Shown: positions 1 to 64,000 of the stretch, piece by piece
How the letters are laid out: each line of letters begins with the position of its first letter
How positions within the stretch are numbered: the stretch's first letter is position 1
Assembly (NCBI GenBank): GCA_027858965.1
Contig: JAQIBS010000107.1
Coordinates: forward strand, 35,617-99,616
Source: Kiritimatiellia bacterium
Lineage (GTDB): Bacteria > Verrucomicrobiota > Kiritimatiellia > RFP12 > UBA1067
DNA length: 64,000 bases
Direction: 5' to 3'
The notes under the pieces: model-generated
The model's database searches: none
Told to the model about the DNA's origin: nothing
The model's input: the letters and a program-made list of their open reading frames with translations, nothing else
Program-made: the position numbers and the translations under genes

Positions 1-155
1 AGCTGGAGGAGAGTTCTATTACAGACTCCTCTGTGGTTCATCAAAAACCGGTCTCAGTTTTCTATCTCTTTTTACTGCCAGCGTTGCTTCTAATGCTGGT
101 CGATATGATTTTAGGTGCCACCCTTCTTCGTGTTAACCAGGAGGTAGCCGCATGA
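1..155 (+). CDS. 3' end of an upstream membrane-protein gene (partial); its stop overlaps the start of the next gene
   Basis: The frame is open from position 3 to the TGA at 153-155, with no internal stops. The C-terminal sequence is hydrophobic (LFLLPALLLMLVDMILGATLL). The stop overlaps the ATG at 152, which indicates operon coupling. Confidence 0.35.
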   Translation, partial: LEESSITDSSVVHQKPVSVFYLFLLPALLLMLVDMILGATLLRVNQEVAA

Positions 156-2125
156 TATTTAAAGCTCCATGGTTATTTGTTCTGCTGCTTTTCCTTCCTT
201 TGATCTATAGGCTGTTGGTTTATGCCGAGGAGAGAGCACGGGATGCTGTGCGCACTCTGCGTGGTAGCAGCGACTTGGATCAGGTTCAACCGGGGAAAAT
301 ACGTATCGCGCTCAAACTGGGAGCGATTTTGATGATGATTGTTGCGCTGGCTCAGCCCGCCTGGAATCCCCATTCCATCCCGGCTGGAGTTAAGGGCCGT
401 GATCTTGTGATCGCAGTGGATATATCCCGTTCCATGCTGGCTGAGGATGTTTATCCCAATCGTTTGGAGGCCACCCGCTTTGTCCTGCTTGAGGCTCTTG
501 GATCTATGCGTGGTCAGCGCATAGGAGTGATTACCTTTGCCGGTTCATCATCAGTCCGGGTCCCTTTGACCCACGACCATAACTTTGTGCGATATATTCT
601 GGAGCGTATTTCCAGCGCTGATGCGGATGTAGGCAGTACATCGCTACAGGCCGCCATTGAAAAAGCTCTGGATATTGTGCTGGATGAATCGGAACGCGGT
701 AAACAGGATCTGATTATTTTTACCGATGGCGAGGATCATATCAGTAATGTGGACAAGGTAGTTGAAGAACTCCGCAATTGGGGTGCGCGCGTTTTGATTA
801 TTGGTCTCGGTGATCCGGTGGAGGGTGCTAAAGTTCCTGCAATCAGCGGAGACGATAAATGGATGAGCTACAAGGGACAGGATGTTGTCTCTCGACTGGA
901 TGAGCAGACTTTGAATAGACTGGCGGCAGAGTCGCCTGGAATTACCTACTACCCTGCACGGACAAAACCATTTGACCTGATGACGCTCTATCGAAATATG
1001 CTGATCGAGACAGAGGAACTTGAGATTGGCGATGCATCGCAGATGGTTTATGATGAGGGCTATATGTACTTTGTCGCTCTGGCTCTGCTCTTTTTTTTGA
1101 TCTCTTTCAAACGCAGGCTTCACGTTTCTTTGGCTCTTTTGATTCTGATGTGTGGGTGCTCGCAGAGGATGGATAACTCCGATGCTGAATATCAGAGCCG
1201 TTTTGATCAGGGACGCTCATCCTGGGCTGAGGCACAGAGTGTGATTGAGGCAAATCCTCTCCTGGGTCTGGAGATCCTCTCTGCGGCACGTGAGAGCTTT
1301 TTGCTGGCTGCTATTCTTAGATCGGGTGATATGCCGGTTGCTGAACAGATTGCGGGAGTCTCCGCTCAAATACATGCGATTGAGAAGAGGGTGCAAGAGG
1401 AGCAGAGGGAGGATGAGGAGCTGCAGCAACGCCTTGAAAAGGCGGTTGAGCTTTTAAGGGAATTGACAGAAAAAGAGGGGCAGCTTACCAGCCAGGGACA
1501 GAAGTTGATGCGTCGCAGACCACCTGCGCCGGAGAGCGAGAAAAAGGAATCGGCCATTGCCGTCAGTAGTCAACAAGTTGATGTTACGGAGGGCACGCAG
1601 GCTGTGCTGGCAGCTGTTAAATCCATGCAGACCAAGGTTCGGCAGATGTTGGCTGCCGCCTTTAACGATCAGGATAAACCTGTGACCACCGAGTTTGACG
1701 AAGTGGCTGATCTTTTGAGCTCTGCCGGAGTATCTCAGAGTGATGTCAAAGGACAGCTTGTTTCTGAAAAAATGAACTGGGTCAAAGCTAACTCATCTCT
1801 CCTGACTGCTACACGAAAAATGCAGGAGGCTTTGCAGCTACTGACCGACCAAAGCAATGATGAGTCAGATAGTGAGGATTCGGATGAGGGGGATATGGAG
1901 GACTGGGATTATGAGGATGATATGGAGTGGAGCGAATCCAATGAAGCGACCTCTCTCTCTATGCCTATCCGTTCCCAGAATTTTAACAGCGCCTTGAACA
2001 GCAGGAATATGCCGATACCGAACTACTCTGCAGAAGAGATTATGGCTGAGGAAGAAGCCAACCAAATGAAACGTGAACAACAGAATTCCTCCCGCGCCGG
2101 AGCTAAAGTGGAGAAGAATTGGTAG
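152..2125 (+). CDS. BatA-like aerotolerance-family protein: N-terminal BatA-type TM segment, von Willebrand factor A domain, and a long coiled-coil/acidic C-terminal extension
   Basis: The N-terminus MIFKAPWLFVLLLFLPLIY matches the BatA N-terminal domain. DLVIAVDISRSM...TFAGSS is a VWA MIDAS-type motif. The C-terminus is rich in E/D and Q. Confidence 0.7.
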   Translation: MIFKAPWLFVLLLFLPLIYRLLVYAEERARDAVRTLRGSSDLDQVQPGKIRIALKLGAILMMIVALAQPAWNPHSIPAGVKGRDLVIAVDISRSMLAEDVYPNRLEATRFVLLEALGSMRGQRIGVITFAGSSSVRVPLTHDHNFVRYILERISSADADVGSTSLQAAIEKALDIVLDESERGKQDLIIFTDGEDHISNVDKVVEELRNWGARVLIIGLGDPVEGAKVPAISGDDKWMSYKGQDVVSRLDEQTLNRLAAESPGITYYPARTKPFDLMTLYRNMLIETEELEIGDASQMVYDEGYMYFVALALLFFLISFKRRLHVSLALLILMCGCSQRMDNSDAEYQSRFDQGRSSWAEAQSVIEANPLLGLEILSAARESFLLAAILRSGDMPVAEQIAGVSAQIHAIEKRVQEEQREDEELQQRLEKAVELLRELTEKEGQLTSQGQKLMRRRPPAPESEKKESAIAVSSQQVDVTEGTQAVLAAVKSMQTKVRQMLAAAFNDQDKPVTTEFDEVADLLSSAGVSQSDVKGQLVSEKMNWVKANSSLLTATRKMQEALQLLTDQSNDESDSEDSDEGDMEDWDYEDDMEWSESNEATSLSMPIRSQNFNSALNSRNMPIPNYSAEEIMAEEEANQMKREQQNSSRAGAKVEKNW

Positions 2126-2240
2126 GTGGCAGGAGTCAGGAGTCAGGTATCAGGAGTCAGGAGGGAAGGCTTTGGACTTTAGGTTGTTAGGCTTTGGGCT
2201 TTGGGTTGTTGGGCTTTAGACTTTAGTGTCTCTCTGCTCA
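2126..2240. repeat. Stop-codon-rich tandem short repeats (AGTCAGG units, then GGCTTTRGG units) starting at the stop codon of the VWA gene; an inverted GGCTTTRGG-family copy lies at 2625-2662
   Basis: Read directly from the sequence. The two blocks bracket the four-helix-bundle fragment. Confidence 0.7.
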
Positions 2241-2441
2241 CATCTGATTATGTTTGCGAAGTATTTTTTAGACAGGATGACAGGATTAACAGGATGTTTG
2301 ACTTTTAATATTGTTTTCTATGCAACGCGAAGCGTTGTTTGCTAATGCGGTAATGACTATCACACAACCTGCCATAGAATGTGATAAAATTTCGCGCATA
2401 ACATGAAAAAGTTAGGTTGCGGCGCTGCCGCGTTAGAGTGA

Positions 2442-2624
2442 ATGGAGAGTTTTATGAGAGATCATAATAAATTAGTTGCGTTTCAGTTAGCGGACAGTTT
2501 CGTGATTCAGGTTTACCGTGTAACAAAGGCATTCCCTAAAGAAGAGATGTTTGGATTAACATCACAAATGCGAAGAGCGGCTGTGTCAATTGTATCAAAT
2601 ATTGTTGAGGGGTGTGCGCAATAA
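2442..2624 (+). pseudogene. Truncated four-helix-bundle protein (23S rRNA intervening-sequence protein family), about half length
   Basis: [43 protein letters not shown] is the family signature. The ORF is 60 aa, whereas typical members are about 115 aa. It is embedded in repeat-rich DNA. Confidence 0.45.
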
Positions 2625-2663
2625 AACCCCTAAAGCCTAACAGCCCAAAGCCTAAAGCCTGAA

Positions 2664-5222
2664 ATGTACGATAAAGCAACATATATAAAAAAAGCCGCAA
2701 TCACTGTAATATTGTTCTTTGCCGGATGCAGCCTCTTTGCTGTAGAGCCTATCATCACCGTCAAGGCGATGAGCGAGAGCCGTTTTGTGTATGAGCCCTT
2801 CTATTTGCAGGTTGATGTGACTTCGGATGAGGAGTTGGATCGTCCGGTTATCGAGGAAGGCGATGGTTATACTGTGGCATCTATCTCGCATGGTTATCGC
2901 TCACCGTATAATAAAAAGAGTATCATGAGCTTCCGGGTTGAGATTGTGGCCTCTGAAAAAGGAACTCTCACTATTGCACCGGCAGTTATCACAATTGGAG
3001 AAAAGTCTTTGTCGACCTCTCCCTTGCGGCTGGTTGTGGATGAGCCGCATCGCGCCGAGGAATGTTACATTGAAATTGCTTTCAGTTCCACAAACCTTTA
3101 TGTTGATCAGGCAGTTGAGATGAACGTCAAATGGTATAGTAAAACTCCTCTCATTCAATATCGCGAGCTGATGCTGGACATTCCTGTGTTGCGCAACGAT
3201 GGATTTGTGGCCTATCCTGTTGATCCTGATTTTCCTGAAAAACAGCGCATTGGAGTGCCGGTTAATGCGCAGCGGATTATCGCCCGAAAGATGAATGATG
3301 CGCAGGGCGAGAGTCTTGCTTTTAAATATATGCTGGTGGCTAAAAAGGCCGGTCGTTACAGCTTTGATGAGCTGCGGATTGCCAGTGCTTTCATGCTTGA
3401 AAAAGAGAGCAGTAATCAGTATCCAAGTTATTTCAATAATAATTTCTTTGCTCATCCGGATGCTGGCAACCGTTTTGAAAGAGTCTATCAGACGGTCGCT
3501 ATCCCGGCTTTGGAAGTCTCTGCTTTACCTGAAAAAGGACGCACTTCGCTTTACTGCGGTGTGGCTGGTGGATTGAGTGCTGCCGCAAGCATCAATCCTG
3601 TAGAGGCTGTGGTGGGACAGCCTATGATGTATGAGGTGACACTGACGAATATGGCCTTTGGCCGACAGCTGGCAGCCCTCCCGGATGCGGTGCTGGAAAA
3701 CATTGGGCCCTCATTTAAATTGACGCTCGAACCCATTCATGAATCCGTCTCTGTTAACAGTCATCATTTTGTTTATGCGGTACGCCCATTGCGTTGTGAT
3801 ATTGACTATGTGCCGGGATTGGCTATTCAAATTTTTGATGTTGAGAGGGGAGCGTATCGCATGGTACGTACAGCCCCGCTTCCTATATCGGTTCTTCCGG
3901 ATGGTGATAAAAAAGTCTACACCCCGGATCGAGGCGGAGCAAAGAGTGGTCAAAAGGTTTTGTCAGGAATACGAGCTAACAGAAAACAAAGCGTGGTGCT
4001 TATGAATGGATATGAAATGATTGAGTTTATAGGCCGGAGAGCCTTTCTGATATGGTTGCTTGCTCCGGTTGCATGGTTGTTGATCCGCAAGCGGGTGAGG
4101 CATCTGGAACGCTGCCGCACGGATGCGGATTATGCCCGGGCTTCAAAGGCGCTGAGCCGTTTCAGAAGACTGCTCGCTGAAGATGAGGACTTTGCTTTGC
4201 GTGAGTATATTGCTGATCGATTTGGACTTTGCGCCGAGGCTATGACTCAGGAGAGCTGTGCGAGTGAACTGGAGGCGCATGGACTTTGCTCTGAGGTGGT
4301 GCAGATGGCCCGGGATTATTTTGAATCACTTGATGTGAAAAAATACTCGCCCGTCGGAGATAAAGCTGAGAGCCGTATAGGCGTTAAGAAACTGGTGAAG
4401 GCTATTGATCGGGCTACAAAAGCTTTGGTGCTGCTTTTGTTCTTAATGCCGTTGTTAACACTTGCGGACAATGCCTCTCATAAAAAGGTCACTACATTAT
4501 CAGGTAAATGTAGTGGCGGCTCTCAGAGCCGCATTGATTTAGAAACAGCTACTCATAAATTTACCGCGGCTATGGCGTTACAGGCTGCGCGACCTGATGA
4601 AGCATGTCCGTTGTTTGTAGAATCGGCTTTGGCTTTTGAGAGTGCCGGGTTTCATTTCAATGCAGGTAACAGCTGGTTTTTTGCGGGTGAGAGTGGTCGG
4701 GCATTAGCTGCTTATCTGGCTGCTGAAAGTCGGGCTCCGTTCAATCGTGAAATTAGTGAGGGAATTGCGTTTATCCGTGCTCAGCGACCGGACGATTTTC
4801 CAGCTTCCGGTGGCTTAAGCTCGGTGATTGTTACTATGTGGCAGCAGCTCTGTCGCTGGAACATCTATCTGCGTTTGGGATTTCTGTCCGTGTTATATAT
4901 GTCGCTCTGGTGTGTTTATATTCTCTCGCGGATATGGGGCTTTAAATTAGATCGGCGTTTCTGGACTGGCTGTGGTGTCGTGCTGGGGTTTATCCTGATC
5001 ACAATCTTGTACTCCCTCCTGCAACCGGAACGCGGAGTTGTGATTCAGAGTGTCGGGGCGCGGTTGGGGCCGGGCTATGCCTATGCTCCTGCGTATGAGG
5101 GTGTGCTGCATCCCGCAGTCGAGTTTGAGTGGCTGGCTGAAGAGGGCGGCTGGGTATCAGCCCGGCTGCCGGATGACAACACGGTCTGGCTGCATGAAAG
5201 CACCTGCGTCAAGGTGCGTTGA
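2664..5222 (+). CDS. Large membrane-anchored protein, BatD-like (oxygen tolerance family) with a TPR-like C-terminal region
   Basis: It has a signal peptide, a mid-protein TM segment (FLIWLLAPVAWLLIRKR), TPR-like helices and C-terminal TM helices. It lies immediately downstream of the BatA-like VWA gene, matching the bat operon arrangement. Confidence 0.4.
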   Translation: MYDKATYIKKAAITVILFFAGCSLFAVEPIITVKAMSESRFVYEPFYLQVDVTSDEELDRPVIEEGDGYTVASISHGYRSPYNKKSIMSFRVEIVASEKGTLTIAPAVITIGEKSLSTSPLRLVVDEPHRAEECYIEIAFSSTNLYVDQAVEMNVKWYSKTPLIQYRELMLDIPVLRNDGFVAYPVDPDFPEKQRIGVPVNAQRIIARKMNDAQGESLAFKYMLVAKKAGRYSFDELRIASAFMLEKESSNQYPSYFNNNFFAHPDAGNRFERVYQTVAIPALEVSALPEKGRTSLYCGVAGGLSAAASINPVEAVVGQPMMYEVTLTNMAFGRQLAALPDAVLENIGPSFKLTLEPIHESVSVNSHHFVYAVRPLRCDIDYVPGLAIQIFDVERGAYRMVRTAPLPISVLPDGDKKVYTPDRGGAKSGQKVLSGIRANRKQSVVLMNGYEMIEFIGRRAFLIWLLAPVAWLLIRKRVRHLERCRTDADYARASKALSRFRRLLAEDEDFALREYIADRFGLCAEAMTQESCASELEAHGLCSEVVQMARDYFESLDVKKYSPVGDKAESRIGVKKLVKAIDRATKALVLLLFLMPLLTLADNASHKKVTTLSGKCSGGSQSRIDLETATHKFTAAMALQAARPDEACPLFVESALAFESAGFHFNAGNSWFFAGESGRALAAYLAAESRAPFNREISEGIAFIRAQRPDDFPASGGLSSVIVTMWQQLCRWNIYLRLGFLSVLYMSLWCVYILSRIWGFKLDRRFWTGCGVVLGFILITILYSLLQPERGVVIQSVGARLGPGYAYAPAYEGVLHPAVEFEWLAEEGGWVSARLPDDNTVWLHESTCVKVR

Positions 5223-5387
5223 GTTTACTGGGTGAAATTTTATTATCCACGAAAGATCACAAGGAACACAAAGAAATACTTTGAGTTCTATGTGCTACAA
5301 ACAGTAATATTCTTGATTTTTTTGCAGGTTTTTTTCAACCACGGAGCCCATAGCGCAGCATAGCCGCAACCAAATTCTTTGACAGAA

Positions 5388-5504
5388 TTAACAGGATATT
5401 ACTGCTCCAAGGATTATTTCTCACAGAGTCACAGAGAACACGGAGAGAAAACCACTAAAGATATTACTCTGTGAACTCTGTGCCTCTGTGAGAGATAAAA
5501 AACG
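5388..5504 (+). repeat. Left arm of a ~117-bp inverted repeat (CACAGAG-rich) flanking the two SGNH hydrolase genes
   Basis: About 95% identical to the reverse complement of 8174-8292. Confidence 0.8.
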
Positions 5505-5601
5505 TACAGAAAAAACACGAAAATGAATGATAGTAGTACGAAGGACACGAAGAAAAGAATGATTTACTCATTCAACTTTGTGATCTTCGTGGTGAGGATA
5601 T

Positions 5602-6444
5602 TTAGTTGCGGGCCGCCAGCTGCTTCAGAATATTCTCCGCAATGAATGCTCCCATATACTCATAACCCTCGCCCTTGAAGTGGCAGTTTTTGGGAAGCTG
5701 ATACTCGCCAATTTTGGGTTGAATATATGCATGCAGGTCAATCACCGGTACTTTGTGACTTTTCATCAATGGAGTGGCAACTCCATTCAGACGATCGATG
5801 GAGCCTTCGACATACTCATTGGCACCTTCAGGAACCGGAGTGGATGTATACCACATGATCTTCTTTGTGCGAGGTTTAATGCGCGCAAGCAGCTTTTCCA
5901 GATTGGCGGTGTACTCTTCGGTTTTAGTACGGCGGTCGTGAATTCCGAAATTGAATACTACCAGGTCCCAGCTGTCATCGCCCAGCCAGACATCAAGCTT
6001 TTGCAATCCATAGTGGGTTGGTCCGCAGTTGGCAGGTGCCCGGTGCACATTGACTTTGCCTTTGAGTGCATTACGTACCGGCACAGTACATCCACGTGAG
6101 ATTGAGTCGCCGATAATCAGAATACGTGGTAGCGCGGGATCGTCCTTAACATAGTCCCATGCTGTAATGCTCCCCCTGGCCTTTGATTTAATGTAGAGCG
6201 GATAGTAGAAGCCACCGAGGTTTTCTGCCAGGATCTTTTCCCAGCCACGTTGTTCTGCTGAAAACTCCGGATTGGTCGTGCGGTCGGTAACAGTAGTCTG
6301 GGCTTTTTCGTTGATGGCCTTGCCGCTGCTGGGCTCTTTTGCAAATTTGGCGGCAGGATCAACTTTTTTATCCTCTGCGTTGCAGGGGGATACAGTTAGT
6401 GCATAAATGCAGAGCGTCATGAGAGAGAGCATAAAGTTTTTCAT
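5602..6444 (-). CDS. Secreted SGNH/GDSL-type hydrolase (acetylesterase/lipase-like)
   Basis: Signal peptide MKNFMLSLMTLCIYALTVSPCNA and the LIIGDSISRG block with a catalytic Ser. The start was moved to the ATG at 6444, which has an upstream purine-rich site. Confidence 0.65.
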   Translation of the reverse strand: MKNFMLSLMTLCIYALTVSPCNAEDKKVDPAAKFAKEPSSGKAINEKAQTTVTDRTTNPEFSAEQRGWEKILAENLGGFYYPLYIKSKARGSITAWDYVKDDPALPRILIIGDSISRGCTVPVRNALKGKVNVHRAPANCGPTHYGLQKLDVWLGDDSWDLVVFNFGIHDRRTKTEEYTANLEKLLARIKPRTKKIMWYTSTPVPEGANEYVEGSIDRLNGVATPLMKSHKVPVIDLHAYIQPKIGEYQLPKNCHFKGEGYEYMGAFIAENILKQLAARN

Positions 6445-6688
6445 AGATGGATCTTGTTTTGTTCGTTTTGATCGTCTGGCAATCCTTGCCATTATCATAA
6501 TCTGATGTTGTCCCGCTACGCGGAGCAACATATGTGTAGCAACGTAGGTCGGGCGCTACGAGCCCGATCCACAGCAGCAACAACTTTTCTGGTCGAGCTC
6601 GTAGCGCTCGACCTACCTCCGACAACATGTTTTTAAGGATCAATCCGGCTGAGCGGGACCTTGCCCTTCGATGAAGGGCTTAATAAAT

Positions 6689-8047
6689 TTATTTAACCGG
6701 TTTGATTTCAAAGTGATGCACTACGGGTTTACGCAGGACATTGATCTGCTTTTCGAAATCAGCAATCTGCTTGTCCAGCTCAGCCAGTTTGGCGGCATCA
6801 CCACCCTTGAGCTGCACATTGCGCCAGCGGTTAAAGTAAACTTCGTTCTTTTTGAACACAAGAGTCAGGATTTTATCGGCCTGTGCACTGGCAGGAGTTG
6901 CAACCTTCGCCAGGTTGGTGCAGGCCTTGCCCTCTGTGGATGTGATTTTAACGACGCTTTTTCCGTCAATTAAAATGTCATACTCGCCATCAGCCAGCCC
7001 TTTGACGCAAATCGGATAGCGGTTCAGGTCGCAGGTGATTTTTTCCAGTTTGAGAGCATTGAGGGCGCGCTTGTCAATAGGCATTGGTAACGCATTGTCC
7101 AGACGGTCGAATGAGAGAATGCCATCTTTATATGAAAAGTTGGAGACCGTGCAGTTTTTCGTAACAACCTTTTTTGTAAGGAATTCGTACCACTTTACGG
7201 ATGTGTCAATAACGGCAGCTGAGACCATAGCTGGTGCCTGAAGCTCTTTGAGTATAGCCCAGGCCATAACTGTGTGACCGCATGGACCGGGATGAACGGC
7301 ATCGCCTTCACCGATTGTTTTGCTCTGTCCCTCAGTACGTTTGCAGATCATCTCCATAAAGGGAGTAAATTGATCAGCAAATTCAGCACCCTCTGCAGCG
7401 GCGATCTCTTTGAGTCCGTCAGAGAATTTACATAGAGACTGATTGCGGGGATCTGTTTTTGGGTCTTTCTTCATGTCCTCAATCGGCTGGGGGGTCAGCA
7501 GGGCAACACGGGCGCCGTTCTTTTTGAGGGTGCGCACAATCTCTTCCTGACTGCGTTTATAGGCGCGGAAGATGTCAGGACGGAATGCCTGATAGCTGTG
7601 ATCGTTCATGCCGAAGTTAACTGTTACTGCTGTGGGCTTGAGTGGGAGAATATCGCGTTCGAGCCCTTTGTTAACGGCCTCGGTTACCATTTTTTCAAGC
7701 AATTCGCCAGTGGCGGAAAAAAGTTTGCCTTCATCTGTCTTCCAACGTTTGCGCAACCATGCCGTATCGCCGCCCCAGCCGGAGTTACGGAAAGTCAGGT
7801 TGTATTCGGGAAAACGGGTCAGGGTATAGGCTTCAATGTAAGTCGTGTAGAGTTTCTGTTGGGTGATGCTGTCTCCCAGAAATACAACGCTGTCGTTGTC
7901 TTTGATAAAAAATCCATTCGCAGTTGTATTTGCTTTAACACAGGATTTCGGACAGGCTTTTGCGTCGGAACATTTACAGCTCTGGCTGTAGGCTACACCC
8001 AGGGTTAATGTCATCGCCAGAAAGGCGGCGGTTTTAAGATGTTTCAT
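6689..8047 (-). CDS. Secreted SGNH/GDSL hydrolase family protein (452 aa)
   Basis: Signal peptide MKHLKTAAFLAMTLTLGVAYSQ and the VVFLGDSITQ block I motif. Confidence 0.65.
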   Translation of the reverse strand: MKHLKTAAFLAMTLTLGVAYSQSCKCSDAKACPKSCVKANTTANGFFIKDNDSVVFLGDSITQQKLYTTYIEAYTLTRFPEYNLTFRNSGWGGDTAWLRKRWKTDEGKLFSATGELLEKMVTEAVNKGLERDILPLKPTAVTVNFGMNDHSYQAFRPDIFRAYKRSQEEIVRTLKKNGARVALLTPQPIEDMKKDPKTDPRNQSLCKFSDGLKEIAAAEGAEFADQFTPFMEMICKRTEGQSKTIGEGDAVHPGPCGHTVMAWAILKELQAPAMVSAAVIDTSVKWYEFLTKKVVTKNCTVSNFSYKDGILSFDRLDNALPMPIDKRALNALKLEKITCDLNRYPICVKGLADGEYDILIDGKSVVKITSTEGKACTNLAKVATPASAQADKILTLVFKKNEVYFNRWRNVQLKGGDAAKLAELDKQIADFEKQINVLRKPVVHHFEIKPVK

Positions 8048-8173
8048 CGTAAGGTCCTCTTTGTATTGTTTATAATTGTGTAATAGTAAATACCTTTACG
8101 GGTTTAATGTCAAGTTTGTGATTTGCCCGTCCAACTTCATACGACTATCTTTCATATCTTTGTCCTGTTATGC

Positions 8174-8292
8174 ACGTTTTTTATCTCTCACAGAGGCACA
8201 GAGTTCACAGAGTAATATCTTTAGTGGTTTTCTCTCCGTGTTCTCTGTGACTCTGTGAGAAATAATTCTTGGAGCAGTAATATCCTGGAAAA
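8174..8292 (-). repeat. Right arm of the ~117-bp inverted repeat
   Basis: See the 5388-5504 entry. Confidence 0.8.
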
Positions 8293-8798
8293 ACGCAGTA
8301 AGGCCACCCTTGTGGTGGCAGTGACCGCAGGGAGCGGCAATCCTGTCAAGAAATTGGGTTGCGGCTGAAAGCAACTTTAGACTCAATACATTAATTCTGG
8401 TATGATTTCTCCTCTAGTTTTAAGGAAAAACAGGTTTTAATATGAATTATATGATGACAGTATTTGTTTTTTGATGGCCTTGATTGTCTGTGCTCGTGAA
8501 CATCGGTTCTTGTCTCTCATGGCAATGGTGCGGGTGAGTACAGTCTGAAGGATGGCAAAAGGGTGAAGGTTATTGCTGATACCTATAAAAACATTAGCTC
8601 TGCACGGCGTCTTCTGGATGGCGGTACAATGCTGGTCAGCCGCAACGGAGAGGTTTATATGTTAAATAAATCACGAAAACAGGTTCAGTCTTTTAAAATT
8701 AGGTATTCGCCTGGCTCGATTCAAAATGTGTTGCCAAACAGGTGGTATAAGATTTATCCTATAACATTGTTTTAAGTGATTTCAGACAAGGAGTTTTT

Positions 8799-9479
8799 AT
8801 GGCTTTGAATATTGTCAGTAAAATTGATAAGAGTGTATCAATTAGAAGTGTTTTGATGAGTGTTTCTGATAAAAGCGGGTTGGAGGAGTTTGTTCCAGGG
8901 CTGATTAAGAGCTGTCCTGATGTTAAGATCTACTCTACCGGTGGCACCTATGCCGCTGTCCAGAGAATTCTGGGAGAGGAGCTGGCGGCAAAGCATCTGG
9001 TCTCAGTATCGGATTATACCGGTCAGCCGGAGATGCAGGGCGGTCTGGTGAAAACTCTCGACTTTAAGATTTATCTGGGATTGTTGAGCGAAACATATAA
9101 TGAAGCTCATCAGCAGGATTTGAAACGTACGCAGGGTGTTGCCCTGGACATGGTTGTTGTGAACCTCTATCCTTTTGCTCAGACGATTGCCCGTGCGGGA
9201 GTGACGGCCGAGGAGGCCCGTACGAATATTGATATTGGCGGACCTTGTATGGTGCGTGCGTCAGCCAAGAACTATCTTAGGGTGACTTCTGTGACTGATC
9301 CCGCAGACTACAGTGCTCTGATAGATGAACTCTCCTCCGGTAATGGATGCGTTGGGCTGGATACCCGATTGAAGCTGATGAAAAAGGCTTTTGCGCATAC
9401 CGCGCAGTATGATACGGCGATTGCCGGATTCTTTGCAGGGATTGAGAGTGATACCCTGTTGTCATTATATGATTTATGA
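8799..9479 (+). CDS. Standalone IMP cyclohydrolase-like protein (PurH N-terminal MGS-like domain only)
   Basis: LMSVSDKSGLEEF...YSTGGT, VVVNLYPFAQT and DIGGPCMVRASAKNY match the PurH IMPCH domain. There is no AICAR transformylase half; the next gene starts 8 bp after the stop. Confidence 0.65.
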   Translation: MALNIVSKIDKSVSIRSVLMSVSDKSGLEEFVPGLIKSCPDVKIYSTGGTYAAVQRILGEELAAKHLVSVSDYTGQPEMQGGLVKTLDFKIYLGLLSETYNEAHQQDLKRTQGVALDMVVVNLYPFAQTIARAGVTAEEARTNIDIGGPCMVRASAKNYLRVTSVTDPADYSALIDELSSGNGCVGLDTRLKLMKKAFAHTAQYDTAIAGFFAGIESDTLLSLYDL

Positions 9480-9486
9480 AGGATAA

Positions 9487-10362
9487 ATGATGATAGATCT
9501 GCATATTCACTCTACATTCTCCGATGGATCTGATGCTCCGGCAGATATTGTTGCTGAGTGCAAGCGACTTGGCCTGAAGACAATCGCTCTGACTGATCAC
9601 GATAATATGGCGGGGGTGCCAGCTTTTATAGATGCCTGTCGGACTGAGGGTGTTAGCGGAATCTCAGGGGTAGAGATCAGTGCTGCTCTGGATGAGGAAT
9701 TTGCTGACCGCACATTGCATATTCTTGGATATGGTCTTGATCCGCTGAATGCTCAGGTTAAAGAGCTGCTGGGGCGTGTTCTGGATGGACGTGCTTGGCG
9801 TAATGAGCGGATCTTGGAAAAATTGGCTGATATCGGTGTTGCGCTTGAGTGGGATGCCGTTGAGGCTTGTGCTGGCGAAGATGTGATTGGCCGTCCGCAT
9901 ATTGCCCGAGCAATGATTGACCGTGAATATGTTTCCACGGTGCAGGAAGCTTTTGATCGTTATCTGGCAAAAGGGGCACCCGCTTATGTGGATCGCTATC
10001 GTCTTTATCCTGAAGAGGCTGTCAAAATGATTAAGGATGCGGGTGGTTTGACCTTTTGTGCTCATCCCTTTACCTGGATTGATGATACTCGTCTTGAACA
10101 GGAGTTGGCTCGTTTTAAAGAAATGGGCCTGGCTGGAGTTGAGGTTTATCACGCAGATCATGATAATGAACAGATTATTGCCCTCTTGAGGATTGCAAAA
10201 AAACTGGATCTGATGATCTCCGGCGGCTCGGACTTTCATGGAGCGAGCAAGCCGTTGATTAAGCTTGGACGAGGACGGGATAATCTGAATATTGATGATT
10301 CTTATGCAGATGCGCTGATGGCCGCTTTGGGCCCGGATAATCCATGGGTGTATAAAAACTAA
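9487..10362 (+). CDS. PHP-domain metal-dependent phosphoesterase (TrpH/YciV-like)
   Basis: MMIDLHIHSTFSDGS is a PHP motif I, with conserved His/Asp residues throughout. Confidence 0.8.
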   Translation: MMIDLHIHSTFSDGSDAPADIVAECKRLGLKTIALTDHDNMAGVPAFIDACRTEGVSGISGVEISAALDEEFADRTLHILGYGLDPLNAQVKELLGRVLDGRAWRNERILEKLADIGVALEWDAVEACAGEDVIGRPHIARAMIDREYVSTVQEAFDRYLAKGAPAYVDRYRLYPEEAVKMIKDAGGLTFCAHPFTWIDDTRLEQELARFKEMGLAGVEVYHADHDNEQIIALLRIAKKLDLMISGGSDFHGASKPLIKLGRGRDNLNIDDSYADALMAALGPDNPWVYKN

Positions 10363-10478
10363 AGCTGCTTTCAGCCGGAACCAAACTGAGCTCTTGTGAT
10401 GTGCATGCGCTATTACCTTTGTTTGTCTGCTTGTGTATTAAGCACCGCAGCTTTAGTCAACAACGCTACGCGTTGCAT
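10363..10478 (+). repeat. Conserved ~110-bp structured element (AAAGCTGCTTTC...CCGCAGCTTTAG stem plus a CAACGC-N3-GCGTTG hairpin); copies lie at 21283-21402 (plus strand) and 32650-32725 (minus strand, partial)
   Basis: Alignment of the regions downstream of the PHP and icd genes. The CAACGCGAAGCGTTG hairpin also occurs at 2322-2342 and 61447-61467. Confidence 0.7.
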
Positions 10479-10607
10479 AAAATATCAGAAAAAAAATATG
10501 CAAGGTATGATATTAAATGATTTATCCATATCTGACTCTGTGAACTCCGTGTCTCTGTGAGAGATAAGATGTGCATAATAAACAAGAAGTTGAGAGAATA
10601 GCAACTT

Positions 10608-11477
10608 ATGAAATTAACTGAAACTTTAACAGAGTTGATTCGCCGTACAACAAGCGATCTGCCAGCAGATATTAAACTTGCTTTGTCGTTGGCCGCTGAA
10701 AAGGAGAGTCCCGGCTCTCATGCCAAAATGATGCTTGATACTGTGATCCAGAATACGGAGTTGGCTCGGCAGGAGTCTACGCCTCTCTGTCAGGATACCG
10801 GAACACTGACTTTTTACTGGCGTGTTCCAGCGGGAACCGATACTGCGCCTCTGCAGCTGGCTGCCGAGGAGGCTGTGCGGCAGGCAACGGAGAATGGATG
10901 GCTACGCAAGAATACGATTGAGAGTGTTAGCGGAACTTCAATTGATATCAATGTTGCGCAGGGTACACCGGGTTGTTTTTTTAATCAGGAACAACGGAGT
11001 GATCTGGAGGTCCGCCTACTGCAAAAAGGCGGGGGCTGTGAGAACATGAGCTGTCAGTTTACGCTGCCCGACTCTGAGTTGGGTGCGGGACGCGACCTGA
11101 AAGGGGTACGCATCTGTTTGCTTAAAGCGGTTCATAATGCACAGGGATTTGGTTGCTCTCCCGGTGTGTTGGGGGTCTGCATTGGATCCGACAGAGCGGG
11201 CAGTTATAAGGTAGCCAAAGAACAGTTAATGCGCTCTTTGGATGACAGCTCATCAAAACCGGAGTTGGCCGCACTTGAGAATCAGGTCCTAGATGAGGCG
11301 AACCAACTGGGTATTGGGCCCATGGGTATGGGGGGTAAAACCACCTTGCTGGGGGTCAAAATTGGAGAGCGTGCACGCTTGCCTGCATCCTATTTTGTTA
11401 GTGTTGCCTATATGTGCTGGGCCTGCCGTCGCGGTGGAGTGCGAATCGCTATTGATCAGTCTGTGACTTGGCTGTAA
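10608..11477 (+). CDS. Class I fumarate hydratase / Fe-S hydro-lyase alpha subunit (tartrate/fumarate family)
   Basis: The CQDTGT motif, the length and the adjacent beta-subunit gene. Confidence 0.8.
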   Translation: MKLTETLTELIRRTTSDLPADIKLALSLAAEKESPGSHAKMMLDTVIQNTELARQESTPLCQDTGTLTFYWRVPAGTDTAPLQLAAEEAVRQATENGWLRKNTIESVSGTSIDINVAQGTPGCFFNQEQRSDLEVRLLQKGGGCENMSCQFTLPDSELGAGRDLKGVRICLLKAVHNAQGFGCSPGVLGVCIGSDRAGSYKVAKEQLMRSLDDSSSKPELAALENQVLDEANQLGIGPMGMGGKTTLLGVKIGERARLPASYFVSVAYMCWACRRGGVRIAIDQSVTWL

Positions 11478-11579
11478 CTGAAATCGTGAAACGACCACAG
11501 GTTCCCCTAGCTGCCTTGTATAGGGCTCATTTGGCCCATAAGGCTCATCGTTGCATGGTCCTCAGAGGAGAAAATTTGT

Positions 11580-12203
11580 ATGAAAACTTTGAAATATCCC
11601 TTTACGCTCCAATCAATTAAAGAACTGCATGCTGGCGATGGCGTCAGGCTCTCCGGAACGATTTATACCGGTCGCGATCGGTTGCATAAATTTATGGCGG
11701 AGGGCGGAGAGCTGCCTGTTGATCTGCACAATGCCGCATTGTTTCATTGCGGGCCGGTTGTGGTCAGGGAAGATCAGGGTTGGAGAGTGAAAGCCGCTGG
11801 GCCGACAACTTCGATCCGAGAGGAACCCTATATGGCAAAGGTGATTGCCAGTCATGGGGTCCGCGTGATCATCGGCAAAGGAGGCATGGGCCAGGCAACC
11901 CTTGATGCCTGTAAACGCTATGGCTGCATATATTTGCAGGCAACCGGCGGGGCTGCTGCTTTGCTGGCCCGTGGTATAAAAAAAGTGGATGATGTGTATT
12001 TTCTGGATGAGTTTGGCGCGACCGAGGCTATGTGGAAGTTGGAGGCGGACTCTCTTGACCTGGTGGTGGGTATGGATACGTATGGATGTAATCTGTATGC
12101 AGAGGTGCGCAGGTCCTCCTTTCAGAAGATGGAAGAAGTTCTAAAGTGCGAGAGTTATAAAAACAAGAAATTGAGAAATCAGCTAAATACGGGTAGCTGG
12201 TAG
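11580..12203 (+). CDS. Class I fumarate hydratase / Fe-S hydro-lyase beta subunit
   Basis: Similarity to the FumA C-terminal / TtdB domain (GTIYTGRDRLHKF...IGKGGMG). It pairs with the alpha-subunit gene. Confidence 0.8.
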   Translation: MKTLKYPFTLQSIKELHAGDGVRLSGTIYTGRDRLHKFMAEGGELPVDLHNAALFHCGPVVVREDQGWRVKAAGPTTSIREEPYMAKVIASHGVRVIIGKGGMGQATLDACKRYGCIYLQATGGAAALLARGIKKVDDVYFLDEFGATEAMWKLEADSLDLVVGMDTYGCNLYAEVRRSSFQKMEEVLKCESYKNKKLRNQLNTGSW

Positions 12204-12285
12204 TCTGTAGCTGGTAGCAAAAATGCAGAGCAAGCTACACGCTACAAGCCACAAGCTTCAAGCTGGGTTGCGGGCAGAGCCCGCT
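12204..12285. repeat. TAG-containing tandem repeat (GCTGGTAG/TCTGTAG units) overlapping the stop of the fumarase beta gene
   Basis: AGCTGGTAGTCTGTAGCTGGTAGC ... GCTACACGCTACAAGCCACAAGC. Confidence 0.6.
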
Positions 12286-12298
12286 TTAGGAGTTAGTT

Positions 12299-13279
12299 AT
12301 GAGAATAGTATTTATGGGGTCGCCCGATGCGGCGGCTGTCACATTGCGGGCGATTTTACGCACTCCTCCGCTCCAAGTAGTGGGGGTGGTTACGCAACCC
12401 GACAGACCTGCCGGTCGTAACCGGGTTTTAACCCCTTGTCCGTGCAAGGCTTATGCCGTGCAAAAGGGGTTGGCTCCGATTATCACGCCGGAAAAGGTCA
12501 ATGATCCCGCTGTGCTCTCTCAGATTGAGGCTCTGAAGCCGGATGTTATTGTTGTGGTGGCTTTTGGACAGCTCCTTTGTAAGCGGCTTCTGGATATGGC
12601 GCCGCATGGCTGTATTAACGGGCATTTCTCGCTTCTTCCCAAGTATCGGGGTGCGGCGCCGGTGCAATCCGCGATTACCTCCGGTGATGAGGTGTCGGGC
12701 GTGACCATTATGCAGTTGGATGAGGGCATGGACGATGGCGACATGCTTCTTAAGGCCATTGAACCTATCTGCTCCGATGATACCGGTGAGAGCTATATGG
12801 AGCGCCTGGCAATTCTCGGCGCGGTGACCATGGTTAAGGCGTTGCGGCTGATGATTAAGGGCAAACTTCCTGCAACGCCCCAAAATCATGAGGAAGCCAC
12901 ATTTTCACCCAAGATAAAAAAGAACGATGGTTTGATCAACTGGTACGATTCGGCGGCTGTTATTGAACGAAAAAGCAGGGCTTTTTATCCATGGCCTGGT
13001 ATGTATACATTTCTTCCCGAACATGTCATTAAACATCACTCCATCGGACGCTTGAAAGTGATCTCTGCCGAGGTTGAACCCAAGTGCGATCACTGCCCGC
13101 TCTCTCTGCGGCCTGGAGCCATTTGCACCGTTAAAACCAGTGGTGCCGTGGTTAAAACCGGAGATGGCTGCTTGAACCTGCTGATTGTTCAGCCTGATGG
13201 AAGCCGCCGTATGGATGGAGGAGCATTTTTGAATGGACATCAGCTCAAATCCGGTGATTGCCTGCGCTCTGAAATTTAG
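12299..13279 (+). CDS. fmt: Methionyl-tRNA formyltransferase
   Basis: MRIVFMGSPD N-terminus and the HGCINGHFSLLPKYRGAAPVQ formyltransferase core. Confidence 0.9.
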   Translation: MRIVFMGSPDAAAVTLRAILRTPPLQVVGVVTQPDRPAGRNRVLTPCPCKAYAVQKGLAPIITPEKVNDPAVLSQIEALKPDVIVVVAFGQLLCKRLLDMAPHGCINGHFSLLPKYRGAAPVQSAITSGDEVSGVTIMQLDEGMDDGDMLLKAIEPICSDDTGESYMERLAILGAVTMVKALRLMIKGKLPATPQNHEEATFSPKIKKNDGLINWYDSAAVIERKSRAFYPWPGMYTFLPEHVIKHHSIGRLKVISAEVEPKCDHCPLSLRPGAICTVKTSGAVVKTGDGCLNLLIVQPDGSRRMDGGAFLNGHQLKSGDCLRSEI

Positions 13280-13302
13280 TTAAAAATAATTATTTACGGC
13301 AC

Positions 13303-13331
13303 TTGACCTTTATCAGATTCAGTGGCACAAT
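13303..13331 (+). promoter_or_regulatory. Possible sigma70-type promoter for the pseudopilin gene (TTGACC, 17 bp, CACAAT)
   Basis: Hexamers read directly from the sequence; the -10 is weak. An AAGGAG Shine-Dalgarno lies 7 nt before the ATG at 13386. Confidence 0.25.
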
Positions 13332-13385
13332 ATAAACAATGAAAAAAGAAACCCTCTACAAGTGACGGGTAAGGAGATAATTAAT

Positions 13386-14144
13386 ATGACAGTTTCTGAA
13401 AAACAAGGTTTTACTCTGGTTGAATTGCTGGTTGTTATTGGTATTATTGGTATTCTTTCAGCAGCGCTATTCCCCGCGATTTCAAATGCGGTGATGCAGG
13501 CTAATATGACGGCCGTCGGCACACGCGGACGTGATATATATGTTGCAATTACAGGTGCTAACACAGAACGGGAACCTCTTGGACTGGGTAATGTATGGCC
13601 GCAGACCGCCCCCGACGCAGTCAATAGCGAAGGTGATTTGGATATTGGAGATACGCCATATGACAATAGTTGTGATTATTTTTATGATTTGAATGATGGT
13701 GAAAATCTGGGTACTGTTGACTGGAGTCCTTATATTGCCGGTTTTGATTTTTCTAAACTGGCGGGTGCTGGTGTTCCTGCTCACGCTGGCAAAGGACAGT
13801 TGTTGCCAGCTAATAATATGTGGACAATTGCCGGTAATGTGCGTGATGAGATGGAGGATATCATTCCAATTCTCGTCACACGTAATCTTCCAGGAGCTTC
13901 GCTTTATGCAGATATTGAGGATGTGCCAAGCAGTGAAAGAATAATACTCGGCGAGACTTATGCAGCACCTTTCTCCAATAAAGGTGCGGTTATTATTCGT
14001 AAGGGCGGCGGAATGTTTAAGATCCGTGCCAAATATGCAACACCTCTGATTATTTACAATCGTCAGTCTTTCATGACAACGATTGGTACAGATAACGATC
14101 CTTTGACTTATCTTAGCCCTGATGGAAAAGAAGAGGCTCAATAA
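13386..14144 (+). CDS. Prepilin-type N-terminal cleavage/methylation-domain protein (type II secretion pseudopilin-like)
   Basis: GFTLVELLVVIGIIGILSAALFPA is the class III signal/methylation motif. The start was set at the ATG at 13386, which has a strong Shine-Dalgarno. Confidence 0.8.
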   Translation: MTVSEKQGFTLVELLVVIGIIGILSAALFPAISNAVMQANMTAVGTRGRDIYVAITGANTEREPLGLGNVWPQTAPDAVNSEGDLDIGDTPYDNSCDYFYDLNDGENLGTVDWSPYIAGFDFSKLAGAGVPAHAGKGQLLPANNMWTIAGNVRDEMEDIIPILVTRNLPGASLYADIEDVPSSERIILGETYAAPFSNKGAVIIRKGGGMFKIRAKYATPLIIYNRQSFMTTIGTDNDPLTYLSPDGKEEAQ

Positions 14145-14173
14145 GTAGGTTTGATGGTTTTTATTTTGAAACA

Positions 14174-14207
14174 GGGGGGGCAGCTTGCTGCTCCCTTATT
14201 TTATTTC
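14174..14207 (+). terminator. Rho-independent terminator
   Basis: GGGGGCAGC-TTG-CTGCTCCC hairpin of 8 bp with one G-U pair, followed by TTATTTTATTTC. Confidence 0.6.
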
Positions 14208-14362
14208 AGGTTTCCCCTTTTTACGAACTCCGCGATCCGGTGTGAGGCAGGTCAGCCGGTTTCGCTGTAGCTTCGCCTTGTAGGACTAAGGAGGATGACC
14301 ACGCCTGGAGCGACATATCCTGCTGTAGTCTTGGCGTAGGAGGAAGCGGCTCTCCTTGGATA

Positions 14363-16654
14363 TTGGATATTTCTTGTTGGCTGTTGGGTGTTGAATTTTT
14401 CATGATTATACGTGTTGCCACAGAGGTTGTTCTTGATAAGCTGTATGACTATGCAGTGCCGGTAGCGCTTGTCCCTAAAATCAAACCGGGGCTGCGGGTC
14501 AGGGTCCCGTTAGGTAGTCGGGTTGTTGATGCTTATGTGGTCGAAGTTCTGGAGGGGGGCGGTTCGGATGAGAGCGAGCTCCCTCTCTTTTCAGGCAAGC
14601 CTGCGGAACAAAGCACGGGCAGACAGTATAAACTGCGTTACATCAATGCTATCTCAGATGAGATACCTTTTGTTTCAGAGAATCTGCTTAAGCTGGTTCA
14701 ATGGATGGCGGATTATTACTGCGCCCCATTCGAACAGAGTTTGCGCTGCATCCTGCCCGCCGCAGTGCGCTCTAAATCCATGCGCTCTAAAGAGCAGATC
14801 TATGTTGAGATACAACAAGGAGATTTCAAGCTTACCAAACGACAGAGCGAGCTATTTACAGAGATTAAGCGGGTAGGCGGAGGTTGGCTGAGTTTTCTGA
14901 CCCGTGAATTCTCATGCGCTCCCGGGACAATTCGTAATCTGGAAAAGAGCGGAGCTGTTAAGATCGAACTCCGTCAGGTTTGGCGCGACCCTTTGGCTAA
15001 CCGCAAGGTGCTTCCAACCCGGCCGATGGAACTCATGCCCGAACAAAGCGCGGCATTGAAAAGTATCTCTGCGTTAATCGATCAGTCGGCCAATGGGGAA
15101 AAGACCGCTCCGATTCTGTTGCATGGTGTGACCGGTTCAGGTAAGACAGAGGTCTACCTACAGGCCATTGCCAAAGTGCTTGAGCAGGGGCGCGGTGCGA
15201 TAGTGCTGGTTCCTGAAATTGCGCTGACCCCCCAGACAGTACAGCGTTTTGCCGCCCGTTTCGGTAAGAGGATTGCCGTTCTTCACAGCGCCCTCAGCGA
15301 AGGTGAGCGCTTTGATGAGTGGCACCGAATTCGCAGCGGCAAAGCTGATGTTGTGATTGGCCCGCGATCCGCTCTGTTTGCCCCTGTCAGGAATCCGGGT
15401 CTGATTGTGGTGGATGAGGAGCATGAACCAAGCTACAAACAGGATGAAACTCCTCGTTATCACGCCCGGGATGTGGCTGTTGTGCGTGGCGTCATGGAGG
15501 GATGTGTTGTCGTGCTCGGTACTGCAACACCCTCTATGGAGAGCTGGAATAATGTCCAGAGCGGCAAGTATAATCATGTGGCTTTGACTAAACGGGTCTC
15601 AGATCGGCCTATGCCGGATGTCTATATTGTGGATATGCGTATTGAGGCTGCCAGTGCGCGGCATGCCCAGATCTTTTCAGCCCCTTTGATGGAGGCCATT
15701 AAATTACGTCTGGAACGCGGGGAACAGACTATCCTCTTTTTGAACAGGCGAGGATTCTCCAACTCTTTGCAGTGTCCTGAGTGCGGTCATGTGGCTGAGT
15801 GCCAGGAGTGCAATGTGGCCTATACTTATCATCAATCTGATTCCTGTCTGCGCTGTCATATCTGCGGCGGTTGGAAACATGTTCCTGCCACCTGTTCTGA
15901 ATGCGGTGAGCCTGTTCTCAAATATGCAGGCTATGGTACTCAGCGAGTAGAGACCGCGCTCAGAAAATGTTTTTCTCAGGCCCGGGTTTTGCGAATGGAT
16001 GCCGATGTAACCACTCGTAAAAGCAGTCACGATGAACTGCTGACTATATTCAGAACCAAGCAGGCTGATATTTTAATTGGAACCCAGATGATAGCCAAGG
16101 GACTTGATTTTCCCAATGTGACCCTGGTCGGAGTCCTGAATGCGGATATCAGTTTGCATATGCCCGATATTCGTGCCAGTGAGCGGACCTGGCAGCTGCT
16201 GGCGCAGGTTTCTGGACGGGCCGGACGGGCCGATCTGCCGGGTGAAGTATTTATTCAGACTTACTCTCCTGAGCATCCCTCTATACGTGTGGCCGGTGGC
16301 TTCGAAAGTTTTGAGACTCTGGCTGAGAGAGAGTTGAAAGAGCGCCGTGAATGGTGTTATCCTCCCTTTACTCATTTGGTATGCCTGATATTTAGAGGTA
16401 AGTCGGAGCAGAAGACCGCTCTGGCTGCAAAGTGTTATGCTGATGCCTTGAAAAAGGGCTCTCCATCTGTGATTGTCTCTGATGCGGCTCCGGCTCCTCT
16501 GCCAAAAGCACGCGGTTTTTACCGTTATCAGATCTTGATGCGCTCTCCCTCAACTATGAAAATGGTTAAAATACTAAGGGCGCTTATGGCCTGTCAAAGC
16601 CCAGGGGAAGCTGTTAGAATGAGTATTGATGTGGATGCCGTGAATATGATGTGA
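14363..16654 (+). CDS. priA: Primosomal protein N' (replication restart helicase)
   Basis: Walker A GVTGSGKT, DEEH box, Cys-rich zinc-binding region (CPECGH...CQEC...CHICG) and helicase C motifs. The true start may be the internal ATG near 14402. Confidence 0.9.
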   Translation: MDISCWLLGVEFFMIIRVATEVVLDKLYDYAVPVALVPKIKPGLRVRVPLGSRVVDAYVVEVLEGGGSDESELPLFSGKPAEQSTGRQYKLRYINAISDEIPFVSENLLKLVQWMADYYCAPFEQSLRCILPAAVRSKSMRSKEQIYVEIQQGDFKLTKRQSELFTEIKRVGGGWLSFLTREFSCAPGTIRNLEKSGAVKIELRQVWRDPLANRKVLPTRPMELMPEQSAALKSISALIDQSANGEKTAPILLHGVTGSGKTEVYLQAIAKVLEQGRGAIVLVPEIALTPQTVQRFAARFGKRIAVLHSALSEGERFDEWHRIRSGKADVVIGPRSALFAPVRNPGLIVVDEEHEPSYKQDETPRYHARDVAVVRGVMEGCVVVLGTATPSMESWNNVQSGKYNHVALTKRVSDRPMPDVYIVDMRIEAASARHAQIFSAPLMEAIKLRLERGEQTILFLNRRGFSNSLQCPECGHVAECQECNVAYTYHQSDSCLRCHICGGWKHVPATCSECGEPVLKYAGYGTQRVETALRKCFSQARVLRMDADVTTRKSSHDELLTIFRTKQADILIGTQMIAKGLDFPNVTLVGVLNADISLHMPDIRASERTWQLLAQVSGRAGRADLPGEVFIQTYSPEHPSIRVAGGFESFETLAERELKERREWCYPPFTHLVCLIFRGKSEQKTALAAKCYADALKKGSPSVIVSDAAPAPLPKARGFYRYQILMRSPSTMKMVKILRALMACQSPGEAVRMSIDVDAVNMM

Positions 16655-16657
16655 AGA

Positions 16658-16728
16658 AGTGCGCGAGTGCGAGAGTTCTAAAGTGCGAGAGTTCTAAAGT
16701 GCGAGAGAGCTAAAGTGTAATTTTTAAA
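16658..16728 (+). repeat. Three tandem units of AGTGCGAGAGTTCTAA (the GTTCTAAAGTG family); related copies lie at 25562-25600 (minus strand), 21448-21480 and 61418-61450
   Basis: Shared core CGAGAGTTCTAAAGTG found at two loci, with degenerate copies at two more. Confidence 0.7.
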
Positions 16729-16807
16729 CATTGGGCCCATATGGCTCATACGGCCCACAGCGCAGCCTGTCGCCGCAGGCGACTCTCTTCATACGGCCCA
16801 TAATAAA

Positions 16808-17125
16808 ATGAGTACGATTTACGATAGAATGCAGAACCACCCGGAGATCACGCCTTTTCGTCAACGGGTGTTTGATGCTCTGCTGGAGGTGCCATGTGGT
16901 TATGTGACCACCTACGGTGCACTGGCCCGACGGATTAACTGCGGATCGGCTCGGGCGGTTGGCGGAGCTCTGCGCCATAATCCCCTGGCTCCTGAGGTGC
17001 CTTGCCATCGTGTGGTTGCCTCGGATCTGACCATTGGCTTCATGTTTTGCCTGACGCAACATATGCAAAGGGGTTCGCTTCGTAATGAACACTGTCAACT
17101 GTCAACTGTAGACTGTAGACTGTAG
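16808..17125 (+). CDS. Methylated-DNA-protein-cysteine methyltransferase family protein (DNA-binding/active-site domain only)
   Basis: The VPCHRVV active-site motif. The last ~9 codons and the stop are encoded by a CTGTAGA-type tandem repeat. Confidence 0.7.
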   Translation: MSTIYDRMQNHPEITPFRQRVFDALLEVPCGYVTTYGALARRINCGSARAVGGALRHNPLAPEVPCHRVVASDLTIGFMFCLTQHMQRGSLRNEHCQLSTVDCRL

Positions 17126-17135
17126 ACTGTAAATA
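17087..17135 (+). repeat. Tandem CTGTCAA/CTGTAGA heptamer repeats encoding the C-terminus and stop of the MGMT-family ORF
   Basis: CTGTCAACTGTCAACTGTAGACTGTAGACTGTAGACTGTAAATAGG. Confidence 0.8.
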
Positions 17136-17144
17136 GGAGATAAG

Positions 17145-19013
17145 ATGAAAATTAGAAGATATTTATTATGTGTTTGTTTCGCTGCTGTTGCGTTTGTAAT
17201 GCAAAGTATAGGTGCGGCCGATCTTGAAGTTTCCATTATGCCGGATGAGCTGTGCTCTCTTAAAGTTCCCTTGACTTTGGGTTTTCAACTGGGAATACCG
17301 GCGCGGGATAACTCTTCATTTTATGCAGAGTGTTTCTCAGCCAATGCCTTGCAGCACGAGATTCAGAAATTAAATGAGAGGATTGAAATCGGACTTCTGG
17401 TTAAACAGAAGATCGATCCTCAATCGGGAGAGATAACCGTTATTCTTAATAACACCTCAGCTGAGCAGAAGGGTTTGACGCTACGTAGCGGTCATCTTTT
17501 AAAAGGCAAAATTTATGTTGCCCGCGCTTTTGGAAGCAAAATCCGGGGGAAGCGGATTATTAATCTGCGTTTGCAGAGAGAAGGTAGTGCGCGTCCACCT
17601 ATGGTTGTTGAGGAGAAGCTTTCGCGTTGGAGTAAAGGCAGTGCACTCGAATGGGAGTTTATCCCGGAAGAGGATGGAGTTTATCTCTGTTCTTTTTTGA
17701 TACAACCAGATAGCGAAGTTTCGATTCGCGGGTTTTCGCTGCTGCCTGAGGACTCTCTTTCAATCTGGCGGGGCGCGAGCATTAATGTTCTGCAGAGCAC
17801 CGGTGCCGGTTTTTTCAGATGGCCGGTTGTGAGTGGTATGGATTTTTACAACTGGTATGATGGCGTCGGCGATCTCTCCAGACGTTTCGCTGTGCAACCG
17901 GAGAAAACCGGTCTGACGCATCACGATTTTGGTACAGCTGAGTATGTTGACTTCTGTCGTACAGTAGGGGTTGAACCCTTGATATGCGTGCCGCTCTATA
18001 CCTCCGGTTGCACGGATACACGCATTGCCGACTTGAATGCCGCTGCGCAACTGGCCGCTGACTGGGTGGCCTATTGCAATGCTGATGACCCGCACCCTCT
18101 GGCTTTATTGCGCAAGCGTAATGGCCTGGGCGATCCACTGCGAGTTAAGCACTGGGAATTGGTGGTTCCCGAAGCTGGAGCTCTTATATCTCCTCTTATA
18201 CTGGCGGATAACTGTCAGCGCACTATTCAGGTCATGAAGGAGGAGGATGCCGATATTCTGGTGGGAGCAACGCTTAAAGGTATCCAAATTAAAACATTGG
18301 ATACTCTGTTGCAACGCGCCGGTAAGCAGCTCGACTTTGTTACCTGCTATGCCCCCGGAGCGTATGAGCGCATAAAAATCTATAATCAGAAAAATGATAC
18401 TCATATTATGTTTGCCAATACTTTGCTGCAGGGCGATAAAAATCTAAGTGCAATGCGGATTGCCAAAGAGTTGGCTGCAGCGCGGGGGGTGCCTGTTGAA
18501 TATTATATTAACTGGTATCGTTCGCTGGGGATTGCCGGATCTGCATCCAGCCGCCTGGCTCTCTGTTATGATGGTCCGGTTTGTCTGCCCTATTATGCTG
18601 AGCAGGTGCTCGGTCTTAATCATGGTTTAACCCGACTCTCAACCGATATCGGATTGATAAGCGCTATGATCGGTCGCTTCCCCGCAGTTACCTCTCTGAA
18701 AGTTGATGCCGCTTCAGGAAAAGATGCGGATGCCTTATCAGTTACCGCGGCCTGGACTGAGGACGGATCTGTGCTGGTTGTGTTTGTCTATAATCCCACT
18801 CCGCAGGATCAGCTGCTCAAACTTAATCTAAGTCAGTTGAAAAAGCCGTTTGCCTTCTGGATTATGGATCAGCTGGGAGCTGAACTTACGGCTGCTCCTA
18901 AGAATACAACTCTTCCCGTTAGCCGTCGTCAGAAAGCCGGTTCAGCCTTAAAACAGGTGGTTGAATGCTGGATTGGACCTGCCTCTTTCACTCGCATCCT
19001 GGTCAAAGAGTAA
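17145..19013 (+). CDS. Secreted glycoside-hydrolase-like protein, family unassigned
   Basis: N-terminal signal peptide and its size. No diagnostic catalytic motif could be assigned by eye. Confidence 0.35.
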   Translation: MKIRRYLLCVCFAAVAFVMQSIGAADLEVSIMPDELCSLKVPLTLGFQLGIPARDNSSFYAECFSANALQHEIQKLNERIEIGLLVKQKIDPQSGEITVILNNTSAEQKGLTLRSGHLLKGKIYVARAFGSKIRGKRIINLRLQREGSARPPMVVEEKLSRWSKGSALEWEFIPEEDGVYLCSFLIQPDSEVSIRGFSLLPEDSLSIWRGASINVLQSTGAGFFRWPVVSGMDFYNWYDGVGDLSRRFAVQPEKTGLTHHDFGTAEYVDFCRTVGVEPLICVPLYTSGCTDTRIADLNAAAQLAADWVAYCNADDPHPLALLRKRNGLGDPLRVKHWELVVPEAGALISPLILADNCQRTIQVMKEEDADILVGATLKGIQIKTLDTLLQRAGKQLDFVTCYAPGAYERIKIYNQKNDTHIMFANTLLQGDKNLSAMRIAKELAAARGVPVEYYINWYRSLGIAGSASSRLALCYDGPVCLPYYAEQVLGLNHGLTRLSTDIGLISAMIGRFPAVTSLKVDAASGKDADALSVTAAWTEDGSVLVVFVYNPTPQDQLLKLNLSQLKKPFAFWIMDQLGAELTAAPKNTTLPVSRRQKAGSALKQVVECWIGPASFTRILVKE

Positions 19014-19075
19014 TTCGGCGCACCGAATTACGTAATTCCGCTTCCGGCTTCGAGCTTCGCTTTTACGCCGTGACA
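19011..19075 (+). repeat. Conserved 3' element beginning at the stop codon: TAATTCGGCGCACCGAATT hairpin followed by ATTCCGCTTC...; a second copy lies at 60887-60950 after purM
   Basis: Both elements start exactly at a TAA stop codon. Confidence 0.65.
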
Positions 19076-19343
19076 AGTCGCGGAATAGAGCAGTGAAGGG
19101 CCGATTTATAAGCAGGCTGCGCCTGAGTTGGTTGCGGGAGATAAAGGTGGATGATTACATCGGGCTTCGAGTTCAAAAGCTGAGTCCATCAGGTATTTGA
19201 ATATGCCTGCTTGTGTTTCTTTCGTTCAAAACACGCAGTGTTTTCTCCTGATTCAGCGATGTTGGATTCAGGTATGTTGTTGGAATAAAGAATTTGGAAA
19301 ATATCAAGGATCTTGATTTAGATGAAGGGAAAGCTGAATCAGT

Positions 19344-19826
19344 ATGAAAGCATTGATACAAAGAGTGAGTGAGGCTTCGGTTGAGGTTGATGGAAAGGTC
19401 GTTGCGCAGATAGAGCAGGGGCTCTTGATCCTGTTGGGGGTCACCCTCTCTGATGGATCGGCTGAGGTGGATCGGCTGGTTCGTAAAATCCCCGCACTGC
19501 GAATCTTTGAAGATGCCGGTGGCAATATGAACTGTTCGGTAGAGGATATCGGCGGCAGCGTGATTATTGTTTCGCAGTTTACTCTTTATGCGAGCACAAA
19601 GAAGGGCAACCGTCCGGGTTTTTCAAATGCCGCTCCACCGGAGCAGGCTGAGCCTCTCTACGAAGAGCTGGTGGCAAAGCTCCGCTCAGTGATGGGCGTA
19701 AATCGGGTTGGCACCGGCATCTTTGGAGCACACATGAAGGTGCGCCTCTTGAATGATGGCCCGGTGACGATTGAGTTGTTGTCTAAAGCTGTGGCGTTTA
19801 AGGATTCGAGTAAGTTGGTCGGTTAA
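19344..19826 (+). CDS. dtd: D-aminoacyl-tRNA deacylase
   Basis: MKALIQRVSEASVEV...GLLILLGV and the SQFTLYA motif. Confidence 0.9.
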   Translation: MKALIQRVSEASVEVDGKVVAQIEQGLLILLGVTLSDGSAEVDRLVRKIPALRIFEDAGGNMNCSVEDIGGSVIIVSQFTLYASTKKGNRPGFSNAAPPEQAEPLYEELVAKLRSVMGVNRVGTGIFGAHMKVRLLNDGPVTIELLSKAVAFKDSSKLVG

Positions 19827-20010
19827 GTGTATCCGATTCTCTCAACTCTTGTCGCGGAAAACAAGAAGCTTAGGCAGCCCTACACAAAATTGCTTCTGAG
19901 AAGCAATCCTACATTCCAAAACTTTTCTTCCATTGAATCACGTTGCAATTGCATTAAGTGGTCTTCTTTTCTATACTTTTATATCTTATAGATAACTAGG
20001 AGAATTTAAA

Positions 20011-21276
20011 ATGGCGTACGATAAAATCAAAGTCCCGGATTTTGGCAAAAAGATTACGATGAATGCCGGTGGAAAACTTAATGTGCCTGACCAACCGATT
20101 ATTCCATTTATCGAAGGTGATGGTATTGGTGCTGATATAACTAAAGCGGCCATGATTGTATGGGATGCCGCTGTCGAAGCCGCCTATGGCGACAGCCGTA
20201 AGATTGCCTGGATGGAGGTTTATGCGGGAGAGAAGGCCATTGATACATATGACGCTGAAACATGGCTGCCCAAAGAGACCCTGGAAGCTTGCCGCGAATA
20301 TCTGGTCTCAATCAAAGGACCTTTGACTACACCGGTTGGTGGAGGAATCCGCTCTCTGAATGTAGCTCTGCGCCAGGAACTGGACTTGTATGTATGTCTA
20401 CGCCCCGTTCGCTGGTTTGACGGAGTTCCCTCTCCGGTCAAGAAACCTGAGCTGACTAATATGGTTATCTTCCGTGAAAACACCGAGGATATCTACGCCG
20501 GTATTGAGTGGATGGCAAAGAGTGATGATGCCAAAAAGATTATCGCTTTTATGCAGGAGGAGCTGGGTGTAGATAAGATCCGTTTCCCTGAAAGTTCATC
20601 TATCGGTATCAAGCCGGTCTCTGAAGAGGGCACTAAGCGTTTGGTTCGTGCTGCTATTGATTACGTAATTGCTAACGATCGTAAGAGTATGACTCTGGTT
20701 CATAAAGGTAATATCATGAAGTTTACCGAAGGTGGCTTCCGTGACTGGGGTTATGAGGTGGCCAAAAAGGAGTATGGCGCTAAGTTGATGGGTGATGGCC
20801 CCTGGCGCTCTTTCAAGAACCCGAAGACCGGCCGTGAGATTGTTGTTAAGGATTGCATTGCCGATGCATTCCTTCAGCAGATTCTGACTCGTCCAGCTGA
20901 GTATGATGTGATTGCAACATTGAACCTGAATGGTGATTACATCTCTGATTCGTTGGCTGCCTGTGTTGGCGGTATTGGAATTGCTCCAGGCGGTAATATC
21001 AATTATGTAACCGGTGTTTCTATCTTTGAAGCAACTCACGGTACAGCACCGAAGTATGCCGGTCTGGATAAGGTTAACCCTGGCTCGCTGATTCTCTCCG
21101 GTGAGATGATGTTGCGTTACATGGGCTGGACAGAGGCTGCTGATAAAATCATCCTGGCGATGGATAAGGTCATCGGTGCTAAGACTGTGACCTACGACTT
21201 TGCACGCCTGATGGCGGGTGCTAAGCTGACATGCTGCAGCGATTTTGCTAAGGCGCTTGCTGCTGCAATGAAGTAG
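20011..21276 (+). CDS. icd: NADP-dependent isocitrate dehydrogenase
   Basis: Roughly 420 aa and the IDH signature [22 protein letters not shown]...NLNGDYISD. Confidence 0.9.
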
Positions 21277-21525
21277 AGCTAAAGCTGCTTTCCGCCGCAA
21301 CCAAACTGAGCTAGTGTGATGTACGAAATCAGCTTCTCTAAACGTCTCTTTTTGTGTTAAGCATCGCAGCTTTAGACAACAACGCTTCGCGTTGCATAAG
21401 AAAACATAGAAGAGAGATCAATTTTCAGAAGACAATTTTGAGGTTTAAGCACCAAAGTGAACGGCCCGCACTTTAGCACTCAAACCTCTGCGCCCTCAGC
21501 GCCCTCAGCGAGGAATAAACAGCGG

Positions 21526-22539
21526 TCAATTAACGATGCAGAGTGATGCATCTGTTGCATCCGAAAGGAAGAGAGCGGCCTGCTCTACCGCCGATGAGCC
21601 CATGCGGACATTGGCTTCAACGGTGTTTGATCCGCAGTGCGGAGTAAGCACAATATTATCAAGTGTTCGTAAATCTTTATCGGCGTTGGCCGGTTGATAG
21701 GGTTCGTTGACGAAAACATCGGTGGCCGCAGCGGCAAGATGACCTGATGTAAGAGCATCATATAGCGCTGCTTCATCTACAATGCCACCACGTCCAATGT
21801 TGAGCAGCACGCTGCCTGTTTTCATCTGCGCGAGTTGATCAACACCAATCAGATTCTTTGTCGTATCTGTGAGCGGCAGGTGGATGCTGACGATATCTGC
21901 CCGTGGCAACAGAGTCATTAGATCTTGTGAGTAGCCTTCAAATCCAAAGGTTTCGCGTAGGGCTTCATGCGAACAGCCCGTGTTTGAGAGCCATTCGCTC
22001 TCGGACCTGCTGTCGCAAACCAGTGTCCGCACTCCAAAACCCAGGTGCAGCATGCGCATAACTTTCATTCCAATCTTGCCGCCTCCGATGATCAATGCTG
22101 TTTGCCCGCAGAGCTCCCGTCCGCAGATGGGTGCGAACTCTCCGTTACGAATGGTTGCATCCAGGCGTGGAATACGGCGCATAAGGGAGCCGATATGAAA
22201 CAGGGCCAGCTCGGCAACGCTGGTCTGGATGTCCACTGGCGTATTGACCAGCGTGATCCCTTTGGCCTTGGCGAGCGGTTTGTTGATGCTGTCGGTTCCG
22301 AATCCAAAGCGGATGATCAAGGCACCTTTATCTCCTGCATTTTCGGCTAGTGCATCATAAAGTTCGCCCTTGTATGGGTCAACACCCAGTACGACGGCGC
22401 GGCAGCCTGTAGCGCGAATGGTTTCAGCGAGGGTGGCCTCATCAGAGGCTACAGGACGACACTCGAGCTCGGGAGAGTCGGTGAAGACCGCTACAGCTTT
22501 GTTGTATTCAGCCTGGGTTGCGAGTACGATATTTTTCAA
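21526..22539 (-). CDS. D-isomer-specific 2-hydroxyacid dehydrogenase (glyoxylate/hydroxypyruvate reductase-like)
   Basis: NAD-binding GGGKIGMKV motif and a catalytic His region (TPHCGSNT). Confidence 0.8.
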   Translation of the reverse strand: MKNIVLATQAEYNKAVAVFTDSPELECRPVASDEATLAETIRATGCRAVVLGVDPYKGELYDALAENAGDKGALIIRFGFGTDSINKPLAKAKGITLVNTPVDIQTSVAELALFHIGSLMRRIPRLDATIRNGEFAPICGRELCGQTALIIGGGKIGMKVMRMLHLGFGVRTLVCDSRSESEWLSNTGCSHEALRETFGFEGYSQDLMTLLPRADIVSIHLPLTDTTKNLIGVDQLAQMKTGSVLLNIGRGGIVDEAALYDALTSGHLAAAATDVFVNEPYQPANADKDLRTLDNIVLTPHCGSNTVEANVRMGSSAVEQAALFLSDATDASLCIVN

Positions 22540-22627
22540 AATGTCATTCCTTCAATTTCTTTGCCTTAAAACCCCGCAGTAAAGATATATGACAGAATCA
22601 TTAAGGACAGAATCATTTTGAGCAGCA

Positions 22628-23383
22628 TTACTTGACATTCTTTAGCAGTTGCCGGCAGCCGTTCATAATCAGGTGGGTGTCAAGGCTGCATCCGATGAAG
22701 CGGTATCCGTTATCAACGCGCTCCTGAATGCGTGCGGCTTCCGGCGGTACAACGTGGTAGCCGGGTGCAATATTCTGTCGGCGACAGGCTTCCAGAATTT
22801 TTTGTTCCGCAGCAAGTACATCCGGGTGATCGAGCTCCCCAGGTATGCCCATAGAGGCGGAGAGATCATAGGGACCGATAAAGGCCGCATCAATCCCCGG
22901 TCGCGCGAGAATTTCGTCGGCACGTTCTGCTGCCAGCACATGTTCCAGCATCACGGCAACAAAGACTTCGTCGTTATGTTGGCTGATGTAGCTGTCGAAG
23001 TTGCGTCCGTAGTCCAGCGCCCGTGAGAGAGAGGTGCCTCGGTTGCCCTGCGGTGGGTAACGCACAGCAGCGGTCATGATGTCGACATCTTCGGGTGACA
23101 TTATGCTGGGAACAATAACTCCTTTAGCTCCGGCATCCAGGACATGTTTGGCCAGCACTGGGTTCACCCCATCGAGTCGGACAAAAAGGTCGCAGCCGGA
23201 GGGGCGAATCGCCCGCTCGATCTGTTCAATCTGTGAGAGTTCAACCGCCGCATGTTCCATGTCGACCGCGATCCAGTCAAAGCCTTCGCCTGCCATGATT
23301 TCGGCAATGGAGGGGTGGGGGATTAGCATCCATCCACCGAAGGCGCATTCGCCATTACGGATCTTCTGTTTAGTATTAGCCAT
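22628..23383 (-). CDS. HpcH/HpaI-family 2-keto-3-deoxy-acid aldolase
   Basis: About 250 aa with aldolase motifs (GFDWIAVDMEH, VRLDG), placed in a catabolic operon context. Confidence 0.8.
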   Translation of the reverse strand: MANTKQKIRNGECAFGGWMLIPHPSIAEIMAGEGFDWIAVDMEHAAVELSQIEQIERAIRPSGCDLFVRLDGVNPVLAKHVLDAGAKGVIVPSIMSPEDVDIMTAAVRYPPQGNRGTSLSRALDYGRNFDSYISQHNDEVFVAVMLEHVLAAERADEILARPGIDAAFIGPYDLSASMGIPGELDHPDVLAAEQKILEACRRQNIAPGYHVVPPEAARIQERVDNGYRFIGCSLDTHLIMNGCRQLLKNVK

Positions 23384-23539
23384 ATGGCTCCTTTGCTTAT
23401 GAATTAATTAAAAATTGTATGCGTTGTCTTCTCAGTGTCCTCCGTGGTAAAATCTACACAGTATTCACATCATGTTAATCCTGTAATCCTGTCAAAAAAA
23501 ATTTGCGTCTGAAAATTGATTTAGTATCTGAGGCTGTTC

Positions 23540-24823
23540 TTATTTTAGCCTGCCAGCCGAAAGTTCCACGAGCCACAGAGAGAGATCAGGCACAAAAGTG
23601 ATTATCAGCATCAGCACAGTCAGCATTATATAGAATGGCCAAAGATTGCGTACAATGGATCGTACCGGGGTGCCACTTATGCCTGAGATGACAAATAGCA
23701 GCATGCCGACCGGAGGTGAGAGCAGTCCGACCATAATCCCCAACTGGAAAACCACTCCAAAGTGCACAATATCAATTTGATATGCCTTTAAAACCGGGAG
23801 GAGCAGGGGTGTCAGTATGATCATAATGCTTCCACCCTCCATTACCATACCCAACATCAGAATTAATCCCAGAATCAGGAGTAGAAATATATTCCGGTTT
23901 TGTGTAATAGATTGGAATAATCCAATGAACTGTACCGCATCAACCTCGCGTGTAATCAGAAAACCAAAACAGGAGGCGCAGGCAATGATAATCATAATTG
24001 ACGCGGTGCGACGAGCTGTAACCAGTAGGATGCCGGGGAGATCACGTAGACGTAGAGAGCGGTAGAAGCAGAAGCCGGCCAGTAGGCCATATCCCACTGC
24101 CAGCGCACCAGCTTCTGTGGGTGTTACCAGTCCGCCGAAAATACCTCCTAGAATGATGACCGGCATCATGAGGGCCGGCAGTGCGCTGCGTAGGCTGTCC
24201 CAGAGCTCTTTGCGGCTGTGTGGGTCTCCGCCGGGGTAGCCGTGTCGGTAGGCTGTCCAGGCGCAAACCGACAGTGTTCCCACTGCCAGCAAGGTCCCCG
24301 GGATGGCACCTGCCAGAAACAGCTTGCCAACCGAAGCTCCTGATACAGAGGCGTAAATGATAAAGCCGACGCTTGGTGGAATAATTGGTCCCATGGTTGC
24401 GGCAGCTGCATTTAGGGCTGCTGCATATCCGCGCGGATATCCCTTGCGCTCCATCATGGGAATCATGGTTGATCCAACGGCGGCTGCGCTGGCTATTGCC
24501 GCGCCGGAGACCATCGCCACCAGCATATTGACCACCACCACAACGTATGATAGCCCACCGCGTGGCGGACCGATTATGGCCAGTGCCAGACGTGTCAGGC
24601 GTTGGGTGATCCCGGATCTGTTCATGATTTCGCCGGCCAGCAGAAAGAAGGGTAGGGCCAGCAGCACCAGTGAATCAGCTCCCACGCAAACCCGCTGGGC
24701 AATGATCATGGGCGATAGCTCTGGTGTAGAAAGTATATAAATGAGCGAGCTCAGCCCGAGGGCATAGGCGATCGGCATCCCTAGTATCAGGAGCAGCAGC
24801 ATAAGACCAATCAGGAGTTGCAT
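23540..24823 (-). CDS. dctM: TRAP transporter large permease subunit
   Basis: 427 aa with many TM helices and DctM family similarity. It overlaps the dctQ stop. Confidence 0.85.
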   Translation of the reverse strand: MQLLIGLMLLLLILGMPIAYALGLSSLIYILSTPELSPMIIAQRVCVGADSLVLLALPFFLLAGEIMNRSGITQRLTRLALAIIGPPRGGLSYVVVVVNMLVAMVSGAAIASAAAVGSTMIPMMERKGYPRGYAAALNAAAATMGPIIPPSVGFIIYASVSGASVGKLFLAGAIPGTLLAVGTLSVCAWTAYRHGYPGGDPHSRKELWDSLRSALPALMMPVIILGGIFGGLVTPTEAGALAVGYGLLAGFCFYRSLRLRDLPGILLVTARRTASIMIIIACASCFGFLITREVDAVQFIGLFQSITQNRNIFLLLILGLILMLGMVMEGGSIMIILTPLLLPVLKAYQIDIVHFGVVFQLGIMVGLLSPPVGMLLFVISGISGTPVRSIVRNLWPFYIMLTVLMLIITFVPDLSLWLVELSAGRLK

Positions 24824-25374
24824 GTGTCACCTCCGTTATCCAGAGTTGGACAATCTTCACTGACGGATGCGGTTTCGGAGAATTCACCGCGGATCAGTCG
24901 ACGGATGGCATACCAGAGAGCTAATGCGGCTGAACATGGCAACGCGGCATAAAAGAAAAGGTTGAGCGGCCATTGCAGTGCTGATGTATACGAGCCGCGT
25001 GTGGACCACACCCAGCACCCCCCCAGAATCACCAAAGCGCCATGAAAGAGAGCAACTCCTATCAGCATTGCAAATTCCACTTGATGACGGTATCGGCTGG
25101 AAAATTTTTCGACAAAGTACTCGACGCGAATGTGTTCACGTTCACGCAGTGTGACCGCGGCTCCCAGCAGCGTGAACCAGACAAAGAGATAGCGGACCAA
25201 TTCGTCGCTCCAGGAGAGAGAGTGATTCAGGACGTAGCGAAAGAAGACAGCTGTCAGTACGATACAGACAATGCTCGCACTGAGGCTTGCCAGCAATGTG
25301 TCGGCCACACGATCTATAATCGACGCAAACGAACTGCTTTTTTTTGAAATGGTATTTTTTGTTGTGTCTATCAT
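24811..25374 (-). CDS. dctQ: TRAP transporter small permease subunit
   Basis: About 185 aa with 4 TM helices, immediately upstream of and overlapping dctM. Confidence 0.7.
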   Translation of the reverse strand: MIDTTKNTISKKSSSFASIIDRVADTLLASLSASIVCIVLTAVFFRYVLNHSLSWSDELVRYLFVWFTLLGAAVTLREREHIRVEYFVEKFSSRYRHQVEFAMLIGVALFHGALVILGGCWVWSTRGSYTSALQWPLNLFFYAALPCSAALALWYAIRRLIRGEFSETASVSEDCPTLDNGGDTCNS

Positions 25375-25451
25375 TGGGTATAAGCTTTCCAAAAACTTTG
25401 TCTATTTGACCTTAAAAGACCAAGTAAAATCTGATTTTAACGTAAATCCAT

Positions 25452-25532
25452 CTTTCGGGATCGCTATCGGCATCGGTATCGCTACTCGAACTGCATTTTC
25501 GATAGCGATGCCGATAGCGATCCCGATTCCGA
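25452..25532. repeat. Inverted hexamer-repeat hairpin (GGTATC/GGCATC arrays with ~28-bp arms) in the dctQ leader, downstream of gntR
   Basis: ATCGCTATCGGCATCGGTATCGCTACTCG ... CGATAGCGATGCCGATAGCGATCCCGAT; the two arms are reverse complements. Confidence 0.7.
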
Positions 25533-25628
25533 ACTTCAACTTAAACGGCGCTACCTCTTCACTTTAGAACTCTCGAACTCTCGAACTTTAGAATTTCTCC
25601 ACTCCGCGACCAGCTCGTACCTAGCCGC

Positions 25629-26342
25629 TTAATTTTTGGTCTGCGGGGCACTCTCTTCGGAGAGATAGGCCTCCAGAGCGTTATGGTCAAACTGAGAGCC
25701 GAACTGTACATGCTTGCGCATGGCTTGCTCCGCTGTGTCGGGGTCGCCGGTCAGGAGTTGGCGTACAAGAAGCTGATGCCACTCTTTGGGAATATCCAGT
25801 ATCTTAATGGATTTAAGACTGTTGAACTTCATATACTGCTGGAACCAGACCTTCTTCAGCATTTTAACGAATATGCCGCATCCGCTTAAACGTCCGAGTT
25901 CTAGGTGAAATTCAAGATGCATCTGGTTTCCCAGGGTGGGGTCAGTCGTGTCGGCCCGGGTGAAACGATCCACCTGCTGAGCAAGTTTCATCAGTTTATC
26001 GCCGTCCCTTGGCTTTAAATTAAGCGCGCATAAACGTGCTACCTGGCACTCCAGTGCCTCCCGCAGCATCAGATCATCGTTGATATCTTCTATTGTTAAT
26101 GAGCGTACACGGCATCCGGCCAGCGGCCGGTTCTCCACATAGCCATCTATCTCCAGCATATAGAGAGCTTCAATTACCGGGAGGGTGCTGACGCCAAGCC
26201 GTGTTGCGATCTCTTTGCGCACCAGACGTTCACCGGGCTTAAGCAGTCCATCAATAATATTCTCGCGCAGTATACTGTATACTCGGCGTGAGAGGGTTTT
26301 CTCTCCCTCTTTTGGAACTTTCTTTGTCAGATAGTTGGCCAT
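25629..26342 (-). CDS. GntR-family transcriptional regulator (FadR/FCD C-terminal domain)
   Basis: N-terminal winged-HTH (LKPGERLVRKEIATRLGVSTLPVIEAL) and a ~150 aa helical effector domain. Confidence 0.85.
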   Translation of the reverse strand: MANYLTKKVPKEGEKTLSRRVYSILRENIIDGLLKPGERLVRKEIATRLGVSTLPVIEALYMLEIDGYVENRPLAGCRVRSLTIEDINDDLMLREALECQVARLCALNLKPRDGDKLMKLAQQVDRFTRADTTDPTLGNQMHLEFHLELGRLSGCGIFVKMLKKVWFQQYMKFNSLKSIKILDIPKEWHQLLVRQLLTGDPDTAEQAMRKHVQFGSQFDHNALEAYLSEESAPQTKN

Positions 26343-26615
26343 TGTTCTCCTTTGCGTTTTAATATATCAAAACCTCGGTTGTTATGTCAAATGCTTAAGT
26401 TCAAATTATTGTTAATGAGTATGCTTTGATTTAGATGGGTGATTTTGGATGTGTGCCGGATGTTTAAATTTGCACCCAATTTGCAATAAAACCCTTTATA
26501 TAAAGGGACTAAATGGTTATAAAACCCTCTGTTTGTGGTTTCGTTGGGGAGATAGTATTTATGTTCGATTTTTGATGCATCATCTGCTTTAGAGTAAGTA
26601 GGGTGATATTAGCCG

Positions 26616-26644
26616 TTGACAATTGCAATATGATATATCATAAT
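26616..26644 (+). promoter_or_regulatory. Sigma70-type promoter (TTGACA, 17 bp, CATAAT) with an embedded TGATATATCA palindrome, for LamG paralog 1
   Basis: Hexamers and spacing read from the sequence. A near-identical 31-bp block precedes LamG paralog 2. Confidence 0.6.
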
Positions 26645-26698
26645 GAAAAAACTTAATATAAAAGTAGATTGCTAATCTTTAAAGGCAAAGGAGATGTT

Positions 26699-28981
26699 AT
26701 GAAGTGTCATAAAATTGTATTCTCGATATGTGCGAGTGTCATATTGACCGCTATGTGTGTCAATGCCCAGGATTCTGGTCGATTGGTCGGTTGGTGGAAG
26801 ATGGATGAAGCCCCCGGAGCTACAACACTAGTGGATTCATCCGGTTATGGAAGAAATGCTACTCTTGGCACGGGAGCGTCTATTATTGATGGGCCGTTCG
26901 GTAAAGCTGTGCTTTTTGATGGCAGCGCCGATGCCTGGGCGGAGTTTGCCAATCCCTCGACTCTAACGAATTTCACCCTCTCCGCCTGGGTCAAGGTGAC
27001 TTCGTTTACAAACTCATATCCGAAGATGTTTCAGCTGGGTGGTTGCTACTATCAGTTCAACACAGCGAACCCAGGTAGATTCGGCCTTGGTATCGGTACT
27101 TCCCCCCGTGCGGACTGGATGTCTAATGGAACTGATCCATTTATTGCTGAAACAGGTAAGTGGTTGCATACTGCTGTTGTTATCAAGCGAAACTATACAA
27201 ATGCAACTGCCTGGATTGCCCAGCCTACCTTTTTTATCAACGGGGTGCGCTGTGGCACTCTGCAGACTCCGAAGAACTATTCGCCGGAGGCAGCGGGAGG
27301 TACCTATGGATATCTCGGCAATACCGGTCCCGGTGGAACCCGTGCGTTTGATGGAGCAATGGATGATGTCCGTATTTATGATCAGGTGCTCTCTGATCGT
27401 GAGATTCTTGATATCTATCAGAATTGCCCAGTTGCCGTTGATGCGGGAATAGACCGGATATGTCACCGCGCAACTGCCCAGCTGCAGGGCCGCTTGATCA
27501 GCACCAACCCCTACAGCGCCGCACGTCCGGCAACAAGTTTTTGGAGTGTTGTCTTATCGCCTGTAGGCAATCTGCCGATATTTGAAAATGACTCCCTGCC
27601 CTCGACATCGGTAACGCTGCCCGAGGATGGCGTTCATGTGTTCAGGCTGACCGCTGTCGGCGAACAGGGAATAACATCGAATGATGTTACCATTGTCCAC
27701 GATTCCGGTGAAGCTGCCGGCAATGCGGCACCGGTTGTCACCCTGCCTTGGTCGGCAACAACGGCCGTCTTCTCTCAGGGCATTGCTTTGTCAGGAGCTG
27801 TAACAGATGACAGTATGCCCTCGGCCACACCCTCCGTATGCTGGAGTAAAGTGAGTGGACCGGGTGGTGTTTTCTTTGACAATACCTTCACTGACACCAC
27901 CACCGCCTATTTCTCTGCCAATGGCATCTATGTTCTTCAACTGGAGGCCGATGATGGTGCGGCAACGGGATCTGATCAGGTGACAGTCACTGTGAACCTG
28001 CCGGCAGGAGACCTGACGGACGGGCTGATCCACTGGTGGCAGATGGATGAAGATCCTAAATTGACAAGTTCCTATGACTCTGCCGGTGCGAAGACGCTGA
28101 GCCTGCGTAACAAGACCCTTCTGCAGCCAGGCAAGACCGGGAACGGGCTTCGATTCCCGGTGCCGGCTTCTTATGCGCAGACCACGATTTTCACCAATGC
28201 GGAGAGCTTTACTTTCTCCCTCTGGCTCTATTATGATGCTGCCTACACCAATAATATTGGCAAGCGGATCTTTGATTATGGAACGTCGCGGTTCTACCTG
28301 TATTTCAACGGGGACAAGGTCTATCTGGCAACAAAAAATTTAGCGGAAACGCGTGATTATGCCTGGACCCAGCAAAATTACTCTCTGGAAAACGATAAAA
28401 GTAAGTGGGTCCATCTCGCGGTCACATATGACCGTCGTCCCAACCCCTCTATCGGACAGACGCAGACCTTCTATGTCAACGGTGTCTCAACTGGCTCTTC
28501 AGCGTTGACCGTTGCATACGATGGGTCAAAGGCCTTCACCCCCGGTGGTGAATTGAGAATTGGCGGCAATGGTTCAGTGCGCAATTTTGACGGGGTTTTC
28601 GACGACATGCGCGTCTATGACCGCCTGCTCTCTGAGGAGGAGGTCAAATTGCTGGCGGTGGATCCGGATAACAACCATGCGCCTGTTATTGAGGCCTCTG
28701 CCGCATTAACCACTCAGGTCGGGAAGCCGGTTGGTTCACTGGCCACGGTTTATGATGACGGGCAGCCCCGGGATCAGAGCCTTGCGACATCCTGGTCGGT
28801 GGTCTCAGGAGATGCCGGCAAAGTGATATTTGCGGATGATACAGACCCGGCCACCACCATCACAATTACCAAAACCGGTGAATATGTGTTGATGCTCTCC
28901 GCGACTGACGGTGAGTTGTCAAATGCCGTTAATATTCATATCACAGCCGCATCCTCCGGTACATTGCTGATGGTGCAATAA
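26699..28981 (+). CDS. Secreted concanavalin-A-like/LamG-domain protein with two LamG domains and Ig/PKD-like repeats
   Basis: Signal peptide, the LVGWWKMDEAPGATTLVDSSGYGRNATLG LamG N-terminal motif and the C-terminal DPDNNHAPVIEA Ig-like repeats. The start was set at the ATG at 26699, which has a GGAG Shine-Dalgarno. Confidence 0.7.
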   Translation: MKCHKIVFSICASVILTAMCVNAQDSGRLVGWWKMDEAPGATTLVDSSGYGRNATLGTGASIIDGPFGKAVLFDGSADAWAEFANPSTLTNFTLSAWVKVTSFTNSYPKMFQLGGCYYQFNTANPGRFGLGIGTSPRADWMSNGTDPFIAETGKWLHTAVVIKRNYTNATAWIAQPTFFINGVRCGTLQTPKNYSPEAAGGTYGYLGNTGPGGTRAFDGAMDDVRIYDQVLSDREILDIYQNCPVAVDAGIDRICHRATAQLQGRLISTNPYSAARPATSFWSVVLSPVGNLPIFENDSLPSTSVTLPEDGVHVFRLTAVGEQGITSNDVTIVHDSGEAAGNAAPVVTLPWSATTAVFSQGIALSGAVTDDSMPSATPSVCWSKVSGPGGVFFDNTFTDTTTAYFSANGIYVLQLEADDGAATGSDQVTVTVNLPAGDLTDGLIHWWQMDEDPKLTSSYDSAGAKTLSLRNKTLLQPGKTGNGLRFPVPASYAQTTIFTNAESFTFSLWLYYDAAYTNNIGKRIFDYGTSRFYLYFNGDKVYLATKNLAETRDYAWTQQNYSLENDKSKWVHLAVTYDRRPNPSIGQTQTFYVNGVSTGSSALTVAYDGSKAFTPGGELRIGGNGSVRNFDGVFDDMRVYDRLLSEEEVKLLAVDPDNNHAPVIEASAALTTQVGKPVGSLATVYDDGQPRDQSLATSWSVVSGDAGKVIFADDTDPATTITITKTGEYVLMLSATDGELSNAVNIHITAASSGTLLMVQ

Positions 28982-29000
28982 GTCGTCCAGATACCGGTCG

Positions 29001-29183
29001 AATTGGAGGGGCGCTGGCCCAGCGCCCGTGAGCAGGTGTCGAGCGTACGGATAGCGGACCGTGAGGCCACGGTCCCTCCAGAATCGCGGCGATGCCGCGA
29101 TCGGATTGACTTGCAGTTGCTGGCCTGACCCGCCGCGTGTGGCTTGAAATGGAGGGGCGCTGGCCCAGCGCCCGTGAGCAGGT
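29001..29183. repeat. Two direct copies (~38 bp, 145 bp apart) of a palindromic element GGAGGGGCGCTGGCCCAGCGCCCGTGAGCAGGT, with further hairpins between them
   Basis: Copies lie at 29001-29037 and 29146-29183. Each contains a perfect GGGCGCTGG/CCAGCGCCC palindrome. Confidence 0.75.
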
Positions 29184-29271
29184 ACTGAGCGTAGGGCATA
29201 AATAGCGTGGAAGAGCCAAAAGTTAACCCAGAGTTTAATACATACAGTTTTTACAGGAGAATATTTACCAA

Positions 29272-32200
29272 ATGCCGTCCTATAAAGTTTTACCTCTCTT
29301 GCAAGTTTCTGTCATGGCTGCCGTCTGCCTCATCCTTGTCCAACACGCCAACGCGAAAGAGTGGCGCGTGTTTCTGATGGGGGGACAGTCAAATATGGAA
29401 GGGGTGGGTATCGCGGCTGAGGCTCCTCAGAATTTGGTTTCACAGCCGGATATACAGTTGTACCACTCTCCCTCCGTACGGTCGGGATTACCGGCAAATC
29501 AATGGAATTCGTTGGCCTCCGCTGGTGTCAGTCCCAGTAACTTCGGTTCTGAGCTCAGCTTTGCCTATCGCATGGCAGAGGCGCTCCCCGGAGAGAATAT
29601 TGCCTTGATCAAGCACGCTAAAGGTGGCACCAAGCTGACCACATTGGCGCTTCACTATGAGGTCACCAGCTGGCATCCGGGAACGAGCGTTGCCGACTCC
29701 GCCTCCTTCGGTGTTGAGTTTGCCACCTTTGTACACACGGTCACCAATGCGCTGGCTGCCATTCAGGCGCAGGGCGATACACCGATTATATCCGGTATGC
29801 TCTGGGTGCAGGGTGAGGCCGACGCAACCAGCGTTGATGCGGGTGCAGCCTATGAACAGAATATTACCCGTTTTATTGCACGTGTCCGAGAGCAGTTTGC
29901 CGTACCGGATATTCCTTTTGTCTGCGCCCGCATTCTGCCGTATCAAACACGGCCTGCATCCGTTGTCGTCCGTCAAACACTGGATGATATCGACCAGGAC
30001 TCCGGTTCTCCTGCCGCGATACCCCATGTATTCACCATTCACACCGAAGGTCTGGGGATACATACCGACAATGCTCACTTCAACACCCCCGGACAGCTTG
30101 GACTGGGTGTACTCCTGGCGCAAAGCATGAGCCAGCGTGCTCTCAATATTGCTCCGCAAGCCACTCCACCAACTACCGCGTATTGGCAGTTTGATGAAAG
30201 TTTCGGCACGAGCTATCTTCTGGATGCGGTCGGCACCTATCATCTCGATCTGCAGGTCTCAGCCACCAATGCTCCTGTACTGATTGAGCGTGCATCGCAA
30301 TCTGTGAAGCCGAAGTTTATTGATGGAACTTTGCCGCAGGCTAATGCCGGCAGTCTGACACAGGGCTGGGGGATGCGTCGTCAGTATGATGAGTCTCTCG
30401 ATATGCGCAGCCAACCCTGGACCTTTGAGGCCTTCTTTCAAAATAATGCGGTAGGAACGCAAGGCAATTATGAGGTGATTGGCGGCACCCGCTCTGCCAT
30501 GTCGCAGTACTATGGCTGGCGTGTAATCATGAGCTACGGCAAAATCCGTTTCTTTGCCACTGCGAATAATGGAGAGACCGCGCATGTTCTTACGAACCTG
30601 CGTTATGACGACGGGCGGGTCCACCATCTGGCAGCTATATGGAATCCTGATGAGGGGGCAACCGGCACCATGCGTTTGTATATTGATGGCGCGCCGGTGG
30701 GTGCGAGTGCTGGGAAGGGAGATCTGGGCGATGATACCGATTTCGCAAAACTATTTGCGCTGGGAGGGAATATCACCGGAACAAAAGAGGCTCCTCTCAT
30801 CAGTACGTACCAGTGGAATGGCTCTCTGGATGAGATTCGTATTACAGCTGGCGCTCTTCACCCGACACAATTTTTAAATGCCTTCCCCAAGGGAACTTTG
30901 CTAAAGCTCTCTAATGTTGACCCACTGGACCGTCTCTATCCTGACCGCACTCCTTATGCTTCCAGGTGTGTGGCTCATGTGCCCCGCGGGGGCAGGGCTA
31001 TTTTCCAGTTTGCTGTGCAGACATCTGCCGATGCCGGCAGCGTCACGCTATCAGCAGGTTCCCCCGTAAAAAAAAATGGCATAACTCTGAAAAATGCTCC
31101 CTGTGTGCAGGTTCTTCGGAGTGTTCAGGTTGAGGCAAACTATTGCGGCTGTGCCAGAACCCAGGTGGGAAAAGTGCCCTCAAGTTCAGTTCGCGCAGCG
31201 GTTGTGCGACAGGCTCCTTTTGATGTGTATGAGGTGCTGACCGATGATGCTGAGATCGATCTTGACGGCCGATACACCTATGCGGCAGCGGTTCACGTCG
31301 ATATTCCGCGGGAGGCGGAGCCAGGATTATATCACGGAGAGCTAACTGCAACGCTGGAAGGGCAGGGCGTGGTCAAATCCCCCTTTGACATACAGGTTTA
31401 CCGGACATCCCTTCCGGAGCAGAGTCCGCTGGATGTCATTCACTGGCTTTGGCCGGAACCGCAGAATCTGACAGATTGCCCCCCGCCTGCATGGTGGAGT
31501 GAGGAGCATTGGAAGCTGCTTGAAGCATCCGGACGAACCCTGCATGAATACGGCGATACCGTTATGTTTACACCGCTGTTTGCAACGGAAAATCCGTTGA
31601 TCAGGGTTGTCATTAATTCTGGGTCGGAAAATAGCTGGTCCTTTGATTTTGATCAGTTTGATCGCTGGGTCACAATGTTTAAGAAACAGGGATTCACCCG
31701 TTTTTTCGGCAAGCATATCAGCGGTTATCACTCGTTGTTCACTTTTGATCAGAAAACCGGTGCGCAGAAACCTCTAAAGTTTACATTTGAGGAATATCAT
31801 CAAGCCTTTCTTCCCGCTTTTTACAGCGCCTTTTATAAACACCTTTGCGAACATGGATGGCAGAAATGCTACATTCAATCGCTAACTGATGAACCTCGGA
31901 TCAAGGCATTGCAACGCTATGAGCAGATGGCCCGGAGCTTTCGCAAGCATATGCCGGGAATTGGTATTACGGAAGCTCTCAATCATGAATTTGATCAGTT
32001 CTCGGATTTTGTGGATGTTCCTGCCTGGTGGTACGGTTACGTGTATTCAAAGGATTGGCCTGATCTTATTCAGCAGAGGATAGCGGCAGGAAAAGAGAAT
32101 TGGATCTATTATGCCTGCACACCCTCGCCTCCACATCCCAACAGTCATTTAGATGTGCCGCTATGGCGTTGCCGCGTTTTGCCGTGGGTTGCCGATTATT

Positions 32201-32598
32201 GCAAAGCAGGGGGCATTCTGCATTGGGCTGCTAATGGCTACCGCGGGGCTGACCCCTATGCCGGCAGCATTGGTCCATTGCCCAACGGCTCTACAACACC
32301 CGGACACCCACCAGGGGATAACTGGCTTTTCTACCCAACCGAACATGGTCTTACGGGGTCAATGCGCATGGCTGCCTTTCAGCAGGGAGTTGAGGATTAC
32401 GCACTTTTGAAGATTCTGCGCGCAAAGGATAATGCCGCCGCTGCCCCCATTGCTGATAGTATAGTTCATTCGATGGTTCTGGATTATCGTAACAAAGATA
32501 TCCGTTCCGATTATGCCAATAATGCTGCGAGCTACAGTGTTGCCCGGCAGCAGCTTCTGGAGAAACTGGATTCTTGCAGTGCCGCACCGGCACCGTAA
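29272..32598 (+). CDS. Multidomain secreted enzyme: sialate-O-acetylesterase-like SGNH domain (GQSNMEG), LamG domain, and a DUF4091-like glycoside-hydrolase-associated C-terminal domain
   Basis: The RVFLMGGQSNMEG motif, a central LamG-like region and a C-terminal region paralogous to the C-terminus of the 46058..48475 protein. Confidence 0.7.
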   Translation: MPSYKVLPLLQVSVMAAVCLILVQHANAKEWRVFLMGGQSNMEGVGIAAEAPQNLVSQPDIQLYHSPSVRSGLPANQWNSLASAGVSPSNFGSELSFAYRMAEALPGENIALIKHAKGGTKLTTLALHYEVTSWHPGTSVADSASFGVEFATFVHTVTNALAAIQAQGDTPIISGMLWVQGEADATSVDAGAAYEQNITRFIARVREQFAVPDIPFVCARILPYQTRPASVVVRQTLDDIDQDSGSPAAIPHVFTIHTEGLGIHTDNAHFNTPGQLGLGVLLAQSMSQRALNIAPQATPPTTAYWQFDESFGTSYLLDAVGTYHLDLQVSATNAPVLIERASQSVKPKFIDGTLPQANAGSLTQGWGMRRQYDESLDMRSQPWTFEAFFQNNAVGTQGNYEVIGGTRSAMSQYYGWRVIMSYGKIRFFATANNGETAHVLTNLRYDDGRVHHLAAIWNPDEGATGTMRLYIDGAPVGASAGKGDLGDDTDFAKLFALGGNITGTKEAPLISTYQWNGSLDEIRITAGALHPTQFLNAFPKGTLLKLSNVDPLDRLYPDRTPYASRCVAHVPRGGRAIFQFAVQTSADAGSVTLSAGSPVKKNGITLKNAPCVQVLRSVQVEANYCGCARTQVGKVPSSSVRAAVVRQAPFDVYEVLTDDAEIDLDGRYTYAAAVHVDIPREAEPGLYHGELTATLEGQGVVKSPFDIQVYRTSLPEQSPLDVIHWLWPEPQNLTDCPPPAWWSEEHWKLLEASGRTLHEYGDTVMFTPLFATENPLIRVVINSGSENSWSFDFDQFDRWVTMFKKQGFTRFFGKHISGYHSLFTFDQKTGAQKPLKFTFEEYHQAFLPAFYSAFYKHLCEHGWQKCYIQSLTDEPRIKALQRYEQMARSFRKHMPGIGITEALNHEFDQFSDFVDVPAWWYGYVYSKDWPDLIQQRIAAGKENWIYYACTPSPPHPNSHLDVPLWRCRVLPWVADYCKAGGILHWAANGYRGADPYAGSIGPLPNGSTTPGHPPGDNWLFYPTEHGLTGSMRMAAFQQGVEDYALLKILRAKDNAAAAPIADSIVHSMVLDYRNKDIRSDYANNAASYSVARQQLLEKLDSCSAAPAP

Positions 32599-32722
32599 TC
32601 AGGGTATTCGAATAACAACCCGATAATTAGAGAAAATAGTTGGGTATATCACAAGAGCTCAGTTCCTCCTCCGTCAAGACTCCGGCGTGACATGTTAGTT
32701 GCGGCGGAAAGTAGCTTTAGTT

Positions 32723-32732
32723 TGATATATCA
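32723..32732. promoter_or_regulatory. Additional TGATATATCA palindrome (candidate operator)
   Basis: Perfect 10-bp palindrome. It shares the 13-bp ATATATCAAAACC with the gntR upstream region at 26362-26374. Confidence 0.4.
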
Positions 32733-32987
32733 AAACCAGCGAATGCTTTTTACAGAGCCCGTATTTGAATTTTGTATTTGAGGTGGCGGCAGTTGATGGT
32801 CAAAAATCAGGGGGTTCTGTCGAAAGATCAATGAAGATTACGGGTGTTGTGTGTGTTTATCCCTTTTAATATTGGGTTTTACGAAATATATGGGTTTTGT
32901 AGATTATAATATAATTTTGATTAAGTTACCGCTCTGGAGAGATCTCTCGTTGCCTTGAATACGATAAATAATATATTGGCTTATCGG

Positions 32988-33016
32988 TTGACAATTTCAA
33001 TATGATATATCATAAT
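32988..33016 (+). promoter_or_regulatory. Sigma70-type promoter (TTGACA, 17 bp, CATAAT) with an embedded TGATATATCA palindrome, for LamG paralog 2
   Basis: 30 of 31 bp identical to the 26616-26644 block. Confidence 0.6.
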
Positions 33017-33064
33017 GTTACGCATTAACTGTAAGAGTTTGTTATCCTTCAGGTAGGAGATGTT

Positions 33065-35353
33065 ATGAAATCCAATATGAAACTATTTACTATGCTTCTG
33101 TGTATCGTATTCACTGGTTTTTTGGCTCAGGCGCAGCTCTCTGACCGTCTGATCGGCTGGTGGAGAATCGATGATGCCACTAATGCCACGACTCTGGTGG
33201 ATTCCTCGGGCAATGGACGAAATGCAACCATTGGCTCCGGTGTCGAAATTGTGGAGGACGGCCGTTTTGGCCGTGCAGCCCATTTTAACGGCACCAGTGA
33301 TGCCTGGGCCAGATTCTCCAATCCAACACTCTCAAATATGACTTTCGCTGCCTGGGTGTTTATGGAGAATACTAACAATATCATGCCGCGTATTATGCAG
33401 GTGTCTAGCGACACCTATTACCACATGCCCTCTAGTTCTCCGGGCCAGTTCACCCTCGGTGTGCGTAACAACAACTGGAGTACAAGTGTTCCCGACCCAT
33501 TTAAGTTTGAGACCAACACTTGGTTTCATGCCGCAGTTGTCTATCAACAACAGTATACCAATGCTACCGACCGCATCGTCTGGCCGACCTTCTATATCAA
33601 CGGCGTGCGCTGCGGTGACCCTCTGCCGCCCAAAGCCTTCCTTAATGCCCTCGCAGCTGGGCCGTCCTTCTATTTCGGGAATAATAGCAGCACTGGAATC
33701 CGTCCGCTTGAAGGCTTGATGGACGATGTTCGCCTCTATGACGCCCCGCTCTCTGACAAAGATATACTCTCCATCTATCAAAACAGCCCCCTCTCTGTCG
33801 ATGCGGGTGCAGATCAAACCGTCTACCGTGACACAACTGCATTGCAGGGGCGTTTGATCAATACCAACCCTTTTATGCGTGATTTGACCTCTGGAATAAA
33901 CTGGAGCACGGTTTCCGCACCGACGGGGGATGCGCCCGTTATTGAAACACCCTGGCTGCCTGCCTCAACCGTTACCCTGCCGGAAGCCGGCGATTACACC
34001 TTCCTATTAACTGCCGTCACCGAGCTCGGCACCGTTTCTAATGATGTCACCGTCACTCGTAACATCAGCGCCCCACCGGCTGGGAATATCGCTCCTGTTG
34101 TCACGCCGCTGGAGGCATCAATCAACAGCGTTCTTGGATCCGGTGTACCCCTCGAAGCAACCGTTACTGACGATGATATCCCCGGAGCCACGCATCTGTG
34201 CTGGAGTAAAATCAGTGGACCTGGCGCAGTCTTTTTTGACAATGCCTTTACCAGCAACACCGCCGCCTTTTTCTCCACCAATGGCACCTATGTTGTCCGA
34301 CTTGCAGCCGATGACGGCGACTTGCAAGGTAGCGCCGACATAACCGTTACTGTTGCTCTACCCTCGGGTGACATCTTCAATGGGCTTGAACACTGGTGGC
34401 AGATGAATGATGACCCGGTCCTGAAGAAAGCCTTTGACAGCGCCGCTGACAATACGCTCTCCCTCAATAACCTCGCTTTCCTCCAGCCCGGCAAAACGGG
34501 TAACGGCTATCGCGGCCCTAAACTTGATGCTGTGGGCGTGGCCGCCAGTCTCCCCACCAATGCCGAAACGATGACCTTTTCCTCCTGGTTCTTTTTTGAT
34601 GATGCTTATGTGCAGGGGGCCAGTGGCAATAAGTACCAGCGTCTCTTCAACTGCGGCCCAAACTTTTATATTCTCTATAATACAACCAATAATCACCTGG
34701 ACTTGTCCACACGGGGGATCGGCACTGGTGATACCCAGCACACGTGGTCATGGAGCACCGAATTCACCCCGAATACATGGTTCCACGTTTCGATCCTCTT
34801 CGACCGCCGCGCCGCCGCGAGCGGTTCGCGACAGGTGATGTATGTTAACGGGGAAAAGGTCTTTTCAGGTAACTTAAGCACTGCCTTTCCCGGTGCGGCC
34901 GCTTTCACATCCTCGTTCATCATCTCCAATACCGGCGCCAATAATGGCACTCGTAATTTCGATGGTGTGCTGGATGAAATGCGGGTCTACTCCCGTTTCA
35001 TTACAGATGAAGAGGCCCTCCTGCTGGCGGCCGATCCGGACAACAACCACGCTCCGGTAATTGAAGTCCCTGTTGTTCGGCTGGTCAAGGTCGGTCAGCT
35101 GGTTGCTCTCGAAGGGATGGTTACTGATGACGGTCAACCCTTCGGCAGCACTCTAATAAAAGGCTGGAGTGTCATCTCCGGTGATCAGAATGATGTGATT
35201 TTTGCCGATGCTTCCGACCCTGCCACTGACGCAAACTTCACGCGTACTGGAGAGTATGAAATCATGCTTTCCGCCACAGATGGCGAGCAGCAGGCGGCAA
35301 CGATTGTGCAGATTAACGCAGTTGATTCCGGCACGATTATATTGTTGCAATAA
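33065..35353 (+). CDS. Secreted LamG-domain protein, paralog of 26699..28981
   Basis: Same architecture and motifs (LIGWWRIDDATNATTLVDSSGNGRNATIG ... DPDNNHAPVIEV). Confidence 0.7.
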   Translation: MKSNMKLFTMLLCIVFTGFLAQAQLSDRLIGWWRIDDATNATTLVDSSGNGRNATIGSGVEIVEDGRFGRAAHFNGTSDAWARFSNPTLSNMTFAAWVFMENTNNIMPRIMQVSSDTYYHMPSSSPGQFTLGVRNNNWSTSVPDPFKFETNTWFHAAVVYQQQYTNATDRIVWPTFYINGVRCGDPLPPKAFLNALAAGPSFYFGNNSSTGIRPLEGLMDDVRLYDAPLSDKDILSIYQNSPLSVDAGADQTVYRDTTALQGRLINTNPFMRDLTSGINWSTVSAPTGDAPVIETPWLPASTVTLPEAGDYTFLLTAVTELGTVSNDVTVTRNISAPPAGNIAPVVTPLEASINSVLGSGVPLEATVTDDDIPGATHLCWSKISGPGAVFFDNAFTSNTAAFFSTNGTYVVRLAADDGDLQGSADITVTVALPSGDIFNGLEHWWQMNDDPVLKKAFDSAADNTLSLNNLAFLQPGKTGNGYRGPKLDAVGVAASLPTNAETMTFSSWFFFDDAYVQGASGNKYQRLFNCGPNFYILYNTTNNHLDLSTRGIGTGDTQHTWSWSTEFTPNTWFHVSILFDRRAAASGSRQVMYVNGEKVFSGNLSTAFPGAAAFTSSFIISNTGANNGTRNFDGVLDEMRVYSRFITDEEALLLAADPDNNHAPVIEVPVVRLVKVGQLVALEGMVTDDGQPFGSTLIKGWSVISGDQNDVIFADASDPATDANFTRTGEYEIMLSATDGEQQAATIVQINAVDSGTIILLQ

Positions 35354-35450
35354 CAGGAGCAGGAACGCTTCTGTTTCTGGATCATTACACTGCATAAATA
35401 CGGAGCAGGGACTCTTTCGTTCCTGTCTCTTTTTAATAAAGGCACTTTTT

Positions 35451-37316
35451 ATGAATAATCATTTTTCTCTCAATCATGCGCTCTCTCTATTGATTTGCAC
35501 CTGCACCTTCCATGCAGCTGCCGTTACCCCTGCGGCCACTTCTTCAACGATCCCCGACATGCGGCACATAGCAACCGGATGGGAGATCCCCAGCAAGCAC
35601 TATGCCGATCAGCCCTACATCGTAAAAACCGATGACGGGGCCTGGCTCTGCTGTATCACCACTGGTAGTGGTCATGAAGGTACACCCGGTCAGCATGTGA
35701 TCTCAATGCGCAGTACCGATCAGGGTAAAACATGGTCTGCCCCCGTGGCTCTTGAACCCGCCGGTGGACCGGAAGCCTCTTATGCTGTCATGCTTAAAAC
35801 GCCTTATGGTCGCATTTACTGCTTCTATAATCATAATACCGACCGCGTTAAAGAGGTGAAGCGTGAGGACAAAGGTGTCTATAAACGTGTCGATTCCCTG
35901 GGTCACTATGTTTTCAAGTATACGGACGACCACGGTCGTTCATGGTCAAAGCAACGCTATGATATTCCCATGCGTACCTTCGATTGTGACAGCGAGAATG
36001 TTTACGGAGGAAAATTAAAATTCTTCTGGAACGTCGGGCGTCCGCTGATTTACAAAAATGCCGCCATCTGCGTGATCCATAAAGTCGGCGCTATGGGTGC
36101 GGGATTCTTTGCCCGCTCAGAGGGTGCCTTCCTGAAAAGTGAAAATATCCTGACAGAACGCGATCCTTCAAAGGTTAGCTTTAAAACACTCCCTGAGGGT
36201 ACCATCGGCCTGCGCACACCTCCGGGAGGCGGACGTGTTTCCGAAGAACAGAGTATCGTCGCGCTTAGCGACGGCTCCATCTTCTGCGTCTACCGCACCA
36301 TTGACGGCTGGCCCACCACCGCCTACAGCCGCGACGGTGCCCGGACCTGGAGCACTCCCGCCTACATGACCTACACGCCCGGTGGTAAACGCGTCAAACA
36401 TCCCCGTGCCGCAAACTTTGTGTGGAAATGCTCCAATGGTAAATTCCTCTATTGGTTCCATAATCATGGCGGACGTTTTATCGGTGAACTTGGTGCTAAC
36501 GGTAAAAACGGGCAGAGTCCATATGATGATCGTAATCCTGCATGGCTCATGGCCGGCCGTGAGATTGACACACCAAAGGGTCGCATGCTTGAATGGTCAC
36601 AGCCGGAGATACTGCTCTATGATGATGATCCCGCCGTCCGCATGAGTTACCCTGATCTGGTGGAGGAGAATGGAAAGTTCTATGTTACGGAGACCCAGAA
36701 AGTTATTGGGCATACCCATCTGATTGACTCTGCCTTGGTGAACGGTTTATTCAACCAGTGGGAGAATAAATCTGTTGCTGAAAAGGGGCTGATTCTGAAT
36801 CTTTCAAACAAAAAACCTATGCCCTCTCAAGCTAAGATGCCAGGATTGCCGGCAATCACCAAGAAAGATAAAGATCTGCGGAAAGGCTGTAGCATTGACC
36901 TGTGGCTGAAAGCTGATGAGCTTACACCTGGACAACCTCTTCTCGACAGCCGTGATAATGATGGCAGGGGACTTCTCGTTTCGATTGCAGAGAAGGGCGC
37001 ACTCCGCATTCTCTTTAGTGATGGACGAACCGAGGCCTCCTGGTCCAGTGACAACGGACTCCTGAAAGCCGGCACTGCGCATCATGCCGTGATTACCGTG
37101 GATGGTGGTCCCAAAATTATCACCTTTGTTGTTGATGGAACGCTTTGCGATGGAGGCGACCAGCGCCAGTTTGGATGGGGTCGCTTCAGTCGCGACCTGC
37201 GTACATTCAACGGTGCGTCTATGCTGAAAATCGACCCCGCAGTTCAATCACTGCGCATTTATAACCGTGCCATCCGTACCAGTGAGGCAGTTGGAAATTT
37301 CAAGGCTGGATTGTAA
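35451..37316 (+). CDS. BNR-repeat exo-alpha-sialidase-like glycosidase with a C-terminal LamG-like domain
   Basis: Signal peptide and BNR motifs STDQGKTWSAP, TDDHGRSWSKQ and SRDGARTWSTP. The start was set at the ATG at 35451. Confidence 0.7.
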   Translation: MNNHFSLNHALSLLICTCTFHAAAVTPAATSSTIPDMRHIATGWEIPSKHYADQPYIVKTDDGAWLCCITTGSGHEGTPGQHVISMRSTDQGKTWSAPVALEPAGGPEASYAVMLKTPYGRIYCFYNHNTDRVKEVKREDKGVYKRVDSLGHYVFKYTDDHGRSWSKQRYDIPMRTFDCDSENVYGGKLKFFWNVGRPLIYKNAAICVIHKVGAMGAGFFARSEGAFLKSENILTERDPSKVSFKTLPEGTIGLRTPPGGGRVSEEQSIVALSDGSIFCVYRTIDGWPTTAYSRDGARTWSTPAYMTYTPGGKRVKHPRAANFVWKCSNGKFLYWFHNHGGRFIGELGANGKNGQSPYDDRNPAWLMAGREIDTPKGRMLEWSQPEILLYDDDPAVRMSYPDLVEENGKFYVTETQKVIGHTHLIDSALVNGLFNQWENKSVAEKGLILNLSNKKPMPSQAKMPGLPAITKKDKDLRKGCSIDLWLKADELTPGQPLLDSRDNDGRGLLVSIAEKGALRILFSDGRTEASWSSDNGLLKAGTAHHAVITVDGGPKIITFVVDGTLCDGGDQRQFGWGRFSRDLRTFNGASMLKIDPAVQSLRIYNRAIRTSEAVGNFKAGL

Positions 37317-37318
37317 TC

Positions 37319-38422
37319 ATGGGTAATGGCTGGCAGAAAAGTATGCATGACCGCGTGGAGCTGTTTCAACAGTTTCATTGTCGGGAGAATGCACGTCCGC
37401 TGTTTGGCTTTTTTAAAGGCAGCGAATACCCTTTGACGCGCTATCCTTTCAGCCAGATTCTCCCCGAAGGCCGTGAGCTGCAGCCTGATGATTTTGATGT
37501 CGCCGCTTTTGTCGATAATGCCGAACAGCTCTTTCTTGAGCATGAAGCCTGTGGCGGAGATTTTATTTACAGCGCCAGCGCCTTCTGGGGTATTCCCTGG
37601 TTAGAGGCCTCTCTGGGCTGCCCGCTTTTTGCCAATCAGACCACCGGTTCAATTTACTGTGAGCCGCCATCGAATTTTTCTGTCGATTCAGTGCCGTCTT
37701 TTAACCGCAACAATCCCTGGATACGCCTGATGGTGGATATGCTCTCTGCGTTGGCGCAGAGAAGCGCCGGTCGCTTTCCTTTGGCAACCACCCGCATGCG
37801 TGGTGTGGCCGATCTGCTCTCTGCATTGTATGGCGGCGATGCTTTTGTTTTTGCATTGTTTGATAAACCAGATGAAGTTATGCAGGTTTGCCGTTGTGTT
37901 ACCGATCATTTTATTCAGTGCGCTGCGCTGCAGTTGGAGCATATACCGGATTTCTACGGTGGGATAGGTTCGTTTTACTATTACATGTGGGCTGCAAAGG
38001 GGACGGTGTGGCATCAGGAGGATGCCGCGGCTTTGCTATCCCCCGATCTATATACACAGTTTGTCGAACCATTTGATCGTCAGATTGTCGCATCTTTCCC
38101 GCATGTAGTCATGCATCAGCACTCAACCGGATTTGTTCCAACCGAGAAATATCTTGAAATGGGTATGAGTGTGCTGGAATTGCATATCGACAGCGGGGGA
38201 CCATCCGCCCGTGACTTATACGAACGTCATCTGGCAATTCTTGAGAAGTGCCCTCTTCTTATCTGGGGTGATATTCCGAAAGAAGACCTCGACTGGATTT
38301 TCTGCAAGCTTCCCGTACAAGGGCTTGCTATAATAACAGTGGTCAAAGATGCCGATGAGGCACAACAACTATGGGAGCGCTATGTCAAGCATCCGATAGA
38401 ATGCAGGTGTTTAGGTGTTTAG
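37319..38422 (+). CDS. Conserved hypothetical protein, possibly URO-D/MtaA-like (beta/alpha)8 fold
   Basis: Only weak resemblance to uroporphyrinogen-decarboxylase-family proteins. It starts 3 bp after the sialidase stop, and its last codons lie in a TAG-rich repeat. Confidence 0.4.
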   Translation: MGNGWQKSMHDRVELFQQFHCRENARPLFGFFKGSEYPLTRYPFSQILPEGRELQPDDFDVAAFVDNAEQLFLEHEACGGDFIYSASAFWGIPWLEASLGCPLFANQTTGSIYCEPPSNFSVDSVPSFNRNNPWIRLMVDMLSALAQRSAGRFPLATTRMRGVADLLSALYGGDAFVFALFDKPDEVMQVCRCVTDHFIQCAALQLEHIPDFYGGIGSFYYYMWAAKGTVWHQEDAAALLSPDLYTQFVEPFDRQIVASFPHVVMHQHSTGFVPTEKYLEMGMSVLELHIDSGGPSARDLYERHLAILEKCPLLIWGDIPKEDLDWIFCKLPVQGLAIITVVKDADEAQQLWERYVKHPIECRCLGV

Positions 38423-38590
38423 ACTGTTAGGTGTTTTGGTATTGGATAAACCATCTTTTCAAAACAGTACATCTGCATTTCACCTAACAGCCTAAACCAG
38501 CGAAGCCGGAATCAAATAGGCAGTAAGTAACAGGAGAATATTTTCTGACAGTCTAACAGTCTAATAGCCGAACAGCCTAAAAACCTAAGC
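38405..38590. repeat. TAG-rich intergenic repeat region with inverted repeats (GTTTAGACTGTTAGGTG / CACCTAACAGCCTAAAC)
   Basis: Direct and inverted short repeats read from the sequence. Confidence 0.6.
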
Positions 38591-38634
38591 GTCTTTTGGG
38601 ACGCGGATGAATTATAAACCAGGAGAGACATACC

Positions 38635-40026
38635 ATGAGTATCAATAAATATAAAACACATTCGCGCGGGGTCGCTCTTGCGACCTGTCTGTTATCCATT
38701 ATTTTTTCGGGCACTGCGCTTGCCGCACCCAAATCAAATATCATTGAATCACCCGCCGACCTTAAGGAGCGGATTCCCTCTCAGATAAAAATTACGAAAC
38801 CCGATTTTGTTGTTTTTGTTCCGGAGGTCACCGAGTCAGGTGTCAATGATACCGGTAACGAGCATTTCCTTGTCTTTGATGGACCGGATGGTTCGCTGAT
38901 GGCAGTCTGGACTCAGAGTTCCGCTGAGTCGCAGCCCGATCAGCATCAGGCATTTGCCCGCAGTGATGATGAAGGAAAAACCTGGACCAAACCGCGCATT
39001 ATTGCAGGACCCAAAAAACCCGGTGACGGACATATGGCCAGCTGGGGTTATCCGCTTGTCAGCAAATCCGGGCGTATCTACATTCTCTATAGTCAGCACA
39101 TCGGACGGGTTGATAATTTTCCGCACCACACCGGCTGGCTGCACGGCATCTACAGCGATGACAATGGCGCCACCTGGTCCAAACCCCAGAATGTCCCGCT
39201 TCGTCGCAGCATCCGTGACAACCCCGATACCACCATGCCACCCAATGTTCTCTGCTGGCAGAAACCGAACCGCCTCGGCAAAGATGGAAAATACTTTGCT
39301 GGTATAACCCGCTGGACCAGCTTCGCTGTTACAAAGCAACCCACTAAATCGTGGATGTCCGCCGATGCGCGGGTTGAGTTCATGCGCTTTGAAAACATCG
39401 ATGCCAATCCCGAACCGAAGGACATCAAAATCTCCTGGTTTGCTTTTAACGAAAAAGCCCTTTCCGTACCTTATCCGGAAGCTCCCCAGGTCAGCGCCTG
39501 TCAGGAACCGTCGGTTGTTAAACTTCCTGATGGACGTCTCTTCTGTGTGATGCGCACCGCATCTGGCAGCCCTTACTGGAGTGTTAGTGCAGATATCGGA
39601 GAAACCTGGTCAAAGACAAAACCTCTGCTGCGTAAAGATGGTGGCGCACCTCTACTGCATCCTCTCTCTCCCTGTCCCATGTATGATGTGGGCGGGAACA
39701 CAGCCGGTAGTGGAAACTATGTGCTCTTTATTCATAATCATGACGGGCACTATAAAAACTTTGGTCCTCGTGATAGCAGCAACCATCGCCGCCCGATTAA
39801 TATCGTGCGTGGTCATTTCAAAGCGGGTGCCGATCAGCCGGTCTGGTTTGATGAACCGGAGTTGTTTTTTGATCACGATGGTGTCAGTCTTGGCAAACCC
39901 GGCACCAAAGGCCGCACGGATCTCTCTCTCTATTCAAGTTTTACCGTCCGTAATGGCGTTCCTGTACTCTGGTATCCTGAGCGCAAGTTCTTCCTGCTCG
40001 GTAAAATAATCAAAGCGGCGAAATAA
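38635..40026 (+). CDS. BNR-repeat sialidase-like secreted protein
   Basis: Signal peptide and BNR motifs SDDEGKTWTKP, SDDNGATWSKP and SADIGETWSKT. Confidence 0.7.
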   Translation: MSINKYKTHSRGVALATCLLSIIFSGTALAAPKSNIIESPADLKERIPSQIKITKPDFVVFVPEVTESGVNDTGNEHFLVFDGPDGSLMAVWTQSSAESQPDQHQAFARSDDEGKTWTKPRIIAGPKKPGDGHMASWGYPLVSKSGRIYILYSQHIGRVDNFPHHTGWLHGIYSDDNGATWSKPQNVPLRRSIRDNPDTTMPPNVLCWQKPNRLGKDGKYFAGITRWTSFAVTKQPTKSWMSADARVEFMRFENIDANPEPKDIKISWFAFNEKALSVPYPEAPQVSACQEPSVVKLPDGRLFCVMRTASGSPYWSVSADIGETWSKTKPLLRKDGGAPLLHPLSPCPMYDVGGNTAGSGNYVLFIHNHDGHYKNFGPRDSSNHRRPINIVRGHFKAGADQPVWFDEPELFFDHDGVSLGKPGTKGRTDLSLYSSFTVRNGVPVLWYPERKFFLLGKIIKAAK

Positions 40027-40315
40027 TGTGGAGTAGCGAGTGGTGAATTATTTGACTCGAACTTTGTCTCGCACTTAGTCTGGTTTGACAAGGTGTGAGA
40101 CAAGGAAGTCGTTCGCTATGCGGGCGACTGCGGGTGGTACGCGAATGATCAGGTTACGCAAAATGGTCAGCCGCGTAGCGACTGCCCTCCTTAATCAGCA
40201 CTTTATCAAAGACAAATGATGATAAATATTAAATAGACAACTTTTCGGAAACAACCATTAAGTGTATTTTCTAGCCACAGACGGGCTTGAAATTTGAACC
40301 ACGGATGAACCACTG

Positions 40316-42820
40316 ATGAACACATATGTACACAGACATAGCTTAAGCGCCGTTTTTTGCGCGCAGCGACGCAAAGACGCAGAGGCAAGAAAGCCTTCTT
40401 TCAGCGGAGCTGATTTGAGATGGACATCCCTGCTACCCCGCCTTCCTTTTAGTGTATTTCGTAGTTCAAAACTTTTTATTCTGTCGTTATTCATTTTTGG
40501 CTGTACCGCATCTCTTGCAGACACATCTCGCAACTGGCAGCACTACTCTGTGTATCAGCCGCGCATTGAACGCTCATTTGTTGTTGATGCCGCCGCACAA
40601 CCTTTGCGTTATAATCACGACAGCACCATTGCCTGGTTTAAAGACCGTTGGTTCTGCCTCTGGAATGCCAATACCGTTCCCCGGGAAGGGGCGTCGGGTC
40701 AGCTCAACTATGTAAGCACCAGTCGCGACGGAATAGAGTGGTCGGCACCACTCCCCGTGTTTTCCGCTCCTGAACAGAGCCTTAATCCCGTGCTTTGTTC
40801 CAAAGGGACGCAGTGGCAGCCAAACCTGCTCGTGGTCGGGAACCGTCTCTGGTGTCTCTGGAGCCAGCACTCAAAAGACACTCACAAGGGCTGTTATTTT
40901 TCCGTATTGGATAACCCTGACGGCAAGTGGTCCAATCGACAGCTGAGTTGGAACGGGGAGACCAATCCCGTCATTGACGGTACTCCATTCCGACTCTTTC
41001 CCACACAGAATCCGGTTCGTCTCAGCACGGGCCGCGTGCTCGCTCCGGTCACCATGATGGGCCCTCTTTCAAAAATGGCCCCGCCTGGAAAAAAAGGCTG
41101 GGCCTGGCTTGAAAAACGCAATAGCGTGATCTACAGCGATGATAACGGCGTAACGTGGCAAGTCTCGCCCGGTACCGTCCTGCCGGGACTGGATTGGCGG
41201 CAGTGGGAGCCGACCGTTTTTGAACAGCCGGATGGATCGGTACTGATGTTCGCCCGCAATAATATCATCCCCGGCACGGAGGATAGTTCTGCCAGCACGA
41301 CCGAGACCCTCACCTGGTCTATCTCGCATGACCACGGAGTTACCTGGTCACCGCATGCCTATGTCCCGTTGCAGACGGTCATCTCGCGCATGCATGTGCT
41401 GAACCAGAATACAACGTCATCCCCGGCAATGACCGACCGCTTTATCATGATTCACAACGATTGGCTCTCAGGAACCTTTGGTGCCGACCGCCGCAACCTG
41501 GCCCTCTTCTTCAACCGTGGTAGCGGCATCGATTTTGTTGCGGGAACTGGTCTCACCGGACAGGAGTACCAGGTGGCTTATCCTCAGATGTTCCTGCACG
41601 ATGGTAAGCTGCTGGCCTCCTATAGTCAGGGTCCCTGCGCAATGCGCAACATCAAGGTGGTGAGTGTTACGCCGCTGCCCGACCCGAAAAAATTCTATAT
41701 CTATCCGCGGAACAACCTGCCGCCATCGCCACGTTGCGCCATCAAAGACGATGCATTGATCCTCAACGGAGGTCTTGCATTGAAGGGCCGTGTCGCCCCG
41801 GTTATTGCTCAGGAGGGGCTCAGCTGTGCGGCCTGGATCAAGGCGGATGATGGCGGTGTGTTTTTTGATAACAGGGGAGCCCGCAGCGGTTTCGTCTGGG
41901 GGCTCTCAGGCTTCTGCTTTGTTCATCTGGGCCAGCCCGCCATCAACATCATCTCTAAGATAGCGGTAGCGCGTGATCGCTGGAACTACGTTGGCGTGAC
42001 AATCAATTATCAAAAGGGAGAAGTTCATTTTTTTGTGAATGACGAACACGATTACGTTTCCTTTAAACCTGCCTCCCGAAGTATGCAGGGAAACAGCTTT
42101 ACGGTTGGTGGCCCCAATTTGGCAGCCAGCTCTCTTTCCGCATTTGAAGGTTCCTTCCGCTCATTCGCGCTTTATGGTGATAAACGCCTGTCGGTATCCG
42201 AACACCGGCAGCTTTTCGAAAACCGGAGCGCCACACTTCCACCGATGCAACCGGCTTTGCGGTTTGATCCATCAGACGTAACTGCGCTCAATCGGGATTT
42301 TATTTTCCCTGCGGTAAATGCATCGGTATCGGAATCGGTGCAGACCGCTGAACTGGACGGACGCCCTGTTTTGCGTTTTGAGGGAGGCGCATCCGCCGGC
42401 ATTGAACTGGCTGCCAATGAGCGTTCAACCGGCGATGCAGTTGAACTGAACTTCAGTTTTAAAGTTGAGGGAGAAGGGGAACAGACCCTCTGCACTGTGG
42501 GAGATGCCAATCAGCCGGCGCGCATTGTTCTGCGGGAGAATAATATCATGCTTGTTGCTGGTGAGCAGACCCGCTCCTGTGGCAAAGTGCAATCGGGAGT
42601 ATGGCAGCGTTTATCGCTTTCATCATGCGGAGATTCTACAAAGGCTGTTCTTGACGATCAACCGCCTGTTGAAATCCGACACACCCCTGAGGCCACCTGG
42701 CTCTACCTAGGAGAAGGCTACCGCTCCGGCACTCCGCCAATTGTCGACACCGTTTTCGTGATCGACATCGCCTCCGTGCGGAGCCGCATCCTCCACCCCC
42801 GTGAAAAGAGCCACCCATGA
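40316..42820 (+). CDS. BNR-repeat sialidase-like lipoprotein with a C-terminal LamG-like domain
   Basis: Lipobox LFIFGCTAS and BNR motifs SRDGIEWSAP, SDDNGVTWQVS and SHDHGVTWSPH. The true start is probably an internal TTG near 40403. Confidence 0.65.
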   Translation: MNTYVHRHSLSAVFCAQRRKDAEARKPSFSGADLRWTSLLPRLPFSVFRSSKLFILSLFIFGCTASLADTSRNWQHYSVYQPRIERSFVVDAAAQPLRYNHDSTIAWFKDRWFCLWNANTVPREGASGQLNYVSTSRDGIEWSAPLPVFSAPEQSLNPVLCSKGTQWQPNLLVVGNRLWCLWSQHSKDTHKGCYFSVLDNPDGKWSNRQLSWNGETNPVIDGTPFRLFPTQNPVRLSTGRVLAPVTMMGPLSKMAPPGKKGWAWLEKRNSVIYSDDNGVTWQVSPGTVLPGLDWRQWEPTVFEQPDGSVLMFARNNIIPGTEDSSASTTETLTWSISHDHGVTWSPHAYVPLQTVISRMHVLNQNTTSSPAMTDRFIMIHNDWLSGTFGADRRNLALFFNRGSGIDFVAGTGLTGQEYQVAYPQMFLHDGKLLASYSQGPCAMRNIKVVSVTPLPDPKKFYIYPRNNLPPSPRCAIKDDALILNGGLALKGRVAPVIAQEGLSCAAWIKADDGGVFFDNRGARSGFVWGLSGFCFVHLGQPAINIISKIAVARDRWNYVGVTINYQKGEVHFFVNDEHDYVSFKPASRSMQGNSFTVGGPNLAASSLSAFEGSFRSFALYGDKRLSVSEHRQLFENRSATLPPMQPALRFDPSDVTALNRDFIFPAVNASVSESVQTAELDGRPVLRFEGGASAGIELAANERSTGDAVELNFSFKVEGEGEQTLCTVGDANQPARIVLRENNIMLVAGEQTRSCGKVQSGVWQRLSLSSCGDSTKAVLDDQPPVEIRHTPEATWLYLGEGYRSGTPPIVDTVFVIDIASVRSRILHPREKSHP

Positions 42821-43495
42821 AAATACCGCGTTACCCTTGTTCAATACTTCTTGCCTGCGTATTTCTCCTGCTGGCCTTTACGGCGGCGGCGGAACGGCCC
42901 AACGTCTTGCTTATTCTCTCGGATGACCAGGGCTATGGGGACCTCTCGCTTCATGACAATCCACACCTGCGTACACCGAACCTCGACAAGCTGGGACGGA
43001 ACAGCGTGCGCTTCGATCGCTTCTATGTGAGTTCAGTTTGCGCCCCGACCCGTGCCTCGCTTCTGACAGGCCGCTGGCCGTTGCGCACAGGCTGTCATGG
43101 TGTCACCCATAACCGCGAGACCATGCTGGACAGTGAAGTGACAATCGCAGAGGCACTTTCCGGAGCTGGGTACCGCAACGGCTGTTTCGGCAAGTGGCAC
43201 AATGGTAGCCATTACCCATTTACACCGCAGGGGCAGGGTTTCGAGACGTTCTTCGGCTACCTTGCCCACGCTGCGCCACACGCCCCCTTACAGGCCCCGC
43301 AACCGCTGATCGAGAAATACAAGGCACGCTTGAAAGGGCAAGTCGATGAGCCGGTGGCTGTCATCTACGCAATGATCGAACAAATGGACATAGGCTTATG
43401 ACGCGTGGTTCGACGAGGTGTTAGCCGAATGGACACAAGCTTGGTCGGCCATCCGCGCGCATGATGCGGCCTACTGGCGCAATCGCCCGCAATAG
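42817..43495 (+). pseudogene. Arylsulfatase-family gene with an internal deletion/frameshift (194-aa N-terminal part plus an out-of-frame C-terminal remnant)
   Basis: N-terminal LLILSDDQGYGD...CAPTRASLLTGRWP...GKWH sulfatase motifs, ending at 43401. A sulfatase-like C-terminal tail (WFDEVLAEWTQAW...) lies at 43403-43495 in another frame. An ATGA start/stop overlap couples it to the upstream gene. Confidence 0.55.
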
Positions 43496-43526
43496 AGATC
43501 TTCATAATGCACGAAGTTTGTAGCGA

Positions 43527-43632
43527 GGCATAGTCGCAACCAATTTTTTGACAGGATTGACGCTCTCCCGCTAAGCGGGATCACTGCCACTACAAGGGTG
43601 GCCTTACTAAACTACGTTTTGTTTTCCAGGAT
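43527..43632 (+). repeat. Copy of a structured intergenic repeat (element X: GCATAGYCGCAACC...TTGACAGGATT...GGCCACCCTTGTGGTGG hairpin)
   Basis: Other copies lie at 5340-5400 (short form), 8292-8372 (inverted) and 45790-45850 (partial). Confidence 0.65.
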
Positions 43633-43641
43633 TAACATGAT

Positions 43642-44682
43642 ATGAAAAAAATTAATGATTATGTAACGAAGGTATGTGCCACCAACTCTCTATTGTGCGG
43701 GACTCTGCCCCGCTTGATTATGGGGGCTCTTCTTTTGACCATCTTCGGCGGTTGCGGTTCCAAAGCGGAAAAGCCGAAGATTGTGCGGGTTGCCTACGCC
43801 CCGGGTCCCTCTGAACTTCTGCATCGTGCGGCGCAACAGTTTGCCGAGAAGGTCAAAGCTGACTCTGGAGGAAAGCTGGTTGTACGGCTCTACCCAAGTG
43901 GACAGCTGGGCAATGAGCGTGAACTGATAGAGGGGTTAAAACTGGGCAGTGTTGATATGACTGTGACCGGCCTGGCGATTATCGGATGGTATGCCCCGGA
44001 GTATGGAGCATTTGAGGTTCCCTTTCTTTGGCGTGATTACGATCATGTTAATCTGGTGTGGAACGGGCCCATCGGCATGGAAGTTCGTAAGGTAATGCAG
44101 AAGCGTGCCGGTGCGCGCCTGATGCAGCCGTGGTTCCGTGGACCGCGCTACCTGACTACCAGCTCCCGCAAGGTGCTCAGCCCTGATGACCTCAAAGGAC
44201 TCAAATTGCGTGTTCCTGAGCTGGAGGTATACATTAAAGCATGGAAGGCATTCGGAGCCAATGTAACACCGATCCCTTTCACCGATATTTTTATGGCACT
44301 TAAATTAGGTGTGGTGGAGGGACAGGAAAATCCTTTAGCTACGATCTACGCCAATCATCTGCAGGAGGTCCAGAAATACATCATGGAGACGCGTCATCTG
44401 ATCAGCTTTTACGTGCCGGCATTCGGTCCCAGCCTGGACAAACGTTTTACTGAAGAGGAACGTAATTTATTAATAGAGGCTCTGGACTCATCAACTGCCT
44501 GGCATAACCTGGAGGTGGAACGTGCTGAGTCTGAGTATCGTCAGAAACTGGAAGCTGATGGAGCTGAATTTGTGGCACTAGATGCTGAGCCTTTCCGCAA
44601 ACTGGCCTGTGAGCGCATACCGCCTCAATTCGAGAAAGTCTGGAAACCCGGCCTCTACCAGCGTATTAGTGAGAGTCGCTGA
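43642..44682 (+). CDS. dctP: TRAP transporter substrate-binding lipoprotein (DctP/SiaP family)
   Basis: Lipobox IFGGCGS and DctP family similarity throughout. It is encoded away from the dctQM genes at 23.5-25.4 kb. Confidence 0.8.
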   Translation: MKKINDYVTKVCATNSLLCGTLPRLIMGALLLTIFGGCGSKAEKPKIVRVAYAPGPSELLHRAAQQFAEKVKADSGGKLVVRLYPSGQLGNERELIEGLKLGSVDMTVTGLAIIGWYAPEYGAFEVPFLWRDYDHVNLVWNGPIGMEVRKVMQKRAGARLMQPWFRGPRYLTTSSRKVLSPDDLKGLKLRVPELEVYIKAWKAFGANVTPIPFTDIFMALKLGVVEGQENPLATIYANHLQEVQKYIMETRHLISFYVPAFGPSLDKRFTEEERNLLIEALDSSTAWHNLEVERAESEYRQKLEADGAEFVALDAEPFRKLACERIPPQFEKVWKPGLYQRISESR

Positions 44683-44840
44683 ACTGTGTTTCTAAAATAA
44701 TGTCCACAAAAGATCACAAAGATCGCAAAGACGTTATCTGATCCGTCTTGGTGACGACAAAGAAGGGATCATACGCAATGACATCTTCGCGATCCGCAAA
44801 TATTCGGCCCGTAAAGAGTATTTAAAAAAGGGAGGTTGAT

Positions 44841-45344
44841 ATGGAGCTACAAAAAATACCAGAGTTTTATACAGGATCTCCGGTTGATACCGATGATCTT
44901 AAATATATGGATGAGTTTATTGTGCATAATCAAAAGTCACATATTGGAGTGTATCGCTCCGGCTTGACCTCTCCGGAACACCAGGAACACATTACGGTTG
45001 GAAGAAGGTGTATGGTTGAAGATGCGCTTGAGAATATACTCGGCTCAACAAAGCGTCAGTCAAAACACCATTTTCTGTTAGGGCTCTGTGAAATACTGGC
45101 GGATGTCCTTCCAACTGAGAGTATCTGGGGTGAGCTGCATGAGCGGCTTGAGACAGAGGAGGATGATGTTGCAATAATCGATACTATTGTGCCGCATCTG
45201 CGAAAGAGAAATCGTGAGGATATACTGAAAGATTTTGATTCTTTGAGACCGCGTCTGCTAGCTCTTTACCGGATGACAGGAGGTAGTCCGCGATTGACAG
45301 TGATGCTATCCGCGAAGGATTTTTTGATCTCTGGCTTTACATGA
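44841..45344 (+). CDS. Hypothetical protein (167 aa), no recognisable domain
   Basis: ORF in an AT-richer, repeat-bounded segment. The ATGA overlap with the next ORF suggests translational coupling. Confidence 0.35.
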   Translation: MELQKIPEFYTGSPVDTDDLKYMDEFIVHNQKSHIGVYRSGLTSPEHQEHITVGRRCMVEDALENILGSTKRQSKHHFLLGLCEILADVLPTESIWGELHERLETEEDDVAIIDTIVPHLRKRNREDILKDFDSLRPRLLALYRMTGGSPRLTVMLSAKDFLISGFT

Positions 45345-45610
45345 ACATCTCAAGGAGGGCGAAAAAGCGGCTGCCATTTCTCTTGGATTTCTTTAACTGC
45401 TTCTACACATGTTTTGAAGAGAGGGAGCAGCGCAGGGAGGAGATTGTTAATAAGTTCACAGAGTTTGCGAAGAAATGTGATGTGAACCCAGAGATGTTGT
45501 CACTGGACAAGGTGTTGAAGGAACCATCCCCCGAAAGATCAGGTAGTCGTAAAACGCCACTAAGTAACTGTTTTCAGGTTTTGTCATTGTGCTTGATAAT
45601 ATCTTCCTGA
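45341..45610 (+). CDS. Hypothetical small protein (89 aa) with a hydrophobic C-terminus
   Basis: Its start overlaps the stop of the upstream ORF. Confidence 0.25.
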   Translation: MNISRRAKKRLPFLLDFFNCFYTCFEEREQRREEIVNKFTEFAKKCDVNPEMLSLDKVLKEPSPERSGSRKTPLSNCFQVLSLCLIISS

Positions 45611-46057
45611 CGGACATTTTAAACAATAATCAAATAAAGAAATAATTATTTGACAAATAGCCAATAAAACTACTAACCTAAGACAGGTTAGAGATTGGTT
45701 ACGTACAGAATCAATTAGGATGATAATTTTGTAGTTGAGAGATAAAAGAATTTCAGACGGAATTACAGGATTTACAGGATAAAAGATAATTATGTTAATC
45801 CTGGGAAATGAAGTAAGGCCCCCCTTGTGGTGCGAATGGCAAGAAAAACTGACCGAAAGTACAGAAAGGAGGTCGCCTTATAATAAGGCAAAGATAAAAA
45901 GCTGATTGACAAAGCAAAGTGCAAAAGAGCACAAAGAAAATGAGAGATGCTTGCGAATTGTAAGTTAAATCGGACATTTTTTTATGAGGCTTTGAGGTAG
46001 ACTTCATTAGCATCTTCTCCTTTCGGAATCTCAAACCCACATTGAAGTCAGTTTCCA

Positions 46058-48475
46058 TCAGGGTGCCTGCTCCAAAGCATCCATGAGCTGAATACGCAGG
46101 GCATCCATAAGTGAGCGGTCCTTGGCAATCTGCCACTCCAAACTTTTTGCCGTAACGCTTTGCAGCACTTTATCCACACCGGCACCAAGCAGTTTCTCTG
46201 TCCGCATCACCCAGGGTGCATTACTCTCACTCTTCTGAATATTTGTAACTTTGTTGCGTAACATGCATAAGAGTTCATAGTCCTGTACCCCTTCGCGGAT
46301 GGCCTCGCTGTGTTTGCCTTCCATTACAGAGTTCGGCCCCACAAAATAGGGGGAGTATTCAGCATATCTTTGCGTATAGGCCTGCCAGGAGTTGCCAATG
46401 CCGCCCCCGCATCCAAATGCCCAGAAGAATGTTCCCTCAGCTCCTGTTTTAAAGGCCTGCCATGCCTGCGCCCGATGATATGTAATTGGGTCCAGTCGTT
46501 TGGCCGGGCCGCTGCATGAGTAGAGCCAGAGTGTTTTGCCTGCTGTGCGCTGTTCCAGATAAAAATCCCGGAAGGGCTTGCCTTGCGCCAGCAGCATCGG
46601 TGTGTTGGGGCAGAGTATGTCATTTGCCGCAAACATGGCAGGGTCACCCTTATGTGGCTCCCTGTAAGTTGGATCGACAAAAAGGAGAACTCCCGGATTA
46701 GCCGCCTTAATCGCCGCTGCCCAGGTGATAATTTTTTTATCCTGCTCAAGTGCATGCGGTTCATCCACAAGCAGAATCACCAGCTGATTTGCTTTAAGCC
46801 CTTGCGTATCCATATGTTTTACCCAGGCCGTCAGCCAGCTACCAACCATGGTGTTAAAACGTGTTGTTCCCATTTTCTCGCTTTGAAATGAGCTTCCCAC
46901 ACTGAAAAAGACGCAGTAATTCCGTGCGCCATGCCAGCGTGCCACCCACTCGTCCCAAACCGCGAAATCTAAATCAGTCTCATTTGTAAGGTTCCCCGCC
47001 TTGTCAAAGGTGCCCCCTTTTGGAAATACAGCGGAGGTTGCCCAAGGGGAATCCACATACATATCGCGCATCAGTGCTAAATTGGAATCCAGGTTGTTCG
47101 GTGCTTTATAATAACTGGCATTGCCTTGCACATAGTCCCAGCCTCCCACATGTAAAGCTGGGTGTTGAGGAAGGTCTATATTCCGTAGCCGGATACTTAG
47201 CGGAATGGCCTTTTTGAAAGACCCATCTGTTGATGTAATATTTATCACTCCCTTGGTGGTTTGCGCGGCACCCTGTGGACGATGGCAGGATATCCAGAGT
47301 TGGCGTGTACAGCCTCCGGGAATGGTGATACTAAACGCTCCTGTATTGTCAGGCTTCAATGCTTTCAGTGCTGCTGCCACAGGTTTACGGCTTCGGGTAT
47401 CGGTGAAAAGCACCTCGCGTATCTCAATATTAAGGTTTTTGGGAAATCCCTTCAGGGTGATGACAACTTTCAGTGGACTCTTTTGCGGCTGGCTGATATT
47501 GAATGTCTCACCGCGTACTTCATTGCGAATCATATCAAGAGTCAGTTCTTTGATATCCGAGCCAGCGGGGGGTATGTCTGTTAGCTCAAGAGGATCCCAG
47601 CGGTTGTTCTGCCAGATCAGGGGAGCTTTGATGCCTGCTCCTTGCAATACTTTTGCATGCAATGACAGAATTGATCTATGCAAGCCGTCATAGGGAAGGA
47701 TGGTTTGGCGGTCATCAGTAAATGCATTGGCAAAGGCGGGTATCTGCTCTCTCAACAAGGCTGCTTTGGATTTGGTTTTTGTGAGTGCCGAGGCATTCAG
47801 TAGAGTCTCTGCCTGCGAGAGGATGGTATCCAGGTCAGCTCGAAGTCGTGCAGATACTCCAGAACGGACACAGTGTTGCGCGTAAAAAAGTTTTGGGTCT
47901 GTTGTTGTCGCGCCTGGAATAGGTTCTTTCAGCCACGCATCATTACCGCGTTGGATTTCAATCTCATCGACAAAACAGAAGTTTTCTGCGGCGGCAACTA
48001 CGCACACATAGCGTCCGTAGCCCTTCAGTTCCTCTGTTAAATATCGAAATTGTGCATATCCTTCCCGCGGAGGATGAGGAGCTCCCGCAGCTGTTACACA
48101 AAGATCACCCAAAGAGCTCCATGTTTTGCGGTCATTGCTGACCAATACATAAAGGCATTCCGGCCATGTGACTCCGGCAACACCCGCTGCGCAGCTCCAG
48201 GAAATTCCGCGAATTGGTTCCACTTTGCCAAGGTCAATGGTTACTATAGCCGGGGCTGACCTGCTCCAGCCGACGGTACTTTTCTGAGTCCAAAAATAAC
48301 CTTCGGAATAGATGCCGTCTGTCAGTTGCTTGATATCATCGGCATCTGTGCAGTGCGGATAGTTGGGTGCCGGGGAGAGCGTATAGGATTTATGCAGTGC
48401 AATGTTCTCAGCAGGGGCACACCTGCCAGCTTCAGCCAAGGCACATAACAATGTGATTAAAATATACATCCTCAT
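46058..48475 (-). CDS. Secreted F5/8-type-C (discoidin)-like plus DUF4091-like glycoside-hydrolase-associated protein
   Basis: Signal peptide, a discoidin-like N-terminal region and a C-terminal region paralogous to the C-terminus of the 29272..32598 protein (shared VDEP/TDEP and W-rich blocks). Confidence 0.6.
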   Translation of the reverse strand: MRMYILITLLCALAEAGRCAPAENIALHKSYTLSPAPNYPHCTDADDIKQLTDGIYSEGYFWTQKSTVGWSRSAPAIVTIDLGKVEPIRGISWSCAAGVAGVTWPECLYVLVSNDRKTWSSLGDLCVTAAGAPHPPREGYAQFRYLTEELKGYGRYVCVVAAAENFCFVDEIEIQRGNDAWLKEPIPGATTTDPKLFYAQHCVRSGVSARLRADLDTILSQAETLLNASALTKTKSKAALLREQIPAFANAFTDDRQTILPYDGLHRSILSLHAKVLQGAGIKAPLIWQNNRWDPLELTDIPPAGSDIKELTLDMIRNEVRGETFNISQPQKSPLKVVITLKGFPKNLNIEIREVLFTDTRSRKPVAAALKALKPDNTGAFSITIPGGCTRQLWISCHRPQGAAQTTKGVINITSTDGSFKKAIPLSIRLRNIDLPQHPALHVGGWDYVQGNASYYKAPNNLDSNLALMRDMYVDSPWATSAVFPKGGTFDKAGNLTNETDLDFAVWDEWVARWHGARNYCVFFSVGSSFQSEKMGTTRFNTMVGSWLTAWVKHMDTQGLKANQLVILLVDEPHALEQDKKIITWAAAIKAANPGVLLFVDPTYREPHKGDPAMFAANDILCPNTPMLLAQGKPFRDFYLEQRTAGKTLWLYSCSGPAKRLDPITYHRAQAWQAFKTGAEGTFFWAFGCGGGIGNSWQAYTQRYAEYSPYFVGPNSVMEGKHSEAIREGVQDYELLCMLRNKVTNIQKSESNAPWVMRTEKLLGAGVDKVLQSVTAKSLEWQIAKDRSLMDALRIQLMDALEQAP

Positions 48476-48495
48476 ATCGTTTTTCCTTGTTGTTG

Positions 48496-48628
48496 GCGTT
48501 ATGGGCCAGATGGGCCGAAGGGGCCTAATGTGAGTCGCCTTTGGCGACGAGGTGCGTAGCCGCTTATCTTCGCCGACGGCGAAGAGGGAAACACATAGGG
48601 CTCATGTGGCTCATCTGGCCCATAACGC
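48496..48628 (+). mobile_element. MITE-like element (133 bp) with ~21-bp terminal inverted repeats GCGTTATGGGCCAGATGGGCC / GGCTCATCTGGCCCATAACGC and internal hairpins
   Basis: The TIRs are reverse complements of each other. The whole element is about 93% identical to the reverse complement of 52001-52124. Confidence 0.7.
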
Positions 48629-48632
48629 TATC

Positions 48633-51281
48633 TTAATCCAGTATTTCCCGTACCTTAACGGCAAGATCCTGGATTGTAAAAGGCTTCTGAATGAAGTGCA
48701 CGCCCTTCTCGATAAGGCCCTGTTTGATGATGATGTCGGCCGTGTAGCCGGACATGAACATATGCTTGATTTCCGGGTGCAACAGGGTGAGATGGGTGGC
48801 TAGGTCCAGGCCGTTCATTTGGGGCATGACCACGTCGGTCAGCAGCAGACTGATCTCTTCGGTGTACTTTTCCGCCACCGCGATGGCCTCGTTCGGGAGG
48901 CCAGCCTTCAGAACACGGTAGCCCAGACCTTCCAGCATTTGCTTGCCCAGTTTCAGGATCGACGCTTCGTCCTCCACGAGCAGTATGGTTTCGTGGCCGC
49001 GGAGGGCCGCTTTCGCCGAGTCGGAGGTCGGTAGTTGCACGGCTTCGCCAAAGTGCCGGGGCAGGCAGAGTCTGAAGGTTGTCCCTTTTTCCGGTATGCT
49101 GGTGAGGTTGATGCAACCTTTGTTCTGCATGACGATGCCGTACACAGTGGCCAGGCCCAGCCCCGTGCCCTCGCCGACTTCCTTGGTGGTGTAGAATGGC
49201 TCGAAGATGTGTTTGATCGTCTCCGGATCCATGCCGCAGCCGGTGTCGCTGACAGAGATCGTCACGTATTCGCCGGGGACGAGATCCGTGTTCTTGGCGC
49301 AGAAGTTAGCGTCGGCGGTCAGGGTGCTGGTCTCGACCTTGAGCTTGCCCACCCCCGCGATGGCGTCGCGGGCGTTGACGCACAGGTTGGCCAGGATCTG
49401 GTCGATCTGCGCGGGATCCATCTTGACGGTTGTGTCTGCTGCCGTCGGCTGCCAGGTGAGGTCTATATTCTCGCCGATCAGCCGCCGCAGCATCATGAGC
49501 ATCCCGGACACGGTTTCGTTCAGGTCGAGCACTTTGGGCGTCATGGTCTGCTTGCGGGCGAACGCCAAGAGTTGGCGGGTCAGGTCGGCTGCACGGTTTG
49601 CGGCCTTCCGGCTCTCGGTCAGATCGTTGTGCAGCGCTGTCTCGGGATCGATCTCGTTCAGGGCCATATTCGTATAGCCGAGGATGACCTGGAGCATGTT
49701 GTTGAAATCGTGCGCCACGCCGCCGGCCAGTCGTCCGATGGATTCCATTTTTAGTGCCTGTTGCAACTGGGCTTCTGTTTTGCGCTGTTCGGTGATGTCT
49801 ATATACGCGCCAAGGATGCCGATGATTTGCCCTTGCGAGTTGCGCAGGGGAACTTTGCTCGTGAGAAGGATAATGGTTTCCCCTTCGGGTGTTGTCTGGG
49901 GTTCTTCTCTATCTAGAATCGTTTCGCCCTCGATGACCCGGAGGTCATCCGCGTTGTACATCTCCGCCAGATCTTTCCACTCCATATGGATATCATTTTT
50001 CCCAACGATTTCTTGCGGATTGGAAAAGCCCGCATCGAGCGCGAACGCTTTGTTGCATCCCAGATAAAGGAGATTGATGTCTTTCCAGAATACCCGGACG
50101 GGGATTGTGTTAAGGATGTCTTTGATGAGTTTCTGCGATTCGCGCAGCGCATCTTCGGCCTGTTTTTGTTCGGTGATGTCGCGCTTGACGGCCACGTAAT
50201 TGACGGTTTTGTCTGCGTCGTCGAGCACTGGAGAAATCGTTGCTTCTTCAGTATAGAAACTTCCGTCCTTGCGTTTGTTGACAAAGCGTCCTTTCCAGGT
50301 TTTGCCGTCGGTGAGGGTCTGCCACATATCGCGATAGAACGCCTCGTCCTGCTGACCGCTCTTCAAGATGCGTGGGTTTTTTCCTATTGCCTCTGTGCAC
50401 GAATAGCCCGACGTCTGTTTAAAGGCCGGGTTGGCGTACTGGATGGCTCCTTCCTCATCGGTGATGAATATGGTCTCGGCGGCCTGTTCGATGGCCTGCA
50501 TCAAACGCTCGTGTTTGGCCTCGGACTGCTTGTCATTAGTAATGTCGCGTAAGACATGCACCGCGCCGGTATATTTTCCGTCTGCATCCAGAATGGGATC
50601 TATAGTCACCATATACCAGAAATCACCAATCTGAAGTTCCTTGGTTTCGCGTTGCAAACTTTCTTTTGCTCGCACAAAGGGACAATCAGCGATCGGCCCG
50701 GTTATGCCATGCACGACTTCCCAGCACCGGGTTTCCCCCTCGCGAGCGGAGGATGGGAACAGCCGGTCCGCCTGCCTGTTCGAGCGCACGATCCGATGCT
50801 CCTCATCGAGTAGCCAGATTCCGTCGTTGGAGGCGTTAAATGTGCTGTGCCATTCCTTCGCTATCCGGGCCAGCGTCTCCTCGGACTGCTTGCGCTCGCG
50901 TCGCTCGACGGTTTCGTGCAGCCCGCGTTTGATCGCCGGGCCTAACCGTGTGAGATTGTCCTTCATGATGTAGTCGCTCGCGCCGGCTCGCATGGCGGTT
51001 ACCGCGACATCCTCGCCGATGGTGCCGGAGATGAGGATGATCGACAGGTCCAGCTCGCGCTCCTTTAGCAATTTTATCGCCTTTATCCCATCGAATTGCG
51101 GCAGGTTGTAGTCTACCAGAATGATATCCCAGCCTTGGTTGAGTTGGGCTAGATAATCGGCTTCCGTCTGCACTACCAAAATTTCGGGAGCAAAGCCTTC
51201 CGCCACCAATGTCTCGCGGATCATCTCGACATCCGCCGGATCATCTTCCAGATACAGGATACGCAACGGTTTTTTTTTCAT
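48633..51281 (-). CDS. Hybrid sensor histidine kinase: REC, PAS x3, HisKA, HATPase_c, REC
   Basis: N-terminal receiver (ILYLEDDPADVEM...DYNLPQFDG), H-box AGGVAHDFNNML, G-box SDTGCGMD and a C-terminal receiver (ILLVEDE...DVVMPQMNG). Confidence 0.85.
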   Translation of the reverse strand: MKKKPLRILYLEDDPADVEMIRETLVAEGFAPEILVVQTEADYLAQLNQGWDIILVDYNLPQFDGIKAIKLLKERELDLSIILISGTIGEDVAVTAMRAGASDYIMKDNLTRLGPAIKRGLHETVERRERKQSEETLARIAKEWHSTFNASNDGIWLLDEEHRIVRSNRQADRLFPSSAREGETRCWEVVHGITGPIADCPFVRAKESLQRETKELQIGDFWYMVTIDPILDADGKYTGAVHVLRDITNDKQSEAKHERLMQAIEQAAETIFITDEEGAIQYANPAFKQTSGYSCTEAIGKNPRILKSGQQDEAFYRDMWQTLTDGKTWKGRFVNKRKDGSFYTEEATISPVLDDADKTVNYVAVKRDITEQKQAEDALRESQKLIKDILNTIPVRVFWKDINLLYLGCNKAFALDAGFSNPQEIVGKNDIHMEWKDLAEMYNADDLRVIEGETILDREEPQTTPEGETIILLTSKVPLRNSQGQIIGILGAYIDITEQRKTEAQLQQALKMESIGRLAGGVAHDFNNMLQVILGYTNMALNEIDPETALHNDLTESRKAANRAADLTRQLLAFARKQTMTPKVLDLNETVSGMLMMLRRLIGENIDLTWQPTAADTTVKMDPAQIDQILANLCVNARDAIAGVGKLKVETSTLTADANFCAKNTDLVPGEYVTISVSDTGCGMDPETIKHIFEPFYTTKEVGEGTGLGLATVYGIVMQNKGCINLTSIPEKGTTFRLCLPRHFGEAVQLPTSDSAKAALRGHETILLVEDEASILKLGKQMLEGLGYRVLKAGLPNEAIAVAEKYTEEISLLLTDVVMPQMNGLDLATHLTLLHPEIKHMFMSGYTADIIIKQGLIEKGVHFIQKPFTIQDLAVKVREILD

Positions 51282-51295
51282 ACAGACTCTTCTTT

Positions 51296-51760
51296 CTAGT
51301 GCGTCAACGACGGGCTATTCGAATTGGTGAGCGGCGATTCATTCAATGCCACCCAGAAGATACCCAGCGACTTGACCGCATCGATAAACTGGTGAAAATC
51401 AACTGGCTTAACCACATAGGCGTTGACCCCGAGTTTGTAGCTGGTAATCAAATCTCGTTCCTCCCGGGACGACGTAAGCATGACAACGGGCAGCAGCTTC
51501 ATCTTCTCGTCGGCCTTGATTTGGCGTAACACATCGAGGCCGTTGACTTTGGGTAGTTTGAGATCTAGAATCACCACGGCAGGGTTGCAGTCGTTCCGCG
51601 TCTGGAAGTTTCCTCGGCGATACAGATAATCTAAGGCCTCTTCACCGTCACGGGCGACGTCGATCCCGTTAGATAACTGGTATTCTTTAAGGGCGGTAAG
51701 GGTCAGTTCGACATCCTTGGGATCGTCTTCAACTAGGAGAATCCGTTTTATTTTGTTCAT
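51296..51760 (-). CDS. Single-domain response regulator (CheY-like receiver)
   Basis: ILLVEDDPKDVEL...ILDLKLPKVNG...VVMLTSS...KP receiver motifs. Confidence 0.85.
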   Translation of the reverse strand: MNKIKRILLVEDDPKDVELTLTALKEYQLSNGIDVARDGEEALDYLYRRGNFQTRNDCNPAVVILDLKLPKVNGLDVLRQIKADEKMKLLPVVMLTSSREERDLITSYKLGVNAYVVKPVDFHQFIDAVKSLGIFWVALNESPLTNSNSPSLTH

Positions 51761-51940
51761 AATCGTCCTTCTTTCTGTGCGAGCTAAGGGCCAACGCGAA
51801 AACTTATAAATTTATTTCCTCGCAGACCCTAAGATGCAGAACCCCAGGTACGGGATATGGCTTTGTCCAGTGAAACACCCGAGAACGGATCATGCATATC
51901 AATTTGAAATGAATAATAATTTATGTATATAGAATTATGC
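51761..51940 (-). promoter_or_regulatory. Leader/promoter region of the RR/hybrid-HK unit; about 85% identical to the leader of the sensor gene at 59001-59175
   Basis: Duplicated block GATATGC(A/G)(T/C)GATCCGTTCTCGGGT...GGACAA(C/A)GCCATATCC...GCATCTTAGGGTCTGCG(C/A)GGAAATAAAT...CACAGAAAGAAGGACGA, placed directly before each start codon. Confidence 0.55.
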
Positions 51941-52000
51941 CTTTTGGCACAAAAAGAGTCAAGCCTATTTTTCCTGTTCAATAGACGCGCGTTGCTGATA

Positions 52001-52124
52001 GCGCTATGGGCCGTATGAGCCCTATGTGTTTCCCTCTTCGCCTTTGACGAAGACAAGCGACTACGCACCTCGTCGCCAAAGGCGACTTACATTAGGCCCC
52101 TTCGGCCCATCTGGCCCATAACGC
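52001..52124 (-). mobile_element. Second copy of the MITE-like element, inverted relative to 48496-48628
   Basis: The reverse complement aligns with the left copy. The TIR GCGCTATGGGCCGTATGAGCC ... GGCCCATCTGGCCCATAACGC is present. Confidence 0.7.
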
Positions 52125-52190
52125 TATCAGCAGAGAGCACCACAACTTACAATTTACAGAGCGCAGCGACTCCACTCGGATACCCTTTTT

Positions 52191-54164
52191 TCATAGAGAT
52201 TCGCCCGAGTCGTCTTTTGCAACCGAATCATGCGCTGTTATTCCCGCGTCTTCAAGCTGCGTGCACAAGTTCTTGATAATCAGCTTCAGCTCAGCCATGC
52301 GGTTTTCACGGCCCGCCATGACATTGACTACTTGTCGAAGTTCCTTCGTGCGCTCTAAAACTTCGCTCTCAAGAGTTGCTTGATGGCGCGCAAGAGCCTT
52401 TTCGGCCTGCTTACGGGCAGTGATGTCGCGCCCGATGCCTAATATGCCGAGCAGACTGCCGTCATGTCCGTAAATTGGCGTTTTAATGGTTTCGATCTGC
52501 TCAACATGGCCATCACTCAAAAAGGTTAGCTCTTCTTCGTTCATCGAGGGGCCGCCTTTTTTTATGGCGCGACGGTCATTTTCAAGGAAAAAATCCGCTG
52601 TATCTTTCGGCATGAAGTCATAGTCCGTGCGTCCGACGATGCTTTCTTTTTCAGCCCCAAAAAACTGTTCGAACCGCTGGTTACAAAGAAGATAGACCCC
52701 CTTGTCATCCTTCAACCACATCAGATCGGGACTGGTATCCACGACATCGCGTAGCATTTTACGGCTCTTATCGAGTTCCATTTCCGCTTGTTTTTGTTCC
52801 GTAATATCCTGATTGGTGCCGACCATACGTTCGGGATGACCGCCTTTATTGTAGAGAACATTCGCGTGAGCTCGGATCTGCCGGATCTCCCCATCAGGAC
52901 GAATGATGCGGAGGGAGGTGTCGTATTCATTTTTGCCTTTCACCGCCGCGCTGATTTCGGCATCCGCACTCTCCAGGTCGTCCGGGTGAACGCAATGCTT
53001 CCAGGCCTCATACGCGCCGCCGAATGCGTTCCTGGAGACCCCGTAGATTTCATACATTCGGTCGTCCCAGACCAATTGATTGGTGATCAAATTTAAATCC
53101 CACACCCCGATGCCGCCCGCCTGTGTTGCAATATTAAAGCGTTGGTTGGCGGTATGCAGCGCGACGGTATGTTTGCGGACCTCTCTTTTCAGGAAAATGA
53201 TCCAAATGAACACTCCTGCTGTAACCAACAGAAAAATGCAAATGGTAAATATGAAATAATTTCGTATTCGTGACCAGTCTGTGGAGTTGTCAAGCGGGCT
53301 GAGCCATTGGGTATGGATTCGGCGGTATTCACCGGAGGCATGGAGTTCCGCCAAACCGGTGTTGATCAGGTTTAAGAGTTCCGTCCGTCCGTGGGGCACG
53401 GCCAAGCAGTATTCGAACGAAACAAGACGCGGTTCGGCGACGTGCAGGTGGGTCCATTGGTTTTTCCTGATCCAGTAATTTCCCTGAATCATGGAACAGA
53501 TCGTGTAATCAACCTCTCCATTTTGAAGTAGAGCCAGCGCCTGTTGCGGATCAGTAACGGGAACCAGACGGGATGAAAGATTCTGTTTCAAGGCAAAGTC
53601 GTGTGTTATGTCGCCTTCAACAACAGCCACCCGGCGGTTTTTCATCGCATCGCGCGAGTCATACCGAGGGGAATCATTCCGGGCGAAAACGGCCTGGTGG
53701 TTCAAAAGGAGCGGTGAGGCAAAATCCAGCAGCTGTGCGCGGTTTTTTGAATAATACATGGTTGCGATGTCTAAGTGGCCTGAATTGACCTTTTGTCGCA
53801 CCTGATTCCAGGGCGTCAGCTCCAAAACAATATTTATCCCGGTCTGGCGCGATAGCGCTCGAATCAGATCGATATTAAATCCGGCTGGCCGGCCTTTTTT
53901 ATCGATAAACTCAAAGGGATAGAAGTCATGGTCACCCGCATAGACAAGAATGTTGGATCTTTCATTTTCATATCCAATGGTTTCCATCCACTTTTTGTGT
54001 ATTTGGTGGGCTGTTCCGTCGGGGTTAACAAGGGAGAAGGGCGGATAACACGGTTCCGCGGCGGAATGCAACGGCTTACCCTGCAAGGGAACGGTACAGA
54101 ATAAAAGCGAGAGCAGTATCACAGAATAAACCAGAACGGAGGGTTTTGGACTCTTTCTATTCAT
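52191..54164 (-). CDS. Kinase-less sensor: periplasmic family-3 solute-binding domain, TM, two PAS domains, and a C-terminal signalling-helix tail
   Basis: Signal peptide, an SBP_bac_3-like region, the TM helix FIFTICIFLLVTAGVFIWIIFL, PAS motifs, and termination after ERTKELRQVVNVMAGRENRMAELK with no HisKA or HATPase domain. Confidence 0.7.
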   Translation of the reverse strand: MNRKSPKPSVLVYSVILLSLLFCTVPLQGKPLHSAAEPCYPPFSLVNPDGTAHQIHKKWMETIGYENERSNILVYAGDHDFYPFEFIDKKGRPAGFNIDLIRALSRQTGINIVLELTPWNQVRQKVNSGHLDIATMYYSKNRAQLLDFASPLLLNHQAVFARNDSPRYDSRDAMKNRRVAVVEGDITHDFALKQNLSSRLVPVTDPQQALALLQNGEVDYTICSMIQGNYWIRKNQWTHLHVAEPRLVSFEYCLAVPHGRTELLNLINTGLAELHASGEYRRIHTQWLSPLDNSTDWSRIRNYFIFTICIFLLVTAGVFIWIIFLKREVRKHTVALHTANQRFNIATQAGGIGVWDLNLITNQLVWDDRMYEIYGVSRNAFGGAYEAWKHCVHPDDLESADAEISAAVKGKNEYDTSLRIIRPDGEIRQIRAHANVLYNKGGHPERMVGTNQDITEQKQAEMELDKSRKMLRDVVDTSPDLMWLKDDKGVYLLCNQRFEQFFGAEKESIVGRTDYDFMPKDTADFFLENDRRAIKKGGPSMNEEELTFLSDGHVEQIETIKTPIYGHDGSLLGILGIGRDITARKQAEKALARHQATLESEVLERTKELRQVVNVMAGRENRMAELKLIIKNLCTQLEDAGITAHDSVAKDDSGESL

Positions 54165-54177
54165 GATTAGACTCCTT

Positions 54178-56133
54178 CTAAATCGTTATTTTTTCCATGT
54201 TATTGGTTAGTTTTGGGAGTGAGAAATAGAAGGTGGACCCTTCGTTCAGCACACTCTCGGCCCAAGTGCGGCCGCCGTGACGTTGGATGATGCGCTGCAC
54301 ATTGGCCAGCCCGATGCCGGTGCCTTCAAATTGTTCCATGCTATGTAGACGCTGAAAAACCCCGAAAAGTTTTTCGACATACTTCATATCGAACCCGACG
54401 CCGTTATCACGGATGAAGAAGATGGTTTCGTGCTCATTCTGCGTATATCCCATTTGAATTTTCGCCTCGTCGCGCGGCCTGGTAAACTTTAGCGCGTTGG
54501 AGAACAGATTCGTCAGCACTGCATGCAGCAGAACCCGGTCAGCGTTGGCATGCGGCAGGGGAGCGAGGTCCCAAAGGATTCGCCGGCCCTGTATATCGGG
54601 GGTCAAGCCGTTGATAACCTTCTTCACCAGCGCATCGAGATTCACCGGCTTCCTGTGCAGCGCTTTGCGTCCCGTCCGCGAAAAGTCCAGTAGACCGTCA
54701 ATCAATCGGCCCATCTGCACGGCGGATTCGGAAATAAAGGTAAGATGCCGCCGGGCCTTTTCATCGAGATTCACTTGATCGTTATTTTGTAGCAACTCGG
54801 AAAATCCCGTGAGATGGCGGAGTGGCGCACGCAAATCGTGCGAGACCGAGTAAGCGAAAGCTTCCATCTCCTTGTTTGCGTCCTTAAGGGCTTGTGTGGT
54901 TCGCTCCAGACGGACTTGTGCAGACTGCAGATCTTCCAGCAGGTTGATCATCGCGCTGTTGAGTTGCTCCGCCTCGTTTGTTCGCGTGGTCAGTTCCGCG
55001 GTCCGCTCCTCAACGCGCTTCTCGAGCCGGGCATGCGCGGTCTCCAATTCTGCCTGCGTCCGTTTAAGCTCAGTGATGTCCACCCACTGGCATATAACGT
55101 TCGTCAGTTGTCCTTTGTCGTCCAGTATGGGGAACATTGAGACATCGATGGATAGATTGGGTGCGCCGTCGATGTCCCCGTCGTCGACATCTGCGGCCCG
55201 CCAGATCATACTGAAGCGACTGGACCTGTGTTTTTCGAAGACGGCCAGTACCTGGGGCGTGACCCCCTGGGCCTTCAAATTCATGTCTTTGAGAACATTG
55301 TATTTCCCCACGAGCTTCTCGTCGGTTAGGTTCAGTGTTTTCCGCAAAGAACTATTCGTCCTTATGATCGTTCCCTCCCTATCTGAGATCCACATGGAAA
55401 AGGGGCTCATGTTGATGACTGTATCGAGAAATGTGTTAGTGGTGTGGGCCTCTCTCTCCTGCTGTTTGCGTTGCTCAATTTCGTGCTCCAGGGTACGCGA
55501 GTGCGACTCCAGCTTCTCTATAAGGGGGGGCCCAAGTCGGGATAACAGCGCCACGCCGACCAGAATAACAAGCATGGCAAAGCCGAGTGCCGCCATTCCT
55601 GACCTAATGAATGGCGTGCGAATCTCCGCGATGTCGATCTTTGCCACAATCCCGAGGCCCAGTATGGCGACCGGCTCGTAGGCGGCCACTACCGTTTCGC
55701 CCCTATAATCGAGGCCTATGAGGGTTCCTGACATTCCCTTGAGTGCCCGACGCATGGGTTCGGCCAGGCTCGAAGCGAAATCCAATGGGGGAGGATGCCC
55801 GACACCGCCGTGTCGATGCCGGAGGATGAAATTGATGGATTCGCCATCGCGTCGTGCCAGTGTGAATTCGCCGGTCTCTCCGATGCCTGCAAAGCGTCGA
55901 TGCGCATCGACAATCTGACTTAATGTCGTCGACTGGGGGTTGTGGTCGGTAGCAATACTTCCATCTTCCCGCTTCGCATTGGAGTCATGTCGTGCGATCG
56001 CCTCAATCAAACATGCCTGGCTCTGCGCTGTGGCTATCAGCATCTGTCGATGGCTATTGAGATTATGGCGATAGAGAATGGTGGACATCACTATCAGAGA
56101 CATGGCGCAGGCTCCTACCATAGTGGCTGCCAT
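54178..56133 (-). CDS. Sensor histidine kinase (periplasmic sensor, TM, PAS, HisKA, HATPase_c)
   Basis: ERTAEL linker, H-box AYSVSHDLRAPLRHL, N/G boxes (IRDNGVGFD, GTGIGLANV). The start was set at the internal ATG at 56133 to avoid overlap with the upstream gene. Confidence 0.8.
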   Translation of the reverse strand: MAATMVGACAMSLIVMSTILYRHNLNSHRQMLIATAQSQACLIEAIARHDSNAKREDGSIATDHNPQSTTLSQIVDAHRRFAGIGETGEFTLARRDGESINFILRHRHGGVGHPPPLDFASSLAEPMRRALKGMSGTLIGLDYRGETVVAAYEPVAILGLGIVAKIDIAEIRTPFIRSGMAALGFAMLVILVGVALLSRLGPPLIEKLESHSRTLEHEIEQRKQQEREAHTTNTFLDTVINMSPFSMWISDREGTIIRTNSSLRKTLNLTDEKLVGKYNVLKDMNLKAQGVTPQVLAVFEKHRSSRFSMIWRAADVDDGDIDGAPNLSIDVSMFPILDDKGQLTNVICQWVDITELKRTQAELETAHARLEKRVEERTAELTTRTNEAEQLNSAMINLLEDLQSAQVRLERTTQALKDANKEMEAFAYSVSHDLRAPLRHLTGFSELLQNNDQVNLDEKARRHLTFISESAVQMGRLIDGLLDFSRTGRKALHRKPVNLDALVKKVINGLTPDIQGRRILWDLAPLPHANADRVLLHAVLTNLFSNALKFTRPRDEAKIQMGYTQNEHETIFFIRDNGVGFDMKYVEKLFGVFQRLHSMEQFEGTGIGLANVQRIIQRHGGRTWAESVLNEGSTFYFSLPKLTNNMEKITI

Positions 56134-56290
56134 AGCCACCAACCTGTCCCGCGCCCCCCTGTTCTTTGCAAAGGATTTCTTAGACAGGATTACAGGATTA
56201 ACCCGTCTCCGCCCGCAAGCGGGGCTACGCCGTGGCACAGCAGGATTATTATGCTTCGTTGTATTGCATTTATCTTTATAAATTTTTTTG

Positions 56291-58999
56291 CTATTCAAAA
56301 TCGCCCTCCGCACTCTCGACGGGCGCATGGCCGAGGTCGATGACCTGACTACGCAGACTCTCGTTTACCTTCTTCAGCTCTACCATACGATTTTCCCGCC
56401 CCGCCATGGCGCTAACAATCTTCTTCAGCTCGGCGGTCCGCCGAGCTGCCTTCTCTTCCGCCAGTTTCTTTTCGGTGATATCCATGCAGAAGACGATCAC
56501 CCCCGCGATGTTACCGGCTGCGTCGCGATGCGGAATCTTGTCGGTAATATACCAGTGCGTATCACCAGCAGCGGTGTGCAGGGGTTCAATAATCCCGAGC
56601 TTGGGCTGTCCTGATTGGATAACCTCGAGATCGTCTATGCGGAACCGTTCTGCCTCGTCGGGAAAGATCTCGGAGTCTGTCTTGCCTTCAATGTCGGCCA
56701 CGGTCATCCCGACAGATTCGGAGGCAGTCCGATTGACACGGAGGATTCGGCCTTCGGTATCTTTGAACCATATCATCGCACGCACCGAATCAAGGATGAC
56801 CTGTTGTTCAGAGCTTATCTTGGTAATCTCAGCGGTTCGTGCTGTCACCAGTTCCTCCAGATGGTCGCGGTACTTGATCAGTTCCGCTTCTGCCCGCTGG
56901 AGTTCAGAAAGCATTCTAGACTGTTGGATTGCACTGAAACTCAACGTTGAAATAATTGCAGAAAGTTTAGAGTAAAAGCGCATGCCGGCCTCCGCTTCTT
57001 GCCGACTGAATCTAGGGACTTTTTCGAATGCCGCAAGGTATTCCGTCTCATCGAATCCGTATTTCCGGGCCTGCTTCCGGAACAACTCGACATCGGGTGT
57101 TTCGTCAGTGTAAAAGAACTGACCGGTAAATACATTACCGACATGCTGGTCCCCTATCATAAGGGGTGTGACCATATCCCACATGTGGTTCTTGCAGTGG
57201 TATGCCTTAAAGGTTCCGAATGCTACCCCTTTGGTGAGGCAGGTGTCACTTTCAAGGCAGTTCTTGCATGATTCGGGATGAGCCCTGTGGAATTTCGTGC
57301 AGATATCCTGCCAGCCGACGGCCACTAAAATATTTCCGGAAAGGTCGAGTACAGCGCCCAACATGCCGGTCATCTGATAAAACTCTTCCATAATCGACTG
57401 CAGAACGTTGGTGTCAATAATGTCGGCAAGTTCAAGCGTACCGATATCGCCATCGGGTTCGATAATCGCTTTGAGCTTATTCCGGATGGTGGTTTCACTT
57501 TGGCGCAAGGCCTCCTCCGTCTGCTTGCGCTCGGTGATGTCGGAGTGCGTGCCTACCATGCGTAGCGGTTGGCCGGCGGCATCGCGGCTGACCACCATGC
57601 CGCGAGAGAGAATCCACTTGTAGCTGCCGTCTTTGCAGCGCATCCGAAATTCATTGACATAGATGGGAGTACGGTCGGCCAGATAGTTCTGAAAATTCGC
57701 CAGTGCACCCGCTAGATCGTCCGGATGGACAATTTTTTCCCACTCCTTAAACAGGTTCGCGATTTCGCTTTCGGCATACCCAAGTATTTCTTTCCAGCGT
57801 TTGGAAAAACGCACCGTTTTGGTTGGAATTTCCATATCCCATACACCATCACCGGCACCTTCGAGCGCAAACTTCCAGCGTTCCTCACTGGTCCGCAGGC
57901 GCGTTTCCTCCTTTTTCTGCCTGGCCAATTCACGCCGGGAAAACTTCAGCATTTGTTTTCGCCACAGCAGGCCGACGCTCAGCATGGCCGTTAGCAACAG
58001 AAGAGCGATGATGGCTGCGGTGGCCCAAGTCTCTTTGCGAAGCGGGCCGTAAATTTCCTTCTGATCAACCTTAGTCACCAAGAACCATGGTGTGCCCGGA
58101 ATCTTTCGCAACGCCGCTAAAACCGGGATGCCTCGGCAGTCTACCCCTTCCACTACGCCTTCCTTCCCCTGGACGGCCTTTGCTGCGGGCCGGTTCGGAT
58201 CGTTGATTGGAATCCGCAATGCCAGCGCAGCGTTGGTGCGATGGCGAAGATCATTTAGAAAAACCACCTCGTTGTCCTCGCGCCGGACGAGCAACGTTTT
58301 CGCCGTGGAGCTGGGTGTCGGCCAGCTCTGGATGAGGGGGTAGAGAAATCGCTGCGGATCTACAACCAGAAGCAACACGCCGTCCGCCGGTTGGTCTGCC
58401 TGCGAGTTGATACCGAATGGAATTAAGAAGGATAAATGGGTCAACTGGTTGGAATGGCAGTGATGCAGATCCTCAAAAACGACTTCCCTTGCATGCAACG
58501 CGGCTCCAACATGCTCGTCGATATGGGAGTCTTGCAGGAGGGAAGCATCAGCCGGCACCGCCAGTCGGGCTGCGCCGTGTGCGTCAAACAAGATCACTTG
58601 GCTGTAGTCATAATCCTGCTGAAATGTGGTCATCCACTTGAGCAACTCATCGCGATTGGCCGCGTCATCCGGTTCTGTGAAAAATTGCTGAATTTCATCC
58701 CAAACCATGTGCGTCTTGAAAATGATATTGGCATTGTTGTGCCGGTTCTTTATCCATCCCGCAATCTGGTTGACCTTCAAGTCCGCGATGGCAGCCAGCG
58801 TCTCCGTAGCGGTGCGATGGGTTTCGGCTTGTTGGCGTTTGTAATACACCCAGCAGGAGGGACCAATGGTCGCTATGCATATCAATGCGAGGGCGAAAAA
58901 GACACAGCGAAACCGGCGATCGACTACAGCGTTTGGAGTTGAGGATGGAGAAAGTGGCGATGCGTCTTGTGTCTTGGCAGGCGATTTGGCTTTCTTCAC
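56291..58999 (-). CDS. Kinase-less sensor: TM, Cache-like periplasmic domain, TM, PAS, PocR-like Cys-rich domain, PAS, and a C-terminal signalling-helix tail
   Basis: It ends after RRTAELKKIVSAMAGRENRMVELKK with no kinase core. The start was reassigned to the GTG at 58999, which follows the GAAAGAAGGACGA ribosome-binding site conserved with the RR gene leader. Confidence 0.65.
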   Translation of the reverse strand: MKKAKSPAKTQDASPLSPSSTPNAVVDRRFRCVFFALALICIATIGPSCWVYYKRQQAETHRTATETLAAIADLKVNQIAGWIKNRHNNANIIFKTHMVWDEIQQFFTEPDDAANRDELLKWMTTFQQDYDYSQVILFDAHGAARLAVPADASLLQDSHIDEHVGAALHAREVVFEDLHHCHSNQLTHLSFLIPFGINSQADQPADGVLLLVVDPQRFLYPLIQSWPTPSSTAKTLLVRREDNEVVFLNDLRHRTNAALALRIPINDPNRPAAKAVQGKEGVVEGVDCRGIPVLAALRKIPGTPWFLVTKVDQKEIYGPLRKETWATAAIIALLLLTAMLSVGLLWRKQMLKFSRRELARQKKEETRLRTSEERWKFALEGAGDGVWDMEIPTKTVRFSKRWKEILGYAESEIANLFKEWEKIVHPDDLAGALANFQNYLADRTPIYVNEFRMRCKDGSYKWILSRGMVVSRDAAGQPLRMVGTHSDITERKQTEEALRQSETTIRNKLKAIIEPDGDIGTLELADIIDTNVLQSIMEEFYQMTGMLGAVLDLSGNILVAVGWQDICTKFHRAHPESCKNCLESDTCLTKGVAFGTFKAYHCKNHMWDMVTPLMIGDQHVGNVFTGQFFYTDETPDVELFRKQARKYGFDETEYLAAFEKVPRFSRQEAEAGMRFYSKLSAIISTLSFSAIQQSRMLSELQRAEAELIKYRDHLEELVTARTAEITKISSEQQVILDSVRAMIWFKDTEGRILRVNRTASESVGMTVADIEGKTDSEIFPDEAERFRIDDLEVIQSGQPKLGIIEPLHTAAGDTHWYITDKIPHRDAAGNIAGVIVFCMDITEKKLAEEKAARRTAELKKIVSAMAGRENRMVELKKVNESLRSQVIDLGHAPVESAEGDFE

Positions 59000-59000
59000 T

Positions 59001-59175
59001 TCGTCCTTCTTTCTGTGTGAATTTATTTCCGCGCAGACCCTAAGATGCGGTAACCCAAGTATAGGATATGGCGTTGTCCAGAGAAATACCCGAGAACGGA
59101 TCGCGCATATCAATCTGACGTAAGCACTGATTTATCTATAAAATAGTTTGCCTCTCGGCATAAAAATAGTCAAGT
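59001..59175 (-). promoter_or_regulatory. Leader/promoter of the first sensor gene; duplicate of 51761-51940
   Basis: See the 51761-51940 entry. Confidence 0.55.
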
Positions 59176-59484
59176 CATTTATTCTGAAAACGGCAGTTGA
59201 AATCGTTAAAGACGTTGTAAGTGGAGCCAAAAATGGCTCCCGCGCTAACTTTATAGAGGGTTGCCAGTGATAATGTAGCCCAAGCATCCTGCTTGGCTTA
59301 TTATTGAGGCAAGCCGGTCTTCGCCCTTTGGGCTACGCCCCGACACGGCAGGATGCTTGCATTACTGTCCCCCGTACTCGCACACGTACTCCTGCACTCA
59401 AATCTCTTTTCCCGCTATCCTCATCAGGTTTAACCGCAGCCTCAATTTCGGTTCTTCCGACTTTTTAATGGGTGAATCATCGCT

Positions 59485-59582
59485 ACTCGGTATCGGGATC
59501 GCTATCGCTATCGGACACAGCAACCATCGGATTAAATTCGATACCGATGCCGATACCGATTGCGATATCGACAACAAAGACC
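59485..59582. repeat. Inverted GGTATC/GATACC hexamer arrays (potential long hairpin) in the divergent region between the sensor gene and purM
   Basis: CGGTATCGGGATCGCTATCGCTATCGG ... CGATACCGATGCCGATACCGATTGCGATATCG. Confidence 0.65.
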
Positions 59583-59836
59583 AATATTCACGTATAAACG
59601 ACAGTTTTAGTAACTTTCACAGCCTTTCACATCCATTTCAGCAGTCAAGGCCCTTGAGTTGAAAAAAGGTTACCCACACAAAAGTCGGAATAACCTCAAC
59701 TTTTTGTTTTTATAGCATAAAGCAGGGGGCGGTATTCATTCAGGCTGCATTTTCTGATTTTTTTGCTGGATAGCAGCCATTATAAGTGTTAATTTGCATC
59801 AATTATTGGAGTTTGTTCCATATAAAAGGGTTTATT

Positions 59837-60889
59837 ATGAAGAAAAAAGCAGTTGTCAAAAAAAAGAAGTCAGCATACGCTAACGCCGGAGTGGATATCG
59901 ATTCAAAGATGAATGGTATTCAAAGTATTAAAAAGATGGTAGCAGCCACCCAGACCGAGGGTGTTATTGGTGGAATTGGCAGTTTTGGCGGCCTTTTTGA
60001 GTCACCCGGTCGCGATCATATGCTGGTTTCCAGCGCTGATGGCGTGGGAACAAAGCTCAAGGTTGCCTGCATGGCTAATAAACACGACACCATTGGACAG
60101 GATATTGTTAATCATTGCGTAAATGATATTCTGGTGCAGGGTGCGAAACCGCTCTTTTTCCTCGATTATATTGGTGCGGCCCGTTTTGATGCTGAGATTT
60201 TCAATAATGTGATTAAAGGGCTTTGCCAGGCCTGCAAGCAGAATAACTGTGCGCTTCTGGGTGGCGAAACCGCTGAGATGCCTGGGCTTTATCCATTAGG
60301 TGAGTATGATCTGGTCGGAACTATAATCGGTACCGTGAAAAAGAGCAAGGTTATCACCGGAGAGAAGATCAGGCCTGGCGATGTGGTTATCGGGCTGCCT
60401 TCCGGTGGATTGCAGACCAATGGCTATTCGCTGGCCCGTAAGGTTATTTTTGATAAGTGTGGTCATGGTCTTCAGGATATATTCCCCGGAACCAAATCAA
60501 CCGTCACCCAGATTCTGCTGGCGGTTCACAAGAGCTTTCTTAAGCCGGTCACCGCTCTGATGGATGCCAAAATCCCGATTCCTGGTATGGCACATATCAC
60601 AGGTGGTGGTTTTTATGACAATATTCCGCGTGTTCTGCCTGATAACTGTGATGCCGAGATTGATCGCTCCAGCTGGAGTGTTCCGCCGGTCTTTACCTTT
60701 ATTGAACGTGAGGGCAAGGTGGATCACGATGAGATGTACCGCGTCTTTAATATGGGCATCGGCTATACCATCATTGTGCGCCCTAAGGATGTGGATGCCA
60801 CAATGAAGATTCTGAAGAAGATGCGTCAGGCACCGCTTGTTATTGGTAAGATCACCAAGGGCAAAAAAGTTGTCACTTGCATCAACTAA
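59837..60889 (+). CDS. purM: Phosphoribosylformylglycinamidine cyclo-ligase (AIR synthetase)
   Basis: SAYANAGVDID N-terminal motif and PurM family similarity throughout. The start was set at the ATG at 59837. Confidence 0.85.
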   Translation: MKKKAVVKKKKSAYANAGVDIDSKMNGIQSIKKMVAATQTEGVIGGIGSFGGLFESPGRDHMLVSSADGVGTKLKVACMANKHDTIGQDIVNHCVNDILVQGAKPLFFLDYIGAARFDAEIFNNVIKGLCQACKQNNCALLGGETAEMPGLYPLGEYDLVGTIIGTVKKSKVITGEKIRPGDVVIGLPSGGLQTNGYSLARKVIFDKCGHGLQDIFPGTKSTVTQILLAVHKSFLKPVTALMDAKIPIPGMAHITGGGFYDNIPRVLPDNCDAEIDRSSWSVPPVFTFIEREGKVDHDEMYRVFNMGIGYTIIVRPKDVDATMKILKKMRQAPLVIGKITKGKKVVTCIN

Positions 60890-60967
60890 AATAATTCGGC
60901 GCACCGAATTATACGATTCCGCTTCGCGGAGGTCGGCTGCGCCTTCCAATTGTAAATTGTGGTAGCC

Positions 60968-61016
60968 CAATCGGTATCGGCATCGGTATCGGTATCGGTA
61001 TCGGTATCGGCATCGC
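60968..61016. repeat. Tandem hexamer array (GGTATC/GGCATC), about 7 units
   Basis: TCGGTATCGGCATCGGTATCGGTATCGGTATCGGTATCGGCATCG. Confidence 0.8.
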
Positions 61017-61067
61017 GAGATTCCGTTCAAAAAGGTTTCCAGCGTGAGTAAGATCGCTGGCTTTTCT

Positions 61068-61160
61068 GTAGCGTTGGCGAGGGAGCCAAAATCGGGCTGC
61101 GTTAATTGGCTCCCGTCGCCAACGCTACAACAAATTGGCTCCCGTCGCCAACGCTACAGT
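61068..61160. repeat. Inverted arm followed by two tandem 26-bp repeats (AATTGGCTCCCGTCGCCAACGCTACA)
   Basis: GTAGCGTTGGCGAGGGAGCCAA at 61068-61089 is the reverse complement of the tandem unit. Confidence 0.7.
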
Positions 61161-61566
61161 TTATACCAATATGTGCCCCGTGCGGGGAGCCTTTTCGATG
61201 CTGATACCAAGTTTCGACAGACAATCCGTTTAAGCTTGGTGGTTAAGTGTAGACACTCTTAAACGCCACTCTTACTCGGTTACTCTTAAACGAAAAACTT
61301 TCATCGGTTAAAAAGGTCAGTAGCTCCCGGTCCGGCCTCCAGACTTCGCTTTCAGCTACGTCCAGACACGGCTTCTGACCCCAGCGACAGTTGGCGACAC
61401 ATCCTACGATGCTAATTTCACTTTAGAACGCCCGCACTCTTTCCCCTTGTTTTATGCAACGCGAAGCGTTGTTGACTAATGCAGTGATGGCTTTCCCGTA
61501 ACCGTTCAAAGGGAGAGAAAAGATTCGCATATCACAAGGGTTCAGTCAGGTTGCAGATTCGCTGCA

Positions 61567-62577
61567 TTAGCTCTGCAGAGCGGTGATGACAATTGTTCCG
61601 AATATATCATCGGCGCTGCATCCGCGCGAGAGATCGTTGACCGGTTTGGCCAGTCCCTGGAGCACCGGGCCCAGCGCATCCGCACCAGCCAGGCGCTGTA
61701 CAAGCTTATAGCCGATGTTGGCTGCCTGCAGATCCGGGAATACCAGAACATTGGCATCGCCTTTGATATCGCCATTCTTGTTTTTTGAGGCTCCAACCGA
61801 GGGAACCAACGCGGCATCGGCCTGCATTTCGCCGTCCACAACGGCATCAATACCTATCTCTTCAAAACGGGTTTTGGCCATAGCGGCCGCAGAGCTGACT
61901 TTGTCGACCAGTTCGTGTTTGGCGCTGCCATTGGTAGAAAAGCTCAGGAAGGCAATGCGCGGGGTTTCGCCAATCAGATTGCGGTATGAGCCAGCAGTGG
62001 CCTGGGCAATATCAACCAGCTGTTCCGCCGTTGGATTGGGGTTAACTGCGCAATCAGAGAAAATCAGAGTGGAGTTGCCGGAGGCAGTCGGTTCTTTCAG
62101 ATCCATGATAAAGCATGATGAGGCGAGCTTAATGCCGGGGGCTGTGCCGACACAGTGAAATGCACTGCGCAGCATATCGCCGGTGGAGGAGATTGATCCC
62201 GCAACAAGGCCCTGAGCCATATCAAGTGCCACCATTATTCCGCCAAAGTAGAGTCGCTTTGTCTTAAGTGTGTTCAGCGCCTCTTCTTCTGTCAGGCCTT
62301 TGGCTTTACGCTTTTCATACAAAGCTTTGGCAAGTTCAGGCAGCAGGCTGGAGGTGGTGTAGTTAATAACCTGTACATCGGCGGAGGCCAGGGTGACACC
62401 TGCTTCTGCCTCGGCAGCTGCGATTTCGTCAGGAGTGCCGAGGACAATCGGACTGGCAACTCCGGCTTGAGCGGCTTTGACAGCCGCTGCAATAACGCGC
62501 GGATCCTGTCCTTCCGGCAGAACAATTATTTTGTTCTGCTCCTGCGCTTTTGGAATCATTACATCAAGAATCCCCAT
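61567..62577 (-). CDS. pta: Phosphate acetyltransferase
   Basis: Pta family similarity throughout (IVLPEGQDPRV..., SADDIFGTIVITALQ). It lies immediately downstream of ackA. Confidence 0.9.
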   Translation of the reverse strand: MGILDVMIPKAQEQNKIIVLPEGQDPRVIAAAVKAAQAGVASPIVLGTPDEIAAAEAEAGVTLASADVQVINYTTSSLLPELAKALYEKRKAKGLTEEEALNTLKTKRLYFGGIMVALDMAQGLVAGSISSTGDMLRSAFHCVGTAPGIKLASSCFIMDLKEPTASGNSTLIFSDCAVNPNPTAEQLVDIAQATAGSYRNLIGETPRIAFLSFSTNGSAKHELVDKVSSAAAMAKTRFEEIGIDAVVDGEMQADAALVPSVGASKNKNGDIKGDANVLVFPDLQAANIGYKLVQRLAGADALGPVLQGLAKPVNDLSRGCSADDIFGTIVITALQS

Positions 62578-62588
62578 TAGTACCTCTC

Positions 62589-63833
62589 TTATTTCTTTTT
62601 TGCCGGGATGGCTGTGTCTGTCAGCAGTTTGTATGTTTCGCGGGAGATCATCAGCTCTTCGTTGGTCGGGATAACGAGTACAGGGGTTTTGGAATCCTCT
62701 GTTGCGATAAGTTGCTGCACTCCAAAGCAGCTGGCGTTCTTCTTCTCATCCAGTGTGCAGCCGATGGCTTCAAGGCGTGAAGTAATGGCTTTACGTGCAG
62801 GGGCGCTGTTTTCACCAATTCCTCCGGTAAAGATAATTGCATCGGCTCCACCCAATAGGGTGTAGTATCCGCCGATGTAGAGTGCGGCCCGGTGGGCAAA
62901 CATATTGATTGCGTTAATGGCTGCGGCTTTGCCCATCTCAGCTGCGTGTACGGTGTCACGCATGTCGCCGTTTCCATCAAGGCCGTTGACCGCTTTCAGC
63001 CCGCTTTTCGTATTCAGGGCATCATCGATTTCATCAATGCTGAATCCCTTACGTGCCAGGAAAAAGATTAATGCAGGGTCAATATCTCCACTGCGGGTTC
63101 CCATAATCAATCCCGGTAGAGGGGTGAGTCCCATGGATGTGTCGAGAACTTTCCCCTTTTCAATGGCTGTAATTGATGCGCCATTGCCCATATGGCAGGT
63201 GATCAGATTGAGTTCCTCGAGAGGTTTCTTGAAATAGTTGGCAGCGGCTTGTGCCACAAACTTGTGTGATGTGCCGTGAAAACCGTATTTACGAACACCG
63301 TATTCAGTATAGTACTCCTGCGGAATGGCGTACATATAGGCGTGCTTGGGCATGCTCTGATGAAAGGCTGTATCAAAAACAGCTACATTAGGTACTCCTG
63401 GGAAAACGGTCTCGCAGGCAATTATTCCATCCAGATTGGCGGGGTTGTGCAGGGGAGCCAGATCGTTACACGCTTTAATACTGGTTTTGACATCCTCTGT
63501 AACAAGTACAGAGCTTTTAAATGATTCGCCTCCATGGACAACCCTGTGTCCGATGGCCTGAACATCTTTGAGACTTTTGAGAACGCCGCGCTCTTTATCA
63601 ATTAGCATCTTACAGACAACTACCAGGGCTTTTCCGTGATTTTCGGCTGTTACCAGCTGCTCTGTTTTTTTCTCTCCGTTGCGTGAATAAACCAGATTGG
63701 CTTCATCGCCGATACGCTCGACCATTCCTTTGGCCAGCATTGTCTCGTTAATCATGCTGAAAATCATGAATTTCAGTGATGAACTGCCGGAATTAATAAC
63801 CAGAACTTTGTCATATTTTTTATGTGGCATCAT
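62589..63833 (-). CDS. ackA: Acetate kinase
   Basis: VLVINSGSSSLKF N-terminal motif. The start was set at the ATG at 63833, which follows an AAGGAAAG Shine-Dalgarno. Confidence 0.9.
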   Translation of the reverse strand: MMPHKKYDKVLVINSGSSSLKFMIFSMINETMLAKGMVERIGDEANLVYSRNGEKKTEQLVTAENHGKALVVVCKMLIDKERGVLKSLKDVQAIGHRVVHGGESFKSSVLVTEDVKTSIKACNDLAPLHNPANLDGIIACETVFPGVPNVAVFDTAFHQSMPKHAYMYAIPQEYYTEYGVRKYGFHGTSHKFVAQAAANYFKKPLEELNLITCHMGNGASITAIEKGKVLDTSMGLTPLPGLIMGTRSGDIDPALIFFLARKGFSIDEIDDALNTKSGLKAVNGLDGNGDMRDTVHAAEMGKAAAINAINMFAHRAALYIGGYYTLLGGADAIIFTGGIGENSAPARKAITSRLEAIGCTLDEKKNASCFGVQQLIATEDSKTPVLVIPTNEELMISRETYKLLTDTAIPAKKK

Positions 63834-64000
63834 ATACTTTCCTTTTGCCTGACTGACTTTAATCAAATATTAAATAAATGCCTATTTGCAGTAATCAAAC
63901 AACATGTTAGAATAAATTAAAATTTTGATACAATTAGGTATCGGTGCATGTTTGAAAAAACGTTTATAATATGCTCCTGTTTGGCTTTGTAATCAAGACC

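Follow-up and report, generated by a model that had tools for sequence, protein, structure and literature searches.

The window, i.e. the whole stretch of 64,000 nucleotides that was analysed, comes from a Lentisphaerota/Kiritimatiellota-like host genome and carries short tandem repeats at the ends of five protein genes: VWA, fumB (fumarase beta), priA, an MGMT-like gene and a gene at 37319-38422 (Table 1). All five contacts between repeats and stop codons claimed in the initial annotation are present in the sequence and the repeats at these gene ends are real, but some of the repeat units had been misdescribed. The VWA gene does end NW-TAG at an array, which consists of five CAGGAGT heptamers followed by GGCTTTG/GGACTTTAG units rather than of GGTAG repeats, and priA is indeed followed by repeats, the period being not 12 nt but 8/16 nt, as eight octamers (AGTGCGAG/AGTTCTAA) make up the array. 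The fumB gene ends GSW-TAG within four GGTAGCT heptamers (12192-12218), and the last codons and the TAG of the 37319 gene are encoded by AGGTGTTT octamers. The end of the MGMT-like gene is likewise repeat-encoded, the repeats (ACTGTCA x2, ACTGTAG x4) covering its last 11 codons, earlier given as about nine, together with the TAG. The reported recurrence of a common core also holds, GTTCTAAAGTG being found in five exact copies and one copy with a single mismatch against 0.95 expected.

Table 1. Genes, repeat arrays and palindromic elements of the window (positions counted from its first nucleotide; z, folding score).
Feature	Position	Strand	Remarks
VWA gene	152-2125		Pfam assignment; ends NW-TAG, stop 2123-2125
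Five CAGGAGT heptamers	2124-2163	+	begin on the VWA stop TAG
Cassette 5' arm, ~8 units GGCTTTG/GGACTTTAG/GGTTGTTA	2167-2226	+	tandem-repeat and complementarity search
GACAGGAT x3 array within cassette	2271-2296	+	
Structured leader element, ~130 nt	2318-2446	+	upstream of PF05635 ORF
Truncated PF05635 ORF, 56 aa	2454-2624	+	Pfam match, E = 1.1e-17
Cassette 3' arm, CCTAAAG/CCCAAAG units	2629-2660	+	
85-nt hairpin, CACAGAG-repeat arms	5414-5498		inverted second copy 8181-8265
fumB (fumarase beta) gene	11580-12203		ends GSW-TAG, stop 12201-12203
Three-unit AGTKCNNN remnant, AGTTCTAA AGTGCGAG AGTTATAA	12137-12160	+	
Gene-less hairpin: GGTAGCT x4, 12-nt loop, AGCTACA x5	12192-12264	+	z = -1.8
priA	14363-16654		stop TGA
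Solo array, eight AGTKCNNN octamers	16658-16721	+	3 nt past native priA stop
Partial ATGGGCC-type palindromic element	16735-16805	+	inside block absent from L004
MGMT-like gene (DNA_binding_1)	16808-17125	+	Pfam; between two arrays
ACTGTCA x2 + ACTGTAG x4 heptamers	17091-17133	+	unstructured, z = +0.5
Hairpin, hexamer-repeat arms TCGGNA/TNCCGA	25455-25526		strong; arms 96% complementary, z = -7.95
AGTKCNNN array with GGAGAA leader	25558-25600	-	sense-oriented
AGGTGTTT/AGACTGTT octamers, left hairpin arm	38405-38440	+	hold 37319 gene stop, 38420-38422
Complementary arm units, CACCTAACAGCCTAAACC; TCTAACAG x4.6	38480-38590	+	
ATGGGCC-armed palindrome	48496-48628		z = -9.8; second copy 51993-52132

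Tandem arrays are about 12 times commoner in the window than in shuffles (32 against 2.65 at a TRF score of at least 36), and 25 of the 32 are intergenic, though intergenic DNA makes up only 13.6% of the window. The five gene-end repeats are not a single device placed at stop codons but members of this population, in which imperfect tandem arrays with short periods (6-9 nt) take up the spacers in large numbers. The claim that repeats sit exactly at stop codons does not exceed chance expectation within the window, where the five contacts compare with 4.0-4.5 expected (P = 0.35-0.48) when each array is re-placed randomly within its spacer, an overlap of 40 nt with the gene edge being permitted; at a TRF score of at least 40, three arrays lie within 5 nt of 3' ends and three within 5 nt of 5' ends. 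Part of the stop-richness is moreover definitional, since an ORF that enters an array necessarily finds its stop there. Outside the window the stop-codon pattern is replicated for two groups treated below, the octamer family of the priA repeat and the PF05635 cassettes. For other arrays, the count is 14 at 3' ends and seven at 5' ends.

The spacer between the VWA and BatD genes is occupied by a cassette whose two arms, 84-90% complementary to each other, enclose an ORF of the PF05635 family. This four-helix-bundle family is also referred to as 23S-rRNA-IVS (23S_rRNA_IVP), S23p or Avd-like. The ORF is truncated, since its residues (encoded at 2454-2621) cover only positions 2-51 of the 106 in the profile. 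The 5' arm closes all three frames, and the 3' arm ends 3 nt ahead of the BatD start codon at 2664. The CAGGAGT unit contains no stop triplet, and the cassette does not have the host stop in its arm, as 41 nt separate the VWA stop from the inverted arm downstream. The leader element occurs four times in the window, this copy included. A transposase, an integrase and a reverse transcriptase are all missing from the proteins encoded in the 64 kb. The pairing of arrays as inverted arms, and the PF05635 gene enclosed by one such pair, had been missed in the initial annotation.

At least two of the five gene-end repeats are arms of small hairpin-shaped insertion elements. The fumB heptamers face an inverted partner array at 12231-12264, and the hairpin so formed is identical in the sister contig L002. 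At the 37319 gene a 69-nt segment, which a 90%-identical relative (L160) lacks, splits the right arm; the arrays at 38405-38590 have TTTAGGCTGTTAGG in common with the arms of the VWA-BatD cassette and are a gene-less copy of that arm family. The fumB C-terminus is about 12-19 residues longer than in nine orthologues with free-standing ends, and the AGTKCNNN remnant is read in the open frame within this extension. The 37319 protein is about 7-9 residues longer than nearly all of some 80 homologues examined, its tail being kept in the 90%-identical relative. Both C-terminal tails are lineage-specific.

In the syntenic relative L004, priA has the same NMM-TGA end and is followed after 16 nt by the next gene; the block 16655-17130 is absent, and no MGMT-like counterpart is found between the two genes. 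The block therefore looks like an array-bounded insertion. Within it, the Pfam domain of the MGMT-like protein ends at residue 94 of 105, and the heptamers end 11 nt ahead of the next start codon, while the priA array is 16 nt (one 16-nt unit) longer in a sister sample. Neither an inverted partner nearby nor a PF05635 gene was found for three of the five arrays (the CAGGAGT heptamers, the priA octamers and the MGMT heptamers), which may represent reduced forms of such cassettes. The CAGGAGT, GGTAGCT, ACTGTAG and AGGTGTTT units were not found in the other metagenome contigs examined, and these arrays may have originated locally.

The strongest hairpins of the window lie away from stop codons, and in some of them the stop-free arm comes first. 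The hairpin with hexamer-repeat arms is away from any stop codon, the two CACAGAG-armed copies fold with z = -8.9 and -6.6, respectively, and the ATGGGCC-armed palindrome at 48496 fills the spacer between two minus-strand genes. The minus-strand octamer array lies about 30 nt downstream of the stop (25629) of a minus-strand GntR gene.

Full-length PF05635 homologues are encoded on contigs from other metagenomes, namely L050, L115, L125, L137 and L142-L159, and nine further cassettes were recovered (two on L050, and one each on L115, L125, L137, L142, L146, L150 and L155), a small sample in which four of the ten cassettes were reached via one subfamily. All nine further PF05635 genes sit between tandem-repeat arrays, and these cassettes, too, lie between protein genes. 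Eight of the nine have inverted flanking arrays, while those of the remaining one (L137) are mostly direct; arms 50-87 nt long with 70-87% complementarity occur among these cassettes. Wherever a protein-coding neighbour is visible, cassette and neighbour are co-oriented (8/8, L115 left out). The upstream host stop falls within the first repeat units in eight of the nine, e.g. as ..CGT TGA A.. in CGTTGAA arrays, and the 3' arms end 0-35 nt ahead of the next start codon. All three frames are closed by six of the ten 5' arms, the corresponding share being 21% for the remaining non-coding arrays. A GTT[GA]AA core is common to the arms of cassettes whose PF05635 proteins share 62-70% identity and whose host loci (a GT4 gene, cysH-cysN, hexapeptide transferase-GT2 and epimerase-DegT) are unrelated. 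One arm has about 12, 27 and 36 units in different samples, and such variation in unit number is most simply attributed to slippage.

The priA repeat is a member of an octamer family, (AGTKCNNN)n, which occurs in at least dozens of unrelated contigs, either sense-oriented beside stops or in frame inside genes. A single 15-mer served as the seed of the metagenome scan, and the counts refer to the matches listed. Among these, 10 of the 16 arrays are no more than 25 nt away from an upstream co-oriented stop, as against none for antisense 3' ends, the distance to the next start being mostly 70-600 nt; inverted pairs follow the order array-complement in 11 cases versus one in the reverse order. In-frame members include an insertion of about 22 aa with a related octamer array in the PriA of L063 and inserts that split GT4 domains of other organisms, and in L104 and L137 the coding sequence resumes past the octamer element. 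Between orthologues the octamer arrays are more strongly conserved (92-97%) than the majority of the coding windows beside them (67-97%). With the fumB and 37319 tails, the block absent from L004 and these in-frame arrays, the earlier suggestion that inserted elements supply new stops largely stands.

On balance, we lean towards the interpretation that many of the arrays are arms of IVS-like palindromic insertion elements, and that their contacts with stop codons arise from the geometry of these elements. The complete form, as the sequences show, consists of a 5' arm of tandem units, a leader, the PF05635 four-helix-bundle ORF and a 3' arm of complementary units, and it sits inside a host operon in the orientation of the host genes, occupying the whole spacer between co-transcribed genes. 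As the period of the 5' arm is not a multiple of three and the arm usually includes a stop triplet, a host frame entering the arm is closed within about three units, so that the host gene often ends in the first one; the stop-codon link would thus follow from element geometry. By analogy with rRNA intervening sequences, the arms may pair in the transcript and be cut by RNase III. The cassette would come free in this way, and the upstream message would keep a stem at its 3' end, the downstream one a short leader. Gene-less hairpins and solo arms probably represent reduced forms, and the elements would be mobile.

The nearest known relative is the rRNA intervening sequence (IVS) of Coxiella and Leptospira, here found outside rRNA. 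In Coxiella, the 23S rRNA IVS combines a terminal stem and an S23p (PF05635) ORF with an AGAAGA tract and with GACAGAT heptamers in tandem, whose number varies between strains, and RNase III cuts it at the first repeat (PMC4990558). This excision has been demonstrated for Coxiella (PMC4990558), and by analogy it may extend to the elements described here. Shared features are terminal inverted repeats that make up a stem with the PF05635 ORF in its loop, variable-number tandem heptamers upstream of the ORF (GACAGGAT x3 at 2271-2296, resembling GACAGAT, and the arm units at 2167-2226), a purine-rich AGAAGA tract also upstream of the ORF and a life inside a host transcript; the ORF of the rRNA element is often decaying, and the window copy is truncated. 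The rRNA elements lie in helix 25 or 45, whereas those described here lie between or inside protein-coding genes, and in place of their 28-bp unique stem the arms here are long arrays, of as many as about 36 tandem units, which, unlike the rRNA stem, supply the stop of the upstream gene. The 23S rRNA location does not apply to the window cassette, as it lies between the VWA and BatD genes and an Rfam search returned neither rRNA nor any other Rfam family in the window.

Heptamer repeats are also known from cyanobacteria, as STRR. Direct repeats of the heptamer TAACTGA occur in Beggiatoaceae, cyanobacteria and Bacteroidetes (PMC4679880). Like the arrays here, the TAACTGA and STRR repeats are intergenic, strand-oriented heptamer arrays (2 to 40+ copies) with a patchy phylogenetic spread of no known mechanism; they have stops in all three forward frames, and some sets overlap the stop of the upstream gene. 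They belong to a different host phylum, and their units (TAACTGA; CCCCAGT, TTGGTCA, CAACAGT) differ from CAGGAGT, GGTAGCT, ACTGTAG, AGGTGTTT and AGTKCNNN. The TAACTGA sets are mostly located just upstream of start codons, whereas the octamer arrays hug the upstream stop, and the published description of the TAACTGA sets is of direct repeats, one inverted case excepted, and reports no link to PF05635. Rickettsia palindromic elements and Neisseria Correia elements are small palindromes associated with in-frame insertions and new gene ends, which they tolerate or create; comparable in-frame placement was seen in relatives (PriA and GT4 genes) but not in the window. These elements have unique terminal inverted repeats rather than tandem arrays of sloppy units and represent unrelated sequence families, and no TA target duplication of the Correia type is evident at the element borders here. 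Integron cassettes comprise a small promoterless ORF bounded by imperfect palindromic DNA, with the ORF stop often in attC, and the attC-like motifs GTTAGGC and GCCTAAC occur in the window arms. The RYYYAAC/GTTRRRY motifs are, however, restricted to the window arms and not kept in the other cassettes (GTTGAAA units), and attC is single and downstream of the ORF, unlike the tandem arrays on both sides here. The absence of an integrase in the 64 kb and of a cassette array, and the housekeeping neighbours, speak against an integron attC cassette.

The arrays could instead be microsatellites that arose within the genome itself, like the STRR of cyanobacteria or the TAACTGA repeats of Beggiatoa, and grew by slippage where tolerated, acting in transcripts as platforms for single-strand RNA-binding proteins (S1, Csp, CsrA-like), without being parts of mobile elements. 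That several units are private to the window genome, that unit number differs between samples and that the stop arrays of priA, MGMT and VWA are unstructured all agree with this, as do the strand orientation of the octamer family, its conservation between orthologues and the 13 Beggiatoa TAACTGA sets that overlap an upstream stop codon (PMC4679880). We nevertheless consider such an origin unlikely, given that individual arm families are shared between unrelated loci and between unrelated organisms, that inverted array pairs surround one gene family in nine of ten cassettes (direct in the tenth), that arrays border a block absent from a syntenic relative, and that PriA and glycosyltransferase genes contain arrays in frame. 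It is also quite improbable that the stop contacts simply result from neutral repeats cluttering very short spacers, with neither function nor targeting. The permutation result, the equal numbers at 3' and 5' ends in the window and the partly definitional stop content are what such clutter would give, but not the abutment of octamers, among the matches listed, on co-oriented and never on antisense stops, the 3' excess of the other arrays, or the host stops in the first units of the cassettes outside the window.

Two functions proposed in the initial annotation find little room. Transcription terminators or insulators at gene 3' ends would agree with the hairpins that the fumB and 38405 arrays form right after the stop, and with palindromic elements closing frames from both sides. 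Yet three of the five arrays are unstructured (z = +0.7 for priA, +0.5 for MGMT and 0.0 for VWA), folding is weak at fumB and 38400 (z = -1.8 and -2.2), and every array lacks the G+C-rich stem-loop with T-run of the intrinsic class. No array was picked by the terminator scan, which located a canonical terminator at 14174-14197, also present in L004, and many arrays lie between co-transcribed genes, a few nt from the next start. A terminator role is thus highly improbable. Slipped-strand contingency loci switching protein C-termini seem equally implausible: with periods of 7-8 nt, any gain or loss of a unit would move the reading frame, and unit number does vary in populations (priA, and the PF05635 arm above), but all variation seen is confined to non-coding arrays. 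The array-encoded C-termini of fumB, the MGMT-like gene and 37319 are identical in sister samples, that of 37319 also persists in the 90%-identical relative, the tails lie beyond conserved domains and the genes affected encode housekeeping enzymes.

Returning to the insertion elements, a wider reading is possible, though we hold it only tentatively and as rather doubtful: the PF05635 cassettes may be selfish elements of the 23S rRNA IVS kind residing in messenger operons, their arms serving as portable host stops and as RNase III sites that free the cassette from polycistronic RNA, with gene-less hairpins and solo arrays as miniature derivatives and the Avd-like protein taking part in the spread. 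If so, the Avd-like protein would aid the spread, e.g. together with a reverse transcriptase in trans, and the in-frame octamer arrays in essential genes would be among the miniature derivatives; the heptamer repeats, as yet unexplained, that occur in cyanobacteria, Beggiatoaceae and Bacteroidetes might then be derivatives as well.

The window derives from an uncultured bacterium of the PVC group. Its fumarase-beta gene shares 67% identity with the counterpart in a Lentisphaeraceae MAG and 55-65% with those in Kiritimatiellia MAGs, and homologues of another window gene carry the source labels Kiritimatiellae, Victivallales and Lentisphaerae. Pfam agrees with the gene names in the initial annotation on VWA, Fumerase_C, PriA, DNA_binding_1 (the MGMT-like gene) and a weak URO-D-like protein, the remaining genes having ordinary metabolic, transport, glycoside-hydrolase and signalling functions. 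No transposase, integrase or reverse transcriptase is encoded in the 64 kb. Near-identical contigs are present in three sister JGI samples, which rules out the repeats being an artefact of one assembly.

The five places reported in the initial annotation where a repeat meets a stop codon were all found in the sequence, although some of its descriptions of the units were wrong. On the 3' side of the VWA gene, five CAGGAGT heptamers without a stop triplet are followed by about eight GGCTTTG/GGACTTTAG units. GGTAGCT heptamers contain the fumB stop, and eight octamers (AGTGCGAG/AGTTCTAA) begin 3 nt after the stop of priA. ACTGTCA/ACTGTAG heptamers supply the final 11 codons of the MGMT-like gene together with its stop, and the final codons and stop of the gene at 37319 come from AGGTGTTT octamers. 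The recurring core also held up, GTTCTAAAGTG occurring six times in the window against 0.95 expected. Tandem arrays as such are far beyond chance in the window (32 versus 2.65 in shuffles), 25 of them being located in intergenic DNA, which makes up 13.6% of its length. Their specific placement at stop codons is not significant there: random placement of each array within its own spacer, in a window where spacers are short, predicts 4.0-4.5 contacts against the five observed (P = 0.35-0.48), and a crude count of arrays at 3' versus 5' ends is uninformative in the window. The stop-richness is itself partly circular, because an ORF entering an array has to terminate at a stop inside it, and when the period is not divisible by three, one stop triplet per unit closes all three frames within three units. 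Among the other contigs compared, the CAGGAGT, GGTAGCT, ACTGTAG, AGGTGTTT and GGCTTTG units are essentially absent.

The most informative of the five loci is the first, at the end of the VWA gene. A GGCTTTG-type array at 2167-2226 is 84-90% complementary to one at 2629-2660, and between these two arms lie an array of three GACAGGAT units, a ~130-nt leader and an ORF of 56 codons matching PF05635, the '23S rRNA intervening sequence protein' family (E = 1.1e-17; truncated at profile position 51 of 106), with the BatD start codon 3 nt past the right arm. This four-helix-bundle family includes the Avd protein of diversity-generating retroelements (PMC10053308). The inverted pairing of many arrays as arms had been missed in the initial annotation. 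The arrays at 38405-38590 have TTTAGGCTGTTAGG in common with these arms, which identifies the fifth locus as a copy of this arm family that lacks the gene. Integron core sites were considered in view of GTTAGGC and GCCTAAC in the window arms, and rejected because other cassettes are without these motifs and an integrase is absent.

All nine further PF05635 genes examined, in contigs from other samples, are flanked on both sides by tandem-repeat arrays. Two are in L050 and the others in L115, L125, L137 and four unrelated host loci (L142/143, L146-148, L150-152 and L155-159) encoding homologues of the L050 protein; the arrays are inverted in eight of the nine and mostly in direct orientation in L137. 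The eight cassettes with a visible protein-coding neighbour (L115 left out) are all co-oriented with it, hosts including glycosyltransferase, epimerase-DegT, cysH-cysN and galU-like genes. The stop codon of the upstream host gene falls within the first repeat units in eight of the nine, as in GGAGATCGT-TGA-AGACGTTGAAG... of L155, AGAGGT-TGA-AAGGGTTGAAGG... of L050 and the CAG-TAG within GCAGTAG heptamers of L125; the 3' arm is the complement of the 5' arm (TTCAACG and similar), and the next start codon follows 0-35 nt past it, often without a Shine-Dalgarno sequence. With the window cassette counted, 6 of 10 5' arms have a stop in every sense frame; among other non-coding arrays the share is 21%. 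The cassette sample is small and partly of one subfamily. Cassettes with 62-70% identical proteins at unrelated host loci share a GTT[GA]AA arm core, so that arms and ORF appear to move as one, and one 5' arm has about 12, 27 or 36 units depending on the sample, the remaining locus being unchanged. For 80 of 120 PF05635 clusters every known contig is shorter than 2.5 kb; this was not taken as evidence, since the median contig of the collection is about 1 kb.

The octamers following priA belong to a family, (AGTKCNNN)n, that is spread over dozens of unrelated contigs. A metagenome scan seeded with the single motif GTTCTAAAGTGCGAG, which returned chance matches too, gave in-register arrays in at least about 45 contigs, and the census comprises at least 72 non-redundant arrays of 3-12 units. 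Contig G+C spans 40-66% among the matches listed; the units met most often there are AGTTCTAA, AGTGCGAG and AGTTCATT, and a purine-rich tract ending GGAGA stands upstream of the arrays. In the comparison contigs generally, gene models are simple ORF calls unless supplied by the source; with them, and again among the matches listed, 10 of 16 arrays lie within 25 nt of the stop of a co-oriented upstream gene compared to none of 13 for an antisense 3' end, arrays inside ORFs are sense in 13 cases (read in a single open frame) and antisense in four, and an array with a complementary array downstream is found in 11 pairs versus one in the reverse order. In-frame arrays occur in GT4 glycosyltransferases, with the Pfam domains resuming past the insert, and in a PriA 58% identical to that of the window, in which one loop is longer by about 22 residues. 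For pairs of orthologues, array identity is 92-97% and that of the flanking coding windows 67% to 97%. A similarity of AAGTGCGAG to AAGTGCGGT, pointing to the Haemophilus uptake sequence, was set aside since the motif here is tandem and strand-biased, and a mini-ORF in the 16-nt unit (GTG-CGA-GAG-TTC-TAA) is lost in variant units. A full-text literature search returned no paper on the octamer strings or on tandem repeats at stop codons in Verrucomicrobia.

Comparison with relatives bears on the proposal that inserted elements supply new stops. The Lentisphaeraceae contig L004 is syntenic with the window from the PHP gene through the D-Tyr deacylase gene, and its priA has the same NMM-TGA end with only 16 nt to the next gene; block 16655-17130 is thus either an insertion in the window lineage or a loss in L004. 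The block contains the octamer array, a partial ATGGGCC element, the MGMT-like gene and the heptamers, with arrays at both borders, although these are not mutually complementary and were rejected as paired arms. The MGMT-like gene (16808-17125) has a 63-nt in-frame deletion in the sister-sample contig L018 and looks atypical beyond its PCHRVV motif, and may be decaying. The fumB product runs on for 12-19 residues past the end found in nine relatives with free-standing ends; this excepts L004, whose fumB also terminates within an array, of AGTGCGCG-type octamers. An apparent hairpin deletion at fumB in the sister contig L001 proved to be a run of N, a scaffold gap rather than an empty site. The 37319 protein ends 11 residues past a conserved LW..Y motif, compared to 2-6 in nearly all of about 80 homologues, the exception being a 90%-identical relative with the same tail and hairpin, in which the left-arm array differs by a 6-nt indel and 69 nt of the right arm are missing. 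One sister sample has exactly one extra 16-nt unit after priA in 5.7 kb of otherwise identical sequence.

By folding, the repeats fall into two classes. Strong hairpins (z -5 to -10) are found at 5410-5502, 8177-8269, 25450-25532, 48490-48632 and 59475-59575, most of them away from stop codons, while the arrays at stops are unstructured (priA +0.7, MGMT +0.5, VWA 0.0) or weakly structured (fumB -1.8, 38400 -2.2), and all five are without a T-run. The sole convincing intrinsic terminator of the first 20 kb is at 14174-14197, its hairpin-plus-T-run sequence being the same in L004. A scan of the window at Rfam gathering thresholds gave no match.

Other repeat elements and loci in the window, with strand where assigned
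Feature	Positions	Remarks
~130-nt element	2318-2446 (+), 10360-10487 (-), 21274-21401 (-), 61450-61573 (+); also in contig L086, 5575-5682	conserved in another organism
ATGGGCC-type palindromic element, ~130 nt	48496-48628, 51993-52132; partial 11510-11550, 16735-16805	heptamer arms, two inner hairpins
85-nt hairpin, CACAGAG-repeat arms	5414-5498, 8181-8265; partial copy 10535-10570	full copies mutually inverted
Shared 30-nt promoter-/operator-like sequence GTTGACAATTKCAATATGATATATCATAATG	26612-26645, 32987-33020	contains palindrome
~40-nt direct repeat with palindrome GGGCGCTGGCCCAGCGCCC	29005-29045, 29151-29190	spacer before GH123/SASA gene
Sulfatase ORF	42817-43401	covers only profile positions 1-124 of 301

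No Rfam family matches the ~130-nt element, in which CAACGC-GAA-GCGTTG forms a 5' hairpin and CTAAAGCTGC pairs with GCAGCTTTAG in a long-range stem that includes two compensatory pairs. Of the four window copies, one serves as leader of the PF05635 ORF, and each of the remaining three has its end on a convergent gene's stop codon. The ATGGGCC-type element has a very stable fold (z = -9.8), one copy occupying the spacer of two minus-strand genes. The CACAGAG hairpins bracket two GDSL-lipase genes, flanking similarity extending each to about 130 nt, and the GTTGACAATTKCAATATGATATATCATAATG sites lie upstream of two large Laminin_G_3/PKD genes (26669.. and 33065..). The sulfatase ORF may be a truncated gene, given its partial profile and the following spacer filled with repeat motifs (GACAGGAT, GGTTGCG..). 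The hexamer CTAAAG/CTTTAG recurs as a core of several repeat families (octamers, PF05635 arms, ~130-nt element); its density in spacers (22 in 8.5 kb) is about 9 times that in coding DNA (15 in 55 kb). In the comparison contigs, PF05635 cassettes and octamer arrays are concentrated in glycosyltransferase/polysaccharide-synthesis clusters (L050, L115, L125, L137, L142, L150, L155), and two PF05635 genes lie close together in both L115 and L155. L142 and L143 each have an NfeD gene, a GT4 gene, a PF05635 cassette and a 54-codon ORF, with different genes just beyond, and the cassette may mark a recombination breakpoint.

Many of the arrays are arms of palindromic elements, and the solo ones are probably what is left of such arms. 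The elements fill whole spacers in operons, can carry a PF05635 gene and recur at unrelated loci; they supply the stop codon of the upstream gene, sometimes with a short tail, and change unit number between samples. As a whole this account is moderately probable; it is more secure than this at loci 1 and 5, and less so for the CAGGAGT array and the solo arrays next to priA and in the MGMT-like gene. In the transcript the arms would pair and be cut by RNase III, so that the cassette would be released and both host messages could still be used. The intervening sequence of the Coxiella 23S rRNA has the same parts, namely a terminal stem, an S23p ORF in the loop, an AGAAGA tract and tandem GACAGAT heptamers in strain-variable number, and RNase III cleavage has been demonstrated there, at the first repeat (PMC4990558). 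A stop-bearing 5' arm would exclude host ribosomes from the element, and copies without one may have been lost near gene ends.

Home-grown repeats of the STRR/TAACTGA type, acting as RNA-binding platforms, are a rather unlikely alternative, even though the private units, the absent structure and the strand bias all fit, and a similar overlap with upstream stop codons has been reported for TAACTGA repeats (PMC4679880); this reading does not account for arm families being shared, for arrays pairing around a single gene family or for the insertion borders. Neutral clutter agrees with the statistics within the window and disagrees with the replication in other sequences, and is somewhat less probable again. 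The two functional readings of the initial annotation fared worst: terminators are contradicted by both the folding and the terminator scan, and slipped-strand contingency loci by the stability of the coding tails; either is very improbable.

Intervening sequences in rRNA with S23p, stop-rich heptamer repeats and in-frame palindromic elements are already known, but no published description was found of these parts combined in messenger operons, with tandem-repeat arms ending host genes. One architecture in the window and its relatives touches three puzzles that have been separate for decades: the nature of rRNA intervening sequences and their S23p genes, the abundant stop-rich heptamer repeats beside genes in some bacteria, and the small palindromic repeats in frame within essential genes. 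For annotation in these lineages, it accounts for lineage-specific C-terminal tails, spurious small ORFs on repeat arms and contig breaks beside four-helix-bundle genes. Should the arms prove to be sites of RNA processing, they would also change how operons are expressed in a phylum whose post-transcriptional control is barely known.

Follow-up and report, generated by a model that had tools for sequence, protein, structure and literature searches.

Near-identical promoters carrying the same palindrome, TGATATATCA, precede two genes for secreted LamG proteins in the 64-kb stretch of DNA analysed here (the window), and a gene for a GntR-type regulator lies divergently beside the first of them. 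The locus raises the question of whether this palindrome is an operator and, if so, which regulator binds it and which genes it controls. It is very probable that the palindrome is the operator of the adjacent FCD-type GntR protein (encoded at 25629-26342), a putative repressor of three promoters.

Genes of the locus

The genes concerned, assigned from Pfam matches, are as follows.

21526..25392, minus strand: dctQ, dctM, HpcH-type aldolase and 2-hydroxyacid dehydrogenase genes, downstream of gntR
25629..26342, minus strand: gntR, FadR/FCD-subfamily GntR regulator of 237 amino acids, proposed repressor (Pfam GntR 4e-14, FCD 1e-15)
26699..28981, plus strand: LamG1, secreted protein with two Laminin_G_3 domains and PKD
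29272..32598, plus strand: SASA esterase/LamG/GH123 fusion protein
33065..35353, plus strand: LamG2, paralog of LamG1 (47% identical) with two Laminin_G_3 domains and PKD
35202..38422, plus strand: BNR/LamG (sialidase-like) gene, whose start is uncertain, and URO-D-like gene

The regulator is identical (100%) to a protein named Kiritimatiellae MAG GntR regulator. It belongs to the FadR/FCD subfamily, scoring 52.3 bits against PF00392 (cut-off 27) and 58.3 bits against PF07729 (cut-off 24.3), and every one of its best PDB matches is an FCD-type GntR regulator. No other DNA-binding regulator came up when the locus and its flanks were scanned with Pfam. The ATG of LamG1 at 26699 is preceded by GGAG, in a context that agrees with the start of LamG2.

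Palindrome copies and the promoters that carry them

Exact copies of TGATATATCA lie at 26631-26640, 32723-32732 and 33003-33012, where the initial annotation had placed them, and a near-copy, TAATATATCA, is found at 26360-26369. The string ATATATCAAAACC, rightly reported there as linking the near-copy to an exact one, is common to 26362-26374 and 32725-32737. Three exact copies compare with 0.02 expected (at least three in 0 of 100 shuffles); with up to one mismatch there are four against 1.7 expected, a count that is not significant alone (at least four in 9 of 100 shuffles). The exact copies sit within perfect 14-bp palindromes (26629-26642, 32721-32734 and 33001-33014), as is fitting for an AT-rich GntR/FadR dimer site of about 12 to 16 bp. 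A matrix trained solely on other genomes (16-bp extended consensus TTTTGATATATCAAAA, core TGATATATCA) found exactly four sites in the 64 kb, scoring 24.9 to 26.6, with the next best at 11.9. These sites and the predicted promoters are listed here.

26361..26390, minus strand: PgntR, predicted promoter; TTGACA 26390-26385, 18-nt spacer, TATATT 26366-26361, TG extended -10; scan 11/12
26357..26372, no strand: O-gntR, candidate operator TTTTAATATATCAAAA, core 26360-26369, about -16 to -5 of PgntR; matrix 26.6
26616..26644, plus strand: PlamG1, predicted promoter; TTGACA, 17-nt spacer, CATAAT; scan 11/12
26629..26642, no strand: O-lamG1, candidate operator, perfect 14-bp palindrome TATGATATATCATA, core 26631-26640; matrix 24.9
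32721..32734, no strand: O-aux, candidate upstream operator, perfect 14-bp palindrome TTTGATATATCAAA, core 32723-32732; matrix 25.1
32988..33016, plus strand: PlamG2, predicted promoter; TTGACA, 17-nt spacer, CATAAT; scan 11/12; 28/29 identical to PlamG1
33001..33014, no strand: O-lamG2, candidate operator TATGATATATCATA, core 33003-33012; matrix 24.9

Sigma-70-type promoters (TTGACA and a TATAAT-like -10 spaced by 16 to 18 nt, upstream of a gene start) were found at three places. Within 25300-33200 these were exactly the promoters scoring 11/12, all of them carrying a site, and from 33200 to 48700 no promoter-like site scored above 9/12. O-lamG1 spans the spacer of PlamG1 and the first bases of its -10. 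O-gntR on PgntR would give the self-regulating layout typical of local regulators. The overlap of the near-copy at 26360 with gntR's own extended -10 was missed in the initial annotation.

The two LamG promoters had been described as sharing a 31-bp block with 30/31 identity. This is true of 26615-26645 against 32987-33017, while the coordinates then given for the first block (26616-26644) span 29 bp, a trivial slip. Identity is 34/37 from 26609-26645 to 32981-33017; outside the promoter block the upstream regions of LamG1 and LamG2 have diverged. Recent gene conversion between them was considered and is not needed: the LamG1 promoter of another species (locus L082) is 29/30 identical to PlamG2 of the window, so purifying selection is sufficient. 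As there is no Rfam family in the window, the conserved upstream blocks are not accounted for by a riboswitch or leader.

O-aux lies 280 bp upstream of O-lamG2, inside a decayed copy of the gntR promoter. The -35 of this copy matches at 3/6 and its -10 has lost the final T; the palindrome is still perfect.

Conservation in orthologous loci

The window was compared with 16 orthologous loci of other species, picked via gntR (GntR 62 to 78% identical, locus G+C 49 to 68%); all sequences are from metagenome-assembled genomes. Absence of the palindrome from orthologous promoters, which the initial annotation had named as the finding that would speak against its proposal, was checked, and in 12 of the 16 loci the 300 bp upstream of gntR contain a copy with no more than one mismatch. 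There are 16 such matches in the 4.5 kb upstream of gntR versus 2 in 181.6 kb elsewhere (P = 2e-24). Among 160 AT-matched palindromes TGATATATCA alone recurred at this level (12/16 loci; next best 3/16). In the orthologous loci the palindrome recurs at the corresponding two positions, and the counterpart of O-gntR is 19 to 34 nt before the gntR ATG. The site thus lies where the regulator itself, or the gene divergent to it, has its promoter, and it is conserved with the regulator across genomes, as for other GntR/FadR-type systems.

The -35 and -10 of PgntR are kept in 18/18 aligned orthologous promoters, and the -35 is invariant over 18 promoters of each class (gntR and divergent). In PgntR orthologues T at -8 is invariant (TATATT, not TATAAT) and A is conserved at -13, -6 and -5; the divergent promoters keep TATAT at -17 to -13 and C at -12, the half-site in the spacer being less conserved than the half adjoining the -10. 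Dyad symmetry explains these conserved departures from the sigma-70 consensus. Because each promoter site overlaps a -10, part of the conservation is due to promoter function.

Comparison with L081, L082 and L001 leaves just two conserved islands in the intergenic region, PlamG1 among them, the rest, including the sequence between the two promoter islands, having diverged; the O-lamG1 14-mer is also present in L081 and L082. In L013 a comparable two-site module, with its upstream site at 62 bp, precedes a LamG2-type gene. A 225-aa ORF between gntR and this gene was considered as a LamG1 remnant and rejected, the similarity not being significant (E = 0.8). Across PVC phyla gntR adjoins TRAP, HpcH, BNR/LamG and URO-D-like genes.

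Palindrome variants and the recognition helix

The recognition helix of the window GntR is STLPVIEAL; in the GntR family, arginines are usual at two of these helix positions (SRTPVREAL). Operators of the family have TKGT/ACMA boxes (the GT...AC hallmark) with 2 to 3 nt between them (PMC4494728). Most sites found here read TGAT..ATCA, with AT where the hallmark is expected; L005 has TGGTATACC, and TGGTATAT is present in L004, L009, L010 and L014. An alternative alignment, TTGA-N4-TCAA, retains the G and C of the hallmark and loses the T and A. This pattern has one match in the window, at O-aux.

More distant GntR homologues (37 to 48% identical) have TTGACATGTCAA (Planctomycetes) or TGATCGATCA (Verrucomicrobia) at the equivalent place, and both variants fit TTGA-N4-TCAA. 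The central four bases change with the recognition helix: TATA goes with S-x-[LIV]-P, CATG with S-[PR]-M-[PA] and TCGA with S-x-S-T, in three clades only and confounded by phylogeny. Regulator and operator would appear to co-evolve, which fits the Pro/Ser specificity rule published for GntR regulators (PMC4494728). Orthologue placement, overlap with PgntR, synteny with the TRAP and aldolase genes and helix co-variation all favour the adjacent regulator, the candidate suggested by the initial annotation.

Alternative explanations

It is most improbable that the blocks are just strong promoters and the palindrome an AT-rich by-product of the -10 to which no regulator binds. All strong sites but that at 32723 do overlap a -10, and in a metagenome scan TTGACA-N11-TGATATATCATA turned up before unrelated genes of many phyla (PadR-, LexA- and GntR-like genes and HtpG), which shows that the 10-mer can arise as a -10-like element; orthologous LamG promoters, with a spacing of 9 versus N11, are outside the reach of this pattern. 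However, the conserved dyad-matching positions described above are irrelevant or unfavourable to sigma-70, the 14-bp palindrome at 32723 is perfect though no usable promoter goes with it, and the motif is on no other promoter-like site of the window. In addition, the CATG and TCGA cores of the distant homologues are not -10-like, yet their position is kept. That the palindrome is a real operator but serves another regulator, whose gene lies elsewhere in the genome, is very unlikely, even though the motif departs from the canonical GT/AC of GntR operators, inspection covered 64 kb of the genome and co-location with gntR is partly built into loci chosen through that gene. In nearly all orthologues the site falls within the -10 of gntR itself, the palindrome varies in step with the GntR recognition helix, the canonical TGGTATACC form does occur in some orthologues and Pfam found no competing regulator at the locus.

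There is a small but appreciable chance that GntR binds without being a simple repressor (acting as an activator or in both ways), or that the 32723 site is a non-functional leftover of an old intergenic duplication. The region upstream of LamG2 has both site classes of the gntR-LamG1 region again, ordered and oriented alike and at similar spacing (280 versus 271 bp), as expected of a duplicated region, and in L001 the genes for LamG1, SASA/GH123 and LamG2 follow one another with gaps of 9 to 20 bp and no internal promoter. On the other hand, operators over the -10 and spacer suit steric repression. The 32723 palindrome is perfect despite surroundings at background divergence and LamG paralogs that are just 47% identical, and L013 keeps an equivalent upstream site. 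Repression by the adjacent GntR is the reading followed below.

Extent of the proposed regulon

The SASA/GH123 fusion gene is probably co-transcribed with LamG1. The gap between them (28982-29271) has no promoter-like site and no matrix match, and in L001 it is just 20 bp. The BNR/LamG and URO-D-like genes, directly after LamG2 with tight gaps, are probably on the LamG2 transcript; no promoter scoring at least 10/12 was found downstream of LamG2. On the other strand, dctQ, dctM and the aldolase and dehydrogenase genes are probably read from PgntR. The gntR-dctQ gap is 0 to 100 bp in most orthologues and 236 bp in the window, where it has no promoter-like site or matrix match and holds a very stable hairpin (-52.5 kcal/mol) that could limit read-through. 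In most orthologues the TRAP and aldolase genes come closely spaced after gntR in its own orientation, so the link to the LamG genes that had been proposed for them holds.

The window scan gave no operator match upstream of the SASA/GH123 gene or dctQ, and neither a matrix nor a TTGA-N4-TCAA match upstream of dctP, two other BNR genes or a second GH123 gene. With no site at these last genes, the regulon proposed here relies on transcripts being long.

Comparison with known systems

Like the FadR-subfamily sugar-acid repressors (E. coli UxuR/ExuR, DgoR and LldR/PdhR, B. subtilis GntR), the regulator has an N-terminal GntR winged helix and an all-helical C-terminal FCD domain. Like them, it has a proposed AT-rich palindromic operator of about 12 to 16 bp in its own or divergent promoter region and putatively controls an operon for an acid-sugar transporter and aldolase (PMC4494728). 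Unlike theirs, its core is TGATATATCA rather than TKGT/ACMA, and sequence relatedness is low. NCBIfam equivalog and subfamily scores far below the curated cut-offs give no orthology to UxuR, ExuR, LldR, PdhR, NanR, CsiR or PhnR (best model phnR_burk, 83.7 bits against 271.5; UxuR, 38.7 against 442).

NanR, the repressor of sialic acid catabolism in E. coli, is also of the FCD type, and the locus, like that which NanR regulates, encodes an acid-sugar transporter along with sialidase- or sialate-related enzymes. The half-site of NanR, TGGTATAW, is similar to the TGATATA/TGGTATA half-site found here (PMC4494728), but NanR binds direct repeats whereas the motif here is an inverted repeat. A score of 35.9 bits against a subfamily cut-off of 260 means that the window GntR is not a NanR orthologue. 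The best solved relatives, aligning over the full length (winged helix and FCD), are Thermotoga maritima TM0439 and other FCD regulators (PDB 3sxy, 3fms, 2hs5, 7xp0), with E-values of only about 1e-11 and a relatedness seen in sequence, not in gene context or operator. A full-text literature search found no paper describing this motif or a Kiritimatiellae GntR regulon.

Proposed switch and its significance

The mechanism would be an ordinary one of a known type, a GntR-type repressor that putatively controls itself, and as a local genetic switch it is well supported. From the sequence we infer binding, its sign (repression), operon extents and effector as follows. A GntR dimer would bind over the spacer and -10 of the three sigma-70-type promoters and block RNA polymerase. 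At PgntR this would give autoregulation, with probable read-through into the dctQ, dctM, aldolase and dehydrogenase genes. PlamG1 would drive LamG1 and probably the SASA/GH123 gene, and PlamG2 would drive LamG2 and the BNR/LamG and URO-D-like genes. O-aux, presumably inherited as a duplicate of the site beside gntR, may aid binding. The FCD domain may bind an acid sugar imported by the TRAP system, or a 2-keto-3-deoxy intermediate, which would release the repressor, so that glycan binding, hydrolysis, uptake and cleavage would be switched on together.

Among solved structures, those nearest to the TRAP binding protein are TRAP solute-binding proteins, and many of these are the sialic-acid-binding SiaP; a literature search on the best of them, PDB 4PC9, for its ligand gave nothing useful. 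In the window the aldolase is of the HpcH type, and a NanA-type lyase was not seen. BNR/LamG glycosidases may release an acid sugar (sialic- or ulosonic-acid-like) for TRAP import, and the HpcH-type class II aldolase, URO-D-like enzyme and 2-hydroxyacid dehydrogenase may cleave it, replacing the NanA route. It is possible, though rather doubtful, that the GntR clade with TTGA-N4-TCAA operators is the dedicated switch of an uncharacterised glycan pathway widespread in PVC phyla. If so, the regulator would be a ready-made sensor for finding the substrate of that pathway, and co-variation of helix and operator would provide one more specificity rule, for a GntR group without the usual GT/AC contacts.

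For an uncultured Kiritimatiellae lineage, the locus offers a testable regulon of one regulator, four operators and three promoters. The proposed co-regulated unit joins secreted LamG proteins and sialidase-like enzymes to an esterase/GH123 fusion, a TRAP transporter and an unusual aldolase. With the regulator and its operator the inducing sugar could be identified, which would help in assigning a function to a gene cluster conserved in Kiritimatiellae, Planctomycetes and Verrucomicrobia.

Organization of the gntR locus

GntR (237 aa) has a 100% identical counterpart in a Kiritimatiellae metagenome-assembled genome, and Pfam scans of the locus found no second DNA-binding regulator. Genes assigned by Pfam are arranged as follows:

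25629-26342, minus strand: gntR (GntR and FCD domains)
After gntR, minus strand: dctQ, dctM, HpcH-type aldolase, 2-hydroxyacid dehydrogenase
Plus strand: LamG1, then a SASA-esterase/LamG/GH123 fusion, then LamG2
After LamG2, plus strand: BNR/LamG protein, then URO-D-like protein and two more BNR proteins
End of the plus-strand series: truncated sulfatase, then dctP

The sulfatase ORF (42817-43401) corresponds only to residues 4-130 of a homologue 467 aa long and is probably a truncated remnant. In the window genome dctP (43642-44682) lies 18 kb from dctQM, closing the plus-strand glycosidase array, with neither an operator nor a strong promoter before it; most orthologues have it immediately after dctM. 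The URO-D-like protein (37319-38422) has a weak Pfam URO-D match (E = 3e-4, under the cut-off), no sequence relative in the PDB and no NCBIfam match. Its gene is conserved within the cluster and, in three loci from other genomes (L005, L015 and L016), is the one divergent from gntR.

Palindromes on the LamG and gntR promoters

The initial annotation placed exact copies of a palindrome on the promoters of both LamG genes, and this observation is confirmed. The exact palindrome, TGATATATCA, was found at 26631-26640, 32723-32732 and 33003-33012 (three copies in the window, 0.02 expected), and the reported near-copy, TAATATATCA, at 26360-26369. With one mismatch allowed, the count in the window is not significant by itself. 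A site matrix trained only on sites from other genomes matches the window at exactly four positions, with scores of 24.9-26.6 bits; no other position exceeds 11.9.

The block common to both LamG upstream regions is 34/37 identical (26609-26645 and 32981-33017), and the 30/31 identity first described holds for 31 bp inside it. Both blocks are TTGACA-17-CATAAT promoters scoring 11/12 in a promoter scan. Besides this block, the two upstream regions share a second short island and the ribosome-binding site; elsewhere they have diverged to background. As these flanks have diverged and the LamG1 and LamG2 proteins are only 47% identical, the block is under selection and was not recently copied.

A third promoter scoring 11/12, that of gntR itself (PgntR), had escaped the initial annotation:

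26390-26385, minus strand: -35 element TTGACA, followed by an 18-nt spacer
26366-26361, minus strand: -10 element TATATT, with a TG extended -10

The near-palindrome lies exactly over this -10 element, and therefore constitutes a site on gntR's own promoter, the layout of a self-regulating local regulator. Between 25300 and 33200, the palindrome-carrying promoters are exactly the three that score 11/12; from 33200 to 48700 no promoter-like site exceeds 9/12.

The gntR-LamG1 region has two classes of site, and both recur upstream of LamG2 in unchanged order and orientation, the gntR-side class (TTTGATATATCAAA) preceding the LamG class (TATGATATATCATA). They are 280 bp apart, compared with 271 bp in the gntR-LamG1 region. 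The LamG2 upstream region appears to be an old duplicate copy of the entire divergent region. Among the comparison loci, L001 has LamG1, SASA/GH123 and LamG2 without an internal promoter, L081 is without LamG2, and L013 carries an equivalent pair of sites, spaced 62 bp, ahead of its LamG2-type gene.

Conservation in orthologous loci

A GntR-alignment scan of one genome per species returned 16 orthologous loci (GntR 62-78% identical) from Kiritimatiellae and metagenome-assembled genomes labelled as related groups, together with 64 more distant GntR homologues. Two closer relatives (GntR 89% and 82% identical) were obtained by exact protein look-up. Across the 16 orthologous loci, whose G+C content is 49-68%, the 4.5 kb immediately upstream of gntR contain 16 occurrences of the 10-mer (≤ 1 mismatch), against two in the remaining 181.6 kb (P = 2e-24 for upstream enrichment). 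The palindrome is not absent from related promoters: alone among 160 AT-matched 10-bp palindromes, the window's recurs upstream of gntR in 12 of the 16 loci, the next best reaching three.

Aligned promoters contain two conserved islands, separated by otherwise unalignable intergenic DNA. The PgntR island is TTTGACA-N14-TTGATATATTAA, with the site 19-34 nt before the ATG, and the divergent-promoter island is GTTGAC-N-GRTATATCATAMT. Where the promoters are compact and back-to-back, the distance between the two sites is always 62-63 bp. The divergent gene itself varies by genome, encoding a LamG, BNR or URO-D-like protein or an MFS transporter.

Operator or promoter element

PgntR conserves T at -8 (TATATT, not TATAAT) and A at -13, -6 and -5, and the divergent promoters conserve TATAT at -17 to -13 and C at -12. 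These positions are neutral or unfavourable for sigma-70, yet the dyad demands them. At 32723 the palindrome is perfect over 14 bp and the promoter associated with it has decayed. Distant homologues have a palindrome at the same place with a changed centre that is not -10-like, the family-wide motif being TTGA-N4-TCAA. Variants in gntR upstream regions of loci L017-L031 are:

Planctomycetes: TTGACATGTCAA
Verrucomicrobia: TGATCGATCA
L020: TTTTGATATATCAAAA

In step with these variants, positions 3-4 of the GntR recognition helix change: S-x-[LIV]-P occurs with a TATA centre, S-[PR]-M-[PA] with CATG and S-x-S-T with TCGA. The co-variation matches a published pattern for GntR regulators, by which G/C at the contacted position of the operator is avoided by Pro and preferred by Ser (PMC4494728). 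Although it covers three clades only, it makes the strongest case for the adjacent GntR, rather than some other factor, as the protein that would read the site, and it is a possible specificity rule for this GntR clade.

Over loci L017-L080, 24 exact copies lie near the homologue and seven elsewhere (P = 9e-10). Exact or near-exact TGATATATCA also lies beside genes for GntR homologues of only 32-37% identity, whose neighbour genes differ (L034, L036, L038, L039, L055, L057, L061, L064 and L074, from Sphaerochaeta and other Spirochaetota, Acidobacteriota and one Calditrichales genome). The promoter design at its proper spacing is TTGACA-N9-TGATATATCATAAT; a metagenome scan used N11. TTGACA-N11-TGATATATCATA (matches L084-L170) precedes PadR-like, LexA-like, GntR-like and housekeeping genes in unrelated organisms of 27-63% G+C, and one recurring family, TTGACAATATATC..TGATATATCATA, lies upstream of a 183-aa PadR-like gene.

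The system resembles the FadR-subfamily sugar-acid repressors UxuR/ExuR, DgoR, LldR and NanR. At the domain level GntR belongs to this subfamily; it is not orthologous to any characterized member. Like GntR-family operators, the site is a typical AT-rich palindrome, but AT takes the place of the family's GT/AC hallmark in most copies, and a few orthologues have TGGTATACC. Comparative evidence supports the palindrome as a putative GntR operator, and the system would belong to a known kind of regulatory system, with binding and repression predicted.

Predicted regulon and pathway

In most orthologues gntR is followed after 0-100 bp by dctQ, dctM, in some cases dctP, and the aldolase and dehydrogenase genes. 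Because they lie so tightly behind gntR, the transporter and aldolase genes are probably transcribed from PgntR. The gntR-dctQ gap in the window is 236 bp and holds a repeated hairpin element; promoter scan and matrix found no promoter-like site or operator in it. The hairpin (25455-25526) has 27-nt arms and is very stable as RNA (-52.5 kcal/mol). A second, diverged copy is present 34 kb from it (59493-59566), suggesting a REP-like repeated palindromic element. The hairpin lacks a T-run and is no canonical terminator, but could affect read-through into the TRAP genes. The LamG1-SASA/GH123 gap, only 20 bp in L001, is filled in the window by two 51-nt direct repeats (29000-29050 and 29146-29196, 90% identical), each containing the hairpin GGGCGCTGGCCCAGCGCCC.

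The GntR, TRAP, HpcH, BNR/LamG and URO-D-like genes are kept together in Planctomycetes and Verrucomicrobia too. The set kept across these groups and Kiritimatiellae (window 21526-45344; L001-L031) also has a 2-hydroxyacid dehydrogenase and further BNR proteins, its TRAP genes being dctQMP. The window showed no NanA-type lyase. Among solved structures, the TRAP binding protein is closest to TRAP solute-binding proteins, many of which are SiaP. From these relatives and the conserved gene set, we infer that the inducer is most likely an acid sugar, and the set itself looks like an uncharacterized acid-sugar glycan pathway.

Follow-up and report, generated by a model that had tools for sequence, protein, structure and literature searches.

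The 64-kb window analysed here (the whole stretch of 64,000 nucleotides) carries what we read, giving it about an even chance, as a GntR/FCD-controlled, non-Sus glycan locus that releases and catabolises a carboxylated, sialic-acid-like sugar other than Neu5Ac. The standard enzymes of sialic acid breakdown are missing from the window, so the substrate is probably another acidic sugar. The first-pass annotation had assigned positions 26699-44682 to secreted glycan degradation in a PVC bacterium, without Sus organisation; both points are supported (SusC and SusD each count zero in the window). The bacterium is an uncultured member of the Kiritimatiellae, the NCBI name for the source of a 100% identical protein being 'Kiritimatiellae bacterium'. 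The Pfam annotation it had proposed recovered the named domains in place, including BNR_2, SASA and GH123_cat, with a match for every named gene. The permease, aldolase, reductase and GntR genes, which it had set about 20 kb from dctP, indeed lie at that distance in a minus-strand operon (21526-26342) that directly adjoins the locus in divergent orientation (Table 1). Signal peptides or lipoboxes can be read on all extracytoplasmic parts, and the URO-D-like protein has neither.

Table 1. Genes and control regions of the locus and its flanks, by window position.
Feature	Position	Strand	Evidence
D-isomer 2-hydroxyacid dehydrogenase (2-HADH; PGDH/GhrB-like)	21526..22539	-	2-Hacid_dh_C 1.8e-46; last gene of divergent catabolic operon
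Class II HpcH/HpaI-family 2-keto-3-deoxy-acid aldolase	22628..23383	-	HpcH_HpaI 5.9e-36
DctM, TRAP large permease	23540..24823	-	Pfam DctM 7e-114
DctQ, TRAP small permease	24811..25392	-	Pfam DctQ 2.7e-30; 13-nt overlap with dctM
GntR-family regulator, FCD ligand domain	25629..26342	-	Pfam GntR 4e-14, FCD 1.4e-15
Divergent control region	26359..26646	none	Palindrome-like sites TTAATATATCAA (26359), TTGTTATGTCAA (26379)
LamG-PKD-LamG-PKD protein A, secreted	26699..28981	+	Pfam Laminin_G_3 9e-41, K319L-like PKD 1.9e-13; signal peptide visible
SASA/SGNH esterase + LamG + GH123-type protein, secreted, 1108 aa	29272..32598	+	Pfam SASA 8e-33, LamG_3 4e-13, GH123_cat (former DUF4091) 5e-45; PDB match
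Second control region	32721..33018	none	Palindrome TTTGATATATCAAA (32721); promoter/palindrome block (32987-33018)
LamG-PKD-LamG-PKD protein B, secreted	33065..35353	+	Pfam LamG_3 1e-33, PKD-like
BNR1, secreted six-bladed sialidase-fold propeller + C-terminal LamG	35451..37316	+	BNR_2 7e-12, LamG_3 1.5e-9
URO-D/MtaA-fold TIM-barrel protein, cytoplasmic	37319..38422	+	Begins 2 nt past BNR1
BNR2, secreted single-domain sialidase-fold propeller	38635..40026	+	BNR_2 4.6e-18
BNR3, putative lipoprotein, distinct sialidase-like propeller + LamG-like C-terminal modules	40316..42820	+	BNR_2 9e-13
Sulfatase remnant, 194 aa, CAPTR motif	42817..43401	+	Sulfatase 1e-25, profile positions 1-124/301
DctP, TRAP solute-binding protein, lipobox (IFGGC)	43642..44682	+	Pfam DctP 4.6e-69
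Unknown 167-aa protein	44841..45344	+	No Pfam or NCBIfam match
GH123-like protein, secreted, convergent	46058..48475	-	GH123_cat 1.2e-6 (28.6 bits, cutoff 23.1)

The three BNR proteins are predicted from their sequences to be ketosidic hydrolases. They show the GH33 fold, a six-bladed beta-propeller with Asp-box (SxDxGxTW) repeats, at 11-20% identity to GH33 structures, and the sequence similarity of BNR1 and BNR3 to GH33 is marginal (E 0.005-0.03). BNR1, annotated by NCBI as an exo-alpha-sialidase, starts at the ATG at 35451 rather than at the TTG at 35202; homologs of its type number more than 4100 and are 65-85% identical across Kiritimatiellota, Verrucomicrobiota and Planctomycetota. BNR2 is its paralog (28% identity, E 1e-24), with a family profile that matches PDB sialidases at 2e-16. 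The BNR3 profile matches sialidases at 1e-5 and BT1020 at 0.58; BNR3 family members carry PF24067, which also matches BNR3 itself as a weak BT_1020-like signal. LamG tails had been ascribed to two of these proteins: that of BNR1 is firm, and that of BNR3 is weak (LamG_3 at 24 bits, under the 27.6 cutoff), with PF13385 carried by members of its family. In weak profile alignments, not structure coordinates, the catalytic Glu and second Arg of sialidases are kept in BNR1 (E266/R282), BNR2 (E291/R307) and BNR3 (E298/R314), the Glu being invariant in the BNR1 and BNR3 families and at least 90% conserved in that of BNR2. Conserved candidates for the third triad Arg are present in the BNR families, and the candidate Tyr residues Y400, Y447 and Y422 were assigned by a common YP motif alone. 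The first triad residue of GH33, the Arg of the RIP motif, is missing at the homologous position of these alignments (BNR1 D53, BNR2 E76, BNR3 N100), and the BNR substrate may therefore not be bound like sialic acid. A different conserved Arg nearer the N-terminus might make up for this loss; in the BNR2 family, no Arg among residues 1-146 reaches 90% conservation.

The 1108-aa protein joins two further predicted activities. Its SASA module (PF03629, 114 bits), which has a GQSNMEG serine motif and a C-terminal DNAH (Asp-x-x-His), is a predicted SGNH O-acetylesterase of the sialate O-acetylesterase-like kind. Activity in the GH123/DUF4091 family is defined by a DE motif (PMC11087588); the GH123 module (PF13320, 154.8 bits) has the catalytic Asp-Glu pair, matches PDB 8k2j at 4e-44 along its entire catalytic region, where the DEP residues of the two proteins align ('SLTDEP' in the locus module), and is a predicted GH123-type beta-N-acetylgalactosaminidase. 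LamG-PKD proteins A and B are full-length paralogs (47% identity); protein A has no catalytic domain and is a putative glycan-binding or scaffold protein. Where a complete S1 formylglycine sulfatase has a domain of about 450-500 aa, the remnant covers profile positions 1-124 of 301 alone, with no continuation in any downstream frame; a homologous Verrucomicrobia cluster has a full-length sulfatase. The unknown 167-aa protein is kept with the locus in close relatives only (L001, L002) and is absent from 80 related loci. Beyond the range of the first-pass annotation lies a second GH123-like secreted protein (46058-48475, minus strand), possibly an accessory enzyme, with a signal peptide, an 'LLVDEP' motif and a weak discoidin-like N-terminal domain.

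Among the proteins of uptake and catabolism, DctP is closer to 4pc9, an unnamed putative C4-dicarboxylate-binding protein (4.7e-51), than to SiaP (2.8e-42). Its carboxylate-binding Arg/Arg/Asn triad is conserved equally in 4pc9, 4ovt and 4pdd as in SiaP and therefore does not discriminate between ligands; its nearest sequence relatives we take to be aldonate binders rather than SiaP. The HpcH aldolase has YfaU (2vws, 2.9e-38) as its best PDB match and stays below every NCBIfam equivalog cutoff, and the 2-HADH likewise reaches none. The URO-D-like protein scores 20.4 bits in Pfam, under the 23.9 cutoff, and at 10-13% identity has only the fold in common with the URO-D/MtaA/MetE superfamily; its family has an invariant HxH. 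With a sub-threshold score, this HxH and no corrinoid partner in the loci examined, it falls outside the URO-D/MtaA family proper.

The divergent control region contains a promoter block with TTGACA-17-CATAAT and the perfect palindrome TATGATATATCATA (26615-26646), and the block at 32987-33018 is identical to this one upstream of LamG-PKD protein A. All five window matches to TTGATATATCAA at two or fewer mismatches fall within the divergent control region and the 32.7-33.0 kb region; outside these two promoter regions of the locus, the window search gave no further copy of the candidate operator palindrome. From these sequences we infer an operator role for the palindromes of the divergent region. 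In Verrucomicrobia, a GntR/FCD gene lies directly upstream of BNR1 homologs.

On comparative evidence, the gene arrangement is not due to chance: the locus is also present in two JGI metagenomes, and its core is syntenic across phyla. This core, comprising a BNR hydrolase, a transporter, one to three URO-D-family paralogs, an HpcH aldolase and a 2-HADH, forms compact operons in Planctomycetota, Verrucomicrobiota, Lentisphaerota, Bacteroidota, Spirochaetota and Bacillota, for example BNR2-UROD-DctQMP-HpcH-2HADH (L056), BNR1-UROD x3-HpcH-2HADH (L034) and GntR-DctQMP-UROD-BNR1 (L036). Of 80 species-level loci, 31-37 have HpcH, 27-33 have 2-HADH and 26-28 have BNR1/2 at a distance of 10 kb or less from the URO-D-like gene. 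LamG-PKD, GH123, SASA and BNR3 are linked to the core in just 1-4 of the 80; accessories restricted to particular lineages thus comprise the SASA esterase, GH123, the LamG-PKD proteins and what is left of the sulfatase. A Bacteroidota Sus-type PUL has equal content plus GH20, sulfatases and esterases (including GxDLY). The homologous loci come mostly from digesters, groundwater and sediments, not from animal hosts.

We propose the following hypothetical scheme, in which we infer the direction of flow, the class of sugar and the chemistry of the URO-D-like step: (i) secreted or lipid-anchored enzymes would attack an anionic glycan outside the cytoplasm, the SASA module stripping O-acetyl groups and the GH123 module beta-GalNAc or Gal-GalNAc while LamG and PKD modules hold the substrate; (ii) the three sialidase-fold BNR exo-hydrolases would free a carboxylated sugar resembling sialic acid, which most likely belongs to the 3-deoxy-2-ulosonic acids but is not Neu5Ac, for instance a Kdn-, Kdo-, Dha- or bacterial nonulosonic-type residue; (iii) the lipoprotein DctP would capture this sugar for import by DctQM; (iv) the cytoplasmic URO-D-fold enzyme, the class II HpcH aldolase and the D-2-hydroxyacid dehydrogenase would convert it to pyruvate and a small oxo- or hydroxy-acid, a route that would replace NanA/NanK/NanE.

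The sugar class is where this scheme meets its main rivals. 'Probably sialoglycan or mucin', as first annotated, is not supported as stated, and a canonical locus with Neu5Ac sialidases, a sialate O-acetylesterase, a SiaPQM-equivalent TRAP transporter and nan genes elsewhere in the genome seems to us distinctly improbable. Window ORFs of at least 150 aa encode no domain of NanA (DHDPS-family), NanK (ROK) or NanE over 64 kb of genome, so that neither a NanA, NanK and NanE cluster nor a NanE-II/RokA variant occurs there, and nan families are missing from the top 25 Pfam families, by frequency, of 115 neighbours in the 80 related loci. The transporter is instead operonic with the HpcH aldolase, 2-HADH and URO-D paralogs. 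The sialidase fold of the BNR proteins, the NCBI label of BNR1, the SASA domain, the SiaP match of DctP with its triad kept, the resemblance of the FCD-type regulator to NanR and the GH20 and GxDLY esterases of the Bacteroidota relative, as in host-glycan PULs, would fit such a locus. Against it, sequence similarity to GH33 is marginal, the RIP Arg is missing at the homologous position, DctP is closer to 4pc9 than to SiaP, and the sources are mostly not host-associated. We regard as unlikely a non-ulosonic substrate, for instance a sulfated fucose-rich or uronic polysaccharide, with the module catabolising an aldonic, uronic or 6-deoxy sugar acid; the URO-D-fold enzymes would then be dehydratases or isomerases. 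In about 10 of the 80 loci the module occurs together with GH29 fucosidases and sulfatases, which would also fit a sulfated fucan-type substrate, and the 2-HADH has no obvious role following Kdo or Kdn cleavage; both count against our preferred reading, as do the missing RIP Arg and the nearest relatives of DctP. However, ketosidase-typical Glu/Arg/Arg/Tyr candidates are conserved, the window has neither GH29 nor a functional sulfatase, TRAP systems import acids and there are no aldonic acids in glycosidic linkage, and the BNR hydrolase is the sole releasing enzyme in the compact operons.

Very improbable is a reading in which the 18-kb stretch is not one unit at all and an unrelated organic-acid TRAP operon happens to adjoin LamG/BNR surface proteins of a sort that PVC genomes commonly encode. 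Intergenic gaps of 212-466 nt, several internal terminator-like sites and the rare linkage of the accessories to the core elsewhere would suit such a juxtaposition, but the hydrolase genes have dctQM at their near end and dctP at their far end, a mere 2 nt separates BNR1 from the URO-D-like gene, the locus reuses promoter and palindrome elements, and BNR, TRAP, URO-D, HpcH and 2-HADH genes form single operons in several phyla.

Returning to an acidic sugar other than Neu5Ac, we tentatively raise, as a possibility we find more doubtful than not, that the conserved core, with a TRAP/MFS importer and a BNR hydrolase lacking the RIP Arg, is a pathway, so far undescribed and spread across phyla, for an acidic sugar that is not a sialic acid; no description of it was found in the literature searched. 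Candidate sugars include Kdo or Dha, and Kdo catabolic routes are unconfirmed in gut microbes other than B. theta (2026 preprint). If true, BNR1 and BNR2 would form a clade that ranks as a new family or subfamily of glycoside hydrolases, and a role in carbohydrate catabolism would be the first for the URO-D superfamily. BNR1-type proteins are very abundant and routinely annotated 'exo-alpha-sialidase', so metagenomic surveys of sediments, groundwater and digesters probably over-call the use of sialic acid. A catabolic route for acid sugars that has no characterised member is suggested by the URO-D-fold/HpcH/2-HADH module; the identity of its substrate would give function to thousands of genes and show which anionic glycan, of bacterial envelope or EPS, algal or plant origin, is eaten by anaerobic PVC bacteria, Bacteroidota and others.

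With nan clusters (GH33, SiaPQM, NanS, NanR) the locus shares its overall logic and, for the outer steps, its protein folds: a secreted sialidase-fold hydrolase, a predicted SASA-type O-acetylesterase, a DctP-type protein with carboxylate triad, an FCD-type GntR regulator and an aldolase predicted to yield pyruvate. It differs in that the aldolase is class II HpcH rather than class I NanA, NanK and NanE are absent, a URO-D-fold enzyme and a 2-HADH are present, and the hydrolases lack the RIP Arg. MtaA has the zinc motif H-x-C...C and a corrinoid partner; the locus protein has HxH where MtaA has its zinc HxC, the loci examined showed no corrinoid or B12-binding protein, and URO-D-like proteins of this type sit in sugar-acid operons, often as 2-3 paralogs. 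Among GH123/DUF4091 beta-N-acetylgalactosaminidases, the nearest is 8k2j, of the oligosaccharide/monosaccharide-releasing type, which shares the DE motif, whereas the locus module is fused to a SASA esterase and LamG. Bacteroidota Sus-type PULs likewise co-localise secreted CAZymes, binding proteins, a transporter and a regulator, and one relative encodes the enzyme set of the locus within a SusC/D PUL; in contrast, the window has no adjacent TonB-dependent SusC and SusD, and an inner-membrane TRAP system would take up a monosaccharide acid. The B. thetaiotaomicron RG-II PUL with BT1020 (GH143 Dha hydrolase, PF24067), to which BNR3 and its family are linked by the PF24067 match, is comparable in having a sialidase-like propeller whose substrate is not a sialic acid but a 3-deoxy-2-ulosonic (aldaric) acid.

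ORF listing and Pfam scans of the window recovered every element named in the first-pass annotation, which had described a secreted, PVC-type glycan locus outside the Sus paradigm; the latter reading is supported, with SusC and SusD genes absent from the window. Signal peptides were found on all extracytoplasmic proteins, with lipoboxes instead in BNR3 and DctP, and the cytoplasmic URO-D/MtaA-fold TIM-barrel protein (URO-D-like) carries neither. The putative binding-type paralogs LamG-PKD A and B are 47% identical. The sulfatase fragment is a true remnant, since its missing half was found in no downstream frame, which excludes a frameshift rescue. Anaerobe housekeeping genes (class I fumarase, ack-pta and priA) flank the locus, two JGI metagenome contigs carry the same locus, and NCBIfam offers no equivalog-level name for the locus proteins.

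Gene map of the glycan locus and its neighbouring genes (coordinates refer to the window)
Feature	Position	Strand	Evidence
GntR/FCD, DctQ, DctM, HpcH/HpaI aldolase, D-2-hydroxyacid dehydrogenase (2-HADH)	21526-26342	- (divergent from locus)	ORF/Pfam
LamG-PKD protein A	26699-28981	+	ORF/Pfam
SASA esterase + LamG + GH123_cat (former DUF4091) fusion	29272-32598	+	ORF/Pfam
LamG-PKD protein B	33065-35353	+	ORF/Pfam
BNR1, LamG tail	35451-37316	+	ORF/Pfam
URO-D-like protein	37319-38422	+	ORF/Pfam
BNR2	38635-40026	+	ORF/Pfam
BNR3	40316-42820	+	ORF/Pfam
Sulfatase fragment, 194 aa	42817-43401	+	ORF/Pfam
DctP binding protein	43642-44682	+	ORF/Pfam
Further secreted GH123-like protein, convergent	46058-48475		ORF/Pfam, signal peptide

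BNR2 is a paralog of BNR1 (28% identity, E 1e-24); a relationship between BNR3 and BNR1 is not detectable by BLAST. Single-sequence PDB searches matched sialidases at 0.005 for BNR1 and 0.03 for BNR3, both marginal, and at 4.5e-9 for BNR2, and family profiles reached 1e-7, 1e-5 and 2e-16, respectively. Because these searches and profiles match sialidases, the BNR proteins do not turn out to be GH43- or GH32-type propellers, the possibility against which the first-pass annotation had set its sialidase assignment, and BNR1-3 are sialidase-fold proteins. Membership of BNR3 in GH143 (BT1020) is not supported, as PF24067 stayed under its cutoff and 5mqr scored E 0.58 vs 1e-5 for sialidases. In profile alignments, the sialidase catalytic Glu and second Arg have conserved counterparts in each of the three families (E266/R282 in BNR1, E291/R307 in BNR2, E298/R314 in BNR3). 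Each family also conserves an 'R-x-P/N' segment (R361, R385 and R392 in BNR1, BNR2 and BNR3) and a 'YP' motif (Y400, Y447 and Y422), whose Arg and Tyr may correspond to the third Arg and to the Tyr nucleophile. At the position homologous to the RIP-motif Arg, the profile alignments of BNR1-3 show no conserved Arg: NanA 'YRIPALLKTDKGTL' aligns to BNR1 'ADQPYIVKTDDGAW', which places D53 at the position of this Arg, where BNR2 has 'NEHF' and BNR3 'YNHD', and the BNR2 family has no Arg conserved to at least 90% within its first 146 residues. The apparent loss is supported with moderate strength, since a more N-terminal conserved Arg (e.g. BNR1 R38) might compensate. The NCBI entry 100% identical to BNR1 is named 'MAG: exo-alpha-sialidase [Kiritimatiellae bacterium]'. 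Among homologous proteins, BNR3-type propellers also occur fused to a DctP domain (P0288, 1081 aa, which may be a gene-call fusion) and to a GH29 alpha-L-fucosidase (P0345 and, in locus L005, 1164-5177; 1337-1377 aa).

The residues of the URO-D-like protein that are invariant in 30 homologs (H266-x-H268, E287, H289, D291, R159, R161, E234 and D235) suggest a metal site unlike the zinc motif of MtaA, which is H-x-C. A corrinoid-dependent O-demethylase role was rejected, as the window and the related loci examined show no B12-binding protein and HxC gives way to an invariant HxH. The aldolase, a generic class II member of the HpcH/HpaI/GarL/YfaU group, has YfaU as its best PDB match (3e-38) and falls below every NCBIfam equivalog cutoff, and the dehydrogenase is PGDH/GhrB-like. 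For DctP, 4pc9 ranked first in the PDB (5e-51), followed by 4ovt and 4pdd, all three of which we take to be aldonate complexes, and then by SiaP (3e-42). The Arg/Arg/Asn carboxylate site is kept in DctP, yet it is common to all four of these binders, so that the ligand is predicted to be a carboxylate, with no finer resolution; as a sialic-acid test, the SiaP triad is uninformative, being also present in non-sialic binders. The GH123 module of the esterase fusion matches 8k2j, a solved oligosaccharide/monosaccharide-releasing beta-N-acetylgalactosaminidase, at 4e-44, with the catalytic DE pair aligned ('SLTDEP' here vs 'HLADEP' in 8k2j), and the SASA module carries GQSNMEG and a DNAH motif. 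A published survey detected the DE motif in every active enzyme that it tested and in 94% of DUF4091 proteins (PMC11087588). Two adjoining GDSL/SGNH esterase genes (309 and 452 aa; 5602-8047, minus strand), 18 kb upstream of the locus, may encode further deacetylases.

BNR1 with LamG has more than 4100 homologs among the Kiritimatiellae, Verrucomicrobia and Planctomycetes, with identities of 65-85%; for the URO-D-like family the number is 532. Scanning species-representative genomes gave 80 loci. They come from the PVC phyla, Spirochaetota, Bacillota, Bifidobacteriaceae, Calditrichia and Bacteroidota, the last of which include the cultured Maribellus maritimus 5E3. At distances of up to 10 kb from the URO-D-like gene, HpcH aldolases were present in 31-37 of the 80 loci, 2-HADH in 27-33, BNR1/2-type propellers in 26-28 and further URO-D-family paralogs, assigned to PF01208 in Pfam, in 15 + 6; less frequent were sulfatases (10-14), GH29 (10), TRAP (7-8), SASA (7), MFS (6), BNR3 (4), LamG-PKD (2) and GH123 (1). 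Neighbour ORF families were defined as single-linkage clusters, in which GH29 and BNR, joined via fusion proteins, were separated by reference BLAST. URO-D was again the commonest family among 115 unlabelled neighbours, and DHDPS/NanA, ROK and NanE were not found within their 25 most frequent families. The functional link between BNR hydrolase, transporter, URO-D-family paralogs, HpcH aldolase and 2-HADH, which we term the core module, is made explicit by three compact operons: L056 packs BNR2, URO-D-like, DctQ, DctM, DctP, HpcH and 2-HADH into 7.6 kb, L034 joins BNR1 to three URO-D paralogs, HpcH and 2-HADH, and L036 comprises GntR, DctQMP, URO-D paralogs and BNR1. Gene sets also recur in the wider neighbourhoods. 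The neighbourhood in Verrucomicrobiae holds GntR/FCD, BNR1, CBM9-GH123, a full-length sulfatase, MFS and URO-D-like; in a Bacillota MAG, the genes for LacI and URO-D-like diverge from those for HpcH, 2-HADH and a second URO-D-like protein; and in a Sus-type PUL of Bacteroidota, URO-D-like is accompanied by six BNR proteins, of which four have LamG, by no fewer than four sulfatases, and by GxDLY esterases and GH20. Loci L010 and L012 of close relatives carry an extra LamG + GH42-like gene (836-841 aa) between BNR1 and URO-D-like (L010 7451-9976, L012 5506-8016) and a beta-helix (+LamG) protein (L010 3428-5278, L012 9082-12177). Both are absent from the window, which indicates rapid turnover of the accessory set.

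Upstream of both LamG-PKD genes lies an identical 32-nt block (26615-26646 and 32987-33018) consisting of TTGACA, 17 nt and CATAAT, with the perfect palindrome TATGATATATCATA overlying the -10. Related palindromes are located beside the gntR start (26359, 26379) and at 32721; all five matches to the motif in the window fall within two intergenic regions, and the motif is a candidate GntR/FCD operator. Two elements, TTTTTTGACAGGATT and CAGGATTAACATGAT, are shared by the regions preceding HpcH (23469-23500, minus strand) and dctP (43544-43558 / 43627-43641), which suggests that the aldolase gene and the remote gene for the binding protein are controlled together. The LamG-A/SASA intergenic region contains the GC-rich inverted repeat GGGCGCTGGCCCAGCGCCC twice (29009-29027, 29155-29173), along with other GC-rich hairpins at 29056 and 29083. 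At the C-terminus of each LamG-PKD protein is a short hydrophobic tail, SGT(L/I)(L/I)(M/L)(V/L)Q (28958-28981, 35330-35353), which may be a sorting signal; we know of no described motif that matches it. Adjoining the locus is a dense sensor kinase/response regulator block (48633-59113, minus strand), which includes a hybrid PAS kinase, an SBP_bac_3-PAS protein and a PocR + dCache + PAS protein. Elsewhere, 8799-10362 holds a 226-aa ORF that combines an MGS domain with no more than the first 59 positions of the AICARFT/IMPCHase profile, and next to it a PHP-domain protein; the ORF resembles a purH that has been truncated or split. Two plus-strand ORFs lack matches, one of 622 aa (17145-19013) in Pfam and one of 167 aa (44841-45344) in Pfam and NCBIfam.

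The accessories of the core module in the Kiritimatiellae locus, namely the esterase/GH123 fusion, two LamG-PKD proteins, BNR3 as third propeller and the sulfatase remnant, imply an O-acetylated, beta-GalNAc-bearing, ancestrally sulfated anionic glycan. The proposed sialoglycan or mucin is not supported in that wording: Neu5Ac is an unlikely target because nan genes are lacking in the window, the RIP Arg is missing and the sources are mostly environmental. Alternatively, the substrate of the propellers may be a non-ulosonic sugar within a sulfated, fucan-like polymer, as GH29 and sulfatase accompany the module and YfaU is nearest to the aldolase. Since the Tyr, Glu and Arg candidates and a carboxylate transporter are kept, a 3-deoxy-2-ulosonic acid other than Neu5Ac appears to be the most economical reading. 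One such acid, Kdo, is released from RG-II by B. theta, and pathways for it are unconfirmed in other gut microbes according to a recent preprint.

No description of the cross-phylum module was found in the literature searched, and its members are widely mis-annotated as sialidases. We propose that in the core module one sialidase-fold enzyme would release a sugar acid, one acid transporter would import it, and a short catabolic route would end at a pyruvate-forming aldolase. This logic is the same as that of a nan cluster, whereas the set of catabolic enzymes is different.

Follow-up and report, generated by a model that had tools for sequence, protein, structure and literature searches.

Known intergenic repeat families

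Bacterial MITEs include the Correia elements of Neisseria, RUP of Streptococcus and ERIC of the enterobacteria, and Correia and RUP are associated with TA duplications. REP-type units are 20–40 bp long and carry GTAG or CGTC end tags, while in the BOX elements of Streptococcus pneumoniae a 45 bp boxB lies between boxA and boxC. For REP, ERIC and Correia elements a role as RNA stem-loops has been proposed, in which they terminate or stabilise transcripts or shield adjacent genes from one another. REPINs are described as REP doublets mobilised by RAYT transposases (PMC3116915, PMC3337134).

The 64 kb window (the whole stretch of DNA that was analysed) contains two full copies and two fragments of a repeat family which, on its sequence features, is an undescribed one of the MITE/REPIN-like kind. 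Like MITEs, it is short (100–300 bp) and non-coding, with long terminal inverted repeats that form a long hairpin, and its copies, like theirs, number tens to hundreds, are often partial and lie between genes in either orientation. It differs from MITEs in its arms, which are made of a variable number of 9 nt tandem units, and has no similarity to Rfam families; neither a target-site duplication nor a cognate insertion sequence sharing its ends was recognised in the DNA examined. With REPINs and BIMEs it shares an extragenic location, high copy number, two inverted palindromic units paired in a hairpin, a mosaic make-up with optional modules and solo ends, and copies that remain closely similar from one related organism to another. 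However, the arms start with GCGTTATGGGCC or GGTGCGCTTCGC and lack a GTAG or CGTC tag at the unit ends, the sole GTAG being in the centre of the core; they are also longer than the 20–40 bp of a REP, and no RAYT gene was seen in the window or in ten neighbouring genes. The family resembles BOX in its modular, intergenic, stem-loop structure, in which conserved end modules enclose an internal subunit repeated a variable number of times, but the subunit is only 9 nt, lies within both arms, is unrelated in sequence and is found in another phylum. The two full copies, A and B, are very probably independent members of this dispersed intergenic family, and the genes for a response regulator and a hybrid histidine kinase that lie between them are an old component of a sensor-kinase operon rather than cargo bounded by the repeats.

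Two inverted copies in the window

Copy A (bases 48496–48632, forward strand; nhmmer E = 7e-44) consists of a 133 bp core followed by TATC, without the outer arms of the family. It is located exactly between a stop codon and the ribosome-binding site of the following gene, with the core 4 nt past the stop codon of the hybrid kinase gene (48633–48635) and 20 nt ahead of the start of a GH123-like gene. The gap to the stop codon, given as 5 bp in the initial annotation, is this TATC, which belongs to the family consensus. Copy B (51975–52178, reverse strand) lies between the end of a sensor gene (SBP-PAS) and the promoter of the response regulator gene. The interval 52001–52124 first assigned to it is the core, inverted with respect to copy A; the true extent is approximately 51975–52169 (the match to the extended-family model, E = 3e-60), and inclusion of the neighbouring GGAGTCGCTGCGCTCTGT module (52161–52178) takes it to 52178. 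The core of copy B is flanked by conserved outer arms, TATCAGCA...CTATTGAAC on one side and GGTGCTCTCTGCTGATA on the other.

The initial annotation had recognised two inverted elements of about 125–135 bp, and an inverted-repeat search of the window bore this out, returning arms of 127 nt (48488–48614 and 52006–52132) that were 91% complementary. The copies (48496–48628 and 52001–52124) were 91% identical ungapped and 94% (94.4%) identical gapped (BLAST E = 7e-47), with one additional 9 nt unit (GGCTCATCT) in copy A. The 12-mer GCGYTATGGGCC was found exactly at all four ends of the two copies and, with one mismatch allowed, matched the window seven times where 0.6 matches would be expected. 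Both copies are imperfect palindromes, and each is predicted to form a long hairpin. Terminal inverted repeats are present as first noticed, but the arms of copy A are 50 nt long (74% complementary) rather than about 21 bp. The folding energies of the copies ranged from −65 to −89 kcal/mol (z-scores −8 to −10).

A dispersed intergenic family

In the JGI metagenomes, an exact 21-mer scan returned 52 loci. Thirty of these were in Ga0307990 and Ga0307929, which carry a related Kiritimatiellae-like organism, and the family profile found 37 further sites in these two metagenomes, approximately 17 of them full length. The best protein matches were Kiritimatiellae MAGs. All of the sites were intergenic, with the flanking ORFs in tandem, convergent or divergent arrangement, and when the site table was read by hand no orientation bias relative to the direction of neighbouring genes was apparent. 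The adjacent genes were ordinary (MarR, FabG-like SDR, HAD, TrmB-type methyltransferase, DUF456). Pairs of copies a few kb apart were found elsewhere in both orientations, direct in L010 and inverted in L046. Outside the element, DNA comparison showed no similarity between the metagenome loci and the window; at the translated level a single orthologous gene was found, in L010 only, encoding a GDSL lipase (compare 6689–8047 in the window), and the DNA downstream of it was unrelated. Extrapolation gives a density of roughly one intergenic site per 16–25 kb in uncultured Kiritimatiellae-like genomes.

A strict two-ended pattern, which the window's own copies do match, had no matches in a genome collection of species representatives, and the most conserved 18-mer gave eight singletons in unrelated taxa. 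The species representatives therefore include neither the source species nor the relative. Viral contigs gave only four singleton matches, consistent with chance. There was no Rfam match in the whole window at gathering thresholds, or in 51700–52250 at E ≤ 1, and none of the papers listed by a single shallow full-text literature search on Kiritimatiellae had a title concerning a repeat family.

The family core is 109–135 bp and long forms reach approximately 290 bp. The arms of the core are made of one to four tandem 9 nt units, ATGGGCCNN in one arm and GGCYCATNN in the other, with two small hairpins in the centre between them. Many copies also have outer arms (GGTGCGCTTCGC-GGGTGCTCTATGCTGATA and the complement) and an extra solo end, and conservation in the flanks reaches past the boundaries given in the initial annotation. 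The number of units varies independently on the two arms, producing mosaic copies, many with unbalanced arms. In all 17 copies compared (17/17) one strand gave the better fold, owing to G-T wobbles that the copies share. Compensatory covariation was seen in only two of 23 pairs, the variation among copies being too small to speak for or against a selected structure, and the hairpin could simply be inherited from a master copy.

Copies A and B are no more alike (94.4% identity) than each is to copies from the other organism (B and L049, 95.0%; A and L012, 93.3%) and, judged by these identities, they are not a recent pair.

The signalling operon in related contigs

The hybrid histidine kinase gene (48633–51281; REC, three PAS, HisKA, HATPase and REC domains) and the gene for a single-domain response regulator (51296–51760) are both on the reverse strand, as are the features at 51809–51976, 52191–54164 and 46058–48475 described below. 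P0001 is the closest full-length homologue of the kinase. Upstream of the response regulator gene, bases 51809–51976 duplicate, at 80%, the promoter and leader of the operon (59020–59186), and include a promoter-like site, TTGACT-17-CATAAT, at 51962–51934. The next gene (52191–54164) encodes a sensor without a kinase domain (SBP_bac_3 and two PAS domains). Truncation of a sensor kinase gene by copy B is unlikely, as the SBP-PAS protein keeps the MAGRENRM(A/V)ELK tail of the intact upstream PocR sensor. The GH123-like gene (46058–48475) is the first of a downstream region that is not syntenic with either contig L001 or contig L060.

L001 was 100% identical to the window over 49800–53710 and near-identical to 59189, with two substitutions and one 114 bp difference. 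Copy B was present in the same place in both L001 and L002. Copy A was absent from L001, where a RecQ-like helicase gene is found 2 nt past the kinase stop codon. In L060, from the related organism, genes for a PocR-PAS kinase, the response regulator and the hybrid kinase were contiguous in the same order and orientation as in the window, at approximately 89% nucleotide identity, and copy A, copy B, the SBP-PAS gene and the duplicated promoter were all missing.

Inverted family copies bracketing a 3.4 kb segment of two genes with their own copy of the promoter could be the ends of a composite transposon that moves these genes together, and the initial annotation had suggested a segment either mobilised or invertible. 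A composite transposon is extremely improbable here. Copies A and B encode nothing (no Pfam match), and at 94% identity they differ in structure by a 9 nt indel and by outer arms found only in B; as noted above, copies from another organism resemble them as closely as they resemble one another. There is no duplication flanking the unit from A to B. In addition, L001 has the segment with B only, and in L060 the two genes occupy the same position in the operon without either copy.

Inversion of the segment as a switch, in which A and B would recombine (homologously or site-specifically) and flip the two genes with their promoter, is also very unlikely. In principle, inverted homology of about 127 bp at 91% could sustain rare RecA-dependent inversion, and the promoter-like site is inside the segment. 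However, a single orientation, that of the window, was seen in all three contigs spanning B (L001 and L002) or A (L003), which come from two other samples. The contig breaks, at 49816 and 49444, are within the kinase gene and away from the repeats. None of the surrounding genes that were tested has a recombinase domain, and a flip would set the response regulator and kinase genes antisense to the upstream sensor genes. Dispersal of the family, the absence of A from L001 and of both copies from L060, and the single orientation all argue against the cassette first proposed. A dispersed intergenic family, together with synteny in a relative without the flanking copies, is essentially the outcome that the initial annotation had itself named as counting against its proposal, the copy number in the window's own genome being an extrapolation.

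At approximately 49800, about 1.2 kb inside the kinase gene, identity between the window and L001 falls abruptly from 100% to about 87%. This points to homologous recombination within coding sequence, and the kinase gene is a recombination mosaic from about this position. The gene is followed by three different neighbourhoods: copy A and GH123-like genes in the window, RecQ-NusA-IF2 in L001 and a MoxR/Bat operon in L060. That PAS-rich two-component genes are mosaics, with strain-level junctions in coding sequence and three downstream neighbourhoods, is the more biologically interesting point, and it bears on the reshuffling of sensory repertoires and glycan-utilisation islands in these bacteria. 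The repeat family itself brings to light no novel mechanism of mobility or switching.

Probable mobility of the family

Neither a cognate transposase nor an autonomous element with the family ends was found in the window, in neighbouring genes or at any of the 52 metagenome loci, and none of the ten neighbouring genes scanned (0/10) was a transposase gene. No consistent direct repeat was recognised at the core or outer boundaries of the copies; the TA next to the core belongs to the conserved arm. A search for empty sites, made by all-against-all comparison of the metagenome loci, produced no homologous filled and empty pair. The closest homologue of the GH123-like protein was 72% identical, too distant for the intergenic DNA to be aligned. 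A nested origin, with the core inserted at a TA in an outer palindrome, was considered and rejected, as the uninterrupted sequence TGCTGATATCAGCA was absent from all DNA examined.

The most likely mode of spread, present or past, is that of a non-autonomous element which depends for its copying on a transposase gene located elsewhere. Individual copies would then decay, and the number of units may shift by slippage.

Possible roles of the copies

A transcribed copy would form a very stable stem-loop in the RNA. That of copy A would fall between the kinase and GH123-like genes and that of copy B would follow the SBP-PAS gene, ahead of the response regulator's own promoter, and such structures may alter transcript stability or read-through. 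Maintenance of the copies for such a role, with stem-loops terminating or stabilising transcripts or shielding adjacent genes, is compatible with their being members of a dispersed family but is itself unlikely. Consistent with it are the very stable hairpins, the location of A between a stop codon and the next ribosome-binding site and of B between a gene end and a promoter, and the similarity of copies across the two organisms, 82–95% compared with 66–89% DNA identity for the orthologous genes compared. However, neither A nor B has the T-run signature of a terminator, no orientation bias relative to transcription was apparent in the site table read by hand (A and B are opposite), the numbers of arm units are unbalanced in many copies, and there is little covariation and no Rfam family.

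Both copies are at points where gene order differs from that of relatives, and they may mark or promote rearrangement as dispersed recombination substrates, which would account for their location at synteny breakpoints and would equally be compatible with independent copies of a dispersed family. Three different neighbourhoods follow the hybrid kinase gene in the window, L001 and L060, and copy B adjoins both a 2.4 kb insertion relative to L060 and the duplicated promoter. We regard this role as quite unlikely, as the junction between the window and L001 is within the kinase gene rather than at copy A, breakpoints and repeats that are both intergenic will coincide by default, and the partner breakpoints of L001 and L060 showed no element copy.

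The similarity of copies above that of several orthologs, together with the breakpoint location of A and B, is compatible with a long-lived REPIN-like population in the PVC superphylum, upheld by a putative domesticated transposase and with copies doubling as recombination substrates that swap strain-specific blocks. This more elaborate proposal is quite unlikely. If it were true, the more than 48 kb of glycan-degradation genes beginning at copy A would be an example of a swapped block. A single shallow literature search found no report of such a REPIN-like system in Kiritimatiellae.

Small ORFs and family fragments

The independent, dispersed copies have their main value for annotation and assembly, as the family yields spurious ORFs, and the family profile should be useful for MAG curation and strain typing. 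In the window, the ORFs at 48552–48803 and 51829–52068 begin within the elements and have no Pfam match, consistent with spurious ORFs and in agreement with their initial description as translations of the element.

Degenerate relatives had also been noticed at about 11528–11565 and 16736–16806, and the profile E-values identify both as significant family fragments. That at 16726–16813 (forward strand) retains right-arm 9 nt units and a small hairpin, matching the extended-family model over 16728–16813 (E = 1e-8) and the core model over 16726–16763 (E = 2e-6). The other (11520–11548, forward strand) is a solo arm (E = 1e-4 to 2e-4). The 12-mer, with one mismatch, was also found at 5345–5356, a weaker match than either fragment.

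Two inverted palindromic repeats in a sensor-kinase gene cluster

Every gene around the two repeat copies lies on the minus strand. In transcription order, these genes encode a PocR/PAS sensor of 940 aa (56291–59113), a PAS histidine kinase (54178–56328) and an SBP_bac_3 plus PAS sensor without a kinase domain (52191–54164), then, beyond copy B (52001–52124), a response regulator (51296–51760) and a hybrid kinase (48633–51281) and, beyond copy A (48496–48628), a GH123-like protein (46058–48475). Between the kinase stop codon and copy A are 4 nt, and between copy A and the next start codon 20 nt.

The initial annotation placed two inverted elements at these positions, and both were confirmed by an inverted-arm search and by BLAST. 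The repeat search of the window recovered inverted arms at 48488–48614 and 52006–52132 (127 nt, 91% complementary), and copy A used as a query against the window matched copy B with E = 7e-47. The terminal 12-mer GCGYTATGGGCC was exact at all four ends of A and B and, allowing up to one mismatch, occurred seven times in the window where 0.6 occurrences are expected. In a pairwise alignment, A (133 bp) was longer than B (124 bp) by a single 9-nt unit, GGCTCATCT. Both are long imperfect palindromes with folding energies of −65 to −89 kcal/mol (z-scores of −8 to −10 against shuffles), and no canonical T-run terminator was found at either. The two small ORFs that overlie them had been dismissed as translations of the element, and neither had a Pfam match. 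The boundaries first assigned to the elements were too narrow, as alignment of the flanks revealed conservation running past them. Copy B, with partial outer arms (further inverted flanks) and an adjoining GGAGTCGCTGCGCTCTGT module, spans about 51975–52178, while copy A consists only of the bare core, the repeat body with 9-nt units in its arms, and TATC.

Two further features of this cluster were observed. The C-termini of the 657-aa (52191–52330) and 940-aa (56291–56430) kinase-less sensors share the same coiled-coil-like tail, MAGRENRM(A/V)ELK, which points to a shared output or docking module and away from truncation of a kinase. A 168-bp promoter and 5′ leader occurs in two copies that are 80% identical, one ahead of the response regulator (51809–51976) and one ahead of the PocR sensor (59020–59186), and has a counterpart at 5802–6085 in L060, a contig of a related organism. 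Some 75 nt of it form a conserved block, for which modest structure is predicted and Rfam has no match. The 168-bp sequence could be a shared regulatory leader.

The segment between the copies

The 3.4-kb segment between A and B had been read as a possible mobilised or invertible unit. Related contigs were found by exact-protein look-up. L001, a near-identical contig from JGI sample 3300051640, is collinear with the window from 59189 to 49800 and is 100% identical to it over 49800–53710, a stretch in which copy B has the same position; upstream of 53710 only two substitutions and a 114-bp difference separate them. Copy A is absent from L001, in which the end of the kinase gene is followed after 2 nt by a RecQ-like helicase gene and then by nusA, infB, rbfA and truB. 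Copy B is also present in L002, from a second sample, and L003, from the same sample as L001, matches the window from 49444 to 36058 at 99.99%, including copy A.

The contig of the related organism, L060, came from the metagenome in which the majority of element copies lie; where alignable, its nucleotide identity to the window is about 89%. Here, the PocR-PAS kinase, response regulator (154 aa, overlapping the stop of the PocR-PAS kinase gene) and hybrid kinase are contiguous, and A, B, the SBP-PAS gene and the duplicated promoter are all missing. Given the arrangement in L060 and L001, response regulator and hybrid kinase occupy their ancestral position and orientation in the operon. The window lineage differs in having a block of 2.4 kb between kinase and regulator, which comprises the SBP-PAS gene, B and the copied promoter and leader (80% identical to those of the operon).

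The orientation was as in the window on all contigs spanning A or B, and contig breaks fell inside the kinase gene, away from the repeats. A mobile or invertible cassette was therefore not supported, as B occurs without A, both are missing from the relative and a single orientation was found throughout. The repeats also proved to be a dispersed family that forms pairs elsewhere, and synteny of the segment was retained without the flanks.

In the region upstream, the PocR sensor and kinase form one 1185-aa protein in L060 (5968–9525), while the window counterpart (54192–58896) is two overlapping ORFs of 940 and 716 aa with some 2 kb more of sequence coding for PAS and transmembrane regions. This is a case of domain-level reshuffling between relatives.

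A dispersed intergenic repeat family

The exact arm 21-mer GCGYTATGGGCCNNATGRGCC was found in 52 loci in JGI metagenomes, 30 of them from two metagenomes, Ga0307990 and Ga0307929. The remaining loci were singletons in the number that chance predicts, as were four viral matches of this type. A family profile was built from A and B and then from 18 extended copies, and its use on the two metagenomes recovered 37 sites, about 17 of them full length. These loci, from another organism, resemble the window at the DNA level only in the element; at the translated level, one orthologous gene (in L010) was the sole further similarity. In a gapped alignment, A matches B at 94.4% identity, while B is 95.0% identical to the copy in L049 and A 93.3% identical to that in L012. 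As these values are about equal and the latter copies belong to the other organism, A and B are not a recent duplicate pair.

Many copies have outer inverted arms, the left being GGTGCGCTTCGC-GGGTGCTCTATGCTGATA and the right TATCAGCATAAAGAATCA-GCGAAGCGCACCC, and in these an extra solo end and a tail, ...CATAGCGCTATCAGCATAGAGCGCCTATTGATAACTTAGAACTTCCGGTTGTG..., are frequent. The 9-nt units number from one to four, with unequal counts in the two arms of a copy, and truncated copies and solo arms are common. The degenerate relatives reported earlier in the window are indeed family fragments, matched at 16728–16813 by the extended-family model (E = 1e-8), at 16726–16763 by the core model (E = 2e-6) and at 11520–11548 by the family profile (E = 1e-4 to 2e-4). 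In all 17 copies folded, one strand folds better, by a mean of 14.5 kcal/mol, because of G-T wobbles common to the family. Compensatory covariation was nearly nil (2 of 23 pairs), and the element matched no Rfam family.

All copies lie between ORFs of at least 150 aa, in tandem, convergent and divergent settings, and no orientation bias relative to adjacent genes was seen when the table of copies was read by eye. Ten neighbouring proteins were of ordinary chromosomal types, including MarR, SDR, HAD, TrmB-type methyltransferase, DUF456, PAP2-like and kinase, with no transposase among them; neither a transposase nor a recombinase was found among the 29 ORFs scanned in the window. Loci fetched for one copy often contained a second or third a few kb away. 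L010 has two in direct orientation about 3.2 kb apart, L046 has two inverted around one gene with a spacing of about 2 kb, and L030 has four sites within about 2.6 kb. The 3.4-kb spacing of A and B is therefore ordinary for this family. With four sites in the 64-kb window and the extra sites in the retrieved loci, extrapolation rather than counting gives about one site per 16–25 kb, which would put roughly 10^2 sites in a genome. The family is non-coding, dispersed, intergenic, palindromic and mosaic, with a variable number of subunits.

In L030, from the relative, one family copy is interrupted at 3122–3207 by 86 nt of a different element, which carries inverted ends of its own (AGAGCCTATTCGAAAAGGG...CTTTCCGAATGGGCTC). 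TAGCC (5 nt) flanks this insert on both sides and may be a target duplication made by another small mobile element. Intergenic regions of the window (5420–5500, 16660–16715, 17095–17130 and 59480–59560) contain several other short repeats, tandem or interspersed, for example CACAGAG/CACGGAG motifs, three occurrences of TGCGAGAGTTCTAAAG, CTGTCAACTGTAGA runs and ATCGSTATCG runs, and similar arrays lie beside element copies in the metagenome loci.

Relationship to known elements

The family resembles MITE/REPIN-type elements, a kind that is well known (PMC3116915, PMC10969869 and PMC2229807), and by this resemblance it may be described as MITE/REPIN-like. Unlike REP sequences, which have a GTAG or CGTC end tag, its arm ends carry neither. 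No target-site duplication was recognised at the filled sites of family copies, and the TA beside the core belongs to the conserved arm. Nesting of the core by insertion in an outer palindrome was considered and rejected, as the uninterrupted palindrome was never found. The family would be non-autonomous and spread through copying by an enzyme whose gene lies elsewhere, with slippage probably shifting the unit number, and transcribed copies would form stem-loops that could influence read-through or RNA stability.

The best protein matches of the kinase and the GH123-like protein were in MAGs labelled Kiritimatiellae, and the gene content (N-terminal methylation motif, BNR, sulfatase, Laminin_G_3) fits this assignment. 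None of the paper titles listed by a full-text literature search on Kiritimatiellae concerned a repeat family of this type, and at that level the family appears to be previously undescribed in the Kiritimatiellae literature, though of a known kind. Its main value is for annotation, with the recombination mosaics in sensor-kinase genes a secondary one.

A mosaic kinase gene and variable downstream regions

From 53710 to 49800 there is no difference between the window and L001. About 13% of positions then differ as far as the kinase stop, beyond which the DNA is unrelated. The junction, at about 49800, coincides with the start of the HisKA domain, and the part beyond it (48638–49800) is about 87% identical between the two. 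Transmitter domains from the window, L001 and L060 lie at roughly equal distances from one another (78–95% identity per 150-nt bin). The simplest reading of these alignments is homologous recombination between DNA of a diverged relative and the interior of the kinase gene, which brought in a different downstream region. The mosaic may instead reflect a paralogous second locus, or it may be an assembly chimera. L002 ends at 49816 and L003 starts at 49444, which indicates that both kinase variants co-occur in the samples and form an assembly branch.

Three different gene sets follow the kinase. In the window, it is followed by A and then by over 48 kb of DNA with GH123, sialidase/BNR, sulfatase and TRAP-transporter genes, among others, in L001 by RecQ-NusA-IF2 and in L060 by a MoxR/Bat operon. 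Because these neighbourhoods differ, A lies at the edge of a variable region; the actual junction between the window and L001 is about 1.2 kb from A, in coding sequence. The L060 operon (MoxR/DUF58/VWA/BatD, 12624–21023) directly follows the hybrid kinase; in the window, the VWA and BatD genes of this operon (152–5222) stand about 43 kb from the kinase, in the opposite orientation to the segment between A and B.

In-frame length differences between the near-identical contigs were found at 53710–53833, where L001 lacks 114 bp of the SBP domain, and at 50149–50223, where L002 lacks 75 nt beside a PAS-linker direct repeat (50146–50184, 52393–52431 and 52774–52812). Just upstream of the shared promoter, 59190–59243 differs completely from bases 1–53 of L001, where that contig has a short tandem TTCCACTTTTGCTC motif and ends. 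This may be either a variable intergenic repeat array or the second boundary of the shared 9.5-kb block.
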